In this document: positions 1 through 64,000 of the stretch, piece after piece
Layout of the letters: the number at the start of each line of letters is the position of its first letter
Numbering within the stretch: position 1 is the first letter of the stretch
The notes under the pieces: model-generated
The model's input: the letters and a program-made list of their open reading frames with translations, nothing else
Told to the model about the DNA's origin: nothing
The model's database searches: none
Source: Methanobacteriota archaeon
GTDB taxonomy: Archaea > Thermoplasmatota > Thermoplasmata > SG8-5 > JAGLSY01
Direction: 5' to 3'
DNA length: 64,000 bases
Assembly (NCBI GenBank): GCA_020696385.1
Contig: JAEHCQ010000002.1
Span: 256,001-320,000, forward strand
Program-made: the position numbers and the translations under genes

Positions 1-1697
1 CTGTAATAATCGAAGTCGATGCCGCCACCGCCGCATTGGAATGTATTATTATCTATGAGGTAACCACCCAGATACATGTAAACATCCCCCTCTATGGAAT
101 AGGGAGCGCCATCCATTTCCACCTCTATCCCTTCCCATGCGGAGGTGATCGCATTGTCCCTTATCTTGATGTCTGGAAGACGTATGCTGGAAGAATCATA
201 CATATAATCTCCAATATACTCGTATTCGACCTCTATCGCGCGCCCACCAGTGGAGATCAATTCATTCCTCTCGATATAGACATCATCTATGAAACCAGAA
301 GAGAAGCCATAGTTATCATAGCCCATCTCATTAAACTCAAGATATATTGCCGAGGAAGTGGAGTTCACATAATTATCCATAATGTACGTTTTGTCGAGGA
401 CGACGGCGGCATTCTGTTCCATATCTTCGAAATATTCCCACCATATGACAAGGCCATTACTCGATCGCAATATTGTGTTGTTCCGAATATGTGCCTCGCC
501 CAATGTGATGGCGGAGTCATCGAATAGACAATAGAAATCGTAAAAATCCACAAGGATCGCGCGGCCAGGAACGTCAATGATATTTGATTCGACTCGGAGG
601 TCACCAAAAGTAACCTCCGCGTTGTCATAGAAATAATCATGATACTCCAAGTATGCTGTAATGCCACGTGTCGAAGCCTGGATCGAGGTGATGGTGTTCC
701 TGTTGATTATCAGGTTGCCGATCGTGCCTACAGTATTCCCATACCAGTCATATGTCCCATAATGTTGACCGCTAATTGCACTCCAAAGCTGATCCATCAA
801 GACATTGTCATTGACGATGATATCGCCGACATTCACTGTCACATCTGTTAGATAGTTAAAGCTACCACCGAACTGCATTCCATAACTACCGCCATAGACG
901 ATATTGTCTGAAATGAACATATCGCCAACTGTGATGGTGCCTCCGTCAAGATCCTCGACCTCAATATTATCGACATAGAACCCATAATTAGAGGTGCCAT
1001 TCAAGAAGATGGTATTGTTCGAGACCGAGGTGCTGCCCATAACTACATCACAGGGAACCAGGTTATTATATTCGAGATCGCCTCTCATGTAAATTGCATA
1101 ATCATTGGCTCCCGTCATATATATCTCATTATTGTCTATGTTCATGTCCAAGATCGTGTAGTCCGTGGTCAAGCCTAATTCGCTGAAGTATGAATATATA
1201 CCATGTTCGTTGGCCGTGATCGTGTTATACGATATATCATACCCGCTCGACCCAGTGATATAAATGCCGTACCCCGTGTTGCCGATTATTTCGTTCCCAA
1301 TGATATTTGTGTTATTTGCATAATTGATAGCGATGCCGTTCGCACCGTTGGTGACAGTGAAGTCTGTCATGCTGACCAAATCAGAAGTTATGGTCACAAC
1401 ATCCCCGGCTATACCGGAGATAGAGGTGACCCCGGTTCCATTCCCGACGAGGTTCACGGCCTTGTTCACGATTATGTTCTCGTTATAAGTTCCGGCCCAG
1501 ACATTGATCGTATCGCCCGGTGCGGCAGCGTCTATGGCTGCCTGGATAGTTGGGAAGTCCACAGGAACCGTGGACAGCGGAGTTGTTGTAACAGGCTCTG
1601 CAGCATCTACTACCCCCATCATACCAGTTACTCCGGCAAATGACATTCCGATTAATAAGCTTACTAATATTACTGATATATTCTTTTTTTGATCCAT
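1..1697 (-). CDS. Large secreted/surface protein with parallel beta-helix (NosD/CASH, pectin-lyase-like) repeats; continues off the left edge
   Basis: Absent from the ORF track, consistent with no stop inside the window. Manual translation from ATG 1697: MDQKKNISVILVSLLIGMSFAG (signal peptide)...DFPTIQAAIDAAAPGDTINVWAGTYNENIIVNKAVNLVG, the typical NosD/CASH N-terminal motif. The + strand ORFs here are antisense shadows. Confidence 0.8.
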   Translation of the reverse strand, partial: MDQKKNISVILVSLLIGMSFAGVTGMMGVVDAAEPVTTTPLSTVPVDFPTIQAAIDAAAPGDTINVWAGTYNENIIVNKAVNLVGNGTGVTSISGIAGDVVTITSDLVSMTDFTVTNGANGIAINYANNTNIIGNEIIGNTGYGIYITGSSGYDISYNTITANEHGIYSYFSELGLTTDYTILDMNIDNNEIYMTGANDYAIYMRGDLEYNNLVPCDVVMGSTSVSNNTIFLNGTSNYGFYVDNIEVEDLDGGTITVGDMFISDNIVYGGSYGMQFGGSFNYLTDVTVNVGDIIVNDNVLMDQLWSAISGQHYGTYDWYGNTVGTIGNLIINRNTITSIQASTRGITAYLEYHDYFYDNAEVTFGDLRVESNIIDVPGRAILVDFYDFYCLFDDSAITLGEAHIRNNTILRSSNGLVIWWEYFEDMEQNAAVVLDKTYIMDNYVNSTSSAIYLEFNEMGYDNYGFSSGFIDDVYIERNELISTGGRAIEVEYEYIGDYMYDSSSIRLPDIKIRDNAITSAWEGIEVEMDGAPYSIEGDVYMYLGGYLIDNNTFQCGGGGIDFDYY

Positions 1698-1835
1698 ATT
1701 CTAACCCTCGCACTTCTTAACAAATTTAAGATTGTTAACTAAGGACAATATTAGGTAATATTAATAATAGTTACCCTGGAGAGTGATTGAACGATCAACT
1801 TCCCAAATCTTATTATTCACCCCCTCTGATTCATC

Positions 1836-2396
1836 ATGGACATGGTATTTCATATTCAGATCAAGCCAGACCATCAATACAGGGTGGATATGTGCAAGAT
1901 CAAGGAACCTTTTCTGGAATTCAATTCTGGTCAGATGACCCTGATACTTCCAGAGGCTGCCAATCAAGATGAGGCGGTGAAAAAGCATGTTGCCTGGATC
2001 AGCAAAGTGCATGGCAATGTGCTTTATTCCCTTCAGCAAGCGGAAGCAAAGTCCCTGAAGACCAGAACCCAGGCGGATTTCAGACAGTATGTGTGGGAAT
2101 TAGCAGAGGCTTATTCCACCGAGCTGGGTGTGGATTTTTACAAGATAAAATTTAAAAAATTAGATGATAAATGGGCGAGTTGCGATACTGGTGGCAATCT
2201 CACCGTCAATACATTACTGAAGAAATTACCGGATGAGTTGATCGAATTTGTCATATTTCACGAGGTGGTGCATCGCCTGGAGATGAACCATGGCAAGAAT
2301 TTCTGGAAGCTGATCAAACAGAAATATCCCGATCACAAAAAGTTCGATATGGAGCTTTTCGTGTACTGGATGATGGTGGAGAAGATCACGAAGTGA
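1836..2396 (+). CDS. M48/YgjP (DUF45) family zinc-motif hydrolase
   Basis: KWASC...LTVNTLLKKLPDELIEFVIFHEVVHRLEMNHGKNFW matches the DUF45 HExxH...NH..FW signature. Confidence 0.8.
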   Translation: MDMVFHIQIKPDHQYRVDMCKIKEPFLEFNSGQMTLILPEAANQDEAVKKHVAWISKVHGNVLYSLQQAEAKSLKTRTQADFRQYVWELAEAYSTELGVDFYKIKFKKLDDKWASCDTGGNLTVNTLLKKLPDELIEFVIFHEVVHRLEMNHGKNFWKLIKQKYPDHKKFDMELFVYWMMVEKITK

Positions 2397-2481
2397 GTTC
2401 AAATCTCCCCAATTATGAATAAATATAATAAGAGCCACTCGGGAGTTCAAATCTCCCCAGTTTTGAATTAATAAAAATAAG
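2395..2481 (-). repeat. Duplicated and inverted copies of the tRNA-Thr 3' end (period about 48-49 bp)
   Basis: GAGTTCAAATCTCCCCA at 2395 and 2443; AATAAGAGCCACT occurs twice. A 22-bp perfect inverted repeat pairs 2440-2461 with tRNA positions 2486-2507. Confidence 0.85.
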
Positions 2482-2584
2482 AGCCACTGGGGAGATTTGA
2501 ACTCCCGACCTACTGATTACGAATCAGTCGCTATTTAGCGTTCTTTGGCTTTTAGTCCAAAGAAAACCGCTAAGCCACAGTGGC
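2482..2584 (-). tRNA. tRNA-Thr(CGT) with 31-nt non-canonical D-loop intron (position 20/21, 2535..2565)
   Basis: Acceptor GCCACTG/CAGTGGC, anticodon arm ACTGA-TTCGTAA-TCAGT, T arm GGGAG-TTCAAAT-CTCCC. Removing 2535..2565 restores the D arm GCTTAGCGGT|ATAGC. BHB: AGCG/CGCT helix with GT^T and AA^A bulges. Confidence 0.9.
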
Positions 2585-2643
2585 ATTTGGATTTTAAGAG
2601 ATAATTGGCAATGGGTTATAAAATTAATTGGGCAAGTGAGTGC

Positions 2644-3888
2644 TCACACCACACTGAATTTTAGCTTCGATCTCTTTAGTGATTCAACAACCGGCAATGG
2701 CTTTCCAGACAGCATGCTGATCAACGCTCCTCCGCCCGTACTCAGATGATCCACACGTTTTTCCAGGCCCAGCCTCTTGGCCACCGTGCCAGTATGGCCA
2801 CCGCCAATGACGGAGAAAGCATCCGAATCCGCTATCGCTTTGAATATCTCGATAGTGCCAAAGGAGAATTCCTCTATTTCGAAGACTCCCAATGGACCAT
2901 TTAATATCACATTATTGGCCTCATTGATATGTCCTATGTAATTGACTATAGTGTCAAGACCTATGTCGAATATCGGAAATTCAGATGGTAATTGATCCAC
3001 AGTGGCTCCATTTCTGGTACCATTATTATTCAAGGCAACATCTGTGGGGATCTGTATCTGGCCTGGATATTTTTCAAGAAGGCTCTTTGCTACGGCCACA
3101 TAGTCTTCATAGTCTGGAACTTCATTCTCAAGCACATTATCATTACCAGGTCCGACATCTATTCCCTTGGCCTTCAGGAAGATGGTCGCGATCAATCCGC
3201 CAGTCAATATTTTATTTGCAGATCCGGCTTCCAGCATATTACCCATGACCTCGATGGAATCATCGACCTTGGCCCCTGCGAGTATGGCCAATGTGCCCGA
3301 GCCCTTTTTCATCACCTTGCCAAGGACATCCAGCTCCGTCTCCATGAGCCTGCCCGCGATGGCCGGGATATTCTCCCCAAACCCGACAAGGCTTGGCTGC
3401 GCCCTGTGTGCCGCGGCATAGGCATCGCAAACATAATAATCAGCAACTGATGATAATCGGGATATCATGTGGGTCTTTGACAATACTTCTGGTTTAGCCT
3501 TTTTCAGCATGAGCTCCTCGGCATAGAATCTTGTATTTTCAAGCAGGATGATATCTCCATCCACCATCTGTTCTATTGCCTGGATAGCTCTGGAATCAAA
3601 TAATGAATCGACATATTTAACTGGGCGTTTGGCCAGCTTGGAAAGGCGAATGGCATGATTCTTCAGATTGGTGAAGTCCTTCTTGCCAGGTTTACTCTGA
3701 TGAGCGAGAATGATGACCTTGCTTTTCGATAGATCATCCAGGGTCTCTATATGTGCCCTCATTCGAGAATCGTCCAATATCTCTCCAGAAACTGGATCCA
3801 TTGGAGAATTTATATCCAACCTGAGTAAAACTCTTTTACCTATCAGATTGAAATCATCCAGGACAAAGAAGTTCCTTGAAATGGTCAT
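2644..3888 (-). CDS. pgk: Phosphoglycerate kinase
   Basis: VLLRLDINSP, ILAHQS, LLENTRF, DAYAAAHRA, GAKVDD, NGPLGVFE, GGGHT, STGGGAL; ATG 3888 follows a GGGGAG RBS. Confidence 0.97.
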   Translation of the reverse strand: MTISRNFFVLDDFNLIGKRVLLRLDINSPMDPVSGEILDDSRMRAHIETLDDLSKSKVIILAHQSKPGKKDFTNLKNHAIRLSKLAKRPVKYVDSLFDSRAIQAIEQMVDGDIILLENTRFYAEELMLKKAKPEVLSKTHMISRLSSVADYYVCDAYAAAHRAQPSLVGFGENIPAIAGRLMETELDVLGKVMKKGSGTLAILAGAKVDDSIEVMGNMLEAGSANKILTGGLIATIFLKAKGIDVGPGNDNVLENEVPDYEDYVAVAKSLLEKYPGQIQIPTDVALNNNGTRNGATVDQLPSEFPIFDIGLDTIVNYIGHINEANNVILNGPLGVFEIEEFSFGTIEIFKAIADSDAFSVIGGGHTGTVAKRLGLEKRVDHLSTGGGALISMLSGKPLPVVESLKRSKLKFSVV

Positions 3889-3984
3889 CACTCCCCACAT
3901 ATCACTTGATTATTTAATTATTTTCTATCCGAATAGATGAATGAGCGATCGATCATGATCGAGTTATGGTATTCTGGTAGATGA

Positions 3985-4758
3985 TCAATCAGGGCTCAGG
4001 TCCTCGCCACCGAAGAAAAGCATCTGGATATAGTTGTATAGATCTTCTATGCCCTCCATTTTTGTCGAGGATATCGGAATAATGTCTCGATGCATGTTGA
4101 AGCTCTCCATAGCTCTCAAGAATTCAATGGCCGCCAATGGTTTGGATGATTCCATATTATCATACAATGAGCTCATCAGCATATCTGGCTCCAAAGACCA
4201 TTCCACTATCTGGCTGAGATCCTCCTTGGTGACCGTATCTGATTTTCCAATGATATTGAGCAGCGGTGTATTGAACCTGGAGTTTATGGATGAGGATAAT
4301 AGGAACAATGATACCAGACCAGATGGATCTCTAGCCACCATCGGGTCCATGATGTAAGCGAGCACACTCTGGCCGGATGTGAAGGAGTTCAAAAAGACCT
4401 CACTGGCTTTCCTGAAGGCGAAAAGCTCGATCTGCCCAGGTGTGTCAATGAGCACATAATCTGACCTGAAAGAACCAATGACTTCAGCAATTTCATGAAA
4501 ATGAACAGCGGCTAGGTCCGCACATACGATCTGAGCACCATTGGGCCCCAGGCCATATTCTTCCATGACCTCGGGGACCGAGACCCAATCACGAATATCC
4601 ACGTCGGGCTGATATCCGAGCTTGTCAACGCCTGGATCCAGGTTCACGGTTATCGCGTTCAAGCCCCTTTCCTCCGCCCAGTTCTTGTAAGCCTGGGTGA
4701 GTGTGCTTTTTCCGGATCCTGCTGTTCCGATGAAGTATATTCTGGTTTCTTCTGCCAT
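3985..4758 (-). CDS. GPN-loop GTPase (archaeal PAB0955/XAB1 family)
   Basis: GTAGSGKST, NLDPG, YGLGPNGA, DTPGQIELF. Confidence 0.93.
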   Translation of the reverse strand: MAEETRIYFIGTAGSGKSTLTQAYKNWAEERGLNAITVNLDPGVDKLGYQPDVDIRDWVSVPEVMEEYGLGPNGAQIVCADLAAVHFHEIAEVIGSFRSDYVLIDTPGQIELFAFRKASEVFLNSFTSGQSVLAYIMDPMVARDPSGLVSLFLLSSSINSRFNTPLLNIIGKSDTVTKEDLSQIVEWSLEPDMLMSSLYDNMESSKPLAAIEFLRAMESFNMHRDIIPISSTKMEGIEDLYNYIQMLFFGGEDLSPD

Positions 4759-4824
4759 GTGATCGCCATCATCGCATTAGCCTGCCAAGTAATTAACTTT
4801 TTGCACTTGGATAATGGTGGATGA

Positions 4825-5157
4825 TCACAGGAACTTTTGGAACTCCAGATCCCGTCCCTCGGGATCTGTGGCGAAAAAATGATAGATATTGTATTTCTCA
4901 TTCAATTTTGGCTCGGTTGTGGATATGTCCTTATGCCGGAGATAAGCCTCATCCACCTCCTTCTCTGTTTCATAATAGAAGGTGATCATGCCATCCTTTC
5001 CAGTTTCCTGGCGTTGACAGAAGCCGAGCATGAGATTGTCATGCTTCAATATGATGCAATCCGCCTGCTCCAGCCAAATATCCATTCCCAATCTCGTGGT
5101 GTAGAAATCCACGATCTTCTCAAGCTCCCTGGTACTGAAAAAAATCAATCCTGACAT
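4825..5157 (-). CDS. VOC/glyoxalase superfamily protein
   Basis: FYTTRLG...FFATDPEGRDLEFQ VOC pattern. Confidence 0.85.
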   Translation of the reverse strand: MSGLIFFSTRELEKIVDFYTTRLGMDIWLEQADCIILKHDNLMLGFCQRQETGKDGMITFYYETEKEVDEAYLRHKDISTTEPKLNEKYNIYHFFATDPEGRDLEFQKFL

Positions 5158-5261
5158 TTGCACAACCTCGGAGGATAAACATTGGGAAAGTATTTTAATG
5201 TCCTCTTATTGTGGGGATTCATAATATGGCATATCTCGGTATGCTGTTATTAAAAAAGTCC

Positions 5262-5359
5262 ATATGGGCCCGTAGCAGACAGGCCCGTAAACACCAAAAC
5301 AATACAATATGGGCCCGTAGCCGACCTACGGTCCCGTAAATAAGAAAACAATACAATAT
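5262..5359 (+). repeat. Two upstream tandem copies of the tRNA-Lys 5' end plus leader
   Basis: GGGCCCGTAGC at 5266, 5311 and 5360 (tRNA start). AAAACAATACAATAT precedes copies 2 and 3. Copy 2 is followed by its inverted copy CTACGGTCCC. Confidence 0.85.
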
Positions 5360-5433
5360 GGGCCCGTAGCTTAGCTAGGTAGAGCGCCCGGCTCTTAACC
5401 GGGTGGTCTTGGGTTCGAATCCCATCGGGCTCG
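5360..5433 (+). tRNA. tRNA-Lys(CTT)
   Basis: Acceptor GGGCCCG/CGGGCTC, anticodon arm CCCGG-CTCTTAA-CCGGG, T loop TTCGAAT. Confidence 0.95.
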
Positions 5434-5456
5434 TATTTATTTATTTTATATTTTGA

Positions 5457-5595
5457 GAGCCCGAATGCCAGCAATGAATATTCTATTGGGATTCGAATGA
5501 AGTTCGACGAGTGATTTTCCGAGTGGAAGGAGGAAAATCGCAAGCTGGACTTGTTCGCTCCGCAAACAAGTCCAGGATCTCATCAGGCTCGTATT
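5457..5595 (+). repeat. tRNA-trailer element copy 1 (antisense T arm + two-hairpin core + duplicated tRNA 3' end)
   Basis: Antisense pieces GAGCCCGA and TGGGATTCGAA. Core AAGTTCGACGAG..GATTTTCC/GGAAAATC..CTGGACTTGTT/AACAAGTCCAG. ATCTCATCAGGCTCGTATT is a 17/19 match to the tRNA end. Confidence 0.85.
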
Positions 5596-5652
5596 CTTTT
5601 ACTGGATAGTTCATATCTCACGAGTGAGTTCCTACACGAGTAGCGGTTCTGT

Positions 5653-6747
5653 TCACTCCCTTATATTCTTCTTCACCCTAACAATTCCCACTGCCACAAC
5701 CATAGCCAACAGCATGGTCCACACACCGAACCCAGGTGTTTCATCAGGTACTGGTGGCGGTTCATAATCAGAATCTGCCTCATCTATGGAGGAGTCGTAC
5801 ATTTCCACCACGGAATAATAATTAGTGGAGCCACCGGATCCGCCAATAGCGTATATCATGCCGTCCACGACCCCCGCTGTTAAACTACTTCGTCCGGTGG
5901 GCATATTGGTTTTTGTTGTCCATGTATCTGTTGCAGGATCGTACATTTCCACTACTGTAGGATCATCATTGGGTCCACCGTATCCGCCAATAGCGTATAT
6001 CTTTCCGTCCACGACCCCTGTTGCTAAATTAGCTCGTTCGTTAGACATGTTGGCTTTTATTGTCCATGTATCTGTAGTAGGGTCGTACATCTCGACCGTG
6101 GAAAAAATATCATCACCCCATCCACCAATCGCGTATATCTTTCCGTCCACGACCCCCGATGCTAATCCCTCTCGTGCGATTGACATATTGGATTTCATTG
6201 TCCAAGAATCTGTTGCGGGATCGTACATCTCGACTGTGGGAAGATAATTACTCAAATCATACCTTCCGCCTATGGCATATATTTTTCCGTCTACAACTTC
6301 CGCTGTCAGCCTATTTCTTACGGCTGACATGTTGGCTTTTGCTGTCCATGTATCTGTAGTAGGGTCGTACATCTCGACTGTGGAAATAATGTTAGTGCCA
6401 TCCCATCCGCCTATGGCATATATTTTTCCGTCCACAACTTCCACTGCCATATAACCTCGTGCGGTGGACATGTTGGCTTTTGCTGTCCATGTATCTGTAG
6501 TAGGGTCGTACATCTCGACCGTGGAAAGAGGATGCCCGCCAATAATTCCACCAATCGCATATATCTTTCCGTTTATGACTCCTGCTGAAAGAAAAAATCG
6601 TGTAGTGGGCATATCCGCCTTCTCTGTCCAGACACCTTCCGCCCCTCTCACTTCCTCGCTCCCGAAGTGCACAGCGCCCAGGAACATCGTGAGCATGATG
6701 ATAGCGATTATTGTGATTGACCCTACCTTCCCTCTCATGATTGGCAT
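5653..6747 (-). CDS. Kelch-repeat (6-blade) surface protein with PGF-CTERM anchor
   Basis: Signal peptide, six xIYAIGG...VEMYD Kelch repeats, C-terminal TPGFG + TM helix + basic tail (archaeosortase A target). Confidence 0.92.
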   Translation of the reverse strand: MPIMRGKVGSITIIAIIMLTMFLGAVHFGSEEVRGAEGVWTEKADMPTTRFFLSAGVINGKIYAIGGIIGGHPLSTVEMYDPTTDTWTAKANMSTARGYMAVEVVDGKIYAIGGWDGTNIISTVEMYDPTTDTWTAKANMSAVRNRLTAEVVDGKIYAIGGRYDLSNYLPTVEMYDPATDSWTMKSNMSIAREGLASGVVDGKIYAIGGWGDDIFSTVEMYDPTTDTWTIKANMSNERANLATGVVDGKIYAIGGYGGPNDDPTVVEMYDPATDTWTTKTNMPTGRSSLTAGVVDGMIYAIGGSGGSTNYYSVVEMYDSSIDEADSDYEPPPVPDETPGFGVWTMLLAMVVAVGIVRVKKNIRE

Positions 6748-6947
6748 GAATGGAATCGTAGTAGATTAAAGTTTAGATGATTTACCCTCAGAACGCACTA
6801 ATCCTCAGTATTCGATCTATGCCATCATCCCACATCTATTTCACGCCCTATCGAGCTCATATTCTTTTATTCCGAGAACATTCGTGCCACATAGTCACCG
6901 CCAAAACAATTAAGGCAATTCAACAAATACCATGATACTGAAAGATC

Positions 6948-7868
6948 ATGAATGAGACTGTAGAGAACGAGGACACTGGCTCAATCTCCGATGCCGTGGA
7001 CCCCATAGAGGAACACACACCCAATAACAAACTCTTAGTCGTGCTCCTGACACTGGCCTTTGCATCAGTTGGCCTAAGCATCATAATGTTAGCATACATA
7101 GACCTGGAAGCAGCTATAGAACTGAACAGGGAGGATAAAAAGATAGAGAATTTCCAGGCCGTGATGTTCCTCATAGCGGGCATATTGTGGTTCATTGTGG
7201 TGGGGTGGAAAAGAAAGGCACCGGAAGTATCTAAGAAACGCTTAATGCTCTATGTCCTGCTCGGTCTTGGAATGGTCTTGTTCTTCTTTGAAGAGATCAG
7301 TTGGGGACAGAGGATATATGGATATTCCACCCCCTCAACACTTGAGAGCGTGAACACACAGGGAGAATCGAACATCCACAATATCGACTTCTTTGGAACC
7401 GTATTACCTCCCTATGAATTGATCGCACTGGCAGCGATAATCATCATAGCCATATTGCTCTTCGTAGCATGGAAGTACAAGGGTGTGGGGCGATCCATGG
7501 AACAGATATTCATCCCTCTGGGCCAGTACGATCTTGTCGCACCACTGCTCTTGTGCCTGGCTTTCGCAAGCTATCCCGATATGCCCGCCTCATACTGGCT
7601 CCTTGCAATACCATTCTTATTCCCAATTGCCGCAATGATATCGGGAAAGTTTCGGAACTTTTTCTCGAAGTTCCGAGCACCACAGTTCCAATTCATATTG
7701 ACAGCCGCAGTAGCGATATTGATGCTGGCTCTGAGTTACAATACATCCACAGCGGACAATATAAGCCACAACATAGCCTTCGAAACACGAGAAACGGTTC
7801 TGGCGCTCGTACTGGTGTGCTTTCCACTGTTCGAGGCAGGGCTCTTTAGGAGAGATCGTGGGAATTAG
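6948..7868 (+). CDS. Multi-pass membrane protein (EEISWGQR...NTQGESNIHN family), function unknown
   Basis: About 8 hydrophobic segments; EEISWGQR motif recalled from uncharacterised membrane proteins. Confidence 0.75.
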   Translation: MNETVENEDTGSISDAVDPIEEHTPNNKLLVVLLTLAFASVGLSIIMLAYIDLEAAIELNREDKKIENFQAVMFLIAGILWFIVVGWKRKAPEVSKKRLMLYVLLGLGMVLFFFEEISWGQRIYGYSTPSTLESVNTQGESNIHNIDFFGTVLPPYELIALAAIIIIAILLFVAWKYKGVGRSMEQIFIPLGQYDLVAPLLLCLAFASYPDMPASYWLLAIPFLFPIAAMISGKFRNFFSKFRAPQFQFILTAAVAILMLALSYNTSTADNISHNIAFETRETVLALVLVCFPLFEAGLFRRDRGN

Positions 7869-7978
7869 ATGCCAGACATATGCTGATGCAACTGACCACT
7901 TTATAGCTGTGAGTTATAGATTGGGAAGAGGAGAGTATTTAACCCACCATCTGCATAATCATCACTTGAGGAGATATC

Positions 7979-8446
7979 ATGACAAAAGTTCTAATCGTAT
8001 ATTATTCAAGATCTGGGAACACGGAGAAAATGGCGGAGATGATCGGATCAGCCATTGAGGGTGAAGGTGTGACCGTGGAATTAAAGACAGCTGAGGAGGC
8101 CACGCCAGAGGATATGCTGAAGGCCGATGGAATTATCGTGGGCTCACCTGTGTATTATGGTAGTATGGCTGCTGAATTGAAGGAATTCTTTGATAAGAGC
8201 ATCAAAGTGCATGGTGATCTGGATGGCAAGATCGGCGGGGCTTTTGCCACTGCGGCCAACTCGGGATATGAAACGACCATCAGGAATATTCACGAGGCCA
8301 TGTTGGTACATGGAATGATTATTCAGGGAGATACGGCCAAATATCATTATGGGCCAGTATCTATTAACGAACCTGGAGAGGAAGATGAGAAAGCCTGTAA
8401 AAGATTCGGAAAGAGGTTTGCAGAACTGACCATGAGGGCTCCCTGA
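7979..8446 (+). CDS. Flavodoxin-like WrbA family NAD(P)H oxidoreductase
   Basis: VLIVYYSRSGNTEKMA, GSPVYYG, GKIGGAF. Confidence 0.9.
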   Translation: MTKVLIVYYSRSGNTEKMAEMIGSAIEGEGVTVELKTAEEATPEDMLKADGIIVGSPVYYGSMAAELKEFFDKSIKVHGDLDGKIGGAFATAANSGYETTIRNIHEAMLVHGMIIQGDTAKYHYGPVSINEPGEEDEKACKRFGKRFAELTMRAP

Positions 8447-8583
8447 TACCGAAGTATCTTGAGCCCTTATTGAAATCAACCCCAAGCTAATTCCATTATA
8501 GTTTGGGGATGATTCAATAATGGGATGCGGATGGAAGTGAATCAGTACTTTCGGCCACCCCTGGGGAAGATAGATACCCTCTC

Positions 8584-9306
8584 ATGCCCTCACCCGGCTT
8601 GATGCACGTCGAGTCCGAGGAGAAAGGGATCAATATCCATAATGAATATTCACTTCATAATCTCATAAAACATCTTTATTCACTGCCTGGGGACAGGTAC
8701 GAGGTCAAGCATGATAAGGGGTATGTCATCGACCTTGTTCGCGGTGATGTGATGGTGGAGATCCAGACCCGTAGTTTTTCTTCGATCAAAGGAAAGCTCG
8801 AAGATCTTGTCAAGGCACATGAGGTTAGACTGATACACCCGATAATTGTTAGAAAATGGGTGGTGTATGTGGATAAAGAGACTGGCAAGAGATCGGGAAA
8901 GCGTAAATCACCAAAGATCGGCAAGCCCATCGATCTTTTCAAGGAATTGATAAGGATGCCTGGCCTGGTGAAGCATCCTAATTTCAGTATTATTCTTTAC
9001 ATGGTGCTGGCCGAGGAGACGCGTATCCGCGGCGAAAAGAAGAACTGGCGAGGTCGCGGCTACAAGATCCAAGATAGGAAGATAGTCGGTGTGGAGAAGG
9101 TTATCAGCCTGAACCATCCTGGAGACTACGCCATGTTCCTGCCTGATGATCTTGAGCCCATGTTCACCAACAGGATGCTGGCTGAGACTGCCAATATCAG
9201 CCTCAGGGAAGCTGGGTGGATAACCTACTGCCTGAAAAAAATGGGAACCATACAGGAAGAGGGGAAGAGAGGGAGAGCCTTACTATTCTCTATCAAGGTT
9301 CAATGA
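8584..9306 (+). CDS. Conserved hypothetical protein, possible PD-(D/E)xK-like nuclease fold with C-terminal wHTH
   Basis: EYSLH..IK...YVIDLV...VEIQT (D...ExQ pattern); basic protein; C-terminal AETANIS..AGWITYCLKKMG helix-turn-helix-like segment. Confidence 0.55.
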   Translation: MPSPGLMHVESEEKGINIHNEYSLHNLIKHLYSLPGDRYEVKHDKGYVIDLVRGDVMVEIQTRSFSSIKGKLEDLVKAHEVRLIHPIIVRKWVVYVDKETGKRSGKRKSPKIGKPIDLFKELIRMPGLVKHPNFSIILYMVLAEETRIRGEKKNWRGRGYKIQDRKIVGVEKVISLNHPGDYAMFLPDDLEPMFTNRMLAETANISLREAGWITYCLKKMGTIQEEGKRGRALLFSIKVQ

Positions 9307-9448
9307 ATCGCAGAGCTTTTTAATCGCATGAAAATCAATAATTTTTAATTAGCCAGTCTATGTATATGATATATAATTTCATATTGAATTCATTCCTTTG
9401 AGTTACAATTAAGTATCAATAATCCGTTATCTCGATGTTGGAAATATC

Positions 9449-12013
9449 ATGCCCAAACACTTGACCGTACAGGATAAGATCGTCATTCATCTGGCCGCGT
9501 ATATGAGGTATGCGGAAGAATTCGAATGCCCTGAAGAAGTGTCGCAAGCTGGAATAGCCAGTGCGATCGGCAAGAGCCGGGCGCATACCACCCTGGAATT
9601 GAAGGCATTGAGAGATGCGGAGCTCATATCCGAAAGAGTGTCGCATGTTCGAGGGGCCAAGTCCAAAAGAAAAGTGTATAATCTAGCATCCTCTGGGATT
9701 CAATTGGCTCAGAACCTTAGATCCATGATAGATAGCCTTGAAGTGAATATGGAGATCGATGGGGAAGTGTCCGAATTCGGAGGTCGCATGGCGATCGAGG
9801 AATTGACAAGCCGTGCTGGCATATCGGAATTGGACGCCATGAACTTGATCATATCAACAGATGGTGTGATAAGGCCAAATGCACCGGTACCGGAGAAAGC
9901 CCAGGCAACTAATATCAAACAGGACAATTTGCCAGAATTGAAATATTTCTATGGAAGAGAAAAGGACATAGAAGGGCTCATGGCCTTTCTAAACGGGGAA
10001 GAAACACTGCTGTCAATTACCGGCATGCCCGGCATAGGTAAAACAACATTGGCCAGGCAGCTCGTCGCAACCGACAAAGATCGCAAGTTCTTCTACATAC
10101 AATTATATGGATTTGATTCTCCCATATCCTTTGTTCAGCAATTGGCCAGGTATTTGAGTTCGGTCAATTACAAACAATTGGGAGATTATATCGCTAATAA
10201 AGCCTCGCCTGATCTGAGAGAGGTGAGCTGGCTTCTTGGAGATATATTCTCAAAAGAGAGATTTGCCATCATACTGGATGATCTGGATGTTGTTTCGGAT
10301 TCCTTTGATGGTTTCCTCAGGATGATACACGATGTTCTACGATCATCTGGGAGTTCCCAAATGATCGTACTGTCCAATAAAACCCCTGGGTTCTATGACA
10401 GGAAGGATGTCAATATTGAAAGATCGGTATCTGAAATGGAACTGGAAGGTCTGGATCACAATGCGGCTATGGCCTTGCTCGACAAGATAGGAAAGGTGGA
10501 TGAGGAAGCAAGAGAGGATTTGATAGGTAAAGTCGCCGGACATCCACTGGCATTGGAGCTTGCGGAGGCAGATACCGGGACTGGCAATTTCCACGATTAC
10601 ATTTACGAGCAGATCATATCCAGGGATATCGATGGATTTGATTTCCTATCTCTATCATCTGTTATGAGGATGCCCTTCAGTCCCTGGGATATGAAGATTT
10701 TTGGTTTCAGCAGGGCGCAGACCCTTTCCAGTAATTCGTATTTTACCAAATATGACAGTGGGCTGGTCATGATCCACAAGGCAGTGGCCGATGCAGTTCT
10801 CAATAAAGCTGGAGAGAAGGGTATCAAATTGGCTCATGAACGCGCGGCACATTATTGCCGTGATTATGATATTGAACCCTCGGAGGTTCTGTATCATCTC
10901 ATAGAAGCTGGCATGAACGACCAGGCCAAGGAGATGGTCGATGATATCAGAAATTACCTTCTTTCGAACACGAATTTGGAAATGACACTCCTCATGCTAG
11001 GAAAATTGAATACCCAGCTTGGTGAAAGGGACGCGGAATTATTGGATATCATGGCCGAGGTCATGAATCTAACTGGTGATTGGGACGGGGCAATGAGCCT
11101 ATCATCCGCTGCGGCAGATGATAGAACTACTGAACAGAATATCAGAGCTCTCATCCGCATGGCCAGAATTGAGAATAAAAAGGGTAATTCTGATAAAGCA
11201 ATGGAGAATATCAAGGAGGCTGAGGAATTATCGATCACTCTGGATGAGCTTGTCATGGCCTCGGATATCATGCTAACCAAGGGAATCATCCTGCATGGCA
11301 TTGGGGAGTACAAAGAAGCCATGAAAGCCTTTGGCCAGTCAATTGACATATCAAAGGAGAATGAAGATAAGAAAGGGTATCTTCGAGGACTGATGGAGCG
11401 CGGGAACATCGATGTGCTTATAGGTTCTTTCAGAACCGCTGGCAAGGATTACGAGCTGGCATTGAGAACGGCAGAGGAATTGAACAGCCAGATAGATGTA
11501 GCCAGGATAAAATTGAATATCGGCCTGCTCCATATGAAGATGGATGAGCTACAAAAGGCTTCCAAGGACATGGAGATCGCCATATCCATAGGAAGGGAGA
11601 TATGCCAACCGAGGATAATCGGTTGGGGGCTGATAGGAATTTCCGAATGCTATAATAAAATGAACAAACCAGAAGAATCGCTCGAGCGATCGGAAGAGGC
11701 CAGGCAGATCTTCGAGAGCCTGGGAATACCTGATCTTCTTTCTGCTGTTTATTCCAATATCGGGATGGCGAAAGCAACCCTTGGAGATGATGAGGAAGCC
11801 ATCACCAACTTTGAAAAGAGCATCGAGCTTATCGAGGACCTTGATGGGCCATATACACATGGCCAGAGGTATTTGGAATATGGAAAGGGAAAGCATATTC
11901 TTGGCAAGACCGAGGAAGCGATGAAATTGCTGACCAAGGCTCAGACCATATTTGTGGATATCGGGGCGGAAGAGGAAGCCAGGCAGATCGCGAATTTCTT
12001 AAAGGATCTTTAA
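9449..12013 (+). CDS. wHTH - STAND NTPase - TPR protein
   Basis: N-terminal HTH (SQAGIASAIGKSRAH), FYGRE, Walker A GMPGIGKT, Walker B IILDD, GHPLAL motif, long TPR C-terminus. Confidence 0.88.
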   Translation: MPKHLTVQDKIVIHLAAYMRYAEEFECPEEVSQAGIASAIGKSRAHTTLELKALRDAELISERVSHVRGAKSKRKVYNLASSGIQLAQNLRSMIDSLEVNMEIDGEVSEFGGRMAIEELTSRAGISELDAMNLIISTDGVIRPNAPVPEKAQATNIKQDNLPELKYFYGREKDIEGLMAFLNGEETLLSITGMPGIGKTTLARQLVATDKDRKFFYIQLYGFDSPISFVQQLARYLSSVNYKQLGDYIANKASPDLREVSWLLGDIFSKERFAIILDDLDVVSDSFDGFLRMIHDVLRSSGSSQMIVLSNKTPGFYDRKDVNIERSVSEMELEGLDHNAAMALLDKIGKVDEEAREDLIGKVAGHPLALELAEADTGTGNFHDYIYEQIISRDIDGFDFLSLSSVMRMPFSPWDMKIFGFSRAQTLSSNSYFTKYDSGLVMIHKAVADAVLNKAGEKGIKLAHERAAHYCRDYDIEPSEVLYHLIEAGMNDQAKEMVDDIRNYLLSNTNLEMTLLMLGKLNTQLGERDAELLDIMAEVMNLTGDWDGAMSLSSAAADDRTTEQNIRALIRMARIENKKGNSDKAMENIKEAEELSITLDELVMASDIMLTKGIILHGIGEYKEAMKAFGQSIDISKENEDKKGYLRGLMERGNIDVLIGSFRTAGKDYELALRTAEELNSQIDVARIKLNIGLLHMKMDELQKASKDMEIAISIGREICQPRIIGWGLIGISECYNKMNKPEESLERSEEARQIFESLGIPDLLSAVYSNIGMAKATLGDDEEAITNFEKSIELIEDLDGPYTHGQRYLEYGKGKHILGKTEEAMKLLTKAQTIFVDIGAEEEARQIANFLKDL

Positions 12014-12209
12014 TGGTATCTTTAACATATCATTAATTACAAACAAGATAAGATCGACAGCGTCATGAATATGACCTTCTTATTGGCGATTTCATTATAT
12101 ATATATTCATATTGACAGCTCATGCAATGAGATAGGTACGATACTATCTCGAAGGTAGGTATGACACTATCTTGGAGATAGACATGATACTATCTCAGGA
12201 GTTGATAAA

Positions 12210-13139
12210 ATGCCAGAGACCATCATCCAGGTTAGAGATCTTGTCAAGCAATACGACGATAATACCGCAGTCAATAGCATCAGTTTCGATGTCAATGAAG
12301 GAGAGGTGTTTGCCTTTCTCGGTCCAAATGGTGCTGGCAAGACCACCACGGTGGAGATCATCGAGACCATCAGAACTGCAACTTCGGGCGACATCCAGAT
12401 ACTTGGAATGGATGTCAATAAAAATAGAACAGAGATCCTGAAAAGGATCGGTGTCATGCCCCAGGACTTCAGCTCATTTGATAGGCTGACGGTATGGGAG
12501 ACCGTGCAGTACTATGCCAGGCTCTTTGGCAGTGATGTGGATATAGATGGATTGCTCAAGCTGGTAAATCTTCAGGAAGAGAGAGATAAGCATTATGTCA
12601 CCCTTTCTGGTGGACTGAAGCAAAGGGTGGGAATCGCCGTGGCACTGGTCAATGATCCGGAGATAGTTTTCCTGGACGAGCCCACCACGGGCCTGGATCC
12701 ACGAGCCAGGCGCGATGTATGGGAGGTTGTCAAGGATCTGAAAAAGAGAGGGAAGACCATCTTCCTTACCACTCATTACATGGAAGAGGCCGAGGTTCTG
12801 GCCGATGATGTGGCTATCATTTCCAAGGGAGATATCATCGCCCATGGATCTGTTGATGGTCTTATCGATCAATTTTGCTCCACCATCCATGTCGCGATCA
12901 AGGGAGCTGGACCTGGCGTGAAGGAGATCGCGGATGAAATGTCGCTTGTCTCCGAATCCCTGGGAAATGGCAATGTCCAGATAGAGGCTGATAACAATGA
13001 GCAGGTTGTGGAGATCCTCAATTCCCTTAAGAACAAAAATATAGGATACGGCAGCGTGGACATAAGAAAGGCCAATCTGGAAGAGGTGTTTTTGAAATTG
13101 ACTGGTGAATCTCTTATTGACAAGGGGGATCCTAAATGA
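12210..13139 (+). CDS. ABC-2 type exporter ATP-binding subunit
   Basis: GPNGAGKTT, LSGG, FLDEPTTGLDP, TTHYMEEAE. Confidence 0.95.
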   Translation: MPETIIQVRDLVKQYDDNTAVNSISFDVNEGEVFAFLGPNGAGKTTTVEIIETIRTATSGDIQILGMDVNKNRTEILKRIGVMPQDFSSFDRLTVWETVQYYARLFGSDVDIDGLLKLVNLQEERDKHYVTLSGGLKQRVGIAVALVNDPEIVFLDEPTTGLDPRARRDVWEVVKDLKKRGKTIFLTTHYMEEAEVLADDVAIISKGDIIAHGSVDGLIDQFCSTIHVAIKGAGPGVKEIADEMSLVSESLGNGNVQIEADNNEQVVEILNSLKNKNIGYGSVDIRKANLEEVFLKLTGESLIDKGDPK

Positions 13140-14272
13140 ACTTCAAATTAGTGTATGCCAGTCTTTCCATCACACTCAAGGAATTCTACAGAAGCAAGGC
13201 ATCGATGTTCTTTGTTCTTCTATTTCCGATAATCCTCATGCTCCTCTTCGGATTGATATTCCAAGATCAGGGAGAGACGGTGTACGACCTCCATGTCAGA
13301 GATCTGGATGGTGGTGTGAACTCACAGAATATCACGGAGATGTTGGGCAACACCGAGATCTTCAACATAGTCGAAGTTGGCGACGAGGTCGGAGATATTG
13401 AAGATGCGAAAGACTATCTCACGGAGCATAAATTGAATGCCATGCTTGTGATCCCAGAAGGATACTCCGATGGGTTTGATGCCATAATGATTGATCGATT
13501 TTTGGGCATCCCGACAAATGATACCGTGGATGTCGTGATGATCTATGATCCTGCCAACACCGCGGCCATGACCAAGATCAGTATATTGAATTCGATCTTG
13601 GATGGTGTCAACAAAGCGGCTACAGGAATGCCAGATGTCCTCGTGCTGGAGATGGAAACTACAGTATCTGATGATTTTGACTATATCGATTTCTTCGCGC
13701 CAGGTATCATCGCCATGTCCGTCATGACCACCGCGCTCTTTGGCACTGTGACTATCAATACGGAGCTTAGGCAGAAGGGCATATTGAGAAAGCTAGCCAC
13801 CACTCCTTTGTCAAGATCCGAGTGGCTTTTGGCCAATATTCTGTATCAATTATGCATGGCGATCCTATCGACCATATCGATCATCCTCATAGGAGTGGGA
13901 TTGTTCGACCTGAACCCCCATCTCAACCTGTTCCTGCCATTGTTCGTGATCCTCAATGTCTTTGCCTTTTCGGGCATAGGTATGCTCATAACACGCTTCG
14001 TTAAAGAGGCGGAGAGCGCGCATGCGGCAGCCAATGCCATCATGTTCCCAATGATGTTCCTATCGGGCACTTTCTTCCCATTGGAGGGGATGCCGGACTT
14101 CCTTCAGACTTTTGCGAAAGTCCTACCCCTGTACTATGTGAATGAAGGATTAAGGGCCGCGATGATCACACTGGATGAGGGGACATTGATGACAAGCACA
14201 GTTGTCTTGATCATACTGGCCATCGTGATATTCATCCTCGGTGTATTGCTCACTTCGTGGAAGCATGATTGA
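13136..14272 (+). CDS. ABC-2 type exporter permease
   Basis: ATGA overlap with the ATPase; DFFAPGIIAM, FLSGTFFP, LPL ABC-2 membrane motifs. Confidence 0.92.
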   Translation: MNFKLVYASLSITLKEFYRSKASMFFVLLFPIILMLLFGLIFQDQGETVYDLHVRDLDGGVNSQNITEMLGNTEIFNIVEVGDEVGDIEDAKDYLTEHKLNAMLVIPEGYSDGFDAIMIDRFLGIPTNDTVDVVMIYDPANTAAMTKISILNSILDGVNKAATGMPDVLVLEMETTVSDDFDYIDFFAPGIIAMSVMTTALFGTVTINTELRQKGILRKLATTPLSRSEWLLANILYQLCMAILSTISIILIGVGLFDLNPHLNLFLPLFVILNVFAFSGIGMLITRFVKEAESAHAAANAIMFPMMFLSGTFFPLEGMPDFLQTFAKVLPLYYVNEGLRAAMITLDEGTLMTSTVVLIILAIVIFILGVLLTSWKHD

Positions 14273-14375
14273 TGTTTCCACGAAATGTCGATCATGGCCA
14301 TGATAAAAACACTCCTGCGAACCAAATAGAAAATAATATATCCGCAGGGGTATTATCGAGGAATGGTGTTAGAAC

Positions 14376-14636
14376 TTGACAAAAGGGATCGTACTCGTTG
14401 TTGTTGAACCGAGCCTCGAGCTTGAGATATATGAGAAATTATTGAAGCTCAAGGAGGTGATGGAGGTGACACCAGTTCTTGGCACCGTGGATTTTATAGC
14501 CCGTGTTGAGGGTGTGGATCATAATGAAGTAGCGGCCATCGTGATTAAGAAAATACGGGCCCTAAAAGGCGTGACCAGCACCAAGACCTTTATCGAGGAC
14601 GAGTTCCTGAAGGAGCTGGAAGGCCTCTATAAATGA
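14376..14636 (+). CDS. Stand-alone Lrp/AsnC ligand-binding (RAM) domain protein
   Basis: 86 aa; V..V.G..DFIARV...IRALKGVTSTKT pattern. Confidence 0.82.
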   Translation: MTKGIVLVVVEPSLELEIYEKLLKLKEVMEVTPVLGTVDFIARVEGVDHNEVAAIVIKKIRALKGVTSTKTFIEDEFLKELEGLYK

Positions 14637-14806
14637 TATGGTCTGATTTGATGATGACCAATCTGTGAATTTTGATGATGTAAATTATCAAAATCAGCAC
14701 CTGTTTTCATGATTGATTTAAATATCGAGAGCAATTTATCATCCGCATATTGATTGATGATGGGCTTCGGTGTAGACACCGATCATCAAATTCAGGAGTT
14801 GAATAA

Positions 14807-15436
14807 ATGAAGATCATAATGTTGGGACCACCGGGAGCGGGAAAAGGAACGCAGGCGCAATTGCTGGTAGATAAATTCGGGTTGCCTCAGATATCCACGG
14901 GCGATCTCCTCAGAGGCGCACTGGGTGAAGGTACAGAACTCGGCATCGAGGCAAAGAAGTACATGGATGCTGGACAGTTAGTTCCAGATGACCTGATAAT
15001 CTCACTTATCAAAGAAAGGATCACATTGCCAGACTGCGGGGATGGCTACATCCTCGATGGATTCCCAAGGACCATCGAGCAGGCTGAGGCACTCGGCGGC
15101 ATTGATAATATAGACGTCGTTCTCAATATCGTGGTGGACACGGACGTCCTTATGGGAAGGCTGATGGGAAGACGCACATGCCGGGGCTGCAACGCGGTCT
15201 TCAATATCACTGGAAGGCCGTCCAAGGTAGAGGGAATTTGTGACCAATGTAGTGGCGAACTTTATCAGAGGGATGATGACAATGAGGCCACGGTGACCAA
15301 GAGACTGGACACTTACAATAATCAGACCGCGCCTCTCATAGATTTCTACCGTGGAAAAGGCATATTGAAGGATGTGAAGACCGGGAAGGAGATTCCCGAG
15401 ACCTTCGGAAATGTCATGGTGGCATTGGGTCATTGA
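14807..15436 (+). CDS. adk: Adenylate kinase (long, Zn-lid type)
   Basis: GPPGAGKGTQA, ISTGDLLR, LDGFPRT, CxxC...CxxC lid, QRDDD. Confidence 0.97.
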   Translation: MKIIMLGPPGAGKGTQAQLLVDKFGLPQISTGDLLRGALGEGTELGIEAKKYMDAGQLVPDDLIISLIKERITLPDCGDGYILDGFPRTIEQAEALGGIDNIDVVLNIVVDTDVLMGRLMGRRTCRGCNAVFNITGRPSKVEGICDQCSGELYQRDDDNEATVTKRLDTYNNQTAPLIDFYRGKGILKDVKTGKEIPETFGNVMVALGH

Positions 15437-15476
15437 TGTTCCAATGAAGAAGACTATCTAACAAGATGACTATTCT

Positions 15477-15776
15477 TCAGCCTGGGCTCTCCACCTTCTC
15501 TGATCTGATCAGCTTATGCATGTCCCTGACCACTCTTTTGGATTTGTCCTGGCCAAAATCCTGCATGGCCTCGGAAAGTGCCTGGGAAAGCTTGGGTATG
15601 TCCCGTGTGGTGATGAAGGTGGGCATTATTCCCAATTCCAGGCATTGTTTTTTGATGAAAAATTCCCCCATCTCACCCAGCTCTGATTCCATGATCTTGT
15701 GGATATCGGGGCTGAAATTTCGGGGCTCCATGAAAGGTATATTGACAATAAGGTTCATGAAGTTTTTGCTACGCAA
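15477..15776 (-). CDS. Small hypothetical protein (start uncertain)
   Basis: ELGEMGEFFIKKQCLELGI...FG..K pattern resembles small helical Thermoplasmatota proteins; fills the gap between adk and the next gene. Confidence 0.55.
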   Translation of the reverse strand: MRSKNFMNLIVNIPFMEPRNFSPDIHKIMESELGEMGEFFIKKQCLELGIMPTFITTRDIPKLSQALSEAMQDFGQDKSKRVVRDMHKLIRSEKVESPG

Positions 15777-15808
15777 GTTTATTGAGTATTGAATGTGTTA
15801 CTCAATTC

Positions 15809-17002
15809 GTGTTGAAATTAGGATTTCTGATCAACCCCATAGCGGGGATCGGAGGCCGAGTGGGTCTCAAGGGAAGTGATGGGCCAGATACGCCAAAAAA
15901 GGCTCTGGAGATGGGAGCGAGACCCATGGCGGGTGAAAAGGCCATGGATTTCCTATCGGCATTGAAATGCACCGGCGATATCGAGATATACACATGCGGC
16001 GGGAGAATGGGGCAGAGTGCCCTGGAAGAAGCAGGTATGGCGTATCACGAGGTCGTGTACAGCCCGGCTGAAATATCTTCAGCCGCGGATACTTCAGCCG
16101 CTATTGATGAATTTGAAAGCCGCGGCATCGATCTTATTGCTTTTTGCGGGGGCGATGGCACTGCCAGGGACGTGTATGGCGCTATTAAGCGCTATAGTGG
16201 CCTTGGACGCAATAGGTCAGGTCAGCACACCTCCGAATCTGGAACTCCGATTATCGGCATTCCAGCAGGTGTTAAGATGTATTCATCAGTATTCGCGCTG
16301 AGCCCGGAAGCCGCGGCTTTTACAGTATGCGCCTTCACACGAGTACCGGACATGCTGGCCGAGGCCGAGATCATGGACCTGGATGAGGAAGCGGTCAGAG
16401 AAGGAAAGCCAGGAGTGAGGGTGAAACTCCACGGTATGACCATGATACCCTTTGATCCTACATCCATACAGAGGGCGAAAACACCCTCCGCGCCCGAAGA
16501 GAAAGAGTTCGCGGAGGCTATAGCCAGCTGCCTTGTGGAAGAAATGGAAAAGGAAGAGAGCCATGATATCCTATACATCCTGGGGCCTGGATCGGTCAAG
16601 AAGGCCATGTTGCACAAATTGGGGTTGGAGGGCTCATTCCTGGGTGTGGATGCAATTAGGGATGGGCGAATGGTAGGGCTTGATTTGAGCGAAAAAGCCA
16701 TCTTGGAATTACTGGACCTCTTAGATGAAGAGGGCGAGATTGGCATTGCGCAGATCATTGTCACCCCTATCGGGGCTCAGGGATTCGTACTGGGTCGAGG
16801 CAATCACCAAATTAGTCCGGATGTTCTGAAAAGAGTTGGATCAGACAATATCAGGATCGTGGCCACACCCCATAAGCTATCACACACGCCCAGACTGTTC
16901 GTCCAGACTGGGGATAAGGAGCTGGACATGGATCTGGCCGGTTATCGAAAGATACTCGTCGGATACAGGATGTGGGAGATGAAGAAGGTGGAAGCCGTAT
17001 AG
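15809..17002 (+). CDS. ATP-NAD kinase / AcoX-like family protein
   Basis: GFLINPIAGIGG..GLKGSDG, GGDGTARD, GIPAGVKMYS, TPIGAQGFVLGRGN. Confidence 0.9.
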   Translation: MLKLGFLINPIAGIGGRVGLKGSDGPDTPKKALEMGARPMAGEKAMDFLSALKCTGDIEIYTCGGRMGQSALEEAGMAYHEVVYSPAEISSAADTSAAIDEFESRGIDLIAFCGGDGTARDVYGAIKRYSGLGRNRSGQHTSESGTPIIGIPAGVKMYSSVFALSPEAAAFTVCAFTRVPDMLAEAEIMDLDEEAVREGKPGVRVKLHGMTMIPFDPTSIQRAKTPSAPEEKEFAEAIASCLVEEMEKEESHDILYILGPGSVKKAMLHKLGLEGSFLGVDAIRDGRMVGLDLSEKAILELLDLLDEEGEIGIAQIIVTPIGAQGFVLGRGNHQISPDVLKRVGSDNIRIVATPHKLSHTPRLFVQTGDKELDMDLAGYRKILVGYRMWEMKKVEAV

Positions 17003-17023
17003 TTTTAGTTCAATATTTAACAA

Positions 17024-17385
17024 ACACTCCGAGCAGGTGAGCAGGGGGAAGGGTGCGAGTCAGCGAATTGAATTGTGTAGCGATTCAATTAATCTTCTGG
17101 ATGCAGAGCTGCCAGATGATTCGGGAGTGTCGGGTGGGGGGAATATTTATGCATGGGGTGGGAGCTTTGGAAAGCTGGCTCATTCAGGGTGTGTCGTTGC
17201 AATTTGTCAAGCTGGGTGAGGATAAGGACCCCGCCCATCGTTGAACTCCTGGCGGGGCTTTGTTTGACTCCTCGCATTGAGAGAGCGAGGAGTTTGTCCC
17301 CCTACTGGCACATCGCGACTGTCACCCGCATACTCATCGAATATAGTACCCCAGGTCTGCGTCTCTCGCCCTGGGGCATGTTCGA
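17024..17385. other. Hairpin-rich non-coding interval between convergent genes (putative structured element or ncRNA)
   Basis: Stems ACACTCC/GGAGTGT, AATTGAATTG/CGATTCAATT, TCTGG/CCAGA, CCCCGCC/GGCGGGG, ACTCCTCGC/GCGAGGAGT, CCCCAGG/CCTGGGG; no convincing ORF. Confidence 0.5.
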
Positions 17386-17438
17386 ACTGGCCACATGGGC
17401 AATGTTGGGAACATGTTCTGCTGGCATATGCATCGGTT

Positions 17439-18053
17439 CTAAGGTATTCGGCAAAACTCTTCAAGTGTGCTGGCCAGTAGGACCTTGCTGGCCAGTTTCT
17501 GATTGCCAAGTGTGTCAAAGGGTTTGTTACCATAATCATGACCAGGATAGACTATTAAGTCATTTGGCAATTCCTTCAGCCTGGCCAGTGTATTGAACAT
17601 CTCCCGATTACTGCCATCCGGGAGATCCACCCTCCCGCAATCGCCGATGAAAAGAGTGTCGCCAGTCAATAGATACTTATCATCCACCAGGAGGCATATC
17701 CCGCCCCTGGTGTGCCCGGGGGTGTGTATTATTTTAATTTCTATTTCCCCGATATTCAGTATCTGGCCATCCTGAAGAGTGCTATCCACGCCCCCTTTGA
17801 TCTTGGGGGCGTCCAGTTCGTGAGCCAGTATCTGAGGTGAGAATAGTTTTTTTACAGAATCATTGGCCGCGGTATGATCCGCGTGGTGGTGGGTGTTGAT
17901 GATGTAAGTAAGATCAAGACCCAGCTCGGAAAGGCGCTTTAATGAATCAGCGGCACTGAATCCGGGATCCACGAGGGCGGCTTCCTTCGCTTCCTCCGAG
18001 TATATGAGATATGAATAATTGTCACGGCCAGTCAATATCTGTTCCACTGTCAT
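17439..18053 (-). CDS. MBL-fold hydrolase, glyoxalase II-like
   Basis: THHHADH, HTPGHT, TGDTLF, YPGHDY. Confidence 0.92.
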   Translation of the reverse strand: MTVEQILTGRDNYSYLIYSEEAKEAALVDPGFSAADSLKRLSELGLDLTYIINTHHHADHTAANDSVKKLFSPQILAHELDAPKIKGGVDSTLQDGQILNIGEIEIKIIHTPGHTRGGICLLVDDKYLLTGDTLFIGDCGRVDLPDGSNREMFNTLARLKELPNDLIVYPGHDYGNKPFDTLGNQKLASKVLLASTLEEFCRIP

Positions 18054-18076
18054 ACAGGTATGATGGTGGACATTGT

Positions 18077-19066
18077 TTATAATTTATTCTGGTCTTTATT
18101 ATTATCAGATACCTTTCCCAAAAGTTGGGATATAATCATACCAGCCAGCATCAGGCCAGCCCCCATCATGCCCCTTGGAGAAAGAGTTTCATTCAATACG
18201 ATCCAGCCACCGATTGCCGCGAATACCGCTTCCAGACTGAGGATGATGGCCGCATGTGCGGGATGGGCTTTTTTCTGGGCGAATACCTGGAGTGTGTAGG
18301 CTATTCCTACGGAAATCGCGCCCCCGTAAAGGATGGGGACCGCGGCCTTGGCGATACTGGATATCAAAATGGTCTCGGTTGCCAGTGCGACCAGCATGCT
18401 GAGGAGCGCGCATATGAAAAATTGGGTTATGGCCAGCTCGATCGCATTGATTCGAGGTGAGAGATGGCTGATGATCAACACATGGGCGGCCCAGAAGATC
18501 GCTCCGAGAAGCACCAGAAGGTCACCCCATGCGATGTTGAAACCTTCTGTCACGCTGAGTAGGTACAGACCCAGTGCGGCCAGTATTGCCCCAGCAAATG
18601 TCCCTATGCTGGTTTTCCTGCCCAAAGCGATGCCCATGATCGGCACTATCACGACATATAGTCCCGTGATGAAGCCCGCGTTCCCAGCGGTCGTGTGCAC
18701 GATGCCCATCTGCTGTAATGACGCCCCCATGAAGAGCACCAGGCCGAGTAGGATACTGCCCATGATGGCGCCTATCTTGTTCCTAGCGTGCGATCGTCTA
18801 TCTGGATGATCAGCAGATATTACTGTTTTGGAAGTTCGCTTTTTTCGAGGAGCTAATAATAGAAATGGCAGTAAAACAGCGGCACCCAGTGCGAAACGGA
18901 TACCATTAAAAGTGAAGGGACCTACATGCTCCATCCCCATCCTCTGGGCGACAAAAGCGAATCCCCAAATTCCCGCGGTCAGAAGGAGCATGGCATCTGA
19001 TAAATTATTGCCTTTTTTGGGACTGTGCTTGGACTTCATCAATACGCTCCTCGTGCTGCTGGCCAT
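18077..19066 (-). CDS. DMT/EamA family transporter (start may be 19039)
   Basis: IWGFAFVAQR, FTFNGIRF, AGFITGLYV, LEAVFAA; about 10 TM helices. Confidence 0.9.
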   Translation of the reverse strand: MASSTRSVLMKSKHSPKKGNNLSDAMLLLTAGIWGFAFVAQRMGMEHVGPFTFNGIRFALGAAVLLPFLLLAPRKKRTSKTVISADHPDRRSHARNKIGAIMGSILLGLVLFMGASLQQMGIVHTTAGNAGFITGLYVVIVPIMGIALGRKTSIGTFAGAILAALGLYLLSVTEGFNIAWGDLLVLLGAIFWAAHVLIISHLSPRINAIELAITQFFICALLSMLVALATETILISSIAKAAVPILYGGAISVGIAYTLQVFAQKKAHPAHAAIILSLEAVFAAIGGWIVLNETLSPRGMMGAGLMLAGMIISQLLGKVSDNNKDQNKL

Positions 19067-19194
19067 ATCCTATACCATTGACTCCGATGACATGCGGGCT
19101 TATATTGTTTATTGAATCATCTACAAGCCTGCATTGGGAAAAATCCTAATATCGCATGCGGCATATTGTGAGTGTGGATCGGAGAACGAGTGTG

Positions 19195-20001
19195 ATGACT
19201 GGAGAACGAATTCAGGGAAATATTTTCGATATCAAGAGATATGCCATTCACGACGGGAATGGCATCAGGGTCACGGTCTTCATGCGGGGGTGTCCTCTTG
19301 ATTGCTGGTGGTGTCACAATCCGGAAGGTATACGGCCCAGGCAAGCTGGGCAGCCCGGGCAATCGGGACAGACTACACCGCATACATCAAAAGCTGGACA
19401 AAGATCGATATCTGTCAATGAGCTTATTCAAGAGGTGGAAAAGGATCTGATATTCATCGACGAATCCGGCGGAGGTGTTACTTTCTCCGGAGGCGAACCT
19501 TTGATGCAGCCAGACTTTCTTATCAACGCCCTCGAAGCATTTGGAAAAAGGTACGTTCACAGAACCCTGGACACTTCAGGATTCGCCGATACCGAAGTCT
19601 TCGCCAGCGTGTTGGAGCATGTGGATCAGGTATTGTTCGATCTCAAATTGATAAATGAGGAGGAGCATGCCAAATACACTGGTGTGTCGAATGACCTGAT
19701 ATTGAAAAATCTCCGGATACTGGATCAAAGTGAGAAAGATGTGATATTGAGATTGCCCGTCATACCCGGGATCACGGATGTTGAGTCCAACATCCGTGCC
19801 ATCGGGGAATTGGTATCCACCCTGGAAAATATCGATACTTTGGAATTGCTGTCATACCATGCCACGGCCAGAGCGAAATACGAGAGGCTGGGTGTCGAGT
19901 TCCGGATGGGTGATATCGTGCCTGTGAGTGAGCGAGATTTGGTATCAATTAAATATACTATGGAAAGCATGGGGATAAAAGTGATTGGAGGACCGGAATG
20001 A
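19195..20001 (+). CDS. Glycyl-radical enzyme activase (radical SAM)
   Basis: HDGNGIRVTVF.RGCPLDCWWCHNPE, GGVTFSGGEP, DTSG, DLK; ATGA overlap with the GRE. Confidence 0.93.
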   Translation: MTGERIQGNIFDIKRYAIHDGNGIRVTVFMRGCPLDCWWCHNPEGIRPRQAGQPGQSGQTTPHTSKAGQRSISVNELIQEVEKDLIFIDESGGGVTFSGGEPLMQPDFLINALEAFGKRYVHRTLDTSGFADTEVFASVLEHVDQVLFDLKLINEEEHAKYTGVSNDLILKNLRILDQSEKDVILRLPVIPGITDVESNIRAIGELVSTLENIDTLELLSYHATARAKYERLGVEFRMGDIVPVSERDLVSIKYTMESMGIKVIGGPE

Positions 20002-22358
20002 ACTCTCGTATCCAGAAGCTCAGAGAAGATAGTATATCGGCTGTTCCAGAGGTATCGGCAGAGCGAGCGGCCCTTGTAACTGAGTATTACAAGAGCGTGG
20101 AAGGTCAGGATATTCCAATACCCATTAAGAGAGCCAGTGCCTTCAAACACATTATGATGAATAAAGAATTGTGCATATTGAAGGGAGAGCTCATTGTGGG
20201 CGAAAGAGGCCCGTCACCCAAGGCCACTCCCACATACCCGGAGATCTGCATCCATTCTTTGGATGATCTTCAAGTACTGGACACCAGGCTGAAGATACCG
20301 TATAAAGTATCTTCAGATGTGAAGGATATTTATCAAAGAGAGATAATTCCATTCTGGGAAGGCAGATCGCAAAGAGAGCTCATATTCAAGAACATGAAAG
20401 AAGACTGGCTGGCAGCATATGAGGCGGGTGTTTTCACAGAGTTCATGGAACAACGGCCTCCGGGACACACGGCACTCGATGATAAGATCTACAAAAAAGG
20501 ATTTTTGGATTTTCAGAAAGATATCCAAGCCAGTATTGGAAATATTGATGAGAATCACCCTGAAGCGCGCGGAAAAAAGGACGAACTGGAGGCCATGCGG
20601 ATAAGCCTCGACGCCCTCATTGGTTTCGCAGAGCGGCACGCGGAAAGATTGGAAGAGATGGCGCGCGTGGAACCGGATGCTGACAGGAAAAAGGAAATTG
20701 AGGAGATGGTGCGCGTATGCCGTCGAGTGCCAGCAAACTCTCCAGAGAGCTTCTGGGAGGCCATCCAGTATTATTGGTTCGTCCATATCGGGATCATCAC
20801 CGAGGTGAATCCCTGGGATGCTTTCAATCCAGGAAGACTGGACCAACACCTTTATCCATTTTACAAACAAGAGATAGAAGCTGGCACATTGACCGAAGAG
20901 AGAGCGAAAGAGCTTCTTCAAGCCCTCTGGATCAAGTTCAATAATCATCCAGCTCCCCCGAAGGTCGGTGTCACTTCCAAGGAAAGCAGCACTTACACGG
21001 ACTTCGCCCTTATCAATCTGGGTGGATTGAAGGAAGATGGCTCAGATGCCGTGAACGACCTGAGCTACCTGATACTGGATGTCATTGGCGAGATGAGGTT
21101 GGTACAACCAAGCTCCATGATCCAGCTGAGTAAGAAGAACCCGGATAGGTTCATCAAACACGCGATCCAGATCGTTCGATCTGGATTCGGCCAGCCGTCG
21201 GTGTTTAACACCGATGCCATTGTTCAGGAATTGATGCTTCAAGGCAAACGCCTTGAAGACGCACGGACTGGCGGGGCCAGTGGCTGTGTGGAAAGCGGGG
21301 CCTTTGGCAAAGAAGCCTACATACTCACTGGCTATTTCAATATCCCCAAGGTCCTGGAGATCGCACTACATAATGGCCATGATCCACGCACTGGCAATAA
21401 AGTGGGCGTGGAAACTGGCGATCCATCCAAATTCGAATCCTTTGACCAGCTCTACGAAGCTTTCGAAAAACAAATGAAATATTTCATAGATATCAAGATA
21501 ATTGGTAACAATATCATTGACCAACTGTATGCCAGATACCTCCCAGTTCCCTTCCTATCGACCATGATAGATGATTGCATATCCGAAGGAAAGGACTATC
21601 ATGATGGGGGTGCGAGATACAATACCAGCTACATCCAGGGTGTGGGTTTGGGAAGCATAACCGATTCCCTTGTTTCGATCAAACATAACGTGTTTGATCG
21701 AAAGACAGCGACCATGACCGAGTTCCAGAAGGCACTGGCAGAGGACTTTGATGGTTCTCCAGAGCTGCACCATGCGATTATGGAGAACACACCGAAATAC
21801 GGTAATGATGATGATCGAGCCGATGATATCATGAAAAGAGTCTTCAACACCTACTATGGACTGATCGATGGTCGGCCGAATTCCAGAGGCGGCCAGCATA
21901 GGATCAATCTTCTTCCCACGACCGTCCATATTTACTTCGGCAGTGTGATCGGTGCTTTGCCAGATGGGAGAAAGGCTGGCCAGCCATTGTCCGAGGGCGT
22001 GTCCCCTGTTCAGGGGGCGGATAGGAATGGGCCCACTTCAGTCCTCCGATCAGCTGGCAAGATAGATCATATAAGAACTGGTGGCACTCTTTTGAACCAG
22101 AAATTCACGCCACAATTGCTCGCTGATGATGCGGGGAGGAACAAGCTGGCACATCTCATTAGAGGGTATTTCAAAATGGACGGCCATCATATTCAATTCA
22201 ATGTAGTGACTGCCGAGGCTCTCAGAAAGGCGCAGCAAGAGCCTGAGAAACACCGTGATCTGATCGTCAGGGTGGCTGGCTACAGTGATTATTTCGTGGA
22301 TCTAGCACCTGAACTCCAAGAAGAGATCATCAATAGGACGGAGCATCAGGATCTCTAA
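19998..22358 (+). CDS. hypD: Glycyl radical enzyme, trans-4-hydroxy-L-proline dehydratase-like
   Basis: FTEFMEQRPPGHT, PAPPKVGVTSKESSTYTDF, SGCVE (single Cys), LPTTVHIYFG and RVAGY match HypD motifs as recalled. Confidence 0.85.
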   Translation: MNSRIQKLREDSISAVPEVSAERAALVTEYYKSVEGQDIPIPIKRASAFKHIMMNKELCILKGELIVGERGPSPKATPTYPEICIHSLDDLQVLDTRLKIPYKVSSDVKDIYQREIIPFWEGRSQRELIFKNMKEDWLAAYEAGVFTEFMEQRPPGHTALDDKIYKKGFLDFQKDIQASIGNIDENHPEARGKKDELEAMRISLDALIGFAERHAERLEEMARVEPDADRKKEIEEMVRVCRRVPANSPESFWEAIQYYWFVHIGIITEVNPWDAFNPGRLDQHLYPFYKQEIEAGTLTEERAKELLQALWIKFNNHPAPPKVGVTSKESSTYTDFALINLGGLKEDGSDAVNDLSYLILDVIGEMRLVQPSSMIQLSKKNPDRFIKHAIQIVRSGFGQPSVFNTDAIVQELMLQGKRLEDARTGGASGCVESGAFGKEAYILTGYFNIPKVLEIALHNGHDPRTGNKVGVETGDPSKFESFDQLYEAFEKQMKYFIDIKIIGNNIIDQLYARYLPVPFLSTMIDDCISEGKDYHDGGARYNTSYIQGVGLGSITDSLVSIKHNVFDRKTATMTEFQKALAEDFDGSPELHHAIMENTPKYGNDDDRADDIMKRVFNTYYGLIDGRPNSRGGQHRINLLPTTVHIYFGSVIGALPDGRKAGQPLSEGVSPVQGADRNGPTSVLRSAGKIDHIRTGGTLLNQKFTPQLLADDAGRNKLAHLIRGYFKMDGHHIQFNVVTAEALRKAQQEPEKHRDLIVRVAGYSDYFVDLAPELQEEIINRTEHQDL

Positions 22359-22393
22359 GTATGCAGAAAGCTTGTAAGTTATCTGAAGCTGGA

Positions 22394-22431
22394 TCCTGAA
22401 TTTCAATCTCAGCAGGGTTTGAAATTCAGGA
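22394..22431. terminator. 13-bp perfect inverted repeat after hypD, putative terminator
   Basis: TCCTGAATTTCAA-N12-TTGAAATTCAGGA. Confidence 0.55.
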
Positions 22432-22482
22432 CAAACAATATTTAATCTGTTAACTTAATGGCCTTGGTAAAGATCTGATAAT

Positions 22483-24342
22483 ATGGTGAATGTGAATAGA
22501 TATAAAACAGCTAATGATTATCAATTATCAGCCCTGCGTCGTTATCCCGCGCTCACTGTGGTGGCTGTCGGACTGGCACTGTTCGCTTCCTTGCTAACCA
22601 CTATGTCATCCTGGGTATTGGGAGATGCGGTTGATGAATTAGCACTGGCTGTCGAGGGCGATCTCGGCCTTACAGCGGGATTCATTCAAAGCTGCTGGTA
22701 CATCCTGGGGATAGCTGGCCTTCTTTTCATCACCTACATCGTCGTGGGATATGCCTTTGCCATCATCACATTGAGATGGGAAAGGGACGCTCGCCAGGAG
22801 TTTTTCGATGTTATCCAAAAGAACAGCATGACATTCCACGATCAGGTGGATAGTAAACAATTGCTGGCAGTCGCGATGCAGGATATTCGATGGGTGCGTT
22901 TTTCACTTAATCCCGCGCTCAGGAACATCATCATGGCGATTGGATCACTTATCATCGCCTCCATATTGCTGGCCTGGATAGACATCGAGGCAGGGCTCTT
23001 CCCCACACTTGGCGTGATAGTTTCGATCGGATCACCACTTTACCTTTTCTTCGCCTATCGCTATGCCGTGGCCATCGAGCCAGTTAGAAGGGAGAGGTCG
23101 GAGCAGAATGAGAAGATGACCGCGGTCAGCCAGGAGGTTTTCCGAGGCATTGAAGTTGTTAGGGCCTTTGGCACCGAAAGGGTGGAGATGAAGAAGTTCG
23201 AGAAGGTGTCAAAAGAGTATCAGCGACTTCTGACAAAAGAAGGGAGGCTGGCAGCTTTCTATATCCCCAATCTCATTCTCACTCTGACCACGGCTGTTGC
23301 TTTCATTTACGTCGCTAATCAGGTAATGGAAGGGATGTTTCCGATAGGCACTCTGGTCAAAGCCATCGCATTGCTGGCAGCTGTCGATGGATTCAGCCAC
23401 ATGCTGCCCCGATTTCTTCTTGTCATTCGTGGCGGGCATGTGAATGCCAAACGAATAGTCAAAATTCTGAGCTGGGAGGATCCGATGGAGGAGCCGACCA
23501 ATCCAGTGAAGAAGATCGACTGGAAAGCTGACATCGTTTTCGAGAATGTCAGTTTCGGCTACACTTCCAGCGATGGGGATGTCAATTCCTATGCCCTGAA
23601 GGATCTTAATTTCAAAATACCAGGCGGCTCGAGGGTGGCGTTGATAGGCGGGCCAGGCGGAGGAAAGACCACCATATTGAAGCTGCTGCTTCGTCTGTAT
23701 GATCCGTCTGAAGGTCGGATCATCATAGGAAATACTAATCTGAATAAGGTACACACGAAGGATGTTCGCGATGCGGTCGGACTGGTGGAGCAGAATGTGT
23801 TTCTTTTCAGAAAGAGTATCAAAGGTAACATAGCATTTGGACGCGCGGATGCCTCGGACGAGGAGATTGAAAAGGCAGCGGAGAGGGCTCAGGCAGCGGA
23901 ATTCATCGATGAGTTGGAAGAAGGATATGAGACCGTTATCGGTGAGAGAGGCATGACCCTGAGCGGGGGTCAGAGACAGAGACTGGCAATCGCCCGTACC
24001 ATTCTGCAAGATCCGAAAATATTACTGTTGGATGATTCCGCTAGCGCGATAGATGCGAGGACGGAATATCTTTTACGTAAAGCTCTGGACGAGGTCATGC
24101 ATGATCGAACCAGCATAACCGTGACCCAGAGATTGAGAACATTACTCGAAGCAGATATAATCATCATAGTGGATAAAGGTAAATTGGTAGCAATGGGCAA
24201 GCATGACGAGCTATTGGCCACATCCAAACATTACCAAAGAATATTCAGCCATCTTCCAGAGGCGGTATCTTATAATTCAGCAAATAAAGGAAAGACTGGC
24301 ACAAACTCAGAGGATATTGTGAATGAAGGAGGTGGGAACTGA
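22483..24342 (+). CDS. Heterodimeric ABC exporter, subunit with degenerate site
   Basis: TMD + NBD; LSGGQ; Walker B LLLDD (D for E) and switch TQR (Q for H), as in TM287-type subunits. Confidence 0.9.
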   Translation: MVNVNRYKTANDYQLSALRRYPALTVVAVGLALFASLLTTMSSWVLGDAVDELALAVEGDLGLTAGFIQSCWYILGIAGLLFITYIVVGYAFAIITLRWERDARQEFFDVIQKNSMTFHDQVDSKQLLAVAMQDIRWVRFSLNPALRNIIMAIGSLIIASILLAWIDIEAGLFPTLGVIVSIGSPLYLFFAYRYAVAIEPVRRERSEQNEKMTAVSQEVFRGIEVVRAFGTERVEMKKFEKVSKEYQRLLTKEGRLAAFYIPNLILTLTTAVAFIYVANQVMEGMFPIGTLVKAIALLAAVDGFSHMLPRFLLVIRGGHVNAKRIVKILSWEDPMEEPTNPVKKIDWKADIVFENVSFGYTSSDGDVNSYALKDLNFKIPGGSRVALIGGPGGGKTTILKLLLRLYDPSEGRIIIGNTNLNKVHTKDVRDAVGLVEQNVFLFRKSIKGNIAFGRADASDEEIEKAAERAQAAEFIDELEEGYETVIGERGMTLSGGQRQRLAIARTILQDPKILLLDDSASAIDARTEYLLRKALDEVMHDRTSITVTQRLRTLLEADIIIIVDKGKLVAMGKHDELLATSKHYQRIFSHLPEAVSYNSANKGKTGTNSEDIVNEGGGN

Positions 24343-26288
24343 TGGCCGCACCAAGGGGGCCAGCCATGATGATGGAGAAAGAGAAGCGTAGCAGGCCGAT
24401 GCGCGTATTGCTGCGTAGCATGTTCGGTTATCTCGGACAGTTCAAAAGAATCATCTTCGGAGCCGCCATACTCTCGATACTGGCTACCATCTTCCTCGCG
24501 GTCGACCCCCTCGTGCTATCTTGGGGTATCGATCTTGTCATGGAGCCAGGAACTGACCTCAATAATATCCTGATCCTGGGGGCTTTGTTCACTGGCCTGA
24601 AAGTGACCAGTTGGGTTTTAGCCAGTATAAATACCTGGATAATGGCCGGAGCCCAGGCGGGCTTTGTCCGATCCCTGCAACAGGATGTTTACAATAAGCT
24701 CGTGAAGGCCGACCTCTCATATCACCATGGGGAGCAAAGCGGCGATGTGACCTCCAGAGTGACATCGGATACTGATTCTCTAGGTGCGGGCATACAGATA
24801 ATCATAGAACTGGCCAGCCAGATATTGCTCGTCATAGCGACTTTCACCCTCATGTGGATGACATCGCCCTTCGTCGCATTGGCGGCCCTCATGGTGGTTC
24901 CTGTTGTCATTCTGATCATGGTGATCTTCGGAACCGTGGGCCAGAGGATCATGTTGGCAACCCATAGAGCGGCAGGCAAGGTCTCTGGCCAGATAGCGGA
25001 GAACCTTGGCGGAGTTCAGGTCGCCAAGGCCTTCAATCGCGAGAAGGAAACATCTTCCACACTGGGTGAACTGAATGAGGAGGCATATCGACATGGCTTC
25101 AAGTTCATGATGCTGATGACATTGATGCAACCTCTCATAAGGGCGACTGGCATTGCCGCCGTGTCCGCAATTCTGTTCGTCGGAGGAACTCTAATCACTG
25201 GCTCTACATCCACACTGACACTGGGAGAGGTCTTCCTTGGAACTATCCTGATCCAGAGATTCTTCATGCCATTGCTTATTCTGAGCATGAACGCGACCCA
25301 ATTCCAGGCATCACTGGCATCCATGGATAGACTCATGGATGTTCTCGAGGCCGAGCCGAAAGTGAGAGATTCGGATAATGCATCGCCATTGAAAGATGAT
25401 AGCGATGGTATCAGGTTCGAAAATGTGACCTTTTCCTATCTCGAAGGATCGGAGGTCCTTCGAGACGTGAGCTTCACGATAGAACCAGAGAAAATGGTGG
25501 CTATAGTCGGCCACACAGGTGCGGGAAAAAGCACAGTGGCTTCCCTTCTGAGCAGATTCTATGATCCACAGGAAGGAAATGTGTTGATAGGTGATCAGAA
25601 TATCAAGGATATCAAACTCGCATCCCTTCATGATTCCCTGGCTTTGATAGCGCAGGAACCGTATCTTTTCGATGGCACTATCTACGATAATATCAGATAT
25701 GCGTGTCCTTCGGCCAGTAATGAAGAGATCATGGAACTTAGTAAGATGATCGGAGCCCATGAGTTCATCGAGGTCCTGCCTGCGGGATATGACACGCAAT
25801 TGATAGAAGAAGGCAAGAACCTCAGCGCGGGCCAGATACAGATGATATCCATAGCGAGGACGATGCTGGCCGATCCGAAGATCCTCATACTTGATGAAGC
25901 GACCAGCCGCCTGGATGCTTATTCCGAATCACTTGTTCAGGAAGCTCAGGAAAGATTATTCTCCAAAAGAACGACTATCGTGATCGCCCACAGATTATCC
26001 ACAATTGCCAAAGCCTCCAGAATACTGGTGTTCGATCATGGAAAACTAGTGGAACAGGGCACGAATGAGGAATTATTGTCATTGGGCGGAAGATACAAAG
26101 CCCTTTACGACACCTATTATTCACATCAATCTGCCAGCGAGATATCCGAGGACACTATGAAGGTGGCTGGGAAGGAGATGAATAAGGTGGAGAAGAAGCC
26201 TGGCATGACTTCTGGAAAGACACCAGGTAAAATGGGTGGAATGGGGAGTGGGGCTATGCATAGACAAGGCCAGGGGCATGGGAAATAG
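24342..26288 (+). CDS. Heterodimeric ABC exporter, consensus-site subunit
   Basis: GHTGAGKST, LSAGQ, ILDEATS, IAHR; TGATG-coupled to the preceding gene. Confidence 0.9.
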   Translation: MAAPRGPAMMMEKEKRSRPMRVLLRSMFGYLGQFKRIIFGAAILSILATIFLAVDPLVLSWGIDLVMEPGTDLNNILILGALFTGLKVTSWVLASINTWIMAGAQAGFVRSLQQDVYNKLVKADLSYHHGEQSGDVTSRVTSDTDSLGAGIQIIIELASQILLVIATFTLMWMTSPFVALAALMVVPVVILIMVIFGTVGQRIMLATHRAAGKVSGQIAENLGGVQVAKAFNREKETSSTLGELNEEAYRHGFKFMMLMTLMQPLIRATGIAAVSAILFVGGTLITGSTSTLTLGEVFLGTILIQRFFMPLLILSMNATQFQASLASMDRLMDVLEAEPKVRDSDNASPLKDDSDGIRFENVTFSYLEGSEVLRDVSFTIEPEKMVAIVGHTGAGKSTVASLLSRFYDPQEGNVLIGDQNIKDIKLASLHDSLALIAQEPYLFDGTIYDNIRYACPSASNEEIMELSKMIGAHEFIEVLPAGYDTQLIEEGKNLSAGQIQMISIARTMLADPKILILDEATSRLDAYSESLVQEAQERLFSKRTTIVIAHRLSTIAKASRILVFDHGKLVEQGTNEELLSLGGRYKALYDTYYSHQSASEISEDTMKVAGKEMNKVEKKPGMTSGKTPGKMGGMGSGAMHRQGQGHGK

Positions 26289-26335
26289 AGTGTTCTGATC
26301 AATTATTTCTAAATGGATGAAATAGAAAAAAGAGA

Positions 26336-26448
26336 TGGACCCATCGGGATTTGAACCCGAGCCCTCCTGCTGGTTTGGGATTGGACGAATTATGTCATTC
26401 GCCCAAACCATGCAAAGCAGGCGATCTTCCAGTCTGATCTATGAGCCC
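26336..26448 (-). tRNA. tRNA-Ala(TGC) with 39-nt canonical 37/38 intron (26372..26410)
   Basis: Acceptor GGGCTCA/TGGGTCC with G3:U70; anticodon CCTGC-TTTGCA|A-GCAGG; BHB TTTG/CAAA helix with CA^T and CC^A bulges. Confidence 0.93.
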
Positions 26449-26608
26449 ATGTCGTGTCCCAAGTTTGATATTCCTATACCGAATGTCAAACTTGGTCTGT
26501 ATAGGTCGGAAAATACCCAATGGATAAAACGTTTTCGGATGATTGTCAATAAACATCAATAGGTGAACTGTTAAATACAATTTGGAATTACAGGATTAGT
26601 GATATAAA

Positions 26609-26683
26609 GGGCGCGTGGCCTAGCCAGGATATGGCGACAGCCTCCTAAGCTGTAAGTCAAGGGTTCGAATCCCTTCGCGCTCG
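26609..26683 (+). tRNA. tRNA-Arg(CCT)
   Basis: Acceptor GGGCGCG/CGCGCTC; ACAGC-CTCCTAA-GCTGT; AAGGG-TTCGAAT-CCCTT. Confidence 0.95.
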
Positions 26684-26712
26684 CTTTTATTTATTTTGGA
26701 TTCGTAGAGTAA

Positions 26713-26819
26713 GAAGGATGAGAACAAAGTTCGACGAGATTTATCTGAATATGATGAAGATAAATCGAGCTGGACTTGTTAGCTTTGCGAACAAGTCCAG
26801 GATCCCTTCGCGCTCGCTT
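26713..26819 (+). repeat. tRNA-trailer element copy 2
   Basis: Degenerate antisense T arm GAAGGATGAGAAC. Core AAGTTCGACGAG, GATTTATCT/AGATAAATC, CTGGACTTGTT/AACAAGTCCAG. Exact 18-bp copy of the tRNA end (26802-26819 = 26669-26686). Confidence 0.88.
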
Positions 26820-26918
26820 ATATTTTTTCTAAATGTGACTTTACAAATTAACCCTACACATTTAGAAGATCTAACACGTTTCCAACCATATTACCAGTAA
26901 AGTGTTTGATTCGATTTT

Positions 26919-28100
26919 CTACTTGATATCGATCGCCCTCTCCGGGCATAGCTCGTGGCAGCAAAAACATCTGATACATTTCTCATAATCCATCACAGCC
27001 AGCTTATCGATTATCTGAATACATTCTCTGGGGCACGCGCGCATGCAGTCACCACACCCGATGCACTTGTTCTTCGAGGGCACTGGCTTGTTCATATATC
27101 TTTTCACAAGGAATCGCCTGAGAGGTCGGGGTATTCTCATCCCACCCTTCTTTTTCCTGACTGCTGGCTCGAACTTGATGAATGGGAAAGTATCCAACTT
27201 GTCTCCTACGATCTCTATATCGGATAATTTGCCCGATACAAGCTTTCTGCTTATCGCATTTCGAAGTATCGGCAGATCTTTTGGGTCGAGTCCTACAAGA
27301 TTGGTGGCAATGATATCCAAAGCCGGGGCACTAGTACTGGCTATGATAGCTCCCGCCTTTTTCGGCTCTCCGCCTGAAGGCCCTTTGCCCTCCATCCCCA
27401 CAACTCCATCCATGATGGCCAGTGTGGGATTTATGAGCTGGGTCAGATCAAGAAGCATATCGGAGAAATCATCCGGATCTGGCAGTGTGGAATGATAAGT
27501 GGCCTTGGCCATACCTGGCACGAAGCCATAGCATATCTTCGTGGCTCCTGTGAAGCCGGTCAGCATATGTGTCTTCAGTTTGGGGAGTGTGATTATCTTA
27601 TCCACTTTGGGAACTATATCGAGAATTTCGAATGATTTGATAAGTTTGCCATTCGGATATGGGGTTCGTATCCCACCCAGGCCCATGTAGAGCTCGGCAT
27701 TGGTACCTTCGAGTGCCTGGGTGACACCCGATTTCTTGTAAGCGCGCTCAAGGCGACCTTTAGAGGCGGGACCGCCAGGGCTATCGCCCACGATAACCTT
27801 ACAGCCTGCTTCTTCCAGGATCTCGATTACCGCTTTTATCACAGCCGGGTGAGTGGTCACCGCCTCCTCTGGCTTCGAGCCCATCAGCAGATTGATCTTG
27901 ACAAATACACGATTGCCAGGCTTCACAAACTGCAAAATACCGCCCAGGCCATCTATGGATGATCTGATGGCCTTCGACACACTTATAGATTCATAATTAT
28001 CACATTTGACTATTGACACCACTGGTTTATGATTCGCACTGCCTGGATCGCTCATATTATCACTCTCTATTGGGATCTTTAAGATGAAAGGTTGTGTCAA
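26919..28100 (-). CDS. DUF362 family protein with C-terminal 2x[4Fe-4S] domain (start probably near 28055)
   Basis: VFVKINLL, VTTHP, GDSPG, LPKLKTH, DGVVGMEG.GP; CIGCGDC..CP and CIRCFCC..CP. Confidence 0.9.
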   Translation of the reverse strand: MTQPFILKIPIESDNMSDPGSANHKPVVSIVKCDNYESISVSKAIRSSIDGLGGILQFVKPGNRVFVKINLLMGSKPEEAVTTHPAVIKAVIEILEEAGCKVIVGDSPGGPASKGRLERAYKKSGVTQALEGTNAELYMGLGGIRTPYPNGKLIKSFEILDIVPKVDKIITLPKLKTHMLTGFTGATKICYGFVPGMAKATYHSTLPDPDDFSDMLLDLTQLINPTLAIMDGVVGMEGKGPSGGEPKKAGAIIASTSAPALDIIATNLVGLDPKDLPILRNAISRKLVSGKLSDIEIVGDKLDTFPFIKFEPAVRKKKGGMRIPRPLRRFLVKRYMNKPVPSKNKCIGCGDCMRACPRECIQIIDKLAVMDYEKCIRCFCCHELCPERAIDIK

Positions 28101-28651
28101 TTCATGCTCATTTCCAGGAATCTCATTTCCCTTCTCTTGCCTTCCAGGAATCGATAGACAGCGGCATGTTCGCTTCCTTCAAGCACCATCTCGGCCGCGC
28201 GCTTGGCCGCATTCAATGACACTATATCGCCTATCAGGCCGACCGTATTACCGTATATCACCATCTCCACCCCTGAAAGCTCCTCTATCAGACGTCGTGT
28301 CTTTCCACCGGTGCCGATTATCCTGGCCCTTACTCTTCTGACATGCTTCGAGTCCTTACCTGAATAATCCCTTATGTCCATGAGCTCGAGATAATTATCA
28401 TCATCGAAAAGGCGCATGGCATTGGGTGGGGAAAAGCCTCTGGCTATGGCCTTCACAACATCTCTAGCCGCCATTGCCTTGAAATTCGCACCTTCATTTT
28501 TACCTTCAGCTTTGAAGGAAAGGGACACATCCCCAGTCTTGGAATTGATCTTGATCTTGACCTCGCCAAGCCTTTCTATCAGCTTCTTGGTCTCTCCTTC
28601 TGGACCTATGAGTACAGCCACCCTTTCTTTGGGCATTCGGACAAACATCAT
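28097..28651 (-). CDS. KH-domain pre-rRNA processing protein (Dim2/Pno1 homolog)
   Basis: VLIGPEG, AIARGFSP, RIIGTGGKTR, GSEH..VY.FL; lies in the aIF-1A/rio1 cluster. Confidence 0.93.
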   Translation of the reverse strand: MMFVRMPKERVAVLIGPEGETKKLIERLGEVKIKINSKTGDVSLSFKAEGKNEGANFKAMAARDVVKAIARGFSPPNAMRLFDDDNYLELMDIRDYSGKDSKHVRRVRARIIGTGGKTRRLIEELSGVEMVIYGNTVGLIGDIVSLNAAKRAAEMVLEGSEHAAVYRFLEGKRREMRFLEMSMN

Positions 28652-28770
28652 CAGGCATCATCTCCTTGATTCATAGCACTGATACATATCAGGCATCCTC
28701 TTTGATTCATAGCACTGATACATATCAGGCATCCTCTTTGATTCATAGCACTGATACACATCAGGCATCA
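28650..28770. repeat. Tandem repeat, 36-bp unit x3 plus a partial copy
   Basis: ATCAGGCATCCTCTTTGATTCATAGCACTGATACAT at 28688 and 28724 (last base differs), a 38-bp variant at 28650, partial at 28760; no spacers. Confidence 0.95.
28651..28761 (-). CDS. Putative 36-aa repeat-encoded mini-ORF bridging rio1 and the KH gene
   Basis: MCISAMNQRGCLICISAMNQRGCLICISAMNQGDDA*. Its ATG overlaps the rio1 TGA and its TGA overlaps the KH ATG (TGATG at both ends). Confidence 0.35.
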   Translation of the reverse strand: MCISAMNQRGCLICISAMNQRGCLICISAMNQGDDA

Positions 28771-29534
28771 CCTTTTATCATCTTCAGCACCTCATCTTTA
28801 TCAGATTCCACACCATGCTTATTAAAGAAGTGGGTAATATTATTTATGTCCCTAATTAAGAACTCCTGAGCCATCGGATGGGTTACGAGTACTGCTTGAC
28901 CAACATCTATGATAACTGGTTCGCCATCCAACATCAAAATATTATACTCACTAAGATCACAATGTACGAGATCCGCATCCTGATACATCATTCTCATTTG
29001 TTCTACAAGATGAGTGAATATAGCTTCCGGATCTTCAAGTTCCACGTCCTTCATATGTCTGGCAGGAGTGTCCTTTGTTCCAATATATTCCATTACCACC
29101 ACATTGTTCTCACAAAACACTGGCCTGGGTACACGTATTCCATTTTCATGCATTCTATCCAGATTGCGAAACTCTTTCTGCGCCCACATGTATATGCCAC
29201 GCCTGTGGTTCTTTCCCACACCTCTGAAACGACGATCACCCTGTATGTATTTTTGAATATTCTTGAAGGTGGAATTTGAAACCCGATATATCTTAACAGC
29301 CAGTCGTTTGCCATCAATGGTATTTGCCCTGAAAACATTTCCTTCCTTTCCGGTTGCCAGAGGAAAGTCCAATACATCGATCACATTATTGGTCATCAGC
29401 TTGTATAAGGTCATCAAGGTCTTTTCGTCAAAAACCTCATCATAGGTCTTCCTCTGGTCAGAATCCTTATCACGGTATCTATAGGACATTATCTTGGATT
29501 CAAGCTCCATTCTCTTCTTTTCTGAAAATCCCAT
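28761..29534 (-). CDS. rio1: RIO1 serine protein kinase
   Basis: ATGKEGNVF, AVKIYR, WAQKEFRNL, LVHCDLSEYNIL, IIDVGQAV. Confidence 0.95.
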   Translation of the reverse strand: MGFSEKKRMELESKIMSYRYRDKDSDQRKTYDEVFDEKTLMTLYKLMTNNVIDVLDFPLATGKEGNVFRANTIDGKRLAVKIYRVSNSTFKNIQKYIQGDRRFRGVGKNHRRGIYMWAQKEFRNLDRMHENGIRVPRPVFCENNVVVMEYIGTKDTPARHMKDVELEDPEAIFTHLVEQMRMMYQDADLVHCDLSEYNILMLDGEPVIIDVGQAVLVTHPMAQEFLIRDINNITHFFNKHGVESDKDEVLKMIKGDA

Positions 29535-29548
29535 ACTACCTCACGGGT

Positions 29549-29875
29549 CTAGAAAATATTGATAATCTCTGGAATAACACCTTTGCGTGCGAGGTTGGTT
29601 GCCTGGGTCCTGGTGTATCGATATATAATATCGCTCTTCTCATCCTGGAACTCCCATGGCCTGATTATGAGAAGGTCGCCTTCTCTTATCCACATCCTTT
29701 TCTTGAGCTTGCCTCTTATCCTGCCCATTCTGGATTCGCCATCGGCACACATTACCTTGATCTTCGAGGCCCCCATCAGCTGATCCGCTATGGCGAACAT
29801 CTCACGCTTCATCTTTTTGGGCATTGGTGAACGAACGTATTCACCATCGCCTTCTCCTGGTTTTACATATGCCAA
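29549..29875 (-). CDS. eif1A: Translation initiation factor aIF-1A
   Basis: CADGESRMGRIRGKLKKRMWIREGD..I.PW..Q..K.DIIYRY. Confidence 0.95.
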   Translation of the reverse strand: MAYVKPGEGDGEYVRSPMPKKMKREMFAIADQLMGASKIKVMCADGESRMGRIRGKLKKRMWIREGDLLIIRPWEFQDEKSDIIYRYTRTQATNLARKGVIPEIINIF

Positions 29876-30052
29876 GTCAATTACCTGTCCTGGAGATATG
29901 AGAAGGAGTATAATAAGTTACCTTTCTCTGAAGCTAAGTAAACAAATACATTTGACCTTACTATGAATGAGAACGTGCTTTGGGGCTCGAGAAGGGCGTG
30001 AATAGGGCATCTGTGACCCTAACCCGAGTAGTGATGTGGTCGTTGGAATGGA

Positions 30053-31096
30053 TTATCCAGATATGCCATACACGGCCGCGGTCAGAAGCTTAATGAAATT
30101 AGTTAGATCATCCAAATGTATGACCTCCACTGATGAGTGGGAGTATCTCATTGGAATTCCAATCGGCATTGTGGCGGCTCCAGATTCCTGTAATGCCATA
30201 CCATCCGTGCTGCCTCCAGTCACCCCAAATTGTACCGGGATCTTGTTCTTGGTAGCTATCTTTGCCAGTTTCTCTCCAAAGCTGGGGGTGGCGATCACAC
30301 GGGCATCTACCATTCTCAATACTGGACCTTTCCCCATGTATACTGGCTCAAAGAAATCACCGAGACCGGGAGCGTCCGTTGTGGAATAGGTGTCAACAGG
30401 GATCGCATAATCCAATGGTATGCGATTGGATATCACTCTGGCTCCCCTCAATCCTATCTCTTCCTGCACACCCCAGACGAACAATACTTCATTTTTCAGC
30501 TTTTTTTCATCTATTTGTTTGAAGGTTTCAAGAAGGCCAGTGCATCCCGCTCTATTGTCCAGAGCTCGAGATACTACATATTTCTTATTCATTATGAAAT
30601 AATCTTTTTTCATCGTGATAGGCTGGAGAAGGCTGATCCCGAGCTTTTCCGTCTCCTCTCGACTTCTCGTTCCAAGGTCAATGCAGAGTTTGTCCCAGGT
30701 AGGTATTTTATCTTTTTCCTTTGGATCCAGCATGAGGTGTGGGGCATTGACACCAATGACGCCATAGACTGGTCCCTTTTTGGTATGAACTTCCACCGCC
30801 CTGCCAATGATCACCCTATCTTGTAATCCTCCTAATTTCTTGAACCTGAGAGTGCCATTGGCCAATATATTTGAAACAATGAATCCACATTCATCCATAT
30901 GAGCCATGAGGCCAAGCTTTGGTTTCTTTGGATCTGGCTTGCCCAATCTGACGATCAAGTTCCCCATCGTGTCCTCTTCCACATGCCCTTTGTTACCAAT
31001 GGAATCTTTGATATAATCTCTAACCGCCCCTTCATATCCAGGTACACCTGGGATCATAATCAATTCCTTCAATTGCTCTGATAATTTCACGATCAC
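30053..31096 (-). CDS. M42 family (TET-like) aminopeptidase
   Basis: AHMDECG, ALDNRAG, QEEIGLRGA, GGSTDG, RYSHS. Confidence 0.93.
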   Translation of the reverse strand: MIVKLSEQLKELIMIPGVPGYEGAVRDYIKDSIGNKGHVEEDTMGNLIVRLGKPDPKKPKLGLMAHMDECGFIVSNILANGTLRFKKLGGLQDRVIIGRAVEVHTKKGPVYGVIGVNAPHLMLDPKEKDKIPTWDKLCIDLGTRSREETEKLGISLLQPITMKKDYFIMNKKYVVSRALDNRAGCTGLLETFKQIDEKKLKNEVLFVWGVQEEIGLRGARVISNRIPLDYAIPVDTYSTTDAPGLGDFFEPVYMGKGPVLRMVDARVIATPSFGEKLAKIATKNKIPVQFGVTGGSTDGMALQESGAATMPIGIPMRYSHSSVEVIHLDDLTNFIKLLTAAVYGISG

Positions 31097-31102
31097 ACCT
31101 CT

Positions 31103-32329
31103 TCATTTTTTGAGAAAGGGTAATCTCGTTACTATCCCATTAAACTTCCTTTTACCTTGTTGGAGGATGAGTTCAGTTCCTGCTTTGGCGTATTTTCTAT
31201 CGATCCTGGCTAGAGCGATAGCTTTTTCCAATGATGGGGAGAAATTACCACTGGTGACTGTGCCTATAGGCTCGGAGGAAAAAATATCTGATCGAGGGGG
31301 AGACCCCTCTGTTTCCTGTGGAAATTGATTATCAGCCTGTGAAGGGTCTGCGATACCTATTGGAGGAAGAATTTGTGCACCCGGGCGGGCTACACCTTTG
31401 CCTTCTAACATGATTCCGACAAGTCTTTGGTGAAGTTTCTCCTCTTTTTGTTTTACCAAAACATCCTTTCCTATGAAATCATGATCCCATTTGACCACCC
31501 AGGAACAATTGGATTCTAAAGAGCTGTGAGATCCTGTGAAATCCGTACCTGAAAGAAGGTATCCCATTTCCAATCTCAATGTATCACGAGCTCCAAGGCC
31601 GATCGGGATAAGACCATCCCCAGCTCCAATCTTGAATAAAAGATTCCAAAGTGGAACAGCATGTTCGTTCTTTATTATCAGTTCCATACCTTCTTCTCCC
31701 GTATATCCAGTACCTGATACTGTGATTATATCATCTACTTCGAAATCTATATCATTTGAAGGTAATATGATATCTTTGTCGATCTCGATATTATCAGAGT
31801 TAGTTGATATTACATTATAATAAGCAAATTTGAATCTCCCAATATCTCTGATACCTTGACCAAATATCTTGGAAAGAATATCCGCACTTTTTGGACCCTG
31901 GACTGCTAAACAAGAATAACTATTTGATAAATTATTAACACCTTCACTGATATTTTTATTCAACCAGGAATGTATCTTATCAATAGAAGCAGCGTTTGGT
32001 ACCATCAGATATTGTTCATCTCCTGTTTTGAAGACAATGGTATCATCTATTATCGCTCCTTTTTCATTTAGGATATGGGTGTAAACAGATTTACCAATAT
32101 TAATCGTGGAAATATCATTCGTACATAATTTTTGTAACGATCTGGATTGAGCCCCCCCATTTATCAGGATCTCACCCATATGAGATACATCGAAAATACC
32201 AGCAGCTGTTCTTACTGCATGATGCTCCTTCAGAATGCCTGTAGAATACTGGATGGGCATCATCCATCCATGGAAATCTACCAGCTTTGCATCCAATTTT
32301 TCATGCTCATGATAAAGTGGGGTCTTCAT
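31103..32329 (-). CDS. gcvT: Glycine cleavage system aminomethyltransferase T
   Basis: KTPLY, FDVSHMGE, AVQGP, TGYTGE, GLGARDTLRLE, VTSG.FSP. Confidence 0.93.
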   Translation of the reverse strand: MKTPLYHEHEKLDAKLVDFHGWMMPIQYSTGILKEHHAVRTAAGIFDVSHMGEILINGGAQSRSLQKLCTNDISTINIGKSVYTHILNEKGAIIDDTIVFKTGDEQYLMVPNAASIDKIHSWLNKNISEGVNNLSNSYSCLAVQGPKSADILSKIFGQGIRDIGRFKFAYYNVISTNSDNIEIDKDIILPSNDIDFEVDDIITVSGTGYTGEEGMELIIKNEHAVPLWNLLFKIGAGDGLIPIGLGARDTLRLEMGYLLSGTDFTGSHSSLESNCSWVVKWDHDFIGKDVLVKQKEEKLHQRLVGIMLEGKGVARPGAQILPPIGIADPSQADNQFPQETEGSPPRSDIFSSEPIGTVTSGNFSPSLEKAIALARIDRKYAKAGTELILQQGKRKFNGIVTRLPFLKK

Positions 32330-32499
32330 AAGCTTGGACAATTCGATTATGGTTATATAATTTTTCAATAATAATTGAAGATTCGATGTTTTAATCTAAG
32401 AATATTAGATAGTTATTATGATTACTATACTAACGCATATCAATATGCCAATAATATTAGTTTTTCTCCTGATATTAAAAGCAATGAATGATTCATTCC

Positions 32500-32654
32500 A
32501 AGCCCTAATTCCGCAACCTTAAGGTTTGCGGATACAGGGCGCAGAGCGCCTGTAGAATTAACTTTGATTGAATTCATTAAGGGCTCATATCCCCGCTAAT
32601 CTATAAAGATTAACGAAGGGGATACCCCACCCTTTAGGGTTGAGGAGCCCTCAT
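32500..32654 (+). mobile_element. Probable non-autonomous IS200/IS605-derived miniature element (ends only)
   Basis: GC-richer patch in AT-rich intergenic DNA. Left hairpin AAGCCCT..TCCGCAA-CCTTAAGGT-TTGCGGA..AGGGC; right ACCCCACCCTTTAGGGTTGAGG...TCAT. Both resemble IS605-group ends from memory; no tnpA/tnpB. Confidence 0.55.
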
Positions 32655-32702
32655 TGTTTAATAAGGAAAATTATAAATCATAAATAGAAATTTAGGTTAT
32701 GC

Positions 32703-33104
32703 ATGAACCTAGATCAGACATTCTATAAATTAAGGGAGATATTACACCAATATAGAATTGAGATTGGTGTTTTCTTTGTAATATTTGGAAGTGTACTTGT
32801 TTTCCTTTCAGGATTTGGGATATTGGCTGAAGATGGTTCTGATTCTATTTTCATTTCTATCAAAGATCTTCTGGGTGGGTGGATATATTGGATGATCGTA
32901 ATCGGTACCATCATGTTATTGCTCGGACTTTTTTATTTATTTGATTTCATATCAAAAAGAAGGGAATTCTATAAATTATTTGAAGAAGAAAGTAAATCCA
33001 AATTCATCAAGAATCAGGACAGGATCGAAGAACTGGCCTGGAGATTGAATCCCAAATTCGAAAAGATGGTTATTGAGAAAAAAGCCAAGTGGCGGATCAA
33101 GTAA
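32703..33104 (+). CDS. DUF3198-like membrane protein
   Basis: Two TM helices, G.WIYW, ESKSKFIKN...EELAWRL pattern. Confidence 0.7.
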   Translation: MNLDQTFYKLREILHQYRIEIGVFFVIFGSVLVFLSGFGILAEDGSDSIFISIKDLLGGWIYWMIVIGTIMLLLGLFYLFDFISKRREFYKLFEEESKSKFIKNQDRIEELAWRLNPKFEKMVIEKKAKWRIK

Positions 33105-33354
33105 GTGTGATTCGGTTCCCCATATTAATTTGATTATTATCTTAGTGAAATAAGATAGATTATAGCTAAAGCCATATATGATTTAATAATAATTAATCAG
33201 CCTATTTACTTACAAATTATTAAAAATTTATTTTTAATACAATAAAATTAAGATATTAACAAAATGTTCATAACATTGATATGTAATAAGAACAATCACT
33301 ATTCCACATATGATATACTTAATTAAAATTAAGATATTATAGAAATCGTGGAGG

Positions 33355-33756
33355 ATGAGAAATATGACACAACAAGGAAATTATCAGCAGCCAGCACCAG
33401 TACCGCAACATCAACCAGTATATCCACAACAAGCCAAACCCGAGATATCAGATATGATTGTTGGGAAAGGAAAATTGGATCTGTTCCTGATGGGTGGTGG
33501 ATTATTGATACTATTGGGTCTATTATTCCTGGATCTATTAAGATCTGGAGCTGTGGACCCCTCTGAAACCCTTTCATTCCTTGGTCTGGTATTATTCCAT
33601 ACTGGAATAATAGCATTGATCAGTCTCTTGCTTGTCGCAGGGATCGTCAGGGATGATATTCCAGAGAACACACGAACCATGATGATAAGAGCATCTGGCT
33701 TGATAGCCGCAGCTTTTATCTTCGCTACAGCATTGGGATTCCTAGGATTTAATTAA
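33355..33756 (+). CDS. Hypothetical 3-TM membrane protein with Q/P-rich N-terminus
   Basis: GGAGG upstream, QQPAPVPQHQPVYPQQ, three hydrophobic helices. Confidence 0.65.
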   Translation: MRNMTQQGNYQQPAPVPQHQPVYPQQAKPEISDMIVGKGKLDLFLMGGGLLILLGLLFLDLLRSGAVDPSETLSFLGLVLFHTGIIALISLLLVAGIVRDDIPENTRTMMIRASGLIAAAFIFATALGFLGFN

Positions 33757-33759
33757 ATA

Positions 33760-34130
33760 TCTATCCTAGATAATACAATATGAGCTTATGTAATGGAATA
33801 ATAAAGAAAATAAAAAATGCAGAGGTTCTGCCTCTGCCCCTTTTAATTATTTTATACAATTCAATTAAAAAATGTGGAAAACCTACATTTCATATGTAAG
33901 CGAATCGGTGCTTCCCAATCATCATCATATTTCAACCCCCCTCATCGATCAGCCTCATTAATTTTAATTTTCAAATCATAAAATATATATAGATTCCTAT
34001 TAAGCCAGTGTTATATTAATTCAATACCGATGTGAAAAAAAGTAAGTTAAGAAAACTATTAGTAGGATTCGCTTTCTTACACCCCTGCTCATTTGTATAA
34101 TGCGGCTTTCCAATGGAAACGATGGGGTCC
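33760..34130. other. Probable chromosomal replication origin (oriC)
   Basis: AT-rich intergenic DNA directly upstream of orc1/cdc6, with one strong ORB and G/C-string half sites near 33936 and 34081. Confidence 0.7.
34108..34128 (+). promoter_or_regulatory. Origin recognition box (ORB)
   Basis: TTCCAATGGAAACGATGGGGT fits the archaeal ORB consensus TTCCAnTGGAAAn(3-4)GGGG. Confidence 0.8.
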
Positions 34131-34203
34131 CCCCGCCATTAGATCTTGGCGGTCGGGATAAAGAAATTATCTATTGAGAGCTGTAGTTCAGGGGGAGCGC
34201 ACC

Positions 34204-35451
34204 GTGACAGCCACGATCTTCGATAACCATCTTAAAACACCCTCGATATTCAAGAGGGACAGGGATATCTTGAGAGCATCATATATCCCGGAGAAGCTAT
34301 TGCACAGGGATGACCAGATCAGCCAGATAGCCAGTATACTCGTTCCTGCTTTGAGAGGTGAAAGGCCATCCAATATACTGATATTCGGGAAAACTGGAAC
34401 CGGAAAAACAGCCACTGCCAAATATATGAGCAAAGAAATAACCAAAGCAGCTCAATCGGATCTCACCAAATTCAATGATGTTGTTTATATTTACATCAAT
34501 TGCGAAATAGTGGACACCCAATATGGTGTTCTGCAGAATATCGGAAATAGATTCATAAAGGATTTTGATGAGCGGATACCCCCAACTGGCTGGGCTACTG
34601 AAAGGGTATATTATAAATTGAAAGACGAGATGGATTCCAAACCGAGGGTGTGTATCGTCGTCCTGGATGAGATCGATAGGTTCGTGCATAAGACTGGGGA
34701 TGACGCTCTTTACCGCCTTACGAAGATCAATGACGAGTTCGAAAATGCGAAGATGTGTCTGATCGGCATATCCAATAATATGAAATTCACAGAGCTTCTT
34801 GATCCCAGGGTGAGGAGTAGGCTGGGCGATGAAAAAATGGTATTTCCACCATATGATGCGGATCAATTACGGGATATTCTCGCACAGAGGGCGGAACTGG
34901 CATTCGCGGAGAATGTGGTAGATCCAAATGTCCTATCACTTTGTGCCGCTGTTGAAGCCAATGAGCAAGGGGATGCCAGAAGTGCTCTGGACCTTCTCAG
35001 AGTGTCGGCGGAGCTGGCGGAGCGGAATCGTGATACCCAGGTTACGGAGCAGCATGTTTACAAGGCCAAGAACAAGATAGAGTTAGATTGCGTCATAGAG
35101 GCCGTTAGAACACTCCCTCTTCAATCCAAAGTCATACTCTTGGGTATTCTTATGAATGAGGAGATAGGCCAATTAAAACTCACTACAGGCGATGTTTATG
35201 CCACATACAAGGAGCTTTGCAGAAAGACCGGCCTATCGATGGTTACACAACGCCGCGTTACCGATCTGATATCCGAGCTGGATATGATGGGCATCATAAG
35301 TGCGAGGGTGAAATCATTTGGCAGGGGTGGAAGGACCAAGGAAATTGTTTCCAGTGTCCCCTTGCTGGAAACCAAATCCGTGCTTTTGAGAGATCCGATG
35401 ATCGAGACACTGGGTAATTATAAGTTAAAACATCAAATGACCCTGATGTGA
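34204..35451 (+). CDS. cdc6: Orc1/Cdc6 replication initiator
   Basis: SYIPEKLLHRD, GKTGTGKT, YINC, VLDEID, GISN, FPPY, GDAR, C-terminal wHTH with GRGGRT; GTG start after a GGGGGAG RBS. Confidence 0.96.
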   Translation: MTATIFDNHLKTPSIFKRDRDILRASYIPEKLLHRDDQISQIASILVPALRGERPSNILIFGKTGTGKTATAKYMSKEITKAAQSDLTKFNDVVYIYINCEIVDTQYGVLQNIGNRFIKDFDERIPPTGWATERVYYKLKDEMDSKPRVCIVVLDEIDRFVHKTGDDALYRLTKINDEFENAKMCLIGISNNMKFTELLDPRVRSRLGDEKMVFPPYDADQLRDILAQRAELAFAENVVDPNVLSLCAAVEANEQGDARSALDLLRVSAELAERNRDTQVTEQHVYKAKNKIELDCVIEAVRTLPLQSKVILLGILMNEEIGQLKLTTGDVYATYKELCRKTGLSMVTQRRVTDLISELDMMGIISARVKSFGRGGRTKEIVSSVPLLETKSVLLRDPMIETLGNYKLKHQMTLM

Positions 35452-35492
35452 GAACTATCAGTCTCTAAAGATCCTGAAAGTTCTCATTCCAG

Positions 35493-35561
35493 GCCATAGT
35501 CCCAAACACGCAGCGGTACTCTCGCTGCGATCATTTACTGAGAAAATGATGGGACTACGGC
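35493..35561. repeat. Three-way-junction palindromic element between convergent genes
   Basis: GCCATAGTCCC/GGGACTACGGC closes the hairpins CGCAGCG/CGCTGCG and ATCATTT/AAATGAT. Confidence 0.6.
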
Positions 35562-35624
35562 AACCGACTACTCTCCAAATATTTTCACATATTCATTGAA
35601 GATAATATGTGGGTCCTAAAGATA

Positions 35625-36761
35625 TTATTTATCTAACTGGCGCCCACAGCTAGGACATTCACTCTCTGTATTTTCCACCAATACTTCACAATGTGGACAT
35701 GGAATCTTGACAATTTCCTTGATGATTATAGTTTCTTTCTCTTTAATCACATCAACAGATGTTTCATCTTCTCCAGTAGGCTTTTTAATTGTAGTATCCG
35801 ACACATCTTCAGCTGAAGGGTCCGACATATTATCTGGATCTGGAGTATGATCTGAAGAATTCTCATCTGTTTTTTCAGATCCATCCCCCTCTTCCTCTAT
35901 AGTTTCCTCATCCTCCCCACCCTTCTTTTTCCAGATCAAGGGCAGGCCGAAATCAATGAACAATGGAACACCTATCAAGATCACGATAGATATCATCAAA
36001 TTTGGCCAGCTGTTTGGAGGGGCAGGTCCTCGTATACCACCAGTGAATGTCAGTTTGATAAGGCCGAACCAAGGTAGTTCACCCACGGCTCTTCCAACCA
36101 CCCATTCTTCTTTGATAAGCATGTATCCACCGGATCTTTGGTCATAGGCAGGGACATTATTATCCCCCATCGTGACGAATCCGCTATGAGGCTCCACACC
36201 CGCATGCCGGAAATTGAAAATAATACCCTCGATACCGATTATCACATCTCGATCCTTGTAGCCATATCCCTTCAATATGATCTCTGAGGTGACATCATAT
36301 AGTCCAAGTTCTGGGGCATCGAAACTGAGATTCTCATAATCATACCTATCGGAGTTCAGTGAACTCACCTTTGAGTCATTGAGCTCCAGCCAGAGAACCG
36401 CTCTGTGAATGATGGGTGTTAATTCGGAGATACCATTCGGTTTGTATATGATGACATCCCCGAACTCATCATAAGTCCGATAATTGCTCCCCTCCCCTTC
36501 CACATAGGTCACTATTTTATCTCTTGAGGGCGAGTCTTTGACAAGTACCATATCACCAGTGTCGATGACGCCTATTTCACTGTCGATACCGTGCATCATA
36601 CTGCCGGATTCAACTACAACGACCGGAGGCCATACCTGACAATAGGCCAGAAGCACACTCATAATGATAGCCACGACAATGATCGCCGCGATCACATCCT
36701 TGGCCACTCCGATGGCCGTTTTCTTCACAAGCTCTTTATTCATCGTAAACCCTGTGGACAT
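35625..36761 (-). CDS. Signal peptidase I (S26, Sec11-type) with acidic linker and C-terminal zinc ribbon
   Basis: VVVESGSMMH, IDTGD, PIIHRAV, TMGDNN; CPHC..CPSC. Confidence 0.9.
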   Translation of the reverse strand: MSTGFTMNKELVKKTAIGVAKDVIAAIIVVAIIMSVLLAYCQVWPPVVVVESGSMMHGIDSEIGVIDTGDMVLVKDSPSRDKIVTYVEGEGSNYRTYDEFGDVIIYKPNGISELTPIIHRAVLWLELNDSKVSSLNSDRYDYENLSFDAPELGLYDVTSEIILKGYGYKDRDVIIGIEGIIFNFRHAGVEPHSGFVTMGDNNVPAYDQRSGGYMLIKEEWVVGRAVGELPWFGLIKLTFTGGIRGPAPPNSWPNLMISIVILIGVPLFIDFGLPLIWKKKGGEDEETIEEEGDGSEKTDENSSDHTPDPDNMSDPSAEDVSDTTIKKPTGEDETSVDVIKEKETIIIKEIVKIPCPHCEVLVENTESECPSCGRQLDK

Positions 36762-36835
36762 CGCAAATTATTGTTCATATATAAAATAAGCCCAAAGAAT
36801 CATAAACACCTTTCACTTCCACTCTCTGATAAGAT

Positions 36836-37309
36836 ATGAAAGAATCTACAGAGAAGAAACATGGTTCGAATACCAGACCCACAAAGACCGAATATTTCAT
36901 GGATATGGCCACTCTCGCCTCCAAGAGATCCACATGCCTCAGGCGCGCGGTGGGCGCGGTCCTCGTGAAAGATGGCCATGTTCTTTCAACCGGATACAAT
37001 GGCGCACCCAAAGGGCTGGATCACTGTGAAGTTACAGGTTGTATTAGAGATCGGATGAACGTTCCCAGCGGAGAAAGACATGAGCTTTGTCGGGGAGTGC
37101 ATGCGGAACAAAACGCGATAATCCAGGCCGCGTATTTCGGTGTCAGTGTGAATGGGGCGAAGATATACATCACGAACCATCCATGTAGTGTGTGTGCGAA
37201 GATGTTGCTGAACGCGGGCATCGTGGAAGTGATCTACAAGGGCGATTACCATGATGAACTGGCTGTGGAGATGCTGGAAGAGGGCGATATCAAGATCTGG
37301 CGATTCTAA
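36836..37309 (+). CDS. dCMP deaminase / ComEB family
   Basis: RSTCLRRAVGA, TGYNG.P, HAEQNAI, PCSVC. Confidence 0.93.
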   Translation: MKESTEKKHGSNTRPTKTEYFMDMATLASKRSTCLRRAVGAVLVKDGHVLSTGYNGAPKGLDHCEVTGCIRDRMNVPSGERHELCRGVHAEQNAIIQAAYFGVSVNGAKIYITNHPCSVCAKMLLNAGIVEVIYKGDYHDELAVEMLEEGDIKIWRF

Positions 37310-37367
37310 GTTCCCTTATGGTAATTCCCTCGCATCATCCCCAAAATATATAGAGAATTTGGTAAAG

Positions 37368-38435
37368 TTATATATCAATCTTATAAAGGGCTTCTTTTCT
37401 TTTTCTTATTATCGCAAGAGATGTTTTTTGTTGATCTATATTTGCAGACATTGTTGGAGATAAATATATGTTTTTCATTGCACCAAGAGAGCCTGGAAAT
37501 TGATGAGTATACCTATTTTCCCAATCAAGATGCTCGTCAACAGAAGAAAATACTTGGAAAAGTAAGATATTATATCTTCCTAAACTTGCCTCCAAAACAT
37601 AGGGAACACATGGATCAGATTTTATGGCCTTGATAACATTATTCATTGATTTTTTAATCTCAAGTAGACAATAAACTAAAATATGACCTGATGGGACGAA
37701 AAATTTTGGAAATCTAGATACTGGCATTCCAATGACCCTCTCTTTAAGAAGGCTGGAAATACGACGCTCAACGGTTTTCCTGTTGATCTCTAGTTTTTTT
37801 GATAATAGATTTTCATTTGTTCTGATGCTTCCCCCCATCATTAGTTTTTTCAAAATCTGAATGTTCAGATTATTCATCTTATAGCCATTCAACATCAACT
37901 TTTCTCCTTTCTGATACCTCTCCTCCATTCGAAAGATAGGAGAATATGGTTCATATTTGATAATGTGATTATTACTAAAATAAGAGCCACTGGCGGGATG
38001 TCTATTATCTCTTGGCGATATCTCTTTTTCAGCTACTATTTTCTTCCTCCAGTCAACGTATGAGGATATGTCTTTAAAAAACATAATTAAGAATGTGTTG
38101 TATTCCTCATCTTTAAGATAATAGGCACCAAAAATATGTTCATTCTCAATAAGGAATTTGGAGATACTCTCTGTCCTGGGCAGATCCGCTCTCACAATCA
38201 CCATCAAAGGATGCTCTTGATGTAGTCTAATAAATGGGTATACTGGCTTATTTATTATTTCATGGTCGAACAATGCCTGGACTTGGTCTCTTATCGTATC
38301 TCGATGTTTGTTCAGATCCCTGGCTAAACCACTGATATTTACCTCAACTCCAACTCCATTGCAAATATTTTCAAGAATAGTCAAATTTAATTCATCATCC
38401 AACAGCGCCGACATAATGCAGGATTGATTGGGCAC
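37368..38435 (-). CDS. Tandem Lrp/AsnC-like transcriptional regulator
   Basis: Two HTH modules (NISGLARDLNKHRDTI; NENLLSKKLEINRKTVERRI), each followed by a RAM-like domain; divergent from the redox operon. Confidence 0.7.
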   Translation of the reverse strand: MPNQSCIMSALLDDELNLTILENICNGVGVEVNISGLARDLNKHRDTIRDQVQALFDHEIINKPVYPFIRLHQEHPLMVIVRADLPRTESISKFLIENEHIFGAYYLKDEEYNTFLIMFFKDISSYVDWRKKIVAEKEISPRDNRHPASGSYFSNNHIIKYEPYSPIFRMEERYQKGEKLMLNGYKMNNLNIQILKKLMMGGSIRTNENLLSKKLEINRKTVERRISSLLKERVIGMPVSRFPKFFVPSGHILVYCLLEIKKSMNNVIKAIKSDPCVPYVLEASLGRYNILLFQVFSSVDEHLDWENRYTHQFPGSLGAMKNIYLSPTMSANIDQQKTSLAIIRKRKEALYKIDI

Positions 38436-38715
38436 TATAAGTAATTAACCACTTATTTATACGCTATTTTGCACATATTTTTGTGCTAATTACCGTCAAT
38501 ATTAATGCCCAAAAAACCATAGTAGAACTCAACACTAAGGGTACATAGTAATTAATTTATGTACATTTGTAGCGAAATATCGGCTCGAAATGACCGGGCA
38601 ATATTAATAAGTGTTTTCCCATCGCACTCGCACATGGAAATATACAATGATTCACTCACCCAGCCAAATCCTAAAATGATCTCATTGTATCTTGAAGCTA
38701 GAAAGGTGATTGATA

Positions 38716-39255
38716 ATGAATAGTACACAAATAGATCCTCAGGTCAAGGAACAGAAGGAAGCTACATTTCTAGAGGATGCTGGCGAGATGGATAGAAAAG
38801 TGGAACAAATACTCAATGACTATGGCAGAAATAAGAGTTCATTGATATCCATTTTACTGGATATACAATCCGAATACAATTATCTGCCAAAGGATGCACT
38901 GGTTATGGTATCTGACAAACTCAATATCCATCTAATTGAGATATACACGGTTGCCACGTTTTACACGGTATTCAGCTTGAAACCAAGAGGGAAATACGTA
39001 ATCAATGTATGTGTTGGTACCGCCTGCCATGTGAGGGGTGGACGCAGGATAGTTGATAAAATTCAGAAAGAACTGAATATCGATGTTGGCGAAACAACCG
39101 GGGATATGCAATTCACCCTCGAAACAGTCAGGTGCCTTGGTGCATGTGCTCTTGGTCCAGTCATGGTTATAAATGGAGAATATTATGGCCAATTGAGTAC
39201 CAAAAAAGCAAATACAGTACTTCAAACATATATAGCAAAGGAGGTCGAGGCATGA
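38716..39255 (+). CDS. NuoE/HydC-like [2Fe-2S] subunit
   Basis: VATFY.VF...PRG, VCVGTACHVRG, CLGACALGP. Confidence 0.92.
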   Translation: MNSTQIDPQVKEQKEATFLEDAGEMDRKVEQILNDYGRNKSSLISILLDIQSEYNYLPKDALVMVSDKLNIHLIEIYTVATFYTVFSLKPRGKYVINVCVGTACHVRGGRRIVDKIQKELNIDVGETTGDMQFTLETVRCLGACALGPVMVINGEYYGQLSTKKANTVLQTYIAKEVEA

Positions 39256-39668
39256 TACATTTAAAACTCAAGTGCCATCATTGCGGTGAAAGCTTGATGG
39301 ATGAGGATTTTGAGATTGATGAACACCCCAGTGTGAAAATTCTTGTTGCATCCAATGGGGATACAGGGATATTACATTTAAGTTCACGATATGGGAGCTT
39401 TAATAAGGAATCTGAAATAGATATACCAGATGGATATATTGTCAAAGTCTTTTGCCCACACTGCAAAGATGATATGAAGAGTAGCAGGTTGTGTTATGAA
39501 TGCAAAGCTCCCATGATCACATTTGAATCTATTCTTGGTGGATATATTCGATTTTGTTCTCGTTGGGGCTGCAAGAAGCATCTTGTTGAGTTCGAGAATT
39601 TGGAATCAGAACTTAGGGCATTTCATGCGAAATACACTCTCTCGCCTCAAGGGAGGGTGAAAAAATGA
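39252..39668 (+). CDS. Small Cys-rich protein of the redox operon (function unknown)
   Basis: ATG overlaps the upstream stop; CHHC, CPHC, CYEC, CSRWGC..H motifs; ATGA-coupled to the next gene. Confidence 0.8.
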   Translation: MIHLKLKCHHCGESLMDEDFEIDEHPSVKILVASNGDTGILHLSSRYGSFNKESEIDIPDGYIVKVFCPHCKDDMKSSRLCYECKAPMITFESILGGYIRFCSRWGCKKHLVEFENLESELRAFHAKYTLSPQGRVKK

Positions 39669-42600
39669 GTGTAAAAATTAAAAATAATGATGATCTAATT
39701 GAATTGAGAAAATCTATATTGAGTAATAAAGTTCAAGACAAACCTTGTATAGTGGTTGCAACTGGAACTTGCGGCATTGCCCAGGGTGCTGATAAGGTTA
39801 TTATATCTCTCAAAAAAAAACTTAAAGAACACGGTCTAGAAGAAAAAATTGAAATAAAAACAACAGGATGCCATGGCTTCTGTCAGATAGAACCCTATCT
39901 AACTATTTTCCCAGAAGATGTATTTTACACAAATGTAAAGCCAGAGGATTCAGAAGATATAATATCAAAAACCATAATTGGTAAAGAGATTATAGAACGA
40001 TTATTATATTTGGATACAAAGACGAACTCTACAATAATGAAGGAAAACGATATACCGTTTTATAAAAAACAAACAAGAAATATGTTAGAGAATAATATTC
40101 TTATAAATCCATCTAACATTGATGACTACATAGGCATAGGTGGTTATTCGGCTTTGGGGAAAGTTTTTAGCGGTATGCCTCCAGAAGATGTCATCGAGGA
40201 GATTAAAAATTCAGAGCTGCGGGGCAGAGGAGGAGCAGGATTTCCAACTGGTTTTAAATGGGATTTCTGTAGAAGAGCCAAAGGCGATATGAAATACATT
40301 GTCTGCAATGCCGATGAAGGAGATCCTGGCGCTTATATGAATAGAAATCTCCTTGAAGGCAATCCACATAGTGTTCTGGAAGGGATGTTGATCGGTGCAT
40401 ATGCAATGGGTGCTTCTGAGGGGATAATTTACATTAGACACGAATATCCACTAGCCGTAAAAACCATTAAAATCGCAATGGACCAGATGCGAGAATATGG
40501 ATTACTCGGGAAAAACATACTTGGCAGTGGTTTTGATTTTGACATAAGTATAGTTCCAGGTGCTGGCGCCTTCGTTTGTGGTGAAGAGACCGCATTAATA
40601 GCCTCGATCGAGGGAAAAAAAGGAGAACCCAGGCAGAGACCGCCTTTCCCGGCTCAGAAGGGGATATTTGGCAAACCCACGAATATAAACAATGTCGAAA
40701 CTTGGGCAAATATCCCACTCATAATCAATAATGGTGCAGAATGGTTTTCAGAAATTGGAGTAGAAGGAGCCAATGGTACAAAGATATTCTCTCTGGTTGG
40801 GAAGATAAACAACACTGGATTAGTAGAAGTTCCATTGGGCACGACACTAAAGGAAATGGTTTATGATATCGGCGGCGGAATACCCAAGGGCAAGAAATTC
40901 AAGGCGATCCAGACAGGTGGGCCATCTGGAGGCTGCATACCTGGGAATTTACTCTCAACTCCAATTGATTATAATAAATTGGCTGAAGCAGGCTCGATTA
41001 TGGGTTCTGGCGGTCTTGTTGTCATGGATGAAGACACTTGCATGGTGGATGTGGCAAAATATTTCCTTGGTTTTCTGCAGGAGGAATCCTGCGGCAAGTG
41101 CATGACCTGCAGAGAAGGGATCGAGAGATTATTGGAAATCGTAACTGATATTACTGAAGGTAAAGGTGAAATGAGTGATATCGATCTATTGGAGGAATTG
41201 GGTAATGTCGTGAAGGACGCATCCATGTGTGGACTCGGCCAGACCGCTCCAAATTCAGTGCTTTCCACATTGAGATATTTTATGGACGAATATGAGCAGC
41301 ATATCAAATACAAGCGATGCCCCGGTGTAGTATGTAAAGAGATCATATCCTCGCCATGCCAACATGTTTGTCCAATAGATACAGAGGCTCCTTTATATAT
41401 ATCATTGATAGCCGCAGGGCGGTATGAAGAGGCTTTCAACATTATCATGAAAGATAACCCCCTCTCATCGGTTTGTGCTAGAGTATGCAGTCACCCATGC
41501 GAGACAAAATGCCAGGCTGGTAAGTTCGGCGATCCTATTTCAATCAGGGGACTAAAGAGATTTGTTACAGATTATGCCCAGAAGAATGATTTGAAATACT
41601 TGCCTAAAAAACAAGAATCAAAGAAGGAAAAGATCGTGATTATCGGCTCAGGGCCAGCTGGATTGACTGCCAGTTACTACCTGGGAATGAATGGATATAA
41701 TGTTACGATTTTAGAATCCCAGCCCGTTGTGGGCGGAGCATTATCCATCTGTATACCTGAATATAGATTGCCTAAAGATATTCTAAATCATGATATTGAT
41801 AATATCAGAGAAATGGGTGTGGAAATAAAGAATAACATTACCGTTGGCAAGGATATTTCTTTCGAAGAATTAAGAAATAATTATGATGCAATATTCATAG
41901 CCACTGGCGCTCATAAATCTTTGAAATTGGGAATTCCAAATGAAGATGCCGATGGAGTTTTACATTCTATGGATCTTCTCAAAGATGCGAGTCTGGGAAA
42001 GGATATAAATATTGGACCTCGAATAGGAATTATTGGAGGGGGCAATGCGGCGGTAGATGTAGCCAGAGTGGCTAGCCGTCTTGCTGGCTGCGAAGAGGCT
42101 ACACTGATTTACAGGAGAACGAGGTCGGAAATGCCTGCTTTCGAAGAAGAAGTGGAGGCATGTCTCGATGAAAGCGTCAATATGCAGTTCCTAACCGCTC
42201 CAAAGAGTATATTGGCTGAAAATGGTAAGATGACTGGACTTGAATGTATCAGGATGGAATTGGGAGAACGGGATGCTTCCGGCAGAAGGAGACCGGTCCC
42301 AATCGAGAATTCTGAATTCATATTAGAATTGGACAACCTTATAATCGCAATCGGTGAACAACCAGATATTTCATTCTTGGATAAAATTGAAGGAATCAAG
42401 GTCACAAGAGGAAATGCTATCGGTGTTGATAAGGAAAAATACACAACAGGGATAGATGGAGTGTTTGCAGGAGGCGATGTGGTAACTGGCCCGAATACAG
42501 TTATAGAGGCAATGGGATCTGGGAAAGTGGTTGCTGGATTGATAGATAAATACCTTAAAGGGGAGCCTGTAGAACGTGAATACGAAATTACCAGACCATC

Positions 42601-42823
42601 AATGTATTTGGAACCTCCTGAGTTAACTGAAGAAGAAGTGGCAGAGGCAAAGAGGCCCATTATGGAATGCATGTCTGTAAATAGCAGAAGTTGCTCTTTT
42701 GAAGAAGTGGAATTAGGACTGTCAGAGGAAATGGCTATTAAAGAGTCCAGACGTTGCTTGAGATGTGATCTAGAAACCGAGGAAGGAAAGAAACAATTTG
42801 AACCCGCAAAGGAGGGGGCTTAA
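39665..42823 (+). CDS. NuoF/HydB-like FMN subunit fused to a GltD/NfnB-like FAD-NADPH domain
   Basis: Thioredoxin-like 2Fe-2S domain; LRGRGGAGFPTG, NADEGDPG, CGEETAL, SCGKC..CREG; then PC..VCP, CARVC.HPCE..C, GSGPAG, GGGNAAVD, YRR, GGD, RCLRC. Confidence 0.9.
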   Translation: MSVKIKNNDDLIELRKSILSNKVQDKPCIVVATGTCGIAQGADKVIISLKKKLKEHGLEEKIEIKTTGCHGFCQIEPYLTIFPEDVFYTNVKPEDSEDIISKTIIGKEIIERLLYLDTKTNSTIMKENDIPFYKKQTRNMLENNILINPSNIDDYIGIGGYSALGKVFSGMPPEDVIEEIKNSELRGRGGAGFPTGFKWDFCRRAKGDMKYIVCNADEGDPGAYMNRNLLEGNPHSVLEGMLIGAYAMGASEGIIYIRHEYPLAVKTIKIAMDQMREYGLLGKNILGSGFDFDISIVPGAGAFVCGEETALIASIEGKKGEPRQRPPFPAQKGIFGKPTNINNVETWANIPLIINNGAEWFSEIGVEGANGTKIFSLVGKINNTGLVEVPLGTTLKEMVYDIGGGIPKGKKFKAIQTGGPSGGCIPGNLLSTPIDYNKLAEAGSIMGSGGLVVMDEDTCMVDVAKYFLGFLQEESCGKCMTCREGIERLLEIVTDITEGKGEMSDIDLLEELGNVVKDASMCGLGQTAPNSVLSTLRYFMDEYEQHIKYKRCPGVVCKEIISSPCQHVCPIDTEAPLYISLIAAGRYEEAFNIIMKDNPLSSVCARVCSHPCETKCQAGKFGDPISIRGLKRFVTDYAQKNDLKYLPKKQESKKEKIVIIGSGPAGLTASYYLGMNGYNVTILESQPVVGGALSICIPEYRLPKDILNHDIDNIREMGVEIKNNITVGKDISFEELRNNYDAIFIATGAHKSLKLGIPNEDADGVLHSMDLLKDASLGKDINIGPRIGIIGGGNAAVDVARVASRLAGCEEATLIYRRTRSEMPAFEEEVEACLDESVNMQFLTAPKSILAENGKMTGLECIRMELGERDASGRRRPVPIENSEFILELDNLIIAIGEQPDISFLDKIEGIKVTRGNAIGVDKEKYTTGIDGVFAGGDVVTGPNTVIEAMGSGKVVAGLIDKYLKGEPVEREYEITRPSMYLEPPELTEEEVAEAKRPIMECMSVNSRSCSFEEVELGLSEEMAIKESRRCLRCDLETEEGKKQFEPAKEGA

Positions 42824-42824
42824 T

Positions 42825-43535
42825 ATGACAACATTCAGAATTGACGGTCTAGACGTTGAAGCAGAAGAGGGATGGACCATACTGGAAACTGCAAAATTCT
42901 ATGGAATAGATATACCAACCCTCTGCCATGATGATGGTCTCAGTCCCTATGGGGCATGTAGATTGTGCATAGTCGAGGTCGGTGAAGGAAAGAATGCGAA
43001 ATTGACATCCTCTTGCACAACACCAGCTCAGGATGGGATCAGGGTCAGAACCCACTCCAGAAGGGTGATGAGTGCCAGAAAGATTATAATAGAATTGATG
43101 GTCGCACGCGCCTCGGGCTCAAAGGCACTTCAGGATCTGGCAGTAGAATACGGTGTGCAACAAGTAAGATTCAAACTCAAGCATGATGATTGTATCCTAT
43201 GTGGACTGTGTGTGCGCATGTGTAAGGAACAAATGATGGCAGGTGCCATTGATTTCGTTGGTCGTGGCAAAGATAGACGAATAACGACGGCCTTCGATGA
43301 AAAATCGGATGATTGCCGCTTTTGCGGCGGTTGCATGTATATTTGTCCGATATGTGAGCTTAGATGTCAAGGTCCAGAACCACCTGGTGCCATTTGTGGT
43401 AGTTGCCTAGATATGGAGCCAACATGCTTGGATCATTATGATGATGCACAATGTTTCATGGCCGAAGATAGCTGTGGAACCTGTGTTAGAGAACCAATGA
43501 AAGGAAATTTAATAGAAGATAAAAAGGAGGAATAG
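42825..43535 (+). CDS. NuoG/HydA N-terminal-like Fe-S subunit (2Fe-2S + 2x4Fe-4S + Cys-rich tail), no catalytic domain
   Basis: IPTLCH...GACRLC.VE...SC; CILCGLCVRMC; CRFCGGCMYICP. Confidence 0.88.
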   Translation: MTTFRIDGLDVEAEEGWTILETAKFYGIDIPTLCHDDGLSPYGACRLCIVEVGEGKNAKLTSSCTTPAQDGIRVRTHSRRVMSARKIIIELMVARASGSKALQDLAVEYGVQQVRFKLKHDDCILCGLCVRMCKEQMMAGAIDFVGRGKDRRITTAFDEKSDDCRFCGGCMYICPICELRCQGPEPPGAICGSCLDMEPTCLDHYDDAQCFMAEDSCGTCVREPMKGNLIEDKKEE

Positions 43536-43537
43536 AA

Positions 43538-45112
43538 ATGTCATTAACAAAAACGAACGCAAGTGCAGCCACCCTATCAAAGAACAGAACACCAGGTGCG
43601 ATACAAAGTTCCAGTGGAATGTGCGCAACCTGTGTGGATGGATGTATAGGGATGTGCGAGATAGGAAAATCAGCCTACAGAGGCCATGAGGTAATATACC
43701 CTCAGCCATTTGGGATAATCACTTCGGCAAATGAAAAAGAATATCCTGTGGATATGTCTCATTTCACAATTCTTGGTGGAATAGAAGATCCTAAGGGAAT
43801 TGCAGCTGACAGTGATATAGCATTGTTCTCTAATGTGAAAGTTGAGCAGAGAATCGGAAATGGGATAAAGGTCAGAATGCCCCTAGTGATACCTGGACTT
43901 GGTTCAACAGCCATAGCGAAGAACAACTGGGAAGGATTGGCTATCGGAGCGGCACTAGCTGGCATTCCGCTTACTATAGGTGAGAATGTTTGTGGAATGG
44001 ACCCCAAATCTGAGATCGTGAATGGAAAAGTTCAACATTCACCAGAACTCGAATGGCGTGTTAACTTGTACAAAGAATGGCAGCAGGACGGATACGGGGC
44101 AATAGTTGTTCAGGCTAATGTAGAAGACACGAATTTGGGTGTACACGAGTATGCGATATCGAAACTCAATGTAGATGCTGTAGAACTAAAATGGGGCCAG
44201 GGAGCCAAGAACATTGGTGGTGAAGTGAAGATTCCAGATCTGAAAAAAGCACAATTATTGAAGGAAAGGGGATATGTGGTATTACCTGATCCATTCGATC
44301 CAATAGTTATTAAGTCCTTCGAAAATGGTAATTTCAAGGAATTTGAAAGACACTCCAGAGTCGGTATGGTCTCAGAGGAAGCTTTTGTGGCCAGAGTGCA
44401 GGAGCTCAGAGATCTGGGAGCGAAGAATGTTTTCCTCAAAACCGGAGCTTACAGACCACTGGCTTTGGCACAGGCGATCAAATACGCATCAAAGGCAAAG
44501 ATCGACATGCTGACGGTCGATGCCGCAGGTGGCGGAACTGGCATGAGTCCATGGAGGATGATGAACGAGTGGGGAATACCAGAAGTGGAACTCCATTCCA
44601 TGCTACATGACTATGTTGACATACTGGCCAAGAAGGGCGAGCATATTCCAGATATAGTCATGGCTGGCGGCTTTACCTTTGAGGATCATATTTTTAAAGG
44701 TCTGTCATTGGGCGCACCTTATGTCAAGCTAATAGGAATGGCAAGAGGTCCTCTCGCAGCTGCAATGGTTGGAAAGACTCTTGGAAAACGCATCAATGAA
44801 AATGATATGCCTGTTTATGTGGGTAGGTTTGGAAGCTCGAAAGAAGACGTCTTTGTCACGTCTGCTGAGGTTAAGGAAAAGCTTGGAGCAAGATTTGCGG
44901 ATCTTCCAACGGGTGCATTAGGCCTTTATACATATGTGGAAAGGCTCAATCAAGGACTCAGACAAATAATGGCTGGCAGTCGTAAATTCAGTTTAGAACA
45001 TTTGTCACGGGACGATCTTGCCGCATTGACAAAGGAAGCAGCTGAAATATCGGGAATTCCATGGGTCATGGATGTTGACAAAGACGAGGTCACAAAGTTG
45101 CTGGATAGTTGA
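43538..45112 (+). CDS. Stand-alone FMN-binding glutamate synthase-like protein (GltB synthase domain)
   Basis: N-terminal CATCVDGCIGMC; GEN, ELKWGQGAK..GGE, DAAGGGTG, AGG; no amidotransferase domain. Confidence 0.87.
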   Translation: MSLTKTNASAATLSKNRTPGAIQSSSGMCATCVDGCIGMCEIGKSAYRGHEVIYPQPFGIITSANEKEYPVDMSHFTILGGIEDPKGIAADSDIALFSNVKVEQRIGNGIKVRMPLVIPGLGSTAIAKNNWEGLAIGAALAGIPLTIGENVCGMDPKSEIVNGKVQHSPELEWRVNLYKEWQQDGYGAIVVQANVEDTNLGVHEYAISKLNVDAVELKWGQGAKNIGGEVKIPDLKKAQLLKERGYVVLPDPFDPIVIKSFENGNFKEFERHSRVGMVSEEAFVARVQELRDLGAKNVFLKTGAYRPLALAQAIKYASKAKIDMLTVDAAGGGTGMSPWRMMNEWGIPEVELHSMLHDYVDILAKKGEHIPDIVMAGGFTFEDHIFKGLSLGAPYVKLIGMARGPLAAAMVGKTLGKRINENDMPVYVGRFGSSKEDVFVTSAEVKEKLGARFADLPTGALGLYTYVERLNQGLRQIMAGSRKFSLEHLSRDDLAALTKEAAEISGIPWVMDVDKDEVTKLLDS

Positions 45113-45143
45113 TATTTGAAAAGGCCAAGGCAGCAGACAAAAT

Positions 45144-45175
45144 AAAAGGGCTCGCTGAAATGCGAGCCCATTTTT
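45144..45175 (+). terminator. Intrinsic terminator-like hairpin
   Basis: GGGCTCGC-TGAAAT-GCGAGCCC followed by ATTTTT. Confidence 0.65.
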
Positions 45176-45258
45176 CCTTTTATAAAAAATATTTAGGATA
45201 AATCATCAATTGATAAATTTGGTAAACGTTATATATCAATCCTGGTTTATTCACTCTC

Positions 45259-48204
45259 ATGGAAGACGACCGGGGAATTGAGGATAAAGATTTTAGGACC
45301 AATTTACACAGATCCTTCAATCTCATGAAATTCCAGATCGGTCGCATTCTTTTGGTGTCCAGTCTTTACGACGCCTTCACATTGGAAGAAGAGGGTTTAT
45401 TATCTGAGCAGATATCTGGAAAATATGAGGATATGGCTCTCTCATCTCCCCCGCGGATCAGCCGGGTGTCCACTGGTGAAGAGGCATTGCTCGAGCTCAA
45501 GGAAAGGAATTATGATCTAATAATCACCATGCCAAGGTTGATAGATACGGATCCATTTGAATTTGGAAACAGGGCGAAAGAGCTTCAGCCGGATATTCCG
45601 GTGGTCCTTCTGGTCATGGATAGGTCAGATATCCCAACATTTTACAGGTTAGGTCACCATGATAATATTGATAAGATATTCTATTGGAATGGAGATTCCA
45701 CTCTCTTCATGGCCATTATCAAGTATGTGGAGGATATGAAGAATGCAGAAAGGGATACTGAAACGGGTCTTGTACAGATCATCCTGGTCGTTGAGGATTC
45801 TCCCAGATATTATTCTATCTTTCTTCCATCTATATATATGGAAATAGTACATCAGACCCAATCCCTGATAGCCGAAGGCCTGAACGATCATGAAAAGGTC
45901 TTCAGAAAGCGAGCTCGTCCGAAAATATTGCTGGCAGAGAACTATGAAGAGGCCATGGACATCTACAGGAAATATAAAGAGCATATATTGTGTATTATAA
46001 CAGATGTTTCATATACCAGGAATGGAACAAGGGATGAAGAAGCTGGGTTCAAATTGCTGGACGAGCTGGATCCAAATGTACCGGTTCTTATCCAGTCATC
46101 TCATGCCGAATACAGAGCGAAGGCCAAAGAGTTGGGCAAAGTCTTCCTGGATAAGAATTCCAAAACACTTCTTCAGGATCTGAGGGATTTCTTCAAGAGC
46201 CATCTTGGCTTTGGTGATTTCATATTCAAACTACACAATGGTGAGCATGTCGGTCATGCCTCTGATATGGATGAGTTCATGGAAGTTCTGAGGAGTGTAC
46301 CATTAGAGTCGATAATCCACCACTGTAAGTCCCATCAATTCTCCAATTGGCTAATGGCCAGAGGAGAAGTTGACTTGGCTAAGAAATTGAATTCAAAGAA
46401 AATAACAGATTTCAAGACCGATGAGGAGTTGAGGCAATTTTTATTATTCGCCATAAATGAGGCTAGAACGGACAAGCATCGTGGGATAATGACTGATTTC
46501 CACCAACAGAAATTTGAATACCCCGATACTTTTACAAGACTTGGCGGGGGCTCCCTGGGTGGAAAAGGAAGGGGTATGGCTTTCCTCTCATCATTGCTTA
46601 AACGTAGTTATATACATAAGAAGATCAAAAATTGCAGTGTGAAGATCCCCGACACTATGATCATTGGTACCAACATCTTCGATGAGTTCATTGAATTCAA
46701 TAATATGTATGAATCTCTCAATAATGATCTTACAGATTCCGAAATATCAAATATTTTTCTCAATTCCAATCTGTCACCTGGAATCAAGGATTCCTTAAGG
46801 GAATATTTATCTATTGTGAGATGGCCCATAGCCGTTCGGTCTTCCAGTCTTCTGGAAGACTCCCAGAACCAGCCATTAGCGGGTATCTACTCCACCTTCA
46901 TGCTTCCCAATAATTGTGAAGACGAGGAGACCAGGGTGGAGCAATTGTGCCAGGCTATCAAGCTCGTTTATGCATCAGCTTTTTACAGATCTGCAAAAGC
47001 CTACATCCAGTCTACTGCCTACATCACCGAGGAAGAGAAAATGGCCGTCATTCTGCAAAAACTGGTCGGTAAAACATACGGCGCTAGGTTCTATCCAATA
47101 TGCTCTGGTGTTGCACAATCCATTAATTATTATCCTGTAGCTCCACTCAAACGGGATGATGGAATTGTAAGTGTAGCTCTTGGACTGGGGCACATAGTTG
47201 TTCAGGGTGAGCAGGCACTCAATTTCTCACCAGAGTATCCAAAAATCCCACAAGGTTTATCCACACCCGAGGAGGTATTGAAGAATTCGCAAAATTATTT
47301 CTATGCTCTGAATATTGACACAATAGGGACATGTTATGATTTTAGGATGGGTAAGGATATATCACTCGTCAAATCGCCTGTTTCAGATGCGGAGAAGGAC
47401 GGTACTCTGGATCATTTAGCTAGTACCTATGATTCCAATGATAATCGCATTAGGGACGGTGTGGGCTATCCAGGCCCAAAACTCGTAACATTTGCTGGTA
47501 TTCTAAATTACAATACGATGCCCCTGGTCAAAATAATCAAGGAGCTTCTGCAGATTGGGGGAATTGGCATGGGAAGCCCGGTGGAGATCGAATTTGCTTG
47601 CACGACAGATGATAAAGGCAATCTGGAATTCTATGTTTTGCAGATTAGGCCTCTAGTGGGCCAGAAAGATAAGAAACAGATCAAGATCAAGCAGAAGGAT
47701 ATTGATGCTTCATTCATCCACACGAACAAGGCCCTGGGCAATGGCACTCTAGAAGGAATTCGGGATATCCTGTTCATACCTCCAGACAGGTTTGATAATA
47801 CCAAAACTCTGGACATCGCTCAGGAGATTGGCCAGTTCAATAAGGAGCTAGCTGGCCGTCCATATCTCCTTATTGGCCCAGGCAGGTGGGGTACGAGGGA
47901 TCGCTCGCTAGGTATTCCGGTGGAATGGGATCAGATATCCAATGCCAGAGCGATCGTCGAAGCATCTCTGGAGGATTTCAGGATAGATCCATCTCATGGC
48001 ACTCATTTCTTCCACAATATCACATCACTTGGCATCATGTATTTCTCCATTCCTTATGGTACGGGAAAAGCTTACATGGATTGGGGCTGGCTCACATCCC
48101 GAACTCCAGAGACCAAGAAGGATTTTGTCATCCACATCAAGCTGGATGAGGATCTTAATATCAAGGTGGATGGGAGAAGTGGAAAGGGAATAATATCTCC
48201 ATAA
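45259..48204 (+). CDS. Receiver-like domains fused to a PEP synthase/PPDK-type ATP-grasp domain (dikinase of unknown substrate)
   Basis: REC-like segments (ILLVSS; ILVVEDS...ITDV); GGKG, AVRSS..ED..AG.Y, MAVILQ, EIEFA, LQIRP; short C-terminal domain GPGRWG..SHGTHF; no PEP/pyruvate TIM barrel. Confidence 0.8.
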   Translation: MEDDRGIEDKDFRTNLHRSFNLMKFQIGRILLVSSLYDAFTLEEEGLLSEQISGKYEDMALSSPPRISRVSTGEEALLELKERNYDLIITMPRLIDTDPFEFGNRAKELQPDIPVVLLVMDRSDIPTFYRLGHHDNIDKIFYWNGDSTLFMAIIKYVEDMKNAERDTETGLVQIILVVEDSPRYYSIFLPSIYMEIVHQTQSLIAEGLNDHEKVFRKRARPKILLAENYEEAMDIYRKYKEHILCIITDVSYTRNGTRDEEAGFKLLDELDPNVPVLIQSSHAEYRAKAKELGKVFLDKNSKTLLQDLRDFFKSHLGFGDFIFKLHNGEHVGHASDMDEFMEVLRSVPLESIIHHCKSHQFSNWLMARGEVDLAKKLNSKKITDFKTDEELRQFLLFAINEARTDKHRGIMTDFHQQKFEYPDTFTRLGGGSLGGKGRGMAFLSSLLKRSYIHKKIKNCSVKIPDTMIIGTNIFDEFIEFNNMYESLNNDLTDSEISNIFLNSNLSPGIKDSLREYLSIVRWPIAVRSSSLLEDSQNQPLAGIYSTFMLPNNCEDEETRVEQLCQAIKLVYASAFYRSAKAYIQSTAYITEEEKMAVILQKLVGKTYGARFYPICSGVAQSINYYPVAPLKRDDGIVSVALGLGHIVVQGEQALNFSPEYPKIPQGLSTPEEVLKNSQNYFYALNIDTIGTCYDFRMGKDISLVKSPVSDAEKDGTLDHLASTYDSNDNRIRDGVGYPGPKLVTFAGILNYNTMPLVKIIKELLQIGGIGMGSPVEIEFACTTDDKGNLEFYVLQIRPLVGQKDKKQIKIKQKDIDASFIHTNKALGNGTLEGIRDILFIPPDRFDNTKTLDIAQEIGQFNKELAGRPYLLIGPGRWGTRDRSLGIPVEWDQISNARAIVEASLEDFRIDPSHGTHFFHNITSLGIMYFSIPYGTGKAYMDWGWLTSRTPETKKDFVIHIKLDEDLNIKVDGRSGKGIISP

Positions 48205-48245
48205 TGAAGTGGTCAATGTTCTAGAATAAGATAATTGAAATATTT

Positions 48246-48272
48246 GCCCTGGCCTTTCGACCAGGGCATTTT
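48246..48272. terminator. Hairpin between convergent genes
   Basis: TGCCCTGG-CCTTTCGA-CCAGGGCA-TTTT. Confidence 0.6.
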
Positions 48273-48305
48273 CGTTTGCTCATATGATCATGGACTTATC
48301 TAAGC

Positions 48306-49661
<1,356 letters not shown>

Positions 49662-49918
49662 TTAATCATATCCTTTAATTTATATTGATTGACCATTATT
49701 AAAGGATGCCCCCTTATTGCAACGTGAGAAAAATTACGTCTATATAATGGAACGTTTTTAAAAAAAGACAATTTTAATAAAAGAAATTTTTGGCTCACCA
49801 AATTCTTACCCATTCATTTATTAGACCAGTTGACTGAGTCATTCTTCATCAGATTATCGATCATATTGGGGTCTGGTAGTGTGGATATATTTCCGACCTG
49901 ATCGTATTCATTGGCCTT

Positions 49919-50122
49919 GCTAATTCAGGTGGCCTGATAAGTTCATATGTGGAATACATTGGTGGTGATGAGAAACAGATGTTCGAAATGACCGAAAAAA
50001 TTGTGAGCAAAAATACTAAGGCGGTTCTGGACAAATCAAAAACAGATTTATGTTTACCAAGGGAATGTGCTTTGACAATAGCCAAGGGAAGGATGAGAAA
50101 AAGCGTAATTTCCAATCTCTAA
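49919..50122 (+). pseudogene. C-terminal remnant of a second Glu/Leu/Phe/Val dehydrogenase
   Basis: Manual translation: ANSGGLISSYVEYIGGDEKQMFEMTEKIVSKNTKAVLDKSKTDLCLPRECALTIAKGRM..., matching the AN(A/S)GGV.SS..EY...R..A..IA..R tail; in-frame stop at 49877-49879 upstream. Confidence 0.65.
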
Positions 50123-50176
50123 CAGATTATTAAAGCAGAAAAACTATAAATGGATGGAATGCTGTCCATTATTTAC

Positions 50177-51367
50177 ATGCATCCAATTAATGATATTCGA
50201 GGATCATCTTCTTCCAGACTTGCTGGAAAAACCATTGTTCTTGGGATAACAGGCAGTATCGCGGCAGTGGAGACCATCAAAATGGCGAGGGAGCTGGCAC
50301 GGCATGGCGCTGATGTCATACCGGTCATGTCCGAAGCCGCCACGAAGATAATCCATCCGGATGCCATACACTTCGCCACTGGTCATGTTCCGATCATCAA
50401 ATTAGATGGAGCAGTGAAGCATGTGGAACTCTGTGGTGAGACCAGTAGCAGAGCGGACCTTCTCCTCATAGCCCCTGCAACAGCCAATACGATTTCAAAG
50501 ATAGCACATGCGATAGATGACACCCCGGTGACCACGATGGCCACATGCGCGATGGGTTCAAAGATGCCGATCGTGATCGTGCCCGCCATGCATGGCTCCA
50601 TGTACAAACACACTCTTCTTTTGCAAAACATCGAGCTTCTGAAAGAACACGGTGTTATTTTCGTCCAACCCAAGCTGGAAGAGGGCAAGGCCAAGATAGC
50701 TTCCAGGGATGATATAGTTCATTCGGTCATCTCCTGTCTGGGTGACAACACTTTTTCATCAAAGAAAGTGCTGGTAATAACCGGCCCCACATCCGAGCCA
50801 ATTGACGATGTCCGTGTGATAACCAATAGATCAACAGGGTTCACAGGCGTGCAGCTGGCCCTTGAAGCCTATTATCGAGGGGCGGATGTCGAGGTCTGGG
50901 CGGCAAGAGGTGTGGATGTCCCACATATGTTGAATGTGAAGAGATTTGAAAGTGTCGGCGATCTGGAAAAAATGGCAGGCGATGCCAAGGCTGATGTTAT
51001 TCTTGTGCCAGCAGCTATATCGGACTTCCTTGTTGAGAAACACCAAGGAAAGGTAAGCTCCTCCGAACCCATCACTATCCGATTGACCCAAGCACCCAAG
51101 ATACTAGCCCTTTTGAGAAAAAATACAGAAGCACTTATAGTGGGTTTCAAAGCAGAGACTGGCATAGACCTTGAGGAGCTGGAATCTCGGGCCATAAAAA
51201 GAATGAAAGAACATGGTCTAGGCATGATAATTGCCAATCTGATGGAGGATGTCGGTCTATATGATACGAAGGCCATGATCCTCCGAATGGACGGTAAGAA
51301 AGATATTTTCGAGCTGAAAAAATCAGAGCTGGCTACAATTGTTTTCGATATAATAAAAGGTGAATGA
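50177..51367 (+). CDS. coaBC: Phosphopantothenoylcysteine decarboxylase/ligase
   Basis: LGITGSIAA, APATANTISK, PAMH..MY, T.EPIDDVR.ITNRSTG, AAISDF, VGFKAE. Confidence 0.95.
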   Translation: MHPINDIRGSSSSRLAGKTIVLGITGSIAAVETIKMARELARHGADVIPVMSEAATKIIHPDAIHFATGHVPIIKLDGAVKHVELCGETSSRADLLLIAPATANTISKIAHAIDDTPVTTMATCAMGSKMPIVIVPAMHGSMYKHTLLLQNIELLKEHGVIFVQPKLEEGKAKIASRDDIVHSVISCLGDNTFSSKKVLVITGPTSEPIDDVRVITNRSTGFTGVQLALEAYYRGADVEVWAARGVDVPHMLNVKRFESVGDLEKMAGDAKADVILVPAAISDFLVEKHQGKVSSSEPITIRLTQAPKILALLRKNTEALIVGFKAETGIDLEELESRAIKRMKEHGLGMIIANLMEDVGLYDTKAMILRMDGKKDIFELKKSELATIVFDIIKGE

Positions 51368-51370
51368 CCA

Positions 51371-52333
51371 ATGGCCGGTTCAGCCATTGATACGAAGTCC
51401 ACTGATACCAGTACCACTAATAATGCCATGATCGATGATACTGAAAATAGAGTAAAAGCATACTGTCCCGGTCATATAACCGGGATGTTCACTGTCGAGG
51501 ATCAGGATCCCAATATTTTGAAGAAAGGCTCAAGGGGTGTGGGTTTCTGCACCCAATTGGGAGCCGTGTCCGAAGCAGCATTTCGACCCGGAACTGGAAT
51601 ACTGGCCATAAAGATAAATGGTAAAATATCGGCTTCTCCGATCACACGCCGGGCTTTGGGGCATATGGTTCCAAAGCTCAGCCTGGACATTGACATCAAT
51701 ATCGAGCTCCAAGCCCCCATCGGCCAGGGATTCGGTATGAGCTCCGCAGGCACGATGGCCACGTGCCTGGCCGTCGCCTCTTATCTTAATCTTCCAGCTC
51801 CTGACAAGCAAGCTCTTAAGGCCACGCATATGGCGGAGGTCGAATTAGGAGCGGGCTTGGGGGATGCGATAGCACAGGCAACAGGCGGTTTTGTCCAACG
51901 TCTGGCTCCTGGAATATCCAGCCTGGATAATACGAGAAAGCTGAAAGCCCCAGATACAGAAATCTTATTCTGCATACTGGGCGGGGAATTGAGCACCAGA
52001 AGTATCATCCAGCATCCGGAAAAGAAGAAAATCATATCGCAAGAGGGGGCGAAATATCTGGCCGAGTTCGGAGATAGGCCGAACTTCGATAATTTCATCA
52101 GTCTGTCTGGGAAATTCTCAAAGGGCACTGGTCTTCTGACAAATGAAATGTCAGAGGTTCTATTGAAGGCCAGTAATATCTCCAGGGGGAGCATGGTGAT
52201 GCTCGGGAATACGATATTCTGCATTCCCGATGATCCTTCCGACATCTTGCATTTGGAGGAGAGACTGGCCCAGTATGGAAATGTTATCCGGACCAGGATC
52301 ACCGAGACCAAACCCAGAATAATTCCAATTTAG
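51371..52333 (+). CDS. Archaeal pantoate kinase (GHMP family)
   Basis: PGHITG.F, GSRGVG, PIGQGFGMS.A, H.AEV...GLGD, R.APG; follows coaBC. Confidence 0.9.
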   Translation: MAGSAIDTKSTDTSTTNNAMIDDTENRVKAYCPGHITGMFTVEDQDPNILKKGSRGVGFCTQLGAVSEAAFRPGTGILAIKINGKISASPITRRALGHMVPKLSLDIDINIELQAPIGQGFGMSSAGTMATCLAVASYLNLPAPDKQALKATHMAEVELGAGLGDAIAQATGGFVQRLAPGISSLDNTRKLKAPDTEILFCILGGELSTRSIIQHPEKKKIISQEGAKYLAEFGDRPNFDNFISLSGKFSKGTGLLTNEMSEVLLKASNISRGSMVMLGNTIFCIPDDPSDILHLEERLAQYGNVIRTRITETKPRIIPI

Positions 52334-52441
52334 TTCATTAATGACCTAATAGATTAGGGGCATCTTTTTATTACAATGCTATATTATTAGAATAAAATGG
52401 GGAAGATATTCTGCATTTGTAAAATATAATGGAGTGGAAAA

Positions 52442-53266
52442 ATGGCATTAGAACTATTTGGCCAAGATCTGGAAGCGGATATATACGCAGGTATCAGCCT
52501 GTTGGATATCATTCTCTTCTTGATCGTTCTGGTCGTAGGATTAATCGTGGCCCGCGTAGCAGCTGGCTCGGTCAAGAAAAAATTGAATAAGATGAACGCT
52601 GGCGAAATACTCGCTGACTTCGCTTCCCGAATATTGAGAATCGTATTGTATGTGTTCGTGATCGGAATAGCAATCGGCTTCCTGGGCGTGAATGTAGGAG
52701 CCGCTCTGGTAAGCGTATCAGTCGTGCTCGGGTTCGTACTTGGTTTCGCACTGGGTGACACCCTCAGCAACTTCGCTGCTGGGTTCATGATCGCCATAAC
52801 CAAGCCCTTCAAGAAAGGCGATTATGTCGATGTCGCTGGACAGTCTGGCTCTGTCAAGAGTGTGGGCATAAGCATAACCGAGCTCAATACACCGGACAAC
52901 AAGCACATCATCATACCGAACAAGGCAGTCTGGGGCGGAAGCATCGTGAACTATTCCAAACACGCACTCAGAAGAGTGGATATGAAAACAGGTGTAGGAT
53001 ATGATGACAACCTGGATCTGGCTCTCAAGACCACGATGGACATAGTGGTGGCCCATCCAAAGGTTTTGAAGGATCCAGCACCTCAAGTCGTGATAGCCGA
53101 GATGGCCGATTCATCGGTCAATATCGTCATCAGGCCATGGTCCAAGAACGCGGATTACTGGGATGTGTTCTTCGACCTCCAGAAATCATTGAAGGAAGGC
53201 TATGACAAGGCCGGTTTGAGTATCCCATATCCTCAGACCGATGTTCACATGATCGAGAAGAACTGA
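52442..53266 (+). CDS. mscS: Small-conductance mechanosensitive channel
   Basis: GFAL..TLSNFAAG, KPFKKGD, TPDN..I.IPN, GVGYDD, SIPYPQ.DVH. Confidence 0.93.
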   Translation: MALELFGQDLEADIYAGISLLDIILFLIVLVVGLIVARVAAGSVKKKLNKMNAGEILADFASRILRIVLYVFVIGIAIGFLGVNVGAALVSVSVVLGFVLGFALGDTLSNFAAGFMIAITKPFKKGDYVDVAGQSGSVKSVGISITELNTPDNKHIIIPNKAVWGGSIVNYSKHALRRVDMKTGVGYDDNLDLALKTTMDIVVAHPKVLKDPAPQVVIAEMADSSVNIVIRPWSKNADYWDVFFDLQKSLKEGYDKAGLSIPYPQTDVHMIEKN

Positions 53267-53300
53267 TTGAAATCGTGTGAAAAATAATAATAAAGAGGAA

Positions 53301-53328
53301 TGGCAGAGCGATAACATCGCTCTGCCAC
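53301..53328. terminator. 12-bp perfect hairpin between convergent mscS and bioY
   Basis: TGGCAGAGCGAT-AAC-ATCGCTCTGCCA. Confidence 0.6.
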
Positions 53329-53368
53329 CATTTCATTATTTAGATGCGTGTTTTTACTTAGATAGACA

Positions 53369-53992
53369 TCAAACGATCTGCCTGGTGGTTATCATCCTGC
53401 TAACTGAGGCAGCTGCGATCACTTTGACCGCGTCTCCGGTGATGAAAGGTACGACGGCCATAGCCAGTACGGTTCCCGCACCATATCCGGTCATGATACC
53501 GAACCACAGGGCGCCGAAAGCGTAGATGATACCCACACCGATCGACATGAGGGCCAGTAAATTGTGGAAGTTCCTTGTTTTGTAGTACTTCTCCACCGCC
53601 CAGCCGATGACACCAGCGGCAATGACGAATCCAACCAGATATCCCAATGTCACCATGCCAGTTATACCAGCCAACCACGGGACTCCAGCAAGACCAAGGC
53701 CAACATACAGGCCTTGGCTCAATGTGCCGAACCTGCTGCCGAGAACAACACCTGCCAGCAGAACTGCGAAGACCTGGCCAGTAAGTGGGATCGGGTTACC
53801 TGGCATGAAGAATTTCACTTGTGCCAGAAGCCCAGTTAAACATGCGAAGCTCAGTGCGAGTATGACCTTGCGTGCAAAGTCCAGTTCATTCTGCCATTCA
53901 TAGAACCTGTGTCTCAGGAATCTGTATTTGTTTACGGAAACATTGACCATATTGGATCTCTCCATTTCACCCATAGGGTTGTGATGGGGCAT
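53369..53992 (-). CDS. bioY: Biotin transporter S component (start may be downstream)
   Basis: AQV...PIPLTGQVFAVLLAG, LG..G.P, GYLVGF, PFI.GD..K. Confidence 0.9.
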   Translation of the reverse strand: MPHHNPMGEMERSNMVNVSVNKYRFLRHRFYEWQNELDFARKVILALSFACLTGLLAQVKFFMPGNPIPLTGQVFAVLLAGVVLGSRFGTLSQGLYVGLGLAGVPWLAGITGMVTLGYLVGFVIAAGVIGWAVEKYYKTRNFHNLLALMSIGVGIIYAFGALWFGIMTGYGAGTVLAMAVVPFITGDAVKVIAAASVSRMITTRQIV

Positions 53993-54022
53993 GGAAATTA
54001 TCTATTTAACAATACCCATACC

Positions 54023-54060
54023 ATTATGATTTGATTATGATTTGATTATGATTTGATTAT
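54023..54060. repeat. 11-bp tandem repeat x3.5 at a gene end
   Basis: ATTATGATTTG x3 plus ATTAT, spanning the stop codon of the gene ending at 54046. Confidence 0.85.
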
Positions 54061-55158
54061 ATTTTGATAGATGTAATCCAACAATTCTTCCTTTTCTCTC
54101 ATTATTTTATCTTCACCGATCTCAGCCTCAAAAGTATCAAATTTTTGCCCTATATTATGAAGATCATCATCACTCAAATACTTAGTGGCAAATGGAAAGA
54201 ATTTCTCATCCTCAAATTTGATATGATTTGCCAGAAGTTCATTATATTTTCGAGCACTTTCCTTGATCGGAGCAATATTCCTTCTTTTGATATCGACATA
54301 AATATCGATATCAAATTTCAAGCTCTTGATATGCTCCTCCACTTCGCTTATTTCATCTTCAATTTTAATGCTTAGTTCGAACTGGTTGATCGTTTTGATC
54401 AATAAATATAGCTTTTCTCTCTGTTCTTCAACATACACGGAAATAAAACCCTGAAGATCGGAGAAAAGGCTCTCAAGTTCATCATGTTGCTCATGGATGC
54501 TGACGAAAGCTGTATTGGATATACCTTCAAACCAGGCATTGGTGCTTTGACTTAAAACTTCCAGGAAATGGTCCATGAATATCTTCTCTTTACCATGATG
54601 CTGGGAGACCTCGAGTATCAACAAATGCTTGGATAATTGTTGAAGAACATCAAGATTAATATCCACATCAGACTCATTGCACAAACGATTAAAAATCTCG
54701 GTCACAGCCCTTAAATAAGTATGATCTTTCATCAATGACATAATCGGGTTTGTGAAAGAGCCAGTATCTACGATGATAGTTTTTTCTTTAATAAATCTCT
54801 TCGCAATATCAATCCTTTCCATCAATAATTCCTTATCAATTGGCTTAGTAATAAAATCATTAATTCCTTGGTCTATGGCGAACATTATATTATCTATATC
54901 TTTGTTTGAGGAAATCATTATGATGTAGCAATTCTTTCCAGAAATATTGTTAAATTCTTGTATATCTCTGCTAATTGCGACACCACTGACATCCGGGAGA
55001 TGCCAATCCAGAAGAACAAGATCATAATCTCCTGTTTTATAATCTTCCAGAGCGCTGACACCTTCTGAAAATTCACTAACCTGGTGTCCATTCTCTTCAA
55101 GGAATTTTGACACTAGTTTTCGTTGCACCATATTTTCTTCGATAATCAACACTTTCAT
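54046..55158 (-). CDS. Response regulator receiver fused to a hemerythrin-like domain
   Basis: IIEE, LLDWHLP..SG, S, FITKP receiver; H..L, HH.KE..F, HE.H, HI..ED..FP hemerythrin motifs; AT-rich. Confidence 0.8.
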   Translation of the reverse strand: MKVLIIEENMVQRKLVSKFLEENGHQVSEFSEGVSALEDYKTGDYDLVLLDWHLPDVSGVAISRDIQEFNNISGKNCYIIMISSNKDIDNIMFAIDQGINDFITKPIDKELLMERIDIAKRFIKEKTIIVDTGSFTNPIMSLMKDHTYLRAVTEIFNRLCNESDVDINLDVLQQLSKHLLILEVSQHHGKEKIFMDHFLEVLSQSTNAWFEGISNTAFVSIHEQHDELESLFSDLQGFISVYVEEQREKLYLLIKTINQFELSIKIEDEISEVEEHIKSLKFDIDIYVDIKRRNIAPIKESARKYNELLANHIKFEDEKFFPFATKYLSDDDLHNIGQKFDTFEAEIGEDKIMREKEELLDYIYQNIIKS

Positions 55159-55223
55159 CTCTTTCCCTCATTCCAATTGAACATCGTTATGAACCATATA
55201 AATACATTTAGGCTAATTTACGA

Positions 55224-55469
55224 TCATTCAAAAAGCGTGAATAGCTGGTCATCCTCTCCAACATCAAATAATCCCAATCTCGCCCCCGCATCCAGCCAGC
55301 GTGAGCCTTTTCTTTTAACTTCGCTGCGCTGGCTTGGGCTCCAAAAGAACAAGTATCACAGTGCAAAAGAAAACTCGCCCAAGCCTACTCGCTCATTGAT
55401 ACAATGTGAATAGCTGGTCATCCTCTCCAACATCAAATAATCCCAATCTCGCCCCCGCATCCAGCCAGC
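55224..55469. repeat. Duplication of the DUF357 gene 3' end flanking a 92-bp structured insert (55301..55392)
   Basis: 64-bp identical direct repeats at 55237-55300 and 55406-55469, each extended by 13 diverged bp ending in a stop codon. Confidence 0.9.
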
Positions 55470-55689
55470 CATGTGCGTAATTCACACATGCGAAGGCATT
55501 GATATAATCACCAGTATTGAAAAAATGCTCCGCATCCTCGAAATAAGCATTGGCCATTTTGAGAAAGTCTTCAGCCGCTGTCCTCATGAAGGATCGATCT
55601 GGGGAGATTATCTTCAATTTATCCAGTGCCTTTCTCGTCTTCTCCAGGTAAGCCACTATGTGCTCTTCTGAGACTGTATCTCTTTCCAT
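55393..55689 (-). CDS. DUF357 family protein
   Basis: MA.AY..DA.HF...GD..NAFA.VNYAHGWLDAGARLG. Confidence 0.9.
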   Translation of the reverse strand: MERDTVSEEHIVAYLEKTRKALDKLKIISPDRSFMRTAAEDFLKMANAYFEDAEHFFNTGDYINAFACVNYAHGWLDAGARLGLFDVGEDDQLFTLYQ

Positions 55690-56257
55690 TGAAAGCAGGT
55701 ATGCGCTTTCTATTAAATATGTATGCGCCCAAATGATTTAGCTCGTCTATGATGTCTGGCTCCCATTCATCACCCATTTTCTGCTTCATATTTTCCCTGT
55801 GGATCATGTAGGCATAGACAAGGGCTATTGCGAGATAGTTCAAGGCCAGTATAAGCACATTGTTCCAAGATATTCCCTGGAAATAAACTTCGGATGACAA
55901 TGGATAAATAAACCTGGTCGCGAACATGCTGGTCTCGTGGAATGGAATATCCAGAAGTATGTGGATGATCCAACCAGAAAGCGCAGGAAGAAGTCTGGGC
56001 TTCAGTTTCCATAATATCACACCAACAATAAAGACCGTGACAAAACTATGTAATATGAAATAGATATCGAGAAACACCTGAGGAATGTTTCTCATCGCCT
56101 CAGCATAGCTGGTATCCATGGGCGACCAGAACATGGAGTAGAGCATTATCAACAGGAATCCCACATCCGGGAGCATGGAGAAGATAAGAGCCTCATCATG
56201 CCAGAGCTTGTTCCTGGTGGGGATATGCACCCACAGAATATGAGAAAAGAAATCCAT
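55619..56257 (-). CDS. Membrane-bound metal-dependent hydrolase-like protein (YdjM-like)
   Basis: MDFFSH, LPD, HS, HILLD...H, YP pattern; the 3' end overlaps the DUF357 start. Confidence 0.65.
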   Translation of the reverse strand: MDFFSHILWVHIPTRNKLWHDEALIFSMLPDVGFLLIMLYSMFWSPMDTSYAEAMRNIPQVFLDIYFILHSFVTVFIVGVILWKLKPRLLPALSGWIIHILLDIPFHETSMFATRFIYPLSSEVYFQGISWNNVLILALNYLAIALVYAYMIHRENMKQKMGDEWEPDIIDELNHLGAYIFNRKRIPAFNGKRYSLRRAHSGLPGEDEKGTG

Positions 56258-56410
56258 TAGTAATAAAATGTGAATTAGTATATATAAGTTGATTGGTATG
56301 GTTTTTTGTAATTAAGAATAATTTATGATACCCCATATTCGACTCCCCCCCTCACCCAGATATCTTGATCGACATAAAAAATTAAATACCCATATACTAT
56401 TTTCACTCTC

Positions 56411-56944
56411 ATGACGAACGAGAAAGCCAGACAGACCCGCGGAGGTGTGGTCAAAGGCTATGCCAAGTACATCAAGAAGAAATGGGGGACAGATGGTGTT
56501 TTGGCATGCCAGAGAGATATTGGAGAACTGGGATTCGAGGTCAAAGAGGATGCCTGGTACCCGGAGGAAGTCAATGTCAAGATACTCCAGTGGATCGCTG
56601 ACAATTATGGATTAGAGTATGTGGAGAAGGCCGCGGCCTCCACCATATCTGAAAGGGGTGTTGTGGCTTATGCGGCCAAGCTGGCGGGCATCAAGAAGGT
56701 TTTGGAGCGCGGGGTCGAGGATTATTACCGCAATTTCAATTATGGGAAGATCGACATCGATATCAGTGACAATCAAGCCACGGTCACCTTGACAGATTCA
56801 ACATCCAATGAGGTAGATTGTGTTTCCTGGAAAGGAGCCCTGAAAGGAGTGTACAAGCTCGTTAATAAGACCGGGGACGTGCAGGAGATGGAGTGTAGCC
56901 ACAAAGGTAAGAGTGCGTGCAAGTTCCTCATGACCTGGGAGTAG
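56411..56944 (+). CDS. V4R/HNOB-like small-molecule-binding protein
   Basis: KYI..KWG, WYP, C..WKG.L.G, E.EC...G...C.F...W. Confidence 0.65.
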   Translation: MTNEKARQTRGGVVKGYAKYIKKKWGTDGVLACQRDIGELGFEVKEDAWYPEEVNVKILQWIADNYGLEYVEKAAASTISERGVVAYAAKLAGIKKVLERGVEDYYRNFNYGKIDIDISDNQATVTLTDSTSNEVDCVSWKGALKGVYKLVNKTGDVQEMECSHKGKSACKFLMTWE

Positions 56945-57055
56945 TTGACACTCTCTGTAATATTTTTAACATTCGGCTATAGCCAGCTAATTAAAGGATT
57001 ACCTGGCCTGTGTTTTTGGCAGGCCAGCATTAACATAATTCCAGTCGCTCGGGTA

Positions 57056-58651
57056 TTACTCGATTATCTTCACAGATTCTCCGCCGTGCCTCGTCTCTCT
57101 TGGCCTGATCTGGACAAATAGAGGATTCGATACTCCGCCACCACTGACGATCGCTATGCCAATGGGTATGCGCTGTATCTCATCCGCCATTCCGGCTGAC
57201 AAGCCTTCTACTGACGAAACAATGGCTTTGATATCATTCGGATTAGTAACCTTGAGAATGACCTGGGTATTGCACTGGCTCAGCACATTTTTATCGACTT
57301 TGGCCGCCCTCTGTGTGATGATCACCATGCCGAGGCCGAACTTCCTGCCTTCTGAAGCTATGGTCCGCATGATCTTGGATGAATCCATCACACCCTGCTG
57401 TGGACAGTAATTATGTGCTTCCTCGACCACCATCAGCATCGGTGGTATGGAATTGACCTTCCTCAGTTCGAAAAGCGCCGTGGCTATCCTGGCAACAATA
57501 AGTGCTTGAATATCTGGGGGTGTTCCTCTCAGGTTCAGGATAGTGGTCATGCCCTTGACAATGAGCTCGTTCATCTTGGTCCCGCGCTCGGCAAATATAT
57601 CTATTGAATTGAGATATTCCAGCTCTTGGATGAGAGTTCCAACTCCCCCATCTTCCTCAGCTTCCAGAACTGTCATCAGCTCCCGCAGACTGAAGGTGGA
57701 TTTGGTCGCCTTCAGAGCCTCGATGGCTTTTTTGAGCGATGTCAGCTCCTTCCGTCCATTTTTGATATTGGTGAGGTCAAGAAGATCTTTCGGTTCCATA
57801 TTGGATAATGTGAATTTCAGTGGTTTGGCATTGGGGTTGATCTTCGTATCTGGTGAGAATTCCATTATTTTGTCCTTGTACGATCTCGGGGTGATGCCGA
57901 ACTTCTCCGCCCCCTCGACGACCACGCCAGAATCCACCATCGAATTGTATTCTCCATGTGGATCCACAATGAGCACGGTGACATCGTGCTTCATAAGTTC
58001 CTCAAGAATGACACCAGTCATGTAACTCTTACCACCACCGGTCTTGGCCAGGACAGACACGTGTTTCTGAACCATGGAATTGATATCCAGTTCTATTCGG
58101 ATATCATGGCCATTGAGCATTCCGATGAATGCTCCAGTTCTCGCATCTTCCTTGATACCAATGACATCGCGTATCAATTCATCATCAGCTGCCAGTACTG
58201 GAGACCCTGCTTTGAAGGGTGTACCAGGTACTTGCAGCAGACCACGATCATCGCGATATCCTAACATCGTGATCATCGCACTGACCCTTTCCTCGATGTT
58301 CACATGCTGACCTTCGGCCATTAATTTCGCCTTGTCCAGTGAGAGATTGGTCTTTCTCTCCATGGAATCCACCTGACCCAGGACCATGCCACAGGCCTCG
58401 TGGGGAACCATGATGTACTCGGCTTTTTCCAAATGGCCAGTCACACTGCATTTGAAGGTCGTGGTCCCGACATCGCCGTAAATTATCCCGACGACATTGG
58501 AGCCTGGTGCATGACCGTCATGATTCGCCTCATTGAGATTATCATGGGTGTGATCATCCGTATGATCATCAAACGTATTTACATCGTTCTGGCCTTCGCT
58601 AACCGTGTCCGTATCCTTTTCATAATCTGAATTATCTTGCATCCCATCCAA
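57056..58651 (-). CDS. HerA/FtsK-like ATPase (HAS barrel + DUF87)
   Basis: H.SVLAKTGGGKS, DPHGEY, VEEAHNY.P, EGRKFG, TQR, SQCNT, NPND. Confidence 0.9.
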   Translation of the reverse strand: MDGMQDNSDYEKDTDTVSEGQNDVNTFDDHTDDHTHDNLNEANHDGHAPGSNVVGIIYGDVGTTTFKCSVTGHLEKAEYIMVPHEACGMVLGQVDSMERKTNLSLDKAKLMAEGQHVNIEERVSAMITMLGYRDDRGLLQVPGTPFKAGSPVLAADDELIRDVIGIKEDARTGAFIGMLNGHDIRIELDINSMVQKHVSVLAKTGGGKSYMTGVILEELMKHDVTVLIVDPHGEYNSMVDSGVVVEGAEKFGITPRSYKDKIMEFSPDTKINPNAKPLKFTLSNMEPKDLLDLTNIKNGRKELTSLKKAIEALKATKSTFSLRELMTVLEAEEDGGVGTLIQELEYLNSIDIFAERGTKMNELIVKGMTTILNLRGTPPDIQALIVARIATALFELRKVNSIPPMLMVVEEAHNYCPQQGVMDSSKIMRTIASEGRKFGLGMVIITQRAAKVDKNVLSQCNTQVILKVTNPNDIKAIVSSVEGLSAGMADEIQRIPIGIAIVSGGGVSNPLFVQIRPRETRHGGESVKIIE

Positions 58652-58932
58652 GATGAATCATCTCCATTTTATTTCGAGATTTCGTATGTGAGGACTCAGT
58701 TCACACATATGAAACTTCGATATTTTTCGAAGTTCCGGAAACAATCACTCGCGTTCTCGCTTCCATTCACTTCCAATATATCAACCAGTATATAATTAGG
58801 TGAATATAAATATATGGGACAATATGGTTTTATAATATTTTGTTTATCAAGCCACAAATGGATCATCACCTATTATATTAACAATCGTTAGGTCAAAACA
58901 TTATATATGAGTTTTCGGCTATATTAAATATA

Positions 58933-58946
58933 TTCGGCATACCGAA
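58933..58946. promoter_or_regulatory. Putative DtxR/IdeR-type metal repressor operator
   Basis: TTCGGCATACCGAA palindrome between a TATA-like TTATATAT (58901) and the iron permease ATG; second half-site TTCGG near 58914. Confidence 0.5.
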
Positions 58947-58960
58947 AAAGAGGCAAAATA

Positions 58961-59872
58961 ATGATAGGGCAGTATTTGATAACATTCAGGGAAGTATTAG
59001 AAGCAGCATTGATAACAGCAATAATCATTGCATATTTTAAAAGAACCAATAAAGATCATTTGATAAAATATGTATGGCTTGGGATCTCATTAGCTTTAGT
59101 AGCCAGTGTGGGTATTGCCATGATAATTTCATTAATATACGGAGGACTCTCAAGCGCAGATGCGAAGCTGTTCGAGGGCATTGCGTCGATCATAGCCGTT
59201 ATTGTTCTTACTGGCATGATATTCTGGATGTCTATGAAGGGTAACACGATCAAAAAAGAGATTGATCAAAAAATTAGCCAAAGGATGACGAATGGGACAA
59301 TTATTGGATTGGTGGCCTTCTCCTTCATAGTTGTTTTTAGAGAAGGCTTTGAGACGGTTCTTTTCCTGATACCATTTGGAGCTTCAGATACCAATGCAAC
59401 TATAATTGGTGCTTCTCTCGGTCTCTTTTCCGCCCTATTTGTCTCATACCTCATATATTCTGTCGGTCTAAAATTGAATATCAGAAGATATTTCTATTTT
59501 TCTAGTATATTACTTGTATTACTGGCTGCAGGACTTTTGGGGTATGGGATACATGAATTAATATCATATCAAAAAGCAATTGGCACTGATGTGGGATGGC
59601 TGGGCATTTATGCCTTCGATCTTGGAATATCAGATGGGAGTTTCTTACACCATAAAGGAGCCATTGGTTCCATATTTGCAGTGATGCTTGGATATTCGGT
59701 TAAAATGGAATATGCGAGAATAATCGTTCATATATCCTATTTGATAATATTTCTACCACTTACAATTATCACATATAGAGCCCCCCATTACATCGATCGC
59801 CTGGCCATTCTGGGCAGAAGGATTTGGTTCTTTTTGAGACCCCAAGAAAAAATACAAACCATCAAAAAATAG
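58961..59872 (+). CDS. FTR1 family iron permease
   Basis: Two RExxE motifs (FREVLEA, FREGFET), 7 TM helices. Confidence 0.92.
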   Translation: MIGQYLITFREVLEAALITAIIIAYFKRTNKDHLIKYVWLGISLALVASVGIAMIISLIYGGLSSADAKLFEGIASIIAVIVLTGMIFWMSMKGNTIKKEIDQKISQRMTNGTIIGLVAFSFIVVFREGFETVLFLIPFGASDTNATIIGASLGLFSALFVSYLIYSVGLKLNIRRYFYFSSILLVLLAAGLLGYGIHELISYQKAIGTDVGWLGIYAFDLGISDGSFLHHKGAIGSIFAVMLGYSVKMEYARIIVHISYLIIFLPLTIITYRAPHYIDRLAILGRRIWFFLRPQEKIQTIKK

Positions 59873-59880
59873 TGCCCGAA

Positions 59881-60987
59881 TTAGAAGCATTTCCAATGCT
59901 TTTTCAAATGTCCTTTTAGATCGGCCAGCATCTTTTCAGTAATTCTATCCAGCTTGTCCGCTGTATATCCGCCAGGCCGCTTGTATTCAGTTGGTGCCAG
60001 TGCTCGATAGTCCACATCCAGTCCCTGGGTGCCTGCGAACATCGCCAGCCAGCCATAGGTTACGAAATCTCCGTATCCACTGACCATCATGTCTATCAAT
60101 TTACCGCATGCTCCATTTCCTTCGAAAACAGCTTTCCTCACCTTGCTGGTCATCATGTTCAGCCCATCATAATCCAGACCCAATAATGTCAATTCATCTC
60201 CATGATAGGGATCCGATCCCCCATTTCTGATGATCACATCTGGCTTGAATTCATTAACTAATGGTTGAAAGATATCATCGATAGCCCACTCGTATTGGAA
60301 ATATGACGAATAAGGCGGCATGGGGATGTTCACGGTGTAGCCCTCCCCAGCTCCTTCCCCGATCTCATTGACAAATCCCCTTCCAGGATACAGAGTTCTT
60401 GGATCCTGGTGTATGGATATGAAGAGCACGCGCGGATCATCATAGAATATGTCCATCGTGCCATTGCCTTGATGAGCATCTGTATCGAAGATCAATATCC
60501 TCTTCCGCTCATGCCTTTCCAGAAGAGCTTTCGCGGTTATGGCCACATCATTGTAGAGGCAGAACCCCTCGCCATAATCATTGCCAGCATGATGCAATCC
60601 TCCAAATGTATGGACGATCCCGCCTTCTTCGAGCACCAGGTCAGCCGCTTGTAGGCCAGATCCGACGATCAATGATTGCACCCCAGTGACATCGGAATTC
60701 ACCGGAGTGTCCATGGTGATCCTGCCATTGATCTTTTCCAGGTGTTTGATATGAGCCAGGTAGCTATCGGCGTGCACCATCCTCAGGTCATCATCAGTGG
60801 CGGGCTCCAGTTCCATCTTACGAATACTGTCCATTAAGTCAGCTTTTTTCAAAAGTCTCACAAAGCTGGCAAATCTCTCCGGATGGAAAGGATGTCCTTG
60901 TCCAAAGTTGAACTTCGCTAATCGCTCACTGAAAAATATAGGAATCTTATTGCTATCTGTGCTCGAGCCAGTGCTATCGTGTGGCAA
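59881..60987 (-). CDS. Histone deacetylase / AcuC family Zn hydrolase
   Basis: HPFHPER, GGLHHA, GFC.YND, DAHQGNGT, SIHQ, YPG.G, G.D...GD; TTG start after GGAG inferred. Confidence 0.92.
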   Translation of the reverse strand: MPHDSTGSSTDSNKIPIFFSERLAKFNFGQGHPFHPERFASFVRLLKKADLMDSIRKMELEPATDDDLRMVHADSYLAHIKHLEKINGRITMDTPVNSDVTGVQSLIVGSGLQAADLVLEEGGIVHTFGGLHHAGNDYGEGFCLYNDVAITAKALLERHERKRILIFDTDAHQGNGTMDIFYDDPRVLFISIHQDPRTLYPGRGFVNEIGEGAGEGYTVNIPMPPYSSYFQYEWAIDDIFQPLVNEFKPDVIIRNGGSDPYHGDELTLLGLDYDGLNMMTSKVRKAVFEGNGACGKLIDMMVSGYGDFVTYGWLAMFAGTQGLDVDYRALAPTEYKRPGGYTADKLDRITEKMLADLKGHLKKHWKCF

Positions 60988-61024
60988 ATTCTCCAGTCCT
61001 TTGTAAATATATGTTATTGATTTA

Positions 61025-61279
61025 CTAGTTCTGGCGACCGTCGTATCGTGATGCTTTCTCACGGTATTGACGGATCTGGGCTCTTATCTTGTTCATCTTA
61101 ATTTCCAATTTCTGAGCCTTTGCCTCGAGCTTGGCTGCCTTCGCTCTGTATTTGGCAGCTTTAGCCTGGTTCTTTGCATCCTTCTGCATCTGCTTGGCTT
61201 CTCTGGTCATCTGCTTGGCATCTTTCTTCATTGCTTTCGCATCGCCAGCCATTGACCTGGAATCATCATAGCTACTCAT
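61025..61279 (-). CDS. Small Lys/Ala-rich coiled-coil protein
   Basis: MSSYDDSRSMAGDAKAMKKDAKQMTREAKQMQKDAKNQAKAAKYRAKAAKLEAKAQK...; heptad AK repeats. Confidence 0.7.
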   Translation of the reverse strand: MSSYDDSRSMAGDAKAMKKDAKQMTREAKQMQKDAKNQAKAAKYRAKAAKLEAKAQKLEIKMNKIRAQIRQYREKASRYDGRQN

Positions 61280-61380
61280 AATATCAACCGTAAATAGTCC
61301 TGGGATGATATAAGGTTTTACATTTGAAAGATAAGTTACCTGTGATAATAAATTTATAGCTAATCGCGATTGGAGTTTCA

Positions 61381-62691
61381 ATGAGGATACTTCTTGAATC
61401 TTATGGCTGTACCCTGAATAAGGGAGAGGCTGAGGAGCTGGCCACCATGCTTACAAAAGGTGGCCATGAGATCACACACCTCGCTGATGCCCTATCACCA
61501 GGGATTGCGGATATGTCCATTATTTTCACCTGTGGTGTCATCAACACCACAGAATTACGAATGTTGAGAAGGATAGGCCAGTTGAAAGAAATCTCAAGAG
61601 GCATCGCGGTCTGCGGATGCCTCGGAGCCATATGTGAGAGCGAGATCCTGAATATAGCCCCGGATGCCATGATATTTCCAGCAGCCTCGAATGATGATAT
61701 TGTAAAGGCGGTCATTGCCATTGCCAATGACGGCACTGGCAATGTGGAACAGATCAGCAAAGCAGATCAGGTCAGCAATGCGAATGATATCAGCATCGAG
61801 CCCATGGATAACAGGATCGGCATCCTGCCCATAGCTACTGGATGCCTGGGCGAGTGCACTTACTGCATCACCAGATTCGCCAGAGGCCAGTTGAAGAGCC
61901 GCGGTCTGGAAGAATTAAAGACCAGGGCATTGGATCTTATTTCCACAGATATTCGCGAGCTCCAGATAACTTCTCAGGATACGGCAGTTTACGGCATGGA
62001 CATGGGTTTGCAAGGCCCACGACTGCCAGATGTCATGAACATGGTATCATCGATAGATGGTGATTTCATGGCCAGGGTGGGCATGATGAACCCCGCTGCT
62101 GTTCTGAAAATTCTTCAGCCCCTTGTGAAAGCATATGGTGAGGACAAGATATTCAAATTCATCCATCTGCCTCTGCAATCGGGCAATGATGAGGTACTGG
62201 AACATATGAACCGTCATTATTCCACATCTGATTATATCGAAATTACCAATGCCTTGAGGGTCGCACATCCGGACATTTTCATATCCACAGATATCATCAC
62301 CGGATTCCCTGGTGAGAAGGAGGATCAATTCCAGGACAGTATGGATATCATATCCAGTCTGGCACCCGATATTGTTAATGTCACCCGTTTTTCCGCACGT
62401 TCTGGGACAAAGGCAGCCATGATGCCTGATCAGGTTCCTGGATGGATATCCAAGGAGCGTTCAAGTATTATGATGGAATTGAGGTTTAATATATCGAAGG
62501 CTAAAATGGCATCCAGAATAGGGGAAAAGATCGATGTACTGGCAACAGAATATAAAAAACCAGGCACCACCTTCCTAAGGTCTAGGAATTATCGGCCAGT
62601 TATTGTCGAGAAACATCTACCTCTTGGCATATGGTACGAAGTGGAGATCGTGGAAAATACCGATATTCACATGATCGGTAAGCCACTATGA
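61381..62691 (+). CDS. tRNA t6A37 methylthiotransferase (archaeal MtaB/CDKAL1-like)
   Basis: ESYGCTLN, TC.V...TE, GC, CLGECTYC.TRFARG, QDT..YG, RVGMMNP, TDIITGFPGE, TRAM domain. Confidence 0.88.
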   Translation: MRILLESYGCTLNKGEAEELATMLTKGGHEITHLADALSPGIADMSIIFTCGVINTTELRMLRRIGQLKEISRGIAVCGCLGAICESEILNIAPDAMIFPAASNDDIVKAVIAIANDGTGNVEQISKADQVSNANDISIEPMDNRIGILPIATGCLGECTYCITRFARGQLKSRGLEELKTRALDLISTDIRELQITSQDTAVYGMDMGLQGPRLPDVMNMVSSIDGDFMARVGMMNPAAVLKILQPLVKAYGEDKIFKFIHLPLQSGNDEVLEHMNRHYSTSDYIEITNALRVAHPDIFISTDIITGFPGEKEDQFQDSMDIISSLAPDIVNVTRFSARSGTKAAMMPDQVPGWISKERSSIMMELRFNISKAKMASRIGEKIDVLATEYKKPGTTFLRSRNYRPVIVEKHLPLGIWYEVEIVENTDIHMIGKPL

Positions 62692-62808
62692 TGGGGTCTT
62701 CATTCGTTTTACTTCATAATTGCAGATTGCCAGGTCCAATTTCACCCATTTCTAATCTTTCCCACCCATACACTAAATATTAAATAAAATCCTTCCATTA
62801 CACGTTGT

Positions 62809-63138
62809 GTGAGCGAAACAAAGGCCTTTTTGATGACAGAGATCGAGCTACTGCTCTCTGAAAAACAAACATCATTAGCCACACTGCGTACTGGCATAGC
62901 TGTCTTCACGCTCCCTTTTTCTGTTCTGACGATCCTCATAGCCACATCCAGTTATTACGATGTGACCTCTGGAAAAGTGATATGGATGTTCATCACACTC
63001 ATAGGTCTGTGCGCTTGCCTTAGCTTATTTGGAGGATATCTGGTATTTCACGGAATGTCCATGCTGAGAGCCTGTGATCGAAAGATAAGTGCGATCAAGA
63101 AACAAAGTAAGTTCATCAATAATCTAATGGTGGATTAA
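62809..63138 (+). CDS. DUF202/YidH-like small membrane protein
   Basis: LLSEKQTSLATLRTGIA followed by two TM helices. Confidence 0.7.
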   Translation: MSETKAFLMTEIELLLSEKQTSLATLRTGIAVFTLPFSVLTILIATSSYYDVTSGKVIWMFITLIGLCACLSLFGGYLVFHGMSMLRACDRKISAIKKQSKFINNLMVD

Positions 63139-63164
63139 TTGTATTCGTGAAGTCACGGATATCA

Positions 63165-63473
63165 TTAATGTAGTGGCCTTCTGCATTTGGAACATATTAT
63201 CTTACAATCTTTCTTGCATTTCGTGCATTTGCCAGCCATGAATTTTTCCTCGACCGGGGCAGAGCAACAATCCGACACAGTATCCACGATGTGTCCACAG
63301 TATTTACAAGGGTGCTGTTTCGGCTTCTTAGGTATAAGGACTTTGGTGAAAAGATAATAGCCAATATACAGTCCGACAATTACCAGACCCAGCAGTATGA
63401 GATAGGTGAAAAGGAACCCGCCTCCGTCATCTTCCCCCGGAGTGGTCTGCAGATAATACAGCAGATTGTACAC
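63165..63473 (-). CDS. Single-TM protein with Cys-rich (Zn-finger-like) domain
   Basis: TM helix then CKYC, CC, CTKC, CSKC. Confidence 0.6.
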   Translation of the reverse strand: MYNLLYYLQTTPGEDDGGGFLFTYLILLGLVIVGLYIGYYLFTKVLIPKKPKQHPCKYCGHIVDTVSDCCSAPVEEKFMAGKCTKCKKDCKIICSKCRRPLH

Positions 63474-63595
63474 GAAATACGGTAATCGTAATTCTCATAA
63501 AAGACTTTGGTAAGGTATAATATGATTAATCTTGACCAATTCAATAAGAAAACTTTAAGATGGAAAACATATTTCCACGGCACACGAGACAATAT

Positions 63596-63668
63596 ACGGG
63601 TGTGGTGTAGCCTGGTATCACTTTAGCTTGCCAAGCTAAGAACTCGGGTTCAAATCCCGGCACCCGTA
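63596..63668 (+). tRNA. tRNA-Gly(GCC)
   Basis: Acceptor ACGGGTG/CACCCGT, TTAGC-TTGCCAA-GCTAA, T loop TTCAAAT. Confidence 0.92.
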
Positions 63669-63711
63669 CTTTATTTTATCAGATAGGGCTATGGATTTCA
63701 GCATCCGTACT

Positions 63712-64000
63712 TCATTTTTCACTTACATCTGAATGGCTTAATCCAGCATGTTCTTTCAGAATGCACCTGTCCATGATGACCTTCAATCCAGCTTCCCTGG
63801 CCTTGTCAGCAGCACGATTATTCACAATCCCCTCCTGCATCCAAATGATCTTGGCTCCTTTCTCTATTGCCTGATCAACTATCTCAGGCACAGCGGCGGA
63901 TTTTCTAAATATGTCCACCACCTCGATATCATCCGGAATATCGAGCAAGGTCTGATAGGATACCTCGCCCAGGATATTATCATGCATTGGGTTGACTGGG
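63712..64000 (-). CDS. CoA-binding protein (YccU-like), 5' end off the window
   Basis: PVNP...Y.TL.DIP..IEVVDIFR, IWMQEG, V.MDRC. Confidence 0.88.
   Translation of the reverse strand, partial: PVNPMHDNILGEVSYQTLLDIPDDIEVVDIFRKSAAVPEIVDQAIEKGAKIIWMQEGIVNNRAADKAREAGLKVIMDRCILKEHAGLSHSDVSEK

Follow-up and report, generated by a model that had tools for sequence, protein, structure and literature searches.

The closest known system to the sequences described here is the RtT repeat of Escherichia coli (rttR, Rfam RF00391), whose function and origin are unexplained according to the available text of 10.1101/2024.07.17.603846. Read directly, the tyrT–tyrV locus of strain K-12 contains tandem-stacked units of ~178 nt, each positioned after a tRNA. 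The unit combines an inverted tail copy (GGGGAAGGAT, reverse-complementary to ATCCTTCCCC) with a T-loop that is inverted and degenerate (GAGAAG); next come the string GGTTCGA (tRNA positions 52–58), a hairpin cargo and, last, a tail copy in direct orientation that starts in the T-loop (AATCCTTCCCCCACCACCA). The annotated rttR RNA is 171 nt long. It starts 8 nt downstream of tyrV, and its end coincides exactly with the CCA of the first tail copy.

Other described systems share individual features with the elements reported here. The duplications at integrase att sites also repeat the 3′ part of a tRNA directly from the T-loop and leave the tRNA intact. MITEs and REP/BIME (REPIN) sequences with RAYT are likewise short, non-coding, hairpin-forming, multi-copy, polymorphic among relatives and sometimes nested. 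In Methanopyrus kandleri, as far as the available text of PMC5217627 goes, about half of all tRNA genes are followed at ~10 bp by a palindromic motif of unknown function, which is likewise archaeal and specific to tRNA 3′ flanks; this motif is one fixed sequence (CGTTA-N9-TAACG) rather than each tRNA's own end, and tail duplication is not reported there. Casposons, in the portion of PMC4779613 available, also target tRNA 3′ ends with a relatively long target duplication. We describe copies of tRNA ends in an archaeal genome and give about an even chance to their being RtT-like tRNA-end cassettes, that is, small gene-less hairpin DNA modules that reside at tRNA gene ends.

tRNA genes and copies of their ends

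The window is the 64-kb stretch of DNA that was analysed. It contains five tRNA genes found with Rfam, three of which are also found with ARAGORN:

2482–2584, minus strand: tRNA-Thr(CGU) (Rfam RF00005, 40.4 bits on 2482–2549; missed by ARAGORN)
5360–5433, plus strand: tRNA-Lys(CUU) (ARAGORN and Rfam)
26336–26448, minus strand: tRNA-Ala(UGC), intron-bearing (Rfam)
26609–26684, plus strand: tRNA-Arg(CCU) (ARAGORN and Rfam)
63596–63668, plus strand: tRNA-Gly(GCC) (ARAGORN and Rfam)

As read from the sequence, tRNA-Thr(CGU) has a 29-nt insert inside the D-loop, which is probably a non-canonical intron.

Every tRNA end in the genome was aligned to its own 300-nt flank, with the flanks of the genome's other 42 tRNAs as the control. 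The 99th percentiles of the control scores are 24 for direct 3′ copies, 22 for inverted 3′ copies and 21 for direct 5′ copies. Thr scores 46 (inverted) and 23 (direct), and Lys scores 22 (direct), 22 (inverted) and 24 (5′ direct). For Arg, a 16/16 copy at 26802–26817 yields a direct score of 32, and the inverted score is just 14 because the inverted copy is degenerate. The Gly scores of 15 and 12 are below significance taken alone. Ala(UGC) is the window's negative case: copies of its own ends were sought in its flanks and none was found (12/12/11/10).

The first-pass annotation had described four of the five tRNA genes as flanked by copies of their own ends. Thr, Lys and Arg bear this out individually; Gly does not, yet comparison with the sister genome G002 identifies it as a deleted remnant (below). 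The genome-wide comparison confirms the observation and extends it beyond what was first noted, with matches far above control. About 20 of the 43 tRNAs of this genome (G000 in our counts) carry the pattern, against ~0.4 expected per test. Scores at or above the 99th percentile are reached by 11/43 tRNAs for direct 3′, 10/43 for inverted and 6/43 for direct 5′ copies, and by 0–1/43 in wrong-side controls. Beyond this genome, the pattern occurs in a congener and in a representative of a different family within the order; the corresponding counts are 12/37, 7/37 and 3/37 in G002, and 9/22, 6/22 and 5/22 in G007.

Organization of the cassettes

The cassettes are 45–250 bp long, gene-less and built of hairpins. 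Outward from the intact tRNA, the 3′ form consists of a T-rich spacer, an inverted tail copy and hairpin cargo, and is closed by the tail repeated in direct orientation. The inverted arm spans up to tRNA positions 73–53, and the direct copy begins in the T-loop at 58/59 (57/58 for TTCAAAT loops) and reaches the 3′ end or beyond. The 5′ form is the mirror image, with a spacer plus positions 1–11..22, cargo, an inverted copy and a 20–24-nt spacer preceding the tRNA. The left edge is constant, the direct copy beginning at tRNA position −16/−17 in 11 cases.

The Thr trailer and the Lys leader are arranged as follows:

2395–2481, minus strand: Thr trailer, two cargo-less units
2461–2481 and 2412–2430, minus strand: Thr trailer spacers
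2440–2460, minus strand: perfect 21-nt inverted T-arm
2431–2439, minus strand: direct copy of the acceptor tail
2395–2411, minus strand: second inverted T-arm, overlapping the stop codon of a YgjP-like ORF
5266–5359, plus strand: Lys leader repeats, the 5′ mirror form
5266–5276 and 5311–5321, plus strand: direct copies of tRNA positions 1–11
5326–5335, plus strand: inverted copy after the loop CGAC, followed by a 24-nt spacer (5336–5359)

The predicted RNA fold of the Thr trailer has an energy of −48.9 kcal/mol (z −6.7), and the orthologous site in G002 contains two identical 49-nt units. A spacer copy, ACAATACAATAT, precedes each direct copy in the Lys leader, whose layout is likewise present in G002 and G003. 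The Thr and Lys 5′ units measure 45–49 bp, in agreement with the period of 41–49 bp originally given for the minimal forms.

The Lys and Arg genes are followed by cassettes with cargo:

5434–5592, plus strand: Lys trailer cassette, with a match to cargo model R1 at 5489–5545 (60.5 bits)
5434–5456, plus strand: T-rich spacer
5457–5464, plus strand: inverted acceptor piece
5487–5497, plus strand: inverted T-loop
5502–5507, plus strand: GTTCGA (tRNA positions 53–58)
5512–5539 and 5545–5575, plus strand: hairpins 1 and 2
5577–5592, plus strand: degenerate direct tail copy
26685–26817, plus strand: Arg trailer cassette (R1 match, 76.6 bits)
26685–26697, plus strand: T-rich spacer
26698–26719, plus strand: degenerate inverted tail and T-loop
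26716–26770, plus strand: R1 core, GGATGAGAAC..GTTCGACGAG..CGAGC
26738–26766, plus strand: hairpin 1, within the R1 core, with an 11-nt GA-N7-GA loop
26770–26800, plus strand: hairpin 2
26802–26817, plus strand: exact 16-nt tail copy
26818–26935, plus strand: second small repeat, unrelated and stacked behind the cassette (T-run, hairpin AAATGTG..CACATTT, ..GTTTGATTCGAT)

The predicted fold of the Arg cassette is a four-way junction (z −3.8). The repeat stacked behind it is missing too from the empty Arg site of G003 and has relatives behind Leu(UAG), behind Asn and at C11:683310.

The Gly gene is followed by a shorter sequence:

63669–63719, plus strand: Gly trailer remnant, including the original spacer TTCATTTTT
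63693–63702, plus strand: degenerate inverted T-loop, GGATTTCAGC
63703–63710, plus strand: truncated tail copy, ATCCGTAC

The Gly(GCC) ortholog in G002 has a full 150-nt cargo and a tail copy (ATCCCGGCACCCGTAC), with a right junction identical to that in the window; 63669–63719 is therefore a deleted remnant.

Cargo families and hairpin conservation

The cargo belongs to lineage-specific families that are common to different tRNAs. The Lys and Arg trailers contain a common interior module (R1) with 89% identity over 37 nt. All 14 R1 copies lie behind tRNAs, every one with a TTCGAAT loop; the six copies in this genome all fall on the 16 of 43 tRNAs that have this loop (hypergeometric p 0.0013). 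The R2 family comes from another family of the order, and 39 of its 44 copies are positioned behind a same-strand tRNA. Eighteen first copies begin 17–21 nt past the tRNA end (to the model start), and stacks contain up to five copies. The R2 hosts are Met, Phe, Gln, Asp, Glu, Arg and Pro tRNAs, with quite different tails and T-loops and a common junction sequence of only ~4 nt (ATCC). Another cargo is common to Ser(CGA) of this genome and Cys(GCA) of G002, whose tails share 14 nt. The family 3 cargo lies behind Ser(GGA), a tRNA-like gene on contig C50 and an Arg tRNA of G001, and is a MITE-like genome-wide repeat, for which BLAST gives ~30 matches across 12 contigs, most of them distant from tRNAs. 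Its ends are defined, and its flanking direct repeats at non-tRNA sites are 36 nt (C33:72660–72940) and ~27 nt (C47:165230–165440).

Given these families, the initial view that this was not dispersal of one fixed repeat is not supported in the form stated. The related proposal that copying was local, from the adjacent tRNA, holds for the arms, whose own-flank scores far exceed the other-tRNA controls, but not for the cargo, which is a shared and dispersed interior module.

Pairing in R1 is 89.5%, with compensatory changes in 5/9 pairs of hairpin 1, a result reached by 0/500 shuffles. Compensatory changes occur in 15/18 pairs of R2. The loop motifs CTATTG..AGTGAAG in R2 and ..RTGAAG in R1 are also conserved.

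Gain, loss and concerted change among relatives

Between close relatives, cassettes are gained, lost and tandem-stacked, and their sub-modules are exchanged. The Arg(CCU) site is empty in G003, contains R1 cargo in this genome and contains other cargo in G001; the G002 site is also occupied, by cargo recorded once as R1 and once as different. At Ala(CGC) a 104-nt insert is present here, where G002 has a precisely empty site; for Cys(GCA) the reverse holds, G002 being filled and this genome empty. Gly(GCC) retains a remnant of what is complete in G002, and the right half of the Lys cassette is missing in G003. The 'empty' sites could be secondary, arising from deletions between tail repeats. 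Tandem repeats include 33-nt tail-plus-spacer units at Arg(UCG), and the copy number per tRNA ranges from 0 to 5.

In every case the arms correspond to the tRNA that they adjoin, and they change along with it. At Glu(CUC), where both species have orthologous cargo, the acceptor stem differs at 2 pairs and the tail copies carry their own species' 2/2 changes. In G002, a single tail base distinguishes Leu(UAG) from Leu(CAG), and their arrays differ at that base. The same layouts are found in the independent assemblies G001, G002, G003 and G007, making misassembly unlikely.

A possible RNA function

The cassettes might instead be functional tRNA-like RNAs, transcribed by tRNA read-through or from their own T/A-rich spacer, which we consider possible but rather unlikely. 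The inverted and direct tails would form a helix in which one strand equals the T-stem and acceptor 3′ strand of the neighbouring tRNA. Such an RNA would pass through the tRNA maturation machinery (RNase P, RNase Z, CCA-adding enzyme) and could serve as a processing signal, an antisense-pairing buffer, a decoy or a regulator, as others have proposed for rtT RNA in E. coli. Consistent with this idea, rttR is annotated as an RNA and its unit is laid out like the archaeal cassettes. The four best matches of the archaeal R1 model in the 1.7-kb K-12 locus are the four RtT units, found via GGAUGAGA..GUUCGAC..UCGAGC (E 0.002–0.07). The R1 and R2 hairpins maintain pairing through compensatory changes, both loop motifs and spacing show genus-wide conservation, and the Arg cassette is predicted to fold into its four-way junction. 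Judged from sequence, the constant spacer, the conserved loop motifs and the E. coli RtT motif suggest protein recognition or an RNA-level function, and compensatory changes in arms and stems would be equally expected of a functional RNA. However, T-runs, the expected archaeal terminators, part most cassettes from the tRNA. Loss, truncation and degeneration are frequent in sister genomes (the Gly remnant, the G003 Lys cassette, and the empty Arg, Ala and Cys sites), the cargo families are genus-specific, copy number varies from tRNA to tRNA, and the cassettes have no Rfam match, including none to RF00391 even at E ≤ 10.

Search for an enzyme

A scan of the 48 ORFs in the window revealed no recombinase, transposase, RT or HUH gene, consistent with the earlier statement that no candidate enzyme is encoded there. 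Cas1, RVT_1 and GIY-YIG have no match in the genome, a draft that is 94% complete, and an enzyme gene could therefore be missing. The enzyme classes suggested at the outset (GIY-YIG, HUH/RAYT and RT) are represented genome-wide by a single IS200-type Y1 (HUH) transposase gene on another contig (C50:1968–2396), adjoining odd tRNA-like genes, and the cassettes themselves contain no ORF. A tRNA-like gene lies 170 nt downstream of the Y1 gene, followed by a family 3 copy. The Y1 protein scores 119.5 bits against the NCBIfam IS200-type model and 28 bits against that for REP-associated transposases, below the cut-off of 80. Of 13 other genomes sampled from the order, 12 contain an ortholog (54–70% identity), with 1–3 matches each, the extras being mostly partial duplicates. 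A class-II tRNA-like gene adjoins the Y1 gene in 5/12 loci. R2 hairpins occur within 1.5 kb of it in 0/12 loci, and no physical link between Y1 and the cassettes was found.

An alternative that we regard as improbable is that a dedicated enzyme, acting in trans, mobilizes the cassettes as non-autonomous transposable elements; this Y1 protein is the candidate. With nicks at the T-loop (58/59) and 15–35 nt downstream, the target would be duplicated over a long stretch and the tRNA restored. The genome-wide dispersal of family 3, with its defined ends and long flanking direct repeats, argues for such a process and resembles MITEs. So do the position of the only Y1_Tnp gene beside a tRNA-like gene trailed by a family 3 copy, the recurrence of class-II tRNA-like genes at Y1 loci, and the constant insertion point and spacer length. 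The conservation of a single-copy Y1 gene in the order is RAYT-like. Unlike MITEs and REPINs, R1 and R2 are almost confined to tRNA ends, have long, variable duplications and have terminal inverted repeats that are copied from the target rather than element-encoded; a target-specific inverted arm is not a product of ordinary transposition. The archaeal Y1 gene also differs from REP/RAYT systems in having no flanking cassette hairpins, and its protein is classed as IS200-type, with the REP-associated score too low. IS200/IS605 enzymes are not known to produce target duplications. The target duplications range from 10 to 36 nt, and Cas1, RT and GIY-YIG enzymes were not found in the genome. The cassettes differ from casposons as portrayed in the available text of PMC4779613: no Cas1 was found in the genome, there is no polymerase cargo, and the arms derive from the target.

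Integrase scars and artefacts as unlikely alternatives

A further reading, which we consider very unlikely, takes the tail copies for attL/attR identity blocks left by viruses or plasmids that integrated into tRNA genes and whose interior was deleted. The direct repeat does cover the tRNA from its T-loop through to its 3′ end, and the T-loop is reportedly a classical sublocation of integrase att sites. The genome also has four Phage_integrase matches, one of them at a contig end, immediately following tRNA-Glu(UUC). Against this stand the small, ORF-less inserts (45–250 bp), with no gene between the repeats; the inverted, tRNA-specific arms around shared cargo; the 5′ mirror forms; the occurrence of one cargo at different tRNAs with different arms; and the ~20 tRNAs of differing identity compared with four integrase genes. 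Tail 15-mers recur only locally, at similar-tailed tRNA genes, or as ~9 scattered single matches versus ~8 expected by chance (our own estimate), and thus have no distant partner beyond chance, similar-tailed genes aside. The early judgement that classical integrase scars are insufficient is upheld by the ORF-less inserts, given here as 70–250 bp, by the inverted copies and by the distribution of the tail 15-mers. In the available text of PMC9897764, tRNA fragments appear just as the ends of integrated elements of 9–23 kb (one of ~121 kb) or as a CRISPR spacer, and the words 'hairpin' and 'inverted' are absent.

That the copies are due to chance, or to faulty assembly of repeated tRNA-like sequence, is barely credible: Gly alone is not above controls and the genome is a 50-contig draft, but 10–11 of 43 tRNAs score where ~0.4 are expected per test, orthologous cassettes exist in four other independent assemblies, and the repeats lie inside long contigs.

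Proposed mode of spread

The best reading is that the cassettes are non-coding DNA that spreads at the ends of tRNAs through recombination or template switching. We give about even odds to this reading, in which the process acts at the DNA level, is selfish or neutral and is not integrase scarring. Fold-back or template-switch synthesis at a tRNA end would generate the cargo-less units, with the palindromic T-arm providing microhomology for a return switch, and from their sequence the minimal units appear to fit this idea. The conserved T-loop and T-stem may be where recombination or copy-choice transfers cargo from one tRNA end to another. Duplicated tails would then permit unequal exchange, leading to stacking and precise loss, and gene conversion, keeping the arms identical to the tRNA. 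Against recombination, the ~4-nt homology at R2 junctions is thin and looks more like the work of a dedicated, target-templating enzyme.

RtT and the archaeal cassettes share their layout and the motif GGATGAGA..GTTCGAC..CGAGC; apart from this short motif, their cargo is unrelated. The archaeal cassettes differ from RtT in having T-runs in the spacers and 5′-side mirror forms. RtT affects one operon, whereas in this uncultured archaeon the cassettes, laid out like the old E. coli RtT repeats, accompany about half of all tRNA genes.

Copies of tRNA ends in the gene flanks

Rfam calls five tRNA genes in the window and ARAGORN calls three.

tRNA genes of the window
2482-2584, minus strand: tRNA-Thr(CGU), called by Rfam and missed by ARAGORN
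5360-5433, plus strand: tRNA-Lys(CUU)
26336-26448, minus strand: tRNA-Ala(UGC), with intron
26609-26684, plus strand: tRNA-Arg(CCU)
63596-63668, plus strand: tRNA-Gly(GCC)

The first-pass annotation had described the Thr, Lys, Arg and Gly genes as flanked by direct and inverted copies of their own ends. The source genome, G000, is a 2.28-Mb draft in 50 contigs (94% complete), in which the window is C22:256001-320000; introns, gene content and an Orc1/Cdc6 gene identify it as archaeal. For each of 43 G000 tRNAs, we aligned the last and first 32 nt, in either orientation, to the 300 nt that flank the same gene. Of the 46 genes called by ARAGORN, four doubtful ones with giant introns were left out, and Thr(CGU) was added. 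The flanks of the other 42 tRNAs served as control and their 99th percentile as cut-off, at which ~0.4 tRNAs are expected per test. Direct copies of the 3' end reach this cut-off downstream of 11/43 tRNAs, although the Ser(GCU) signal is merely an adjoining tRNA-Ser; inverted 3' copies do so downstream of 10/43 and direct 5' copies upstream of 6/43. The four wrong-side combinations yield 0–1/43, and some own-end signal is present in ~20 of the 43 tRNAs.

Within the window, the pattern is significant for Thr (inverted score 46, direct 23), Lys (22, 22, and 24 for the direct 5' copy) and Arg (direct 32, with a degenerate inverted copy scoring 14). The claim is less secure for Gly(GCC), whose scores of 15 and 12 are not significant alone; a full cassette at its ortholog in the sister genome, G002, speaks for including it. 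A search for own-end copies on both flanks of Ala(UGC) found nothing. Corresponding signals occur in G002 (12/37 direct 3', 7/37 inverted 3', 3/37 direct 5') and in G007, which belongs to a different family of the order (9/22, 6/22 and 5/22 in a sample of 20 regions covering 21 of its 30 Rfam tRNA matches). Orthologous cassettes are present in independent assemblies, so misassembly, about which the annotation had raised concern, is unlikely.

The tRNA-Thr(CGU) gene also has a 29-nt hairpin insert in its D-loop (TTTTCTTTGG..CCAAAGAACGC), which is probably a non-canonical intron; the Rfam match covers only part of this gene. An Orc1/Cdc6 gene at 34174-35448 lies inside the most AT-rich stretch of the window (32000-40000, GC 0.39–0.40), which may be a replication origin. 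No obvious relation is seen in the window between cassette presence and gene orientation around this stretch.

Architecture of the cassettes

Each cassette is a small hairpin module at a tRNA end. Its arms are inverted and direct copies of the end of the local tRNA, its spacers are carried by the module, and the hairpin interior, or cargo, is joined at a fixed point in the T-loop. The 3' form starts with a T-rich spacer of 12–25 nt, followed by an inverted tail copy that reaches up to positions 73–53. After a further 2–4 nt there is often the 5' half of the T-loop in direct orientation (G53–A58), then the hairpin cargo, and finally a direct copy, starting from A59 (or from A58 where the loop is TTCAAAT) and extending to the tRNA end, sometimes up to 17 nt further. 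The cargo is positioned exactly between 58 and 59 of a second T-loop copy, and the left edge of the direct copy corresponds to tRNA position -16/-17 in 11 cassettes. The inverted copy of the tail or T-arm precedes the cargo, so the unit can close on itself.

Direct tail copies in the window, each 3' of its tRNA and beginning in the T-loop
2431-2439, minus strand: Thr
5577-5592, plus strand: Lys
26802-26817, plus strand: Arg

The Thr trailer represents the minimal, cargo-less form, in which a perfect 21-nt inverted T-arm is joined to a direct acceptor tail. Its two stacked units have a 45–49-nt period, in keeping with the 41–49 bp that had been reported for minimal forms. Tandem stacks also occur elsewhere in G000, at Arg(UCG) and Leu(CAG), and reach five units in relatives of G007. 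The 5' form mirrors the 3' form: it opens with copied upstream spacer and tRNA positions 1–11..22, continues with a short loop or hairpin cargo and an inverted copy, and ends in a 20–24-nt spacer before the tRNA. It is found at Lys in the window and elsewhere at Glu(UUC) (twice), Gln (three times), Thr(UGU), Asp, Ser(CGA) and Thr(GGU).

CCA is absent from the tail copies, and they run on into the genomic T-rich trailer, by up to 17 nt in Arg(UCG), which indicates that they were templated by DNA or primary sequence and not by mature tRNA. Retro-copying of a mature tRNA (from a primer-binding site or with an m1A58 stop) was rejected for this reason. A P-nucleotide or hairpin-excision footprint was also rejected, as the inverted Thr segment is the exact complement of the whole T-arm and not of junction-proximal bases.

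Cargo families

The annotation had attributed the pattern to local copying without dispersal of a fixed repeat. This describes the arms, which derive from the local tRNA, but not the cargo, which is common to different tRNAs. The Lys and Arg trailers share an interior, R1, consisting of GGAT(G/T)(A/C)GAAY-N3-GTTCGAYGAG, hairpin 1 with an 11-nt GA-N7-GA loop, CGAGC and hairpin 2. A covariance model of R1 finds 13 copies in four genomes of the genus, a 14th having been found separately, and no copy in 18 other genomes of the order. All 14 lie 12–110 nt behind tRNA genes (three Arg isoacceptors, Lys, Gly(UCC), Gly(CCC), Leu(CAG) and Leu(UAG)), and the host T-loop is always TTCGAAT. This loop occurs in 16 of the 43 G000 tRNAs, which host all six R1 copies of that genome (hypergeometric p = 0.0013). 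Gly(CCC) has the TTCGAAT loop and an R1 copy in the congeneric genome G001, and a TTCAAAT loop and no R1 in G000. Hairpin 1 is 89.5% paired, compared with 36–58% in slid controls; five of its nine pairs are changed on both sides, and none of 500 shuffles scores as high. These base changes indicate that the hairpin is maintained through compensatory substitution. A reading of hairpin 1 as a C/D-box sRNA was dismissed, since the box spacing and D box do not fit.

A second family, R2, is defined in another genus (g5) by a ~24-nt spacer ending in ..TAGTC, an inverted tail (62–73), a hairpin with the conserved loop CTATTG-N16-AGTGAAG, and a direct tail. At E<=0.001 its model has 77 matches; they come from 9 of 121 genomes of this class, and all seven g5 genomes are among these nine. 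A same-strand tRNA lies ahead of 39/44 copies examined; among first copies, 18 begin 17–21 nt past the tRNA end, and stacks contain up to five copies with a period of ~95–110 nt. Compensatory changes are seen in 15/18 pairs, those of the outer helix arising because this helix copies each tRNA. Other cargo is common to Ser(CGA) of G000 and Cys(GCA) of G002, with 14 nt of tail in common, and to His(GUG) of G000 and Gly(GCC) of G002.

Family-3 cargo occurs behind Ser(GGA), behind Arg(CCU) of G001 and behind a tRNA-like gene on contig C50 of G000. It belongs to a genome-wide MITE-like repeat with defined ends and ~30 matches, mostly distant from tRNAs, whose copies carry long flanking direct repeats even at non-tRNA sites. 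One copy at the 3' end of an ORF (C33:72660-72940, G000) is flanked by a 36-nt direct repeat that takes in the ORF's stop codon and, from the left end of the element itself, 15 nt; tRNA genes are therefore not the only sites at which a long duplication preserves the end of the interrupted gene. At C44:62000-62420 (minus strand, G000), two stacked MITE-like cargos are bracketed by three tRNA-tail copies (GAATCCGGTCCCTCGCACC), and the tRNA ahead of them is miscalled by ARAGORN.

A second small repeat family, often located in tRNA trailers, comprises a T-run, a hairpin AAATGCG..CGCATTT, another T-run and ..GTTTGATTCGAT. It can nest in other cassettes, such as the long form of the Ser(GGA) cargo. 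A loosely defined ATGCG..CGCAT hairpin pattern was considered as a genome-wide REP and rejected, as it is not enriched (46 vs 26–45 in shuffles).

Copies of the second small repeat family in G000
26818-26935 of the window
C11:13689-14044
C22:172989-173038
C46:58810-58900

Gain, loss and concerted change among relatives

Comparison of orthologous tRNA genes reveals that cassettes are gained, lost, stacked and shuffled. Arg(CCU) is followed directly by the downstream gene in the congeneric genome G003; G000 has 235 extra bases, which are the cassette and a copy of the second small repeat. In G002 the R1 core is joined to another hairpin 2, and in G001 the cargo is MITE-like. At Ala(CGC), G000 carries an insert of 104 nt (new spacer, inverted T-arm, GGTTCA, cargo, 17-nt tail) where the site in G002 is precisely empty, and both species then read TTTTTTTCTT. 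The Cys(GCA) cassette of G002 is likewise absent from G000, a nested insertion separates the Ser(GGA) versions of the relatives, and the Lys cassette of G003 lacks its right half. Gly(GCC) of G002 has a complete 150-nt cassette ending in ATCCCGGCACCCGTAC, with a right junction identical to that of the Gly trailer in the window (TTCATTTTT..CCAGCATGTTC); positions 63669-63719 of the window are therefore a deleted remnant.

The tails also evolve in concert with their tRNA. Glu(CUC) has orthologous cargo in G000 and G002, and its acceptor stems differ at two pairs (GCTCTCG/CGAGAGC vs GCTTCCG/CGGAAGC). Each tail copy matches the bases of its own species, so tails are kept identical to the resident tRNA after insertion. 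At Thr, G002 has two identical 49-nt units that differ from those of G000, and their sequence identity indicates tandem homogenisation.

Comparison with known elements

The closest known counterparts are the RtT repeats behind the tyrosine tRNA genes of Escherichia coli. In K-12, the units behind tyrT and tyrV read GGGGAAGGAT (inverted tail), GAGAAG (degenerate inverted T-loop), GGTTCGA, cargo CTCGAGCG.., and AATCCTTCCCCCACCACCA (tail from the T-loop), giving the arm pair GGGGAAGGAT..AATCCTTCCCC. The annotated rttR RNA terminates exactly at the CCA of the AATCCTTCCCCCACCACCA tail copy. The archaeal cassettes are likewise 3' of tRNA, have an inverted tail or T-arm upstream of hairpin cargo, end in a direct tail copy from the T-loop and are stacked in tandem; the TC-to-GA variant of the inverted T-loop is the same in both. 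The four best matches of the R1 model in a 1.7-kb E. coli locus are the four RtT units (E 0.002–0.07, in a small search), and the alignment runs through GGAUGAGA-N13-GUUCGAC-UCGAGC. Rfam RF00391 (rttR) has no match at gathering score in the window, nor at E<=10 on 26560-26900, and the cassettes are therefore RtT-like in design and not RF00391 members. In Rfam, nothing besides tRNA matched. Metagenome scans for closer strains, by the tRNA-Arg tail pattern and by the R1 motif, gave no matches.

Degraded integrase scars would place kb-sized cargo or an integrase between direct repeats, with one att specificity per integrase. The annotation had argued that att scars give direct repeats only, and the inverted copies at 10/43 tRNAs and ORF-less inserts of 45–250 bp do rule against this origin, which also leaves unexplained the shared cargo and the ~20 affected tRNAs of many identities, compared with four Phage_integrase matches in G000. 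One of these matches is an ordinary integrase behind tRNA-Glu(UUC). Tail 15-mers recur only locally, at other tRNA genes with similar tails, or as ~9 scattered single matches (~8 expected by chance, by estimate).

REP/REPIN elements mobilized by a RAYT would find a candidate in the sole Y1_Tnp gene of G000 (C50:1968-2396), which has orthologs (54–70% identity) in 12 of 13 other sampled genomes of the order, at 1–3 matches per genome, the extras being mostly partial 3' duplicates. By analogy, this distribution resembles RAYT behaviour. Against this, the gene is IS200-type by NCBIfam and R2 hairpins are found within 1.5 kb of Y1 genes at 0/12 loci. We know of no target duplication by IS200-type enzymes.

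The Y1 gene is directly upstream of two class-II tRNA-like genes, one of which is followed by MITE-like cargo. Both have a Ser-like body, G73 and the Phe anticodon GAA, and score 57 bits each in Rfam. At C50:1231-2396, the Y1 gene is followed by a hairpin (CCGCATT..AATGCGG), a partial tRNA copy and the two tRNA-like genes, between which the 3' end of the Y1 gene is duplicated. A related tRNA-like gene is near Y1 in 5/12 loci, and in other genera the orthologous loci have this gene too, its anticodon being GAA or GAG. At four g5 loci beside the Y1 gene (L044, L045, L049 and L050), arrays of ~230-nt units (GTTGAATGCGA..GCATTCGAC..CCGGTAATCGGCAAT..ATGAGATTACCGG) are interspersed with incomplete duplicates of the 3' half of the transposase gene.

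A MITE would carry its own terminal inverted repeats, make a short fixed target duplication and be dispersed; here the arms of R1 and R2 are copied from the local tRNA, 14/14 R1 and 39/44 R2 copies are behind tRNAs, and only family 3 is dispersed. Casposase, RT and GIY-YIG origins were rejected, as G000 (94% complete) has no match to Cas1 (PF01867), which a casposon requires, or to RVT_1 or GIY-YIG.

We found no description of such cassettes in the literature on archaea. PMC9897764 regards tRNA fragments as the ends of integrated elements of kb size, PMC3293823 connects tRNA splitting with a 1.8-kb recombinase element, PMC5217627 describes a palindrome of fixed sequence behind half of the tRNA genes of M. 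kandleri, and 10.1101/2024.07.17.603846 states the mode of action of rttR as unknown.

Origin and implications

We favour, at about even confidence, a selfish or neutral process acting at the DNA level. Minimal units would form by fold-back or template switching: a polymerase would copy the tail and spacer and then the opposite strand of the T-arm, returning in register because the T-stem is palindromic. Cargo would spread by copy-choice or recombination at the conserved T-loop and T-stem, and the duplicated tails would undergo unequal exchange and gene conversion. Boundaries of 3' forms lie in the T-loop and those of 5' forms at the D-arm. We speculate that such positions would suit nicking or stalling where the displaced strand of a highly transcribed gene folds into a DNA cloverleaf.

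Two observations are better accommodated by an RNA function or a dedicated enzyme than by this DNA-level process: R2 hosts share almost no tail sequence although the cassettes keep constant spacing and loop motifs, and one motif is common across domains (GGATGAGA..GTTCGAC..CGAGC in DNA form, in archaeal cassettes and RtT). An RNA function of the cassettes is nevertheless doubtful in our estimate. Somewhat more tentatively, RtT-like cassettes could form a single ancient class of tRNA-end-templated elements that spans domains. Their RNA would mimic the acceptor/T helix of the neighbouring tRNA around the core GGAUGAGA..GUUCGAC..CGAGC, be handled by the universal tRNA-maturation machinery and serve a tRNA-specific function, with the arms rebuilt from the target by a templating mechanism. 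Examples of such a function would be the regulation of pre-tRNA processing, or a decoy or buffer role towards enzymes or toxins that target tRNA ends. A dedicated enzyme appears improbable; as the annotation had noted, the window encodes no candidate, with no integrase, transposase, RT or HUH protein among its 48 ORFs of at least 110 aa.

The flanks of tRNA genes are usually taken as promoters, terminators or integration scars, and the E. coli RtT repeats are a 45-year-old puzzle that is unexplained. About half of the tRNA genes of one archaeon have structured cassettes, on either side of the gene, with arms from their own tRNA; the RtT repeats share this layout and even a short motif with them. 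In practical terms, the cassettes confound annotation of tRNAs and pseudo-tRNAs and prediction of genomic islands from att sites. If purely selfish, they would represent a mode of DNA mobility that makes its own terminal repeats from the target, together with strong gene conversion at tRNA ends; if expressed, they would constitute a large hidden class of tRNA-like RNAs.

Follow-up and report, generated by a model that had tools for sequence, protein, structure and literature searches.

A structured, tRNA-linked cassette family of archaea with a core fixed in the T loop

Described systems closest to the cassettes

Escherichia coli carries tRNA-linked repeats (TLRs), which are short non-coding units immediately 3' of a tRNA or rRNA gene (PMC8144298, citing Egan and Landy 1978). 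In the accessible text of this source, TLRs repeat the final 18-19 bases of the gene at their own end, number one to five units per locus, and are of largely unknown function, and the RrA/B/F repeats of E. coli are transcribed via terminator read-through and bind Hfq and CsrA (PMC8144298). The archaeal cassettes analyzed in this study resemble TLRs in their position 3' of tRNA genes, in the copied gene end (here 16-19 bases), and in the occurrence of multiple units (here up to two, stacked with other cassette types). However, TLRs are bacterial, and the accessible text on them reports no inverted T-arm copy, no fixed T-loop core, and no form inserted into the T loop. A sequence relation is not expected, and three TLRs are known small RNAs, whereas the archaeal cassettes are known from DNA alone. 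We found no description of archaeal elements of this kind in the literature, subscription journals and supplements apart; by analogy, the cassettes may be the first archaeal counterpart, as far as our searches go, to these bacterial units, which are themselves unexplained in origin and role.

Hairpin-defined, strand-specific, and non-coding elements moved by Y1 HUH transposases include the miniature elements derived from IS200/IS605 (PATEs) and the REP/REPIN sequences. The cassettes share with these elements the strand-specific, non-coding hairpins, a fixed short target, the lack of target duplication, and the presence of a Y1 gene in 16 of the 22 genomes of the order. Nevertheless, the archaeal hairpins are unlike each other and unlike those flanking the Y1 gene, TnpB is absent, and the approximately eight copies per genome are all located at tRNAs and are not dispersed.

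At an archaeal tRNA, a 1.8-kb insert with a recombinase gene has been described, together with a model of an intron-bearing attP (Sugahara et al. 2012, PMC3293823). As far as the accessible text of that study goes, the cassettes are similar in the duplicated tRNA 3' segment beside an intact gene, the insertion inside the duplicate, and the proposed tie to intron gain, whereas they are only about 100-140 bp long, gene-free, and built around a structured core that is conserved from one tRNA species to many others. Fujishima reportedly described non-canonical (T-arm) tRNA introns, and the transposition of introns in Thermoproteales, in 2010. Here the likeness lies in related short sequences at a defined position of different tRNA genes and in a core found inside the T loop itself in one genome (G015); the host tRNAs of the window are, however, uninterrupted, and the splicing motif could not be drawn by eye at the borders of the two-hairpin core.

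The two copies in the window

The window, meaning the whole analyzed stretch of 64,000 nucleotides, comes from the genome of an uncultured sediment archaeon, 2.28 Mb in 50 contigs with 45% G+C (hereafter G000). Two elements were identified in the window, at 5455-5591 and 26698-26817, each behind an intact tRNA gene, and their parts are as follows.

5359-5434, plus strand: intact host gene for tRNA-Lys(CTT) (ARAGORN; Rfam tRNA, 63.2 bits)
5435-5454, plus strand: T-rich spacer between gene and cassette, a likely tRNA terminator (sequence; similar spacers at other copies)
5455-5467, plus strand: inverted copy of the tRNA-Lys acceptor 3' strand, GAGAGCCCGAATG (sequence; outer stem in the predicted fold)
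5488-5507, plus strand: inverted T-arm copy GGGATTCGAA (5488-5497), a turn, and the sense T-arm 5' half GTTCGA (5502-5507) (sequence, predicted fold)
5508-5576, plus strand: Lys core, consisting of CGAG, hairpin 1, CAAG, hairpin 2, and G (sequence, fold; stretch replaced in the sister genome, flanks kept)
5577-5591, plus strand: copy of tRNA-Lys positions 59-73, ATCTCATCAGGCTCG, with 2 mismatches to the gene and a T-rich run after it
26609-26684, plus strand: intact host gene for tRNA-Arg(CCT), without an intron (ARAGORN, Rfam)
26685-26719, plus strand: T-rich spacer, then the tRNA-Arg 3' region as a decayed inverted copy whose final GGAT (26716-26719) serves as 5' strand of helix P1 (sequence, fold)
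26720-26734, plus strand: GAGAAC-AAA-GTTCGA, hairpin H0, ending in the sense T-arm 5' half (sequence, fold)
26735-26801, plus strand: Arg core, consisting of CGAG, hairpin 1, GAG, hairpin 2, and G (sequence, fold, model; replaced in the sister genome)
26802-26817, plus strand: exact copy of tRNA-Arg positions 59-73 plus one base, ATCCCTTCGCGCTCGC, with a T-rich run after it

In the Lys copy, GAGAGCCCGAATG fits the 3' end of the real tRNA-Lys better than the downstream copy, and in the predicted fold the segment 5488-5507 forms helix P1 with 5577-5581 as well as the small hairpin H0. Lys hairpin 1 is GATTTTCC/GGAAAATC (5513-5520 with 5532-5539) around an 11-nt loop of the form GA-N7-GA, and hairpin 2 pairs 5545-5555 with 5565-5575. 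The Arg copy contains a more decayed inverted piece, GGATTCG, at 26698-26704; its H0 pairs GAAC with GTTC while GA faces GA at the base, its hairpin 1 is GATTTATCT/AGATAAATC (26738-26746 with 26758-26766, 11-nt loop), and its hairpin 2 pairs 26770-26780 with 26790-26800. Both cores are bounded by GTTCGA and ATC(C/T)C, followed by the 3' strand of the host tRNA.

The first-pass annotation had reported a common 12-mer, two hairpins with their stems, T-loop halves, and tRNA hosts, and all of these sequence statements were correct when checked by sequence, pattern, and shuffle comparisons. The 12-mer AAGTTCGACGAG has exactly two sites in the window, 5500-5511 and 26727-26738, and none of 100 shuffles had two or more matches at up to one mismatch. 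The hairpin-2 pattern (CTGGACTTGTT/AACAAGTCCAG followed by GATC) matched the plus strand at 5545-5579 and 26770-26804 without mismatches, against a shuffle expectation of 0.00, and the third match was the palindromic Lys stem itself on the minus strand with 3 mismatches; over the 12-mer and this pattern, the shuffle expectation ranged from 0 to 0.18. The position of the cores within T-loop halves before a host tRNA 3' end was likewise borne out (exact in the Arg copy, two mismatches in the Lys copy), as was the antisense T arm before each core (GGGATTCGAA at 5488-5497 and GGAT at 26716-26719).

No ORF of note overlaps the window cassettes, and no ORF-coded enzyme was found within or beside them; the neighbours encode a Kelch-repeat protein, a DUF362 protein, ABC transporters, PGK, and others. 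Reads from four runs reach only approximately 5307-5449, which covers tRNA-Lys and short flanks, and come from contigs of relatives; the best run contained 0.20 of the 41 words of the Lys locus. As a separate observation, the tRNA-Arg(CCT) gene of the sister genome G002, a congener of G000 with syntenic flanks approximately 95-97% identical (by eye), bears a 25-nt intron that is absent from the G000 gene.

Distribution, anatomy, and conserved pairing

Genome-wide and related-genome searches, as the first-pass annotation had proposed, revealed further copies. BLAST and motif scans of the whole G000 genome identified additional ones behind tRNA-Arg(TCT), tRNA-Gly(TCC), and tRNA-Arg(TCG). A covariance model built from four copies (R1) matched the window at 5487-5584 (Lys, 83.5 bits) and 26714-26809 (Arg, 104 bits), found six copies in G000 with the addition of Leu(CAG), and matched three of 61 related genomes, among them G002 with seven copies. 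A second model built from 14 copies (R2) raised the count in G000 to eight by adding Ala(CGC) and Glu(CTC). Across the order, R2 gave 31 matches in 12 of 22 genomes, including six of the seven high-quality ones; all genomes are metagenome-assembled, and absence in the incomplete ones carries little weight.

The linkage to tRNA genes was strict: all 31 matches in the order lie directly 3' of a tRNA gene or of a contig-edge tRNA 3' end. This position and a 3' end that repeats 16-19 bases of the gene end are both traits of the TLR architecture. All eight R1 matches in relatives were directly 3' of a tRNA, and among the 16 new R2 matches, 15 lay behind a tRNA predicted by ARAGORN and the 16th behind a contig-edge tRNA 3' end (by eye). 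Copies remote from tRNAs, which the first-pass annotation had named as evidence against its proposal, were also sought, and the R1 and R2 searches of G000, its relatives, and the order yielded no convincing one. A permissive hairpin expression for orphan cores was useless for this purpose, with 253 matches genome-wide that fell mostly in coding sequence. The hosts across the order are tRNAs for Lys, Arg (four anticodons), Gly, Leu, Ser, Glu, Ala, Trp, and His, and several tRNAs (Leu TAG, Gly TCC, Glu CTC, and Ser GCT) have a cassette in more than one family, which fits old vertical inheritance under constraint and hence function. Tandem units were present in G011, G012, and G091. In a class-wide sample of 151 genomes, searched with stricter filters, two of the 129 genomes outside the order had a match, one being a true tandem pair of units behind tRNA-Gly(TCC) and the other a false positive with no tRNA nearby.

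Across the order, the units have the following anatomy. Behind the tRNA 3' end follow 10-20 A/T-rich bases, the inverted T arm GGGATTTGAACC, GAA or GGA, and GGTTCA; then come CGAGC, hairpin 1, GCGAGC, hairpin 2, three to four bases ending in G, AATCCC with the acceptor 3' strand, and a T run. At tRNAs with a TTCGAAT loop, the T-arm halves are GTTCGA and ATCCC. The two-hairpin core is approximately 57-75 nt long, the insert between the tRNA-end repeats is about 100-140 bp, and an oligo-T run precedes the inverted T arm in each unit. The insertion point is fixed: in TTCGAAT loops the core separates A58 from A59, and in TTCAAAT loops A57 from A58. Downstream of the core, the 3' copy spans 16-19 bases from T-loop position 58 or 59 to tRNA position 73, where the direct repeat stops save for chance matches in the T-rich trailer. 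The inverted T arm is complementary to both sense T-arm halves and forms helices P1 and H0 with them; therefore, the unit is predicted to fold as a four-way junction on the tRNA-sense strand, with the core emerging from a rebuilt T-arm duplex at 57|58 or 58|59.

The base of hairpin 1 consists of C-G, G.A, A.G, and G-C pairs, which covary to A-T in three copies, and is fully Watson-Crick in the Ala copy. Among the 31 distinct copies, the H0 loop is GNA in 26 and closed by C-G in 28. A stable GNA mini-hairpin, GC-GGA-GC on the opposite strand at the apex of Lys hairpin 2, had been singled out by the first-pass annotation. The reading is correct, although this orientation is the exception: C-GNA-G occurs there on the tRNA-sense strand in 13 of the 31 distinct copies, and on the opposite strand only in the window Lys copy.

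Pairing is strongly conserved. In the 14-copy alignment, 96.7% of the cells were paired compared with 76.0% in 500 shuffles, none of which reached the observed value, and 20 of 25 pairs showed two-sided changes, so that the covariation suspected from the two window copies holds in a larger alignment. These counts come from related copies and from an alignment fitted to the model, a procedure that favours the structure; the controls in which the partner was slid by 1-3 columns nevertheless fell far below (28-54% pairing). Over the 31 distinct copies, G-T and T-G cells numbered 25 compared with 5 for A-C and C-A, in a count where some T-T cells stem from a one-column misalignment of the TTCAAAT type. 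This excess suggests that it is on the tRNA-sense strand that the structure counts, in the form of either RNA or single-stranded DNA, and strand-biased C-to-T change (deamination) could contribute to it.

The cassettes thus constitute a compact and strongly covarying four-way-junction family for which we found no counterpart in Rfam or the literature. Rfam 15 at the gathering threshold detected only tRNA in the window. In E-value scans of both cassettes, the best score was 20.1 bits against a gathering threshold of 70 (mir-8356), and C/D-box models scored 9-15 bits against 41-50. CTGA and TGATGA are present in the loop of Arg hairpin 1, but with spacings of approximately 22 and 45 nt, and this C/D-like motif is absent from the G002 Lys copy and most copies of the order; a C/D-box sRNA was rejected. 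We also rejected a K-turn reading of hairpin 1, which is not conserved across the family, and a minihelix or tRNA mimic, since the acceptor antisense strand is confined to a subset of the copies in this genus.

Conserved pairing and a G-T excess are also expected of a functional RNA, which is the main rival to the reading favoured below and is possible, though we consider it the less probable of the two. A cassette transcribed by terminator read-through or from the A/T-rich spacer would form the four-way junction and be freed or stabilized by its tRNA-like 3' end. By analogy, it would be the archaeal counterpart of the E. coli repeats and might act as a small RNA, a protein sponge, or a 3'-processing or termination module. 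Pairs kept through double changes and G-U favoured on the sense strand are consistent with this, as is the Leu(CAG) locus, where the cores of G000 and G002 are approximately 97% identical (by eye) and yet one C-G pair has become T-A on both sides. Unpaired and non-canonical positions (the tandem G.A of CGAG/GAGC and the GNA loop) are conserved across the families of the order, the same tRNAs bear cassettes in different families, and the 3' copy stops at tRNA position 73, a processing boundary. A precedent exists in the RrA/B/F repeats of E. coli, whose read-through transcripts bind Hfq and CsrA according to the accessible text (PMC8144298).

Core exchange, filled T loops, and candidate mechanisms

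Comparison with the sister genome revealed replacement of the core. At the Lys and Arg(CCT) loci, G000 and G002 are the same up to GTTCGACGAG and again from GATCCC, and the core between is roughly half identical (by eye, as are the other identities read off alignments and the splicing-motif checks in this study). The G002 Lys locus has a different hairpin 1 without the GA-N7-GA loop, and the hairpin-2 type differs from that of G000 at both loci. The 11-bp hairpin-2 stem of the window copies is specific to G000, its nearest relative being the Gly(TCC) copy of G002. The first-pass annotation had taken the differing hairpin 1 of the two window copies as a compensatory change and had stressed their identical hairpin-2 stem. 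Pairing is indeed kept and the identity is real, but neither represents evolution in place, since the whole core was replaced relative to G002 at both loci. At Arg(TCT), the cores are roughly nine-tenths identical (by eye), with one G.T changed to G-C. Only the core appears to move, and each tRNA has its own inverted T arm and duplicated 3' end. The family proposed from the two window copies exists as a true structure-defined, tRNA-linked family, and of the three results that the first-pass annotation had named as refuting it, none came up.

This wholesale exchange between near-identical genomes, with loss of the GA-N7-GA loop at the G002 Lys locus, speaks against a trailer RNA. So does the decay of single copies: the Gly(TCC) copy of G000 is without the 3' strand of hairpin 2 and ATCCC, and the 3' copy in G013 has ceased to match the T stem of its host. 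In the G000 copies, tRNA and cassette are separated by runs of 4 to 7 T, and a transcript starting approximately 25 nt past the A/T-rich spacer would begin within the cassette, leaving out the inverted T arm. In addition, the stable hairpins classically known from DNA include GNA triloops closed by C-G and the GCGAAGC motif.

An empty-site allele, which the first-pass annotation had recommended looking for, was found. By a pattern search for the core start, we identified in G015 a 57-nt core of the family between GGGTTCA and AAC of a class-II tRNA-like gene. This core reads CGAGC-hairpin-GCGAGC-TA-hairpin-GTAG, scored 18.9 bits with R2, and had been missed by the model search. The insert lacks both an inverted T arm and a second 3' end, target bases are not duplicated, and the loop is uninterrupted in the orthologues of the gene in G012, G007, G000 (2 copies), and G002; this is the only filled/empty pair for this core family, and the gene is an odd, multi-copy, and tRNA-like one. 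A loose pattern for inserts in TTCGAAT-type T loops across the order recovered only known copies and chance matches. Where the tRNA gene is an ordinary one, its own T arm is not interrupted; the core lies in a spare partial copy behind oligo-T. A second case concerns a different core: tRNA-Ser(CGA) is an intact gene with a cassette in G000, whereas in G002 it has a single 3' end and 49 nt inside the T loop after TTCGAA. By eye, the G002 insert can be drawn as bulge-helix-bulge-like, with the helix UUCG/CGAA and the bulges AAC and AUU cut after the second base.

These T-loop insertions raise the explanation that the cores are, or derive from, splicing-type T-loop introns and that the cassettes are side products of introns being gained or lost at the level of RNA or cDNA, which we regard as very unlikely. 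The single insertion position in the T loop and the bulge-helix-bulge-like drawing of the 49-nt insert, although of a different core, agree with it, and T-arm introns are common in other archaea according to the accessible part of a preprint (10.64898/2026.10.13.758758). However, the window tRNAs are intact and leave nothing to splice, a 4-bp helix with two 3-nt bulges could not be drawn by eye at the borders of the two-hairpin core in the cassettes or in G015, and no copy of a CCA end is present. An archaeal splicing-type intron was rejected as a class for the window copies on the same two grounds, namely the intact tRNAs and the missing motif around the core (by eye).

At three loci, Lys, Arg(CCT), and Arg(TCT), synteny between G000 and G002 breaks off immediately past the cassette, as at an integration hot spot. 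Such footprints would be expected if small integrative elements, or what is left of larger ones, had recombined with the T loop or 3' end through a tyrosine recombinase, each event leaving a regenerated tRNA, an element end, and a displaced 3' end. The inserts have direct repeats of the tRNA's 3' end on either side and can be stacked in tandem, and T arms are said to resemble recombinase core sites (reportedly noted by Williams in 2002). By analogy with the model of 2012, the core would be an insertion inside the attachment site of the element. That model, as given in the accessible text, crosses an intron-bearing attP with an intron-free attB (Sugahara et al. 2012, PMC3293823). We nevertheless consider site-specific integration unlikely. 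The insert between the repeats is only about 100-140 bp, without an ORF of note and among unrelated neighbouring genes, in none of the copies examined was an integrase gene or fragment seen inside or next to the unit, and a search of IMG/VR viral contigs with one exact 25-base pattern gave 0 matches. A circle of approximately 100-150 bp would be too small for ordinary double-strand recombination, the G015 insert lacks any 3'-end repeat, and the left sides of the two putative sites are unrelated. An att footprint was rejected as a class on this evidence, and integrase footprints and an RNA-level intron origin are both less likely than a DNA module or a trailer RNA.

We tentatively favour the reading that the two elements of the window are members of a lineage-specific family in which a non-autonomous, T-loop-targeted DNA module is copied as DNA and parked in fold-back copies of tRNA 3' ends. 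The DNA level is preferred because of the core swaps, the filled/empty pair without target duplication, the stacking, the decay, and the intervening terminators. Under this DNA-module reading, the core would be copied from locus to locus either by a strand-specific, hairpin-recognizing enzyme or by template switching or gene conversion primed by common T-arm sequences. It would survive only where the essential tRNA is left unbroken, that is, in a fold-back copy of the tRNA 3' end with direct-inverted-direct layout. If the stretch between the two T-arm 5' halves were deleted, the cassette would become a T-loop insertion, and an intron if spliceable; deletion between the two 3'-end copies would yield a clean gene again.

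Of the two copying routes, a strand-specific hairpin enzyme such as Y1 fits the G-T bias, the GNA loops, and the lack of target duplication, but does not fit the unlike hairpins. Template switching driven by inverted repeats provides an analogy for the direct-inverted-direct layout; proceeding via the common left arm of 25-30 nt and a short right arm, it would explain this layout and would need no enzyme. It does not, however, explain why the inverted arm never lacks a core. Insertion of the core into an existing spare copy also leaves unexplained the inverted T arm and GNA turn that are present in every cassette. A coreless hairpin with an inverted T arm and GNA turn had 0 matches in the 22 genomes, and insertion into a pre-existing hairpin of this kind was rejected.

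The first-pass annotation had suggested looking for an associated enzyme gene, but none tied to the family was found. An IS200-type Y1 (HUH) transposase gene, the only HUH transposase, is present in 16 of the 22 genomes and in all seven high-quality ones, mostly as a single copy, with its sequence conserved across the order and its synteny partly so; in G000 it is located at C50:1965-2396. In the 22 genomes, cassettes and Y1 do not track each other: ten have both, two only cassettes, six only Y1, and four neither. The Y1 gene lies within approximately 2.5 kb of the class-II tRNA-like gene in five genomes, and in G015 that tRNA-like gene is the interrupted one. The hairpins on either side of Y1 show no relation to the cassettes and are without the CGAGC motif, and no cassette flanks the Y1 gene in G000. 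The core always follows TTCGA or TTCA of the T loop, and comparison of G015 with the five empty orthologues gave no target duplication, both of which are traits of IS200/IS605 elements. An IS200/IS605 miniature element was nevertheless rejected, since hairpins 1 and 2 are unlike each other and unlike the Y1-flanking hairpins. The Y1 protein scored 119.5 bits with the NCBIfam IS200 model and 28.2 bits with the REP-associated model, below its cut-off of 80; with no flanking cassette in G000 and copies only at tRNAs, REP/REPIN with a RAYT was rejected as well. A TnpB guide RNA (omega RNA), with the 16-nt 3' flank as guide and TTCGA as adjacent motif, was ruled out by the absence of TnpB: PF07282 was above the cut-off in one of the 22 genomes, which is neither G000 nor G002. 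A classical MITE was rejected because no inverted repeat is formed by the two ends of the core (CGAG... and ...G) and target duplication is lacking.

A bolder form of the DNA-module reading is doubtful, slightly more so than a functional trailer RNA. The core would be a new structure-defined mobile element that sees the T loop as single-stranded DNA, may be mobilized in trans by Y1, and is kept in a harbour that it has a part in making, the direct-inverted-direct fold-back at the tRNA 3' end, and cassette collapse through direct-repeat deletion would be a general route to T-arm introns.

The arrival of non-canonical tRNA introns in archaeal genes is a still-open question, and the cassette family may show how such odd introns arise. 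Three states occur in this order of Thermoplasmata: the tRNA may be clean, it may have behind it a cassette with the insert in a spare T arm, or the insert may interrupt the T loop of the tRNA or tRNA-like gene itself. Congeners can differ at one and the same locus by two of these states. The presence of the three states among close relatives makes a route from cassette, via deletion between repeated T-arm halves, to T-loop insert testable.

Beyond the assembled genomes, a 16-base pattern scan of metagenomes returned at least 120 stretches. Among the 80 loci examined, the others were chance matches and one gave a weak model match, which was a truncated unit behind tRNA-Leu.

Units ahead of tRNA genes and their downstream counterparts

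Two additional units were found 5' of tRNA-Lys(CTT) in the window, and the order of their parts is as follows.

Window 5250-5358: units 5' of tRNA-Lys, each with a promoter-proximal string (AATACAATAT) and then the tRNA's opening 11 bases, which recur in inverted form after a 4-nt turn

The copy of the tRNA start, the turn, and the inverted copy read GGGCCCGTAGC-CGAC-CTACGGTCCC. These units mirror the 3' cassettes, in which an inverted T-arm copy, the sense T-arm 5' half, and a core are followed by a copy of the tRNA 3' end. The close sister genome G002 carries one unit more than the window's genome (G000) ahead of tRNA-Lys, and comparable 5' copies were identified at Thr(TGT), Glu(TTC), and Ser(CGA).

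On the downstream side, a 3'-end copy was present at about 15 of 47 tRNA genes. Different cores closed by the tRNA 3' end were found at Ala(GGC), Ser(GGA), Ser(CGA), and Glu(TTC). Additionally, a second cassette type of about 150 nt begins with an inverted T arm (AGGATTCGA) and ends with the acceptor 3' strand (cacGGTTCCCCGCA); at Leu(CAG), it is stacked 3' of the two-hairpin cassette.

G000 C46:47960-48030: second cassette type, behind tRNA-Leu(CAG)
G000 C11:13770-13900: second cassette type, behind tRNA-Leu(TAG)

Unusual tRNA and tRNA-like genes

The window also holds a coreless cassette.

Window about 2385-2590, minus strand: Thr(CGT)-like tRNA (Rfam match at 2482-2549) with downstream cassette

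This tRNA seems to contain an insert in the D-arm region, and the corresponding 5' end lies ~40 nt farther upstream. It is trailed by a loop-inverted T-arm copy (CTGGGGAGATTTGAACTCCC) fused to the acceptor 3' strand, and then by a second inverted T-arm copy.

In five genomes, class-II tRNA-like genes adjoin an IS200-type transposase (Y1) gene, with partial 5' copies upstream.

G000 C50:1231-1318 and 1710-1796 (locus L050): class-II tRNA-like genes; also at loci L051, L055, L058, and L205

These genes have a long variable arm, a Ser-like acceptor, G73, and the anticodon loop CTGAAGA, for which ARAGORN called GAA (Phe). The ordinary tRNA-Phe(GAA) is located at a separate G000 site (C22:354012-354084).

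Introns and a small hairpin repeat

The tRNA-Arg(CCT) gene of the window (26609-26684) has no intron, whereas its sister-genome counterpart (locus L016) contains a 25-nt insert directly behind the anticodon, within flanks that look about 97% identical to those of the window. Here, close relatives differ in intron presence. A divergent neighbor of the window's tRNA-Arg(CCT) lies 160 nt away.

Window 26336-26448, minus strand: tRNA-Ala(TGC), interrupted by an intron of 39 nt

A further small repeat consists of a hairpin, AAATG(C/T)G-ACTTTACAAATT...-C(G/A)CATTT, that is T-rich on both flanks.

Window 26818-26870: behind the Arg(CCT) cassette
G000 C46:58813-58900: between tRNA-Arg(TCT) and its cassette
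G000 C11:13690-13770: 3' of tRNA-Leu(TAG)

At the G002 Arg(TCT) locus, this repeat is absent between the tRNA and the cassette.
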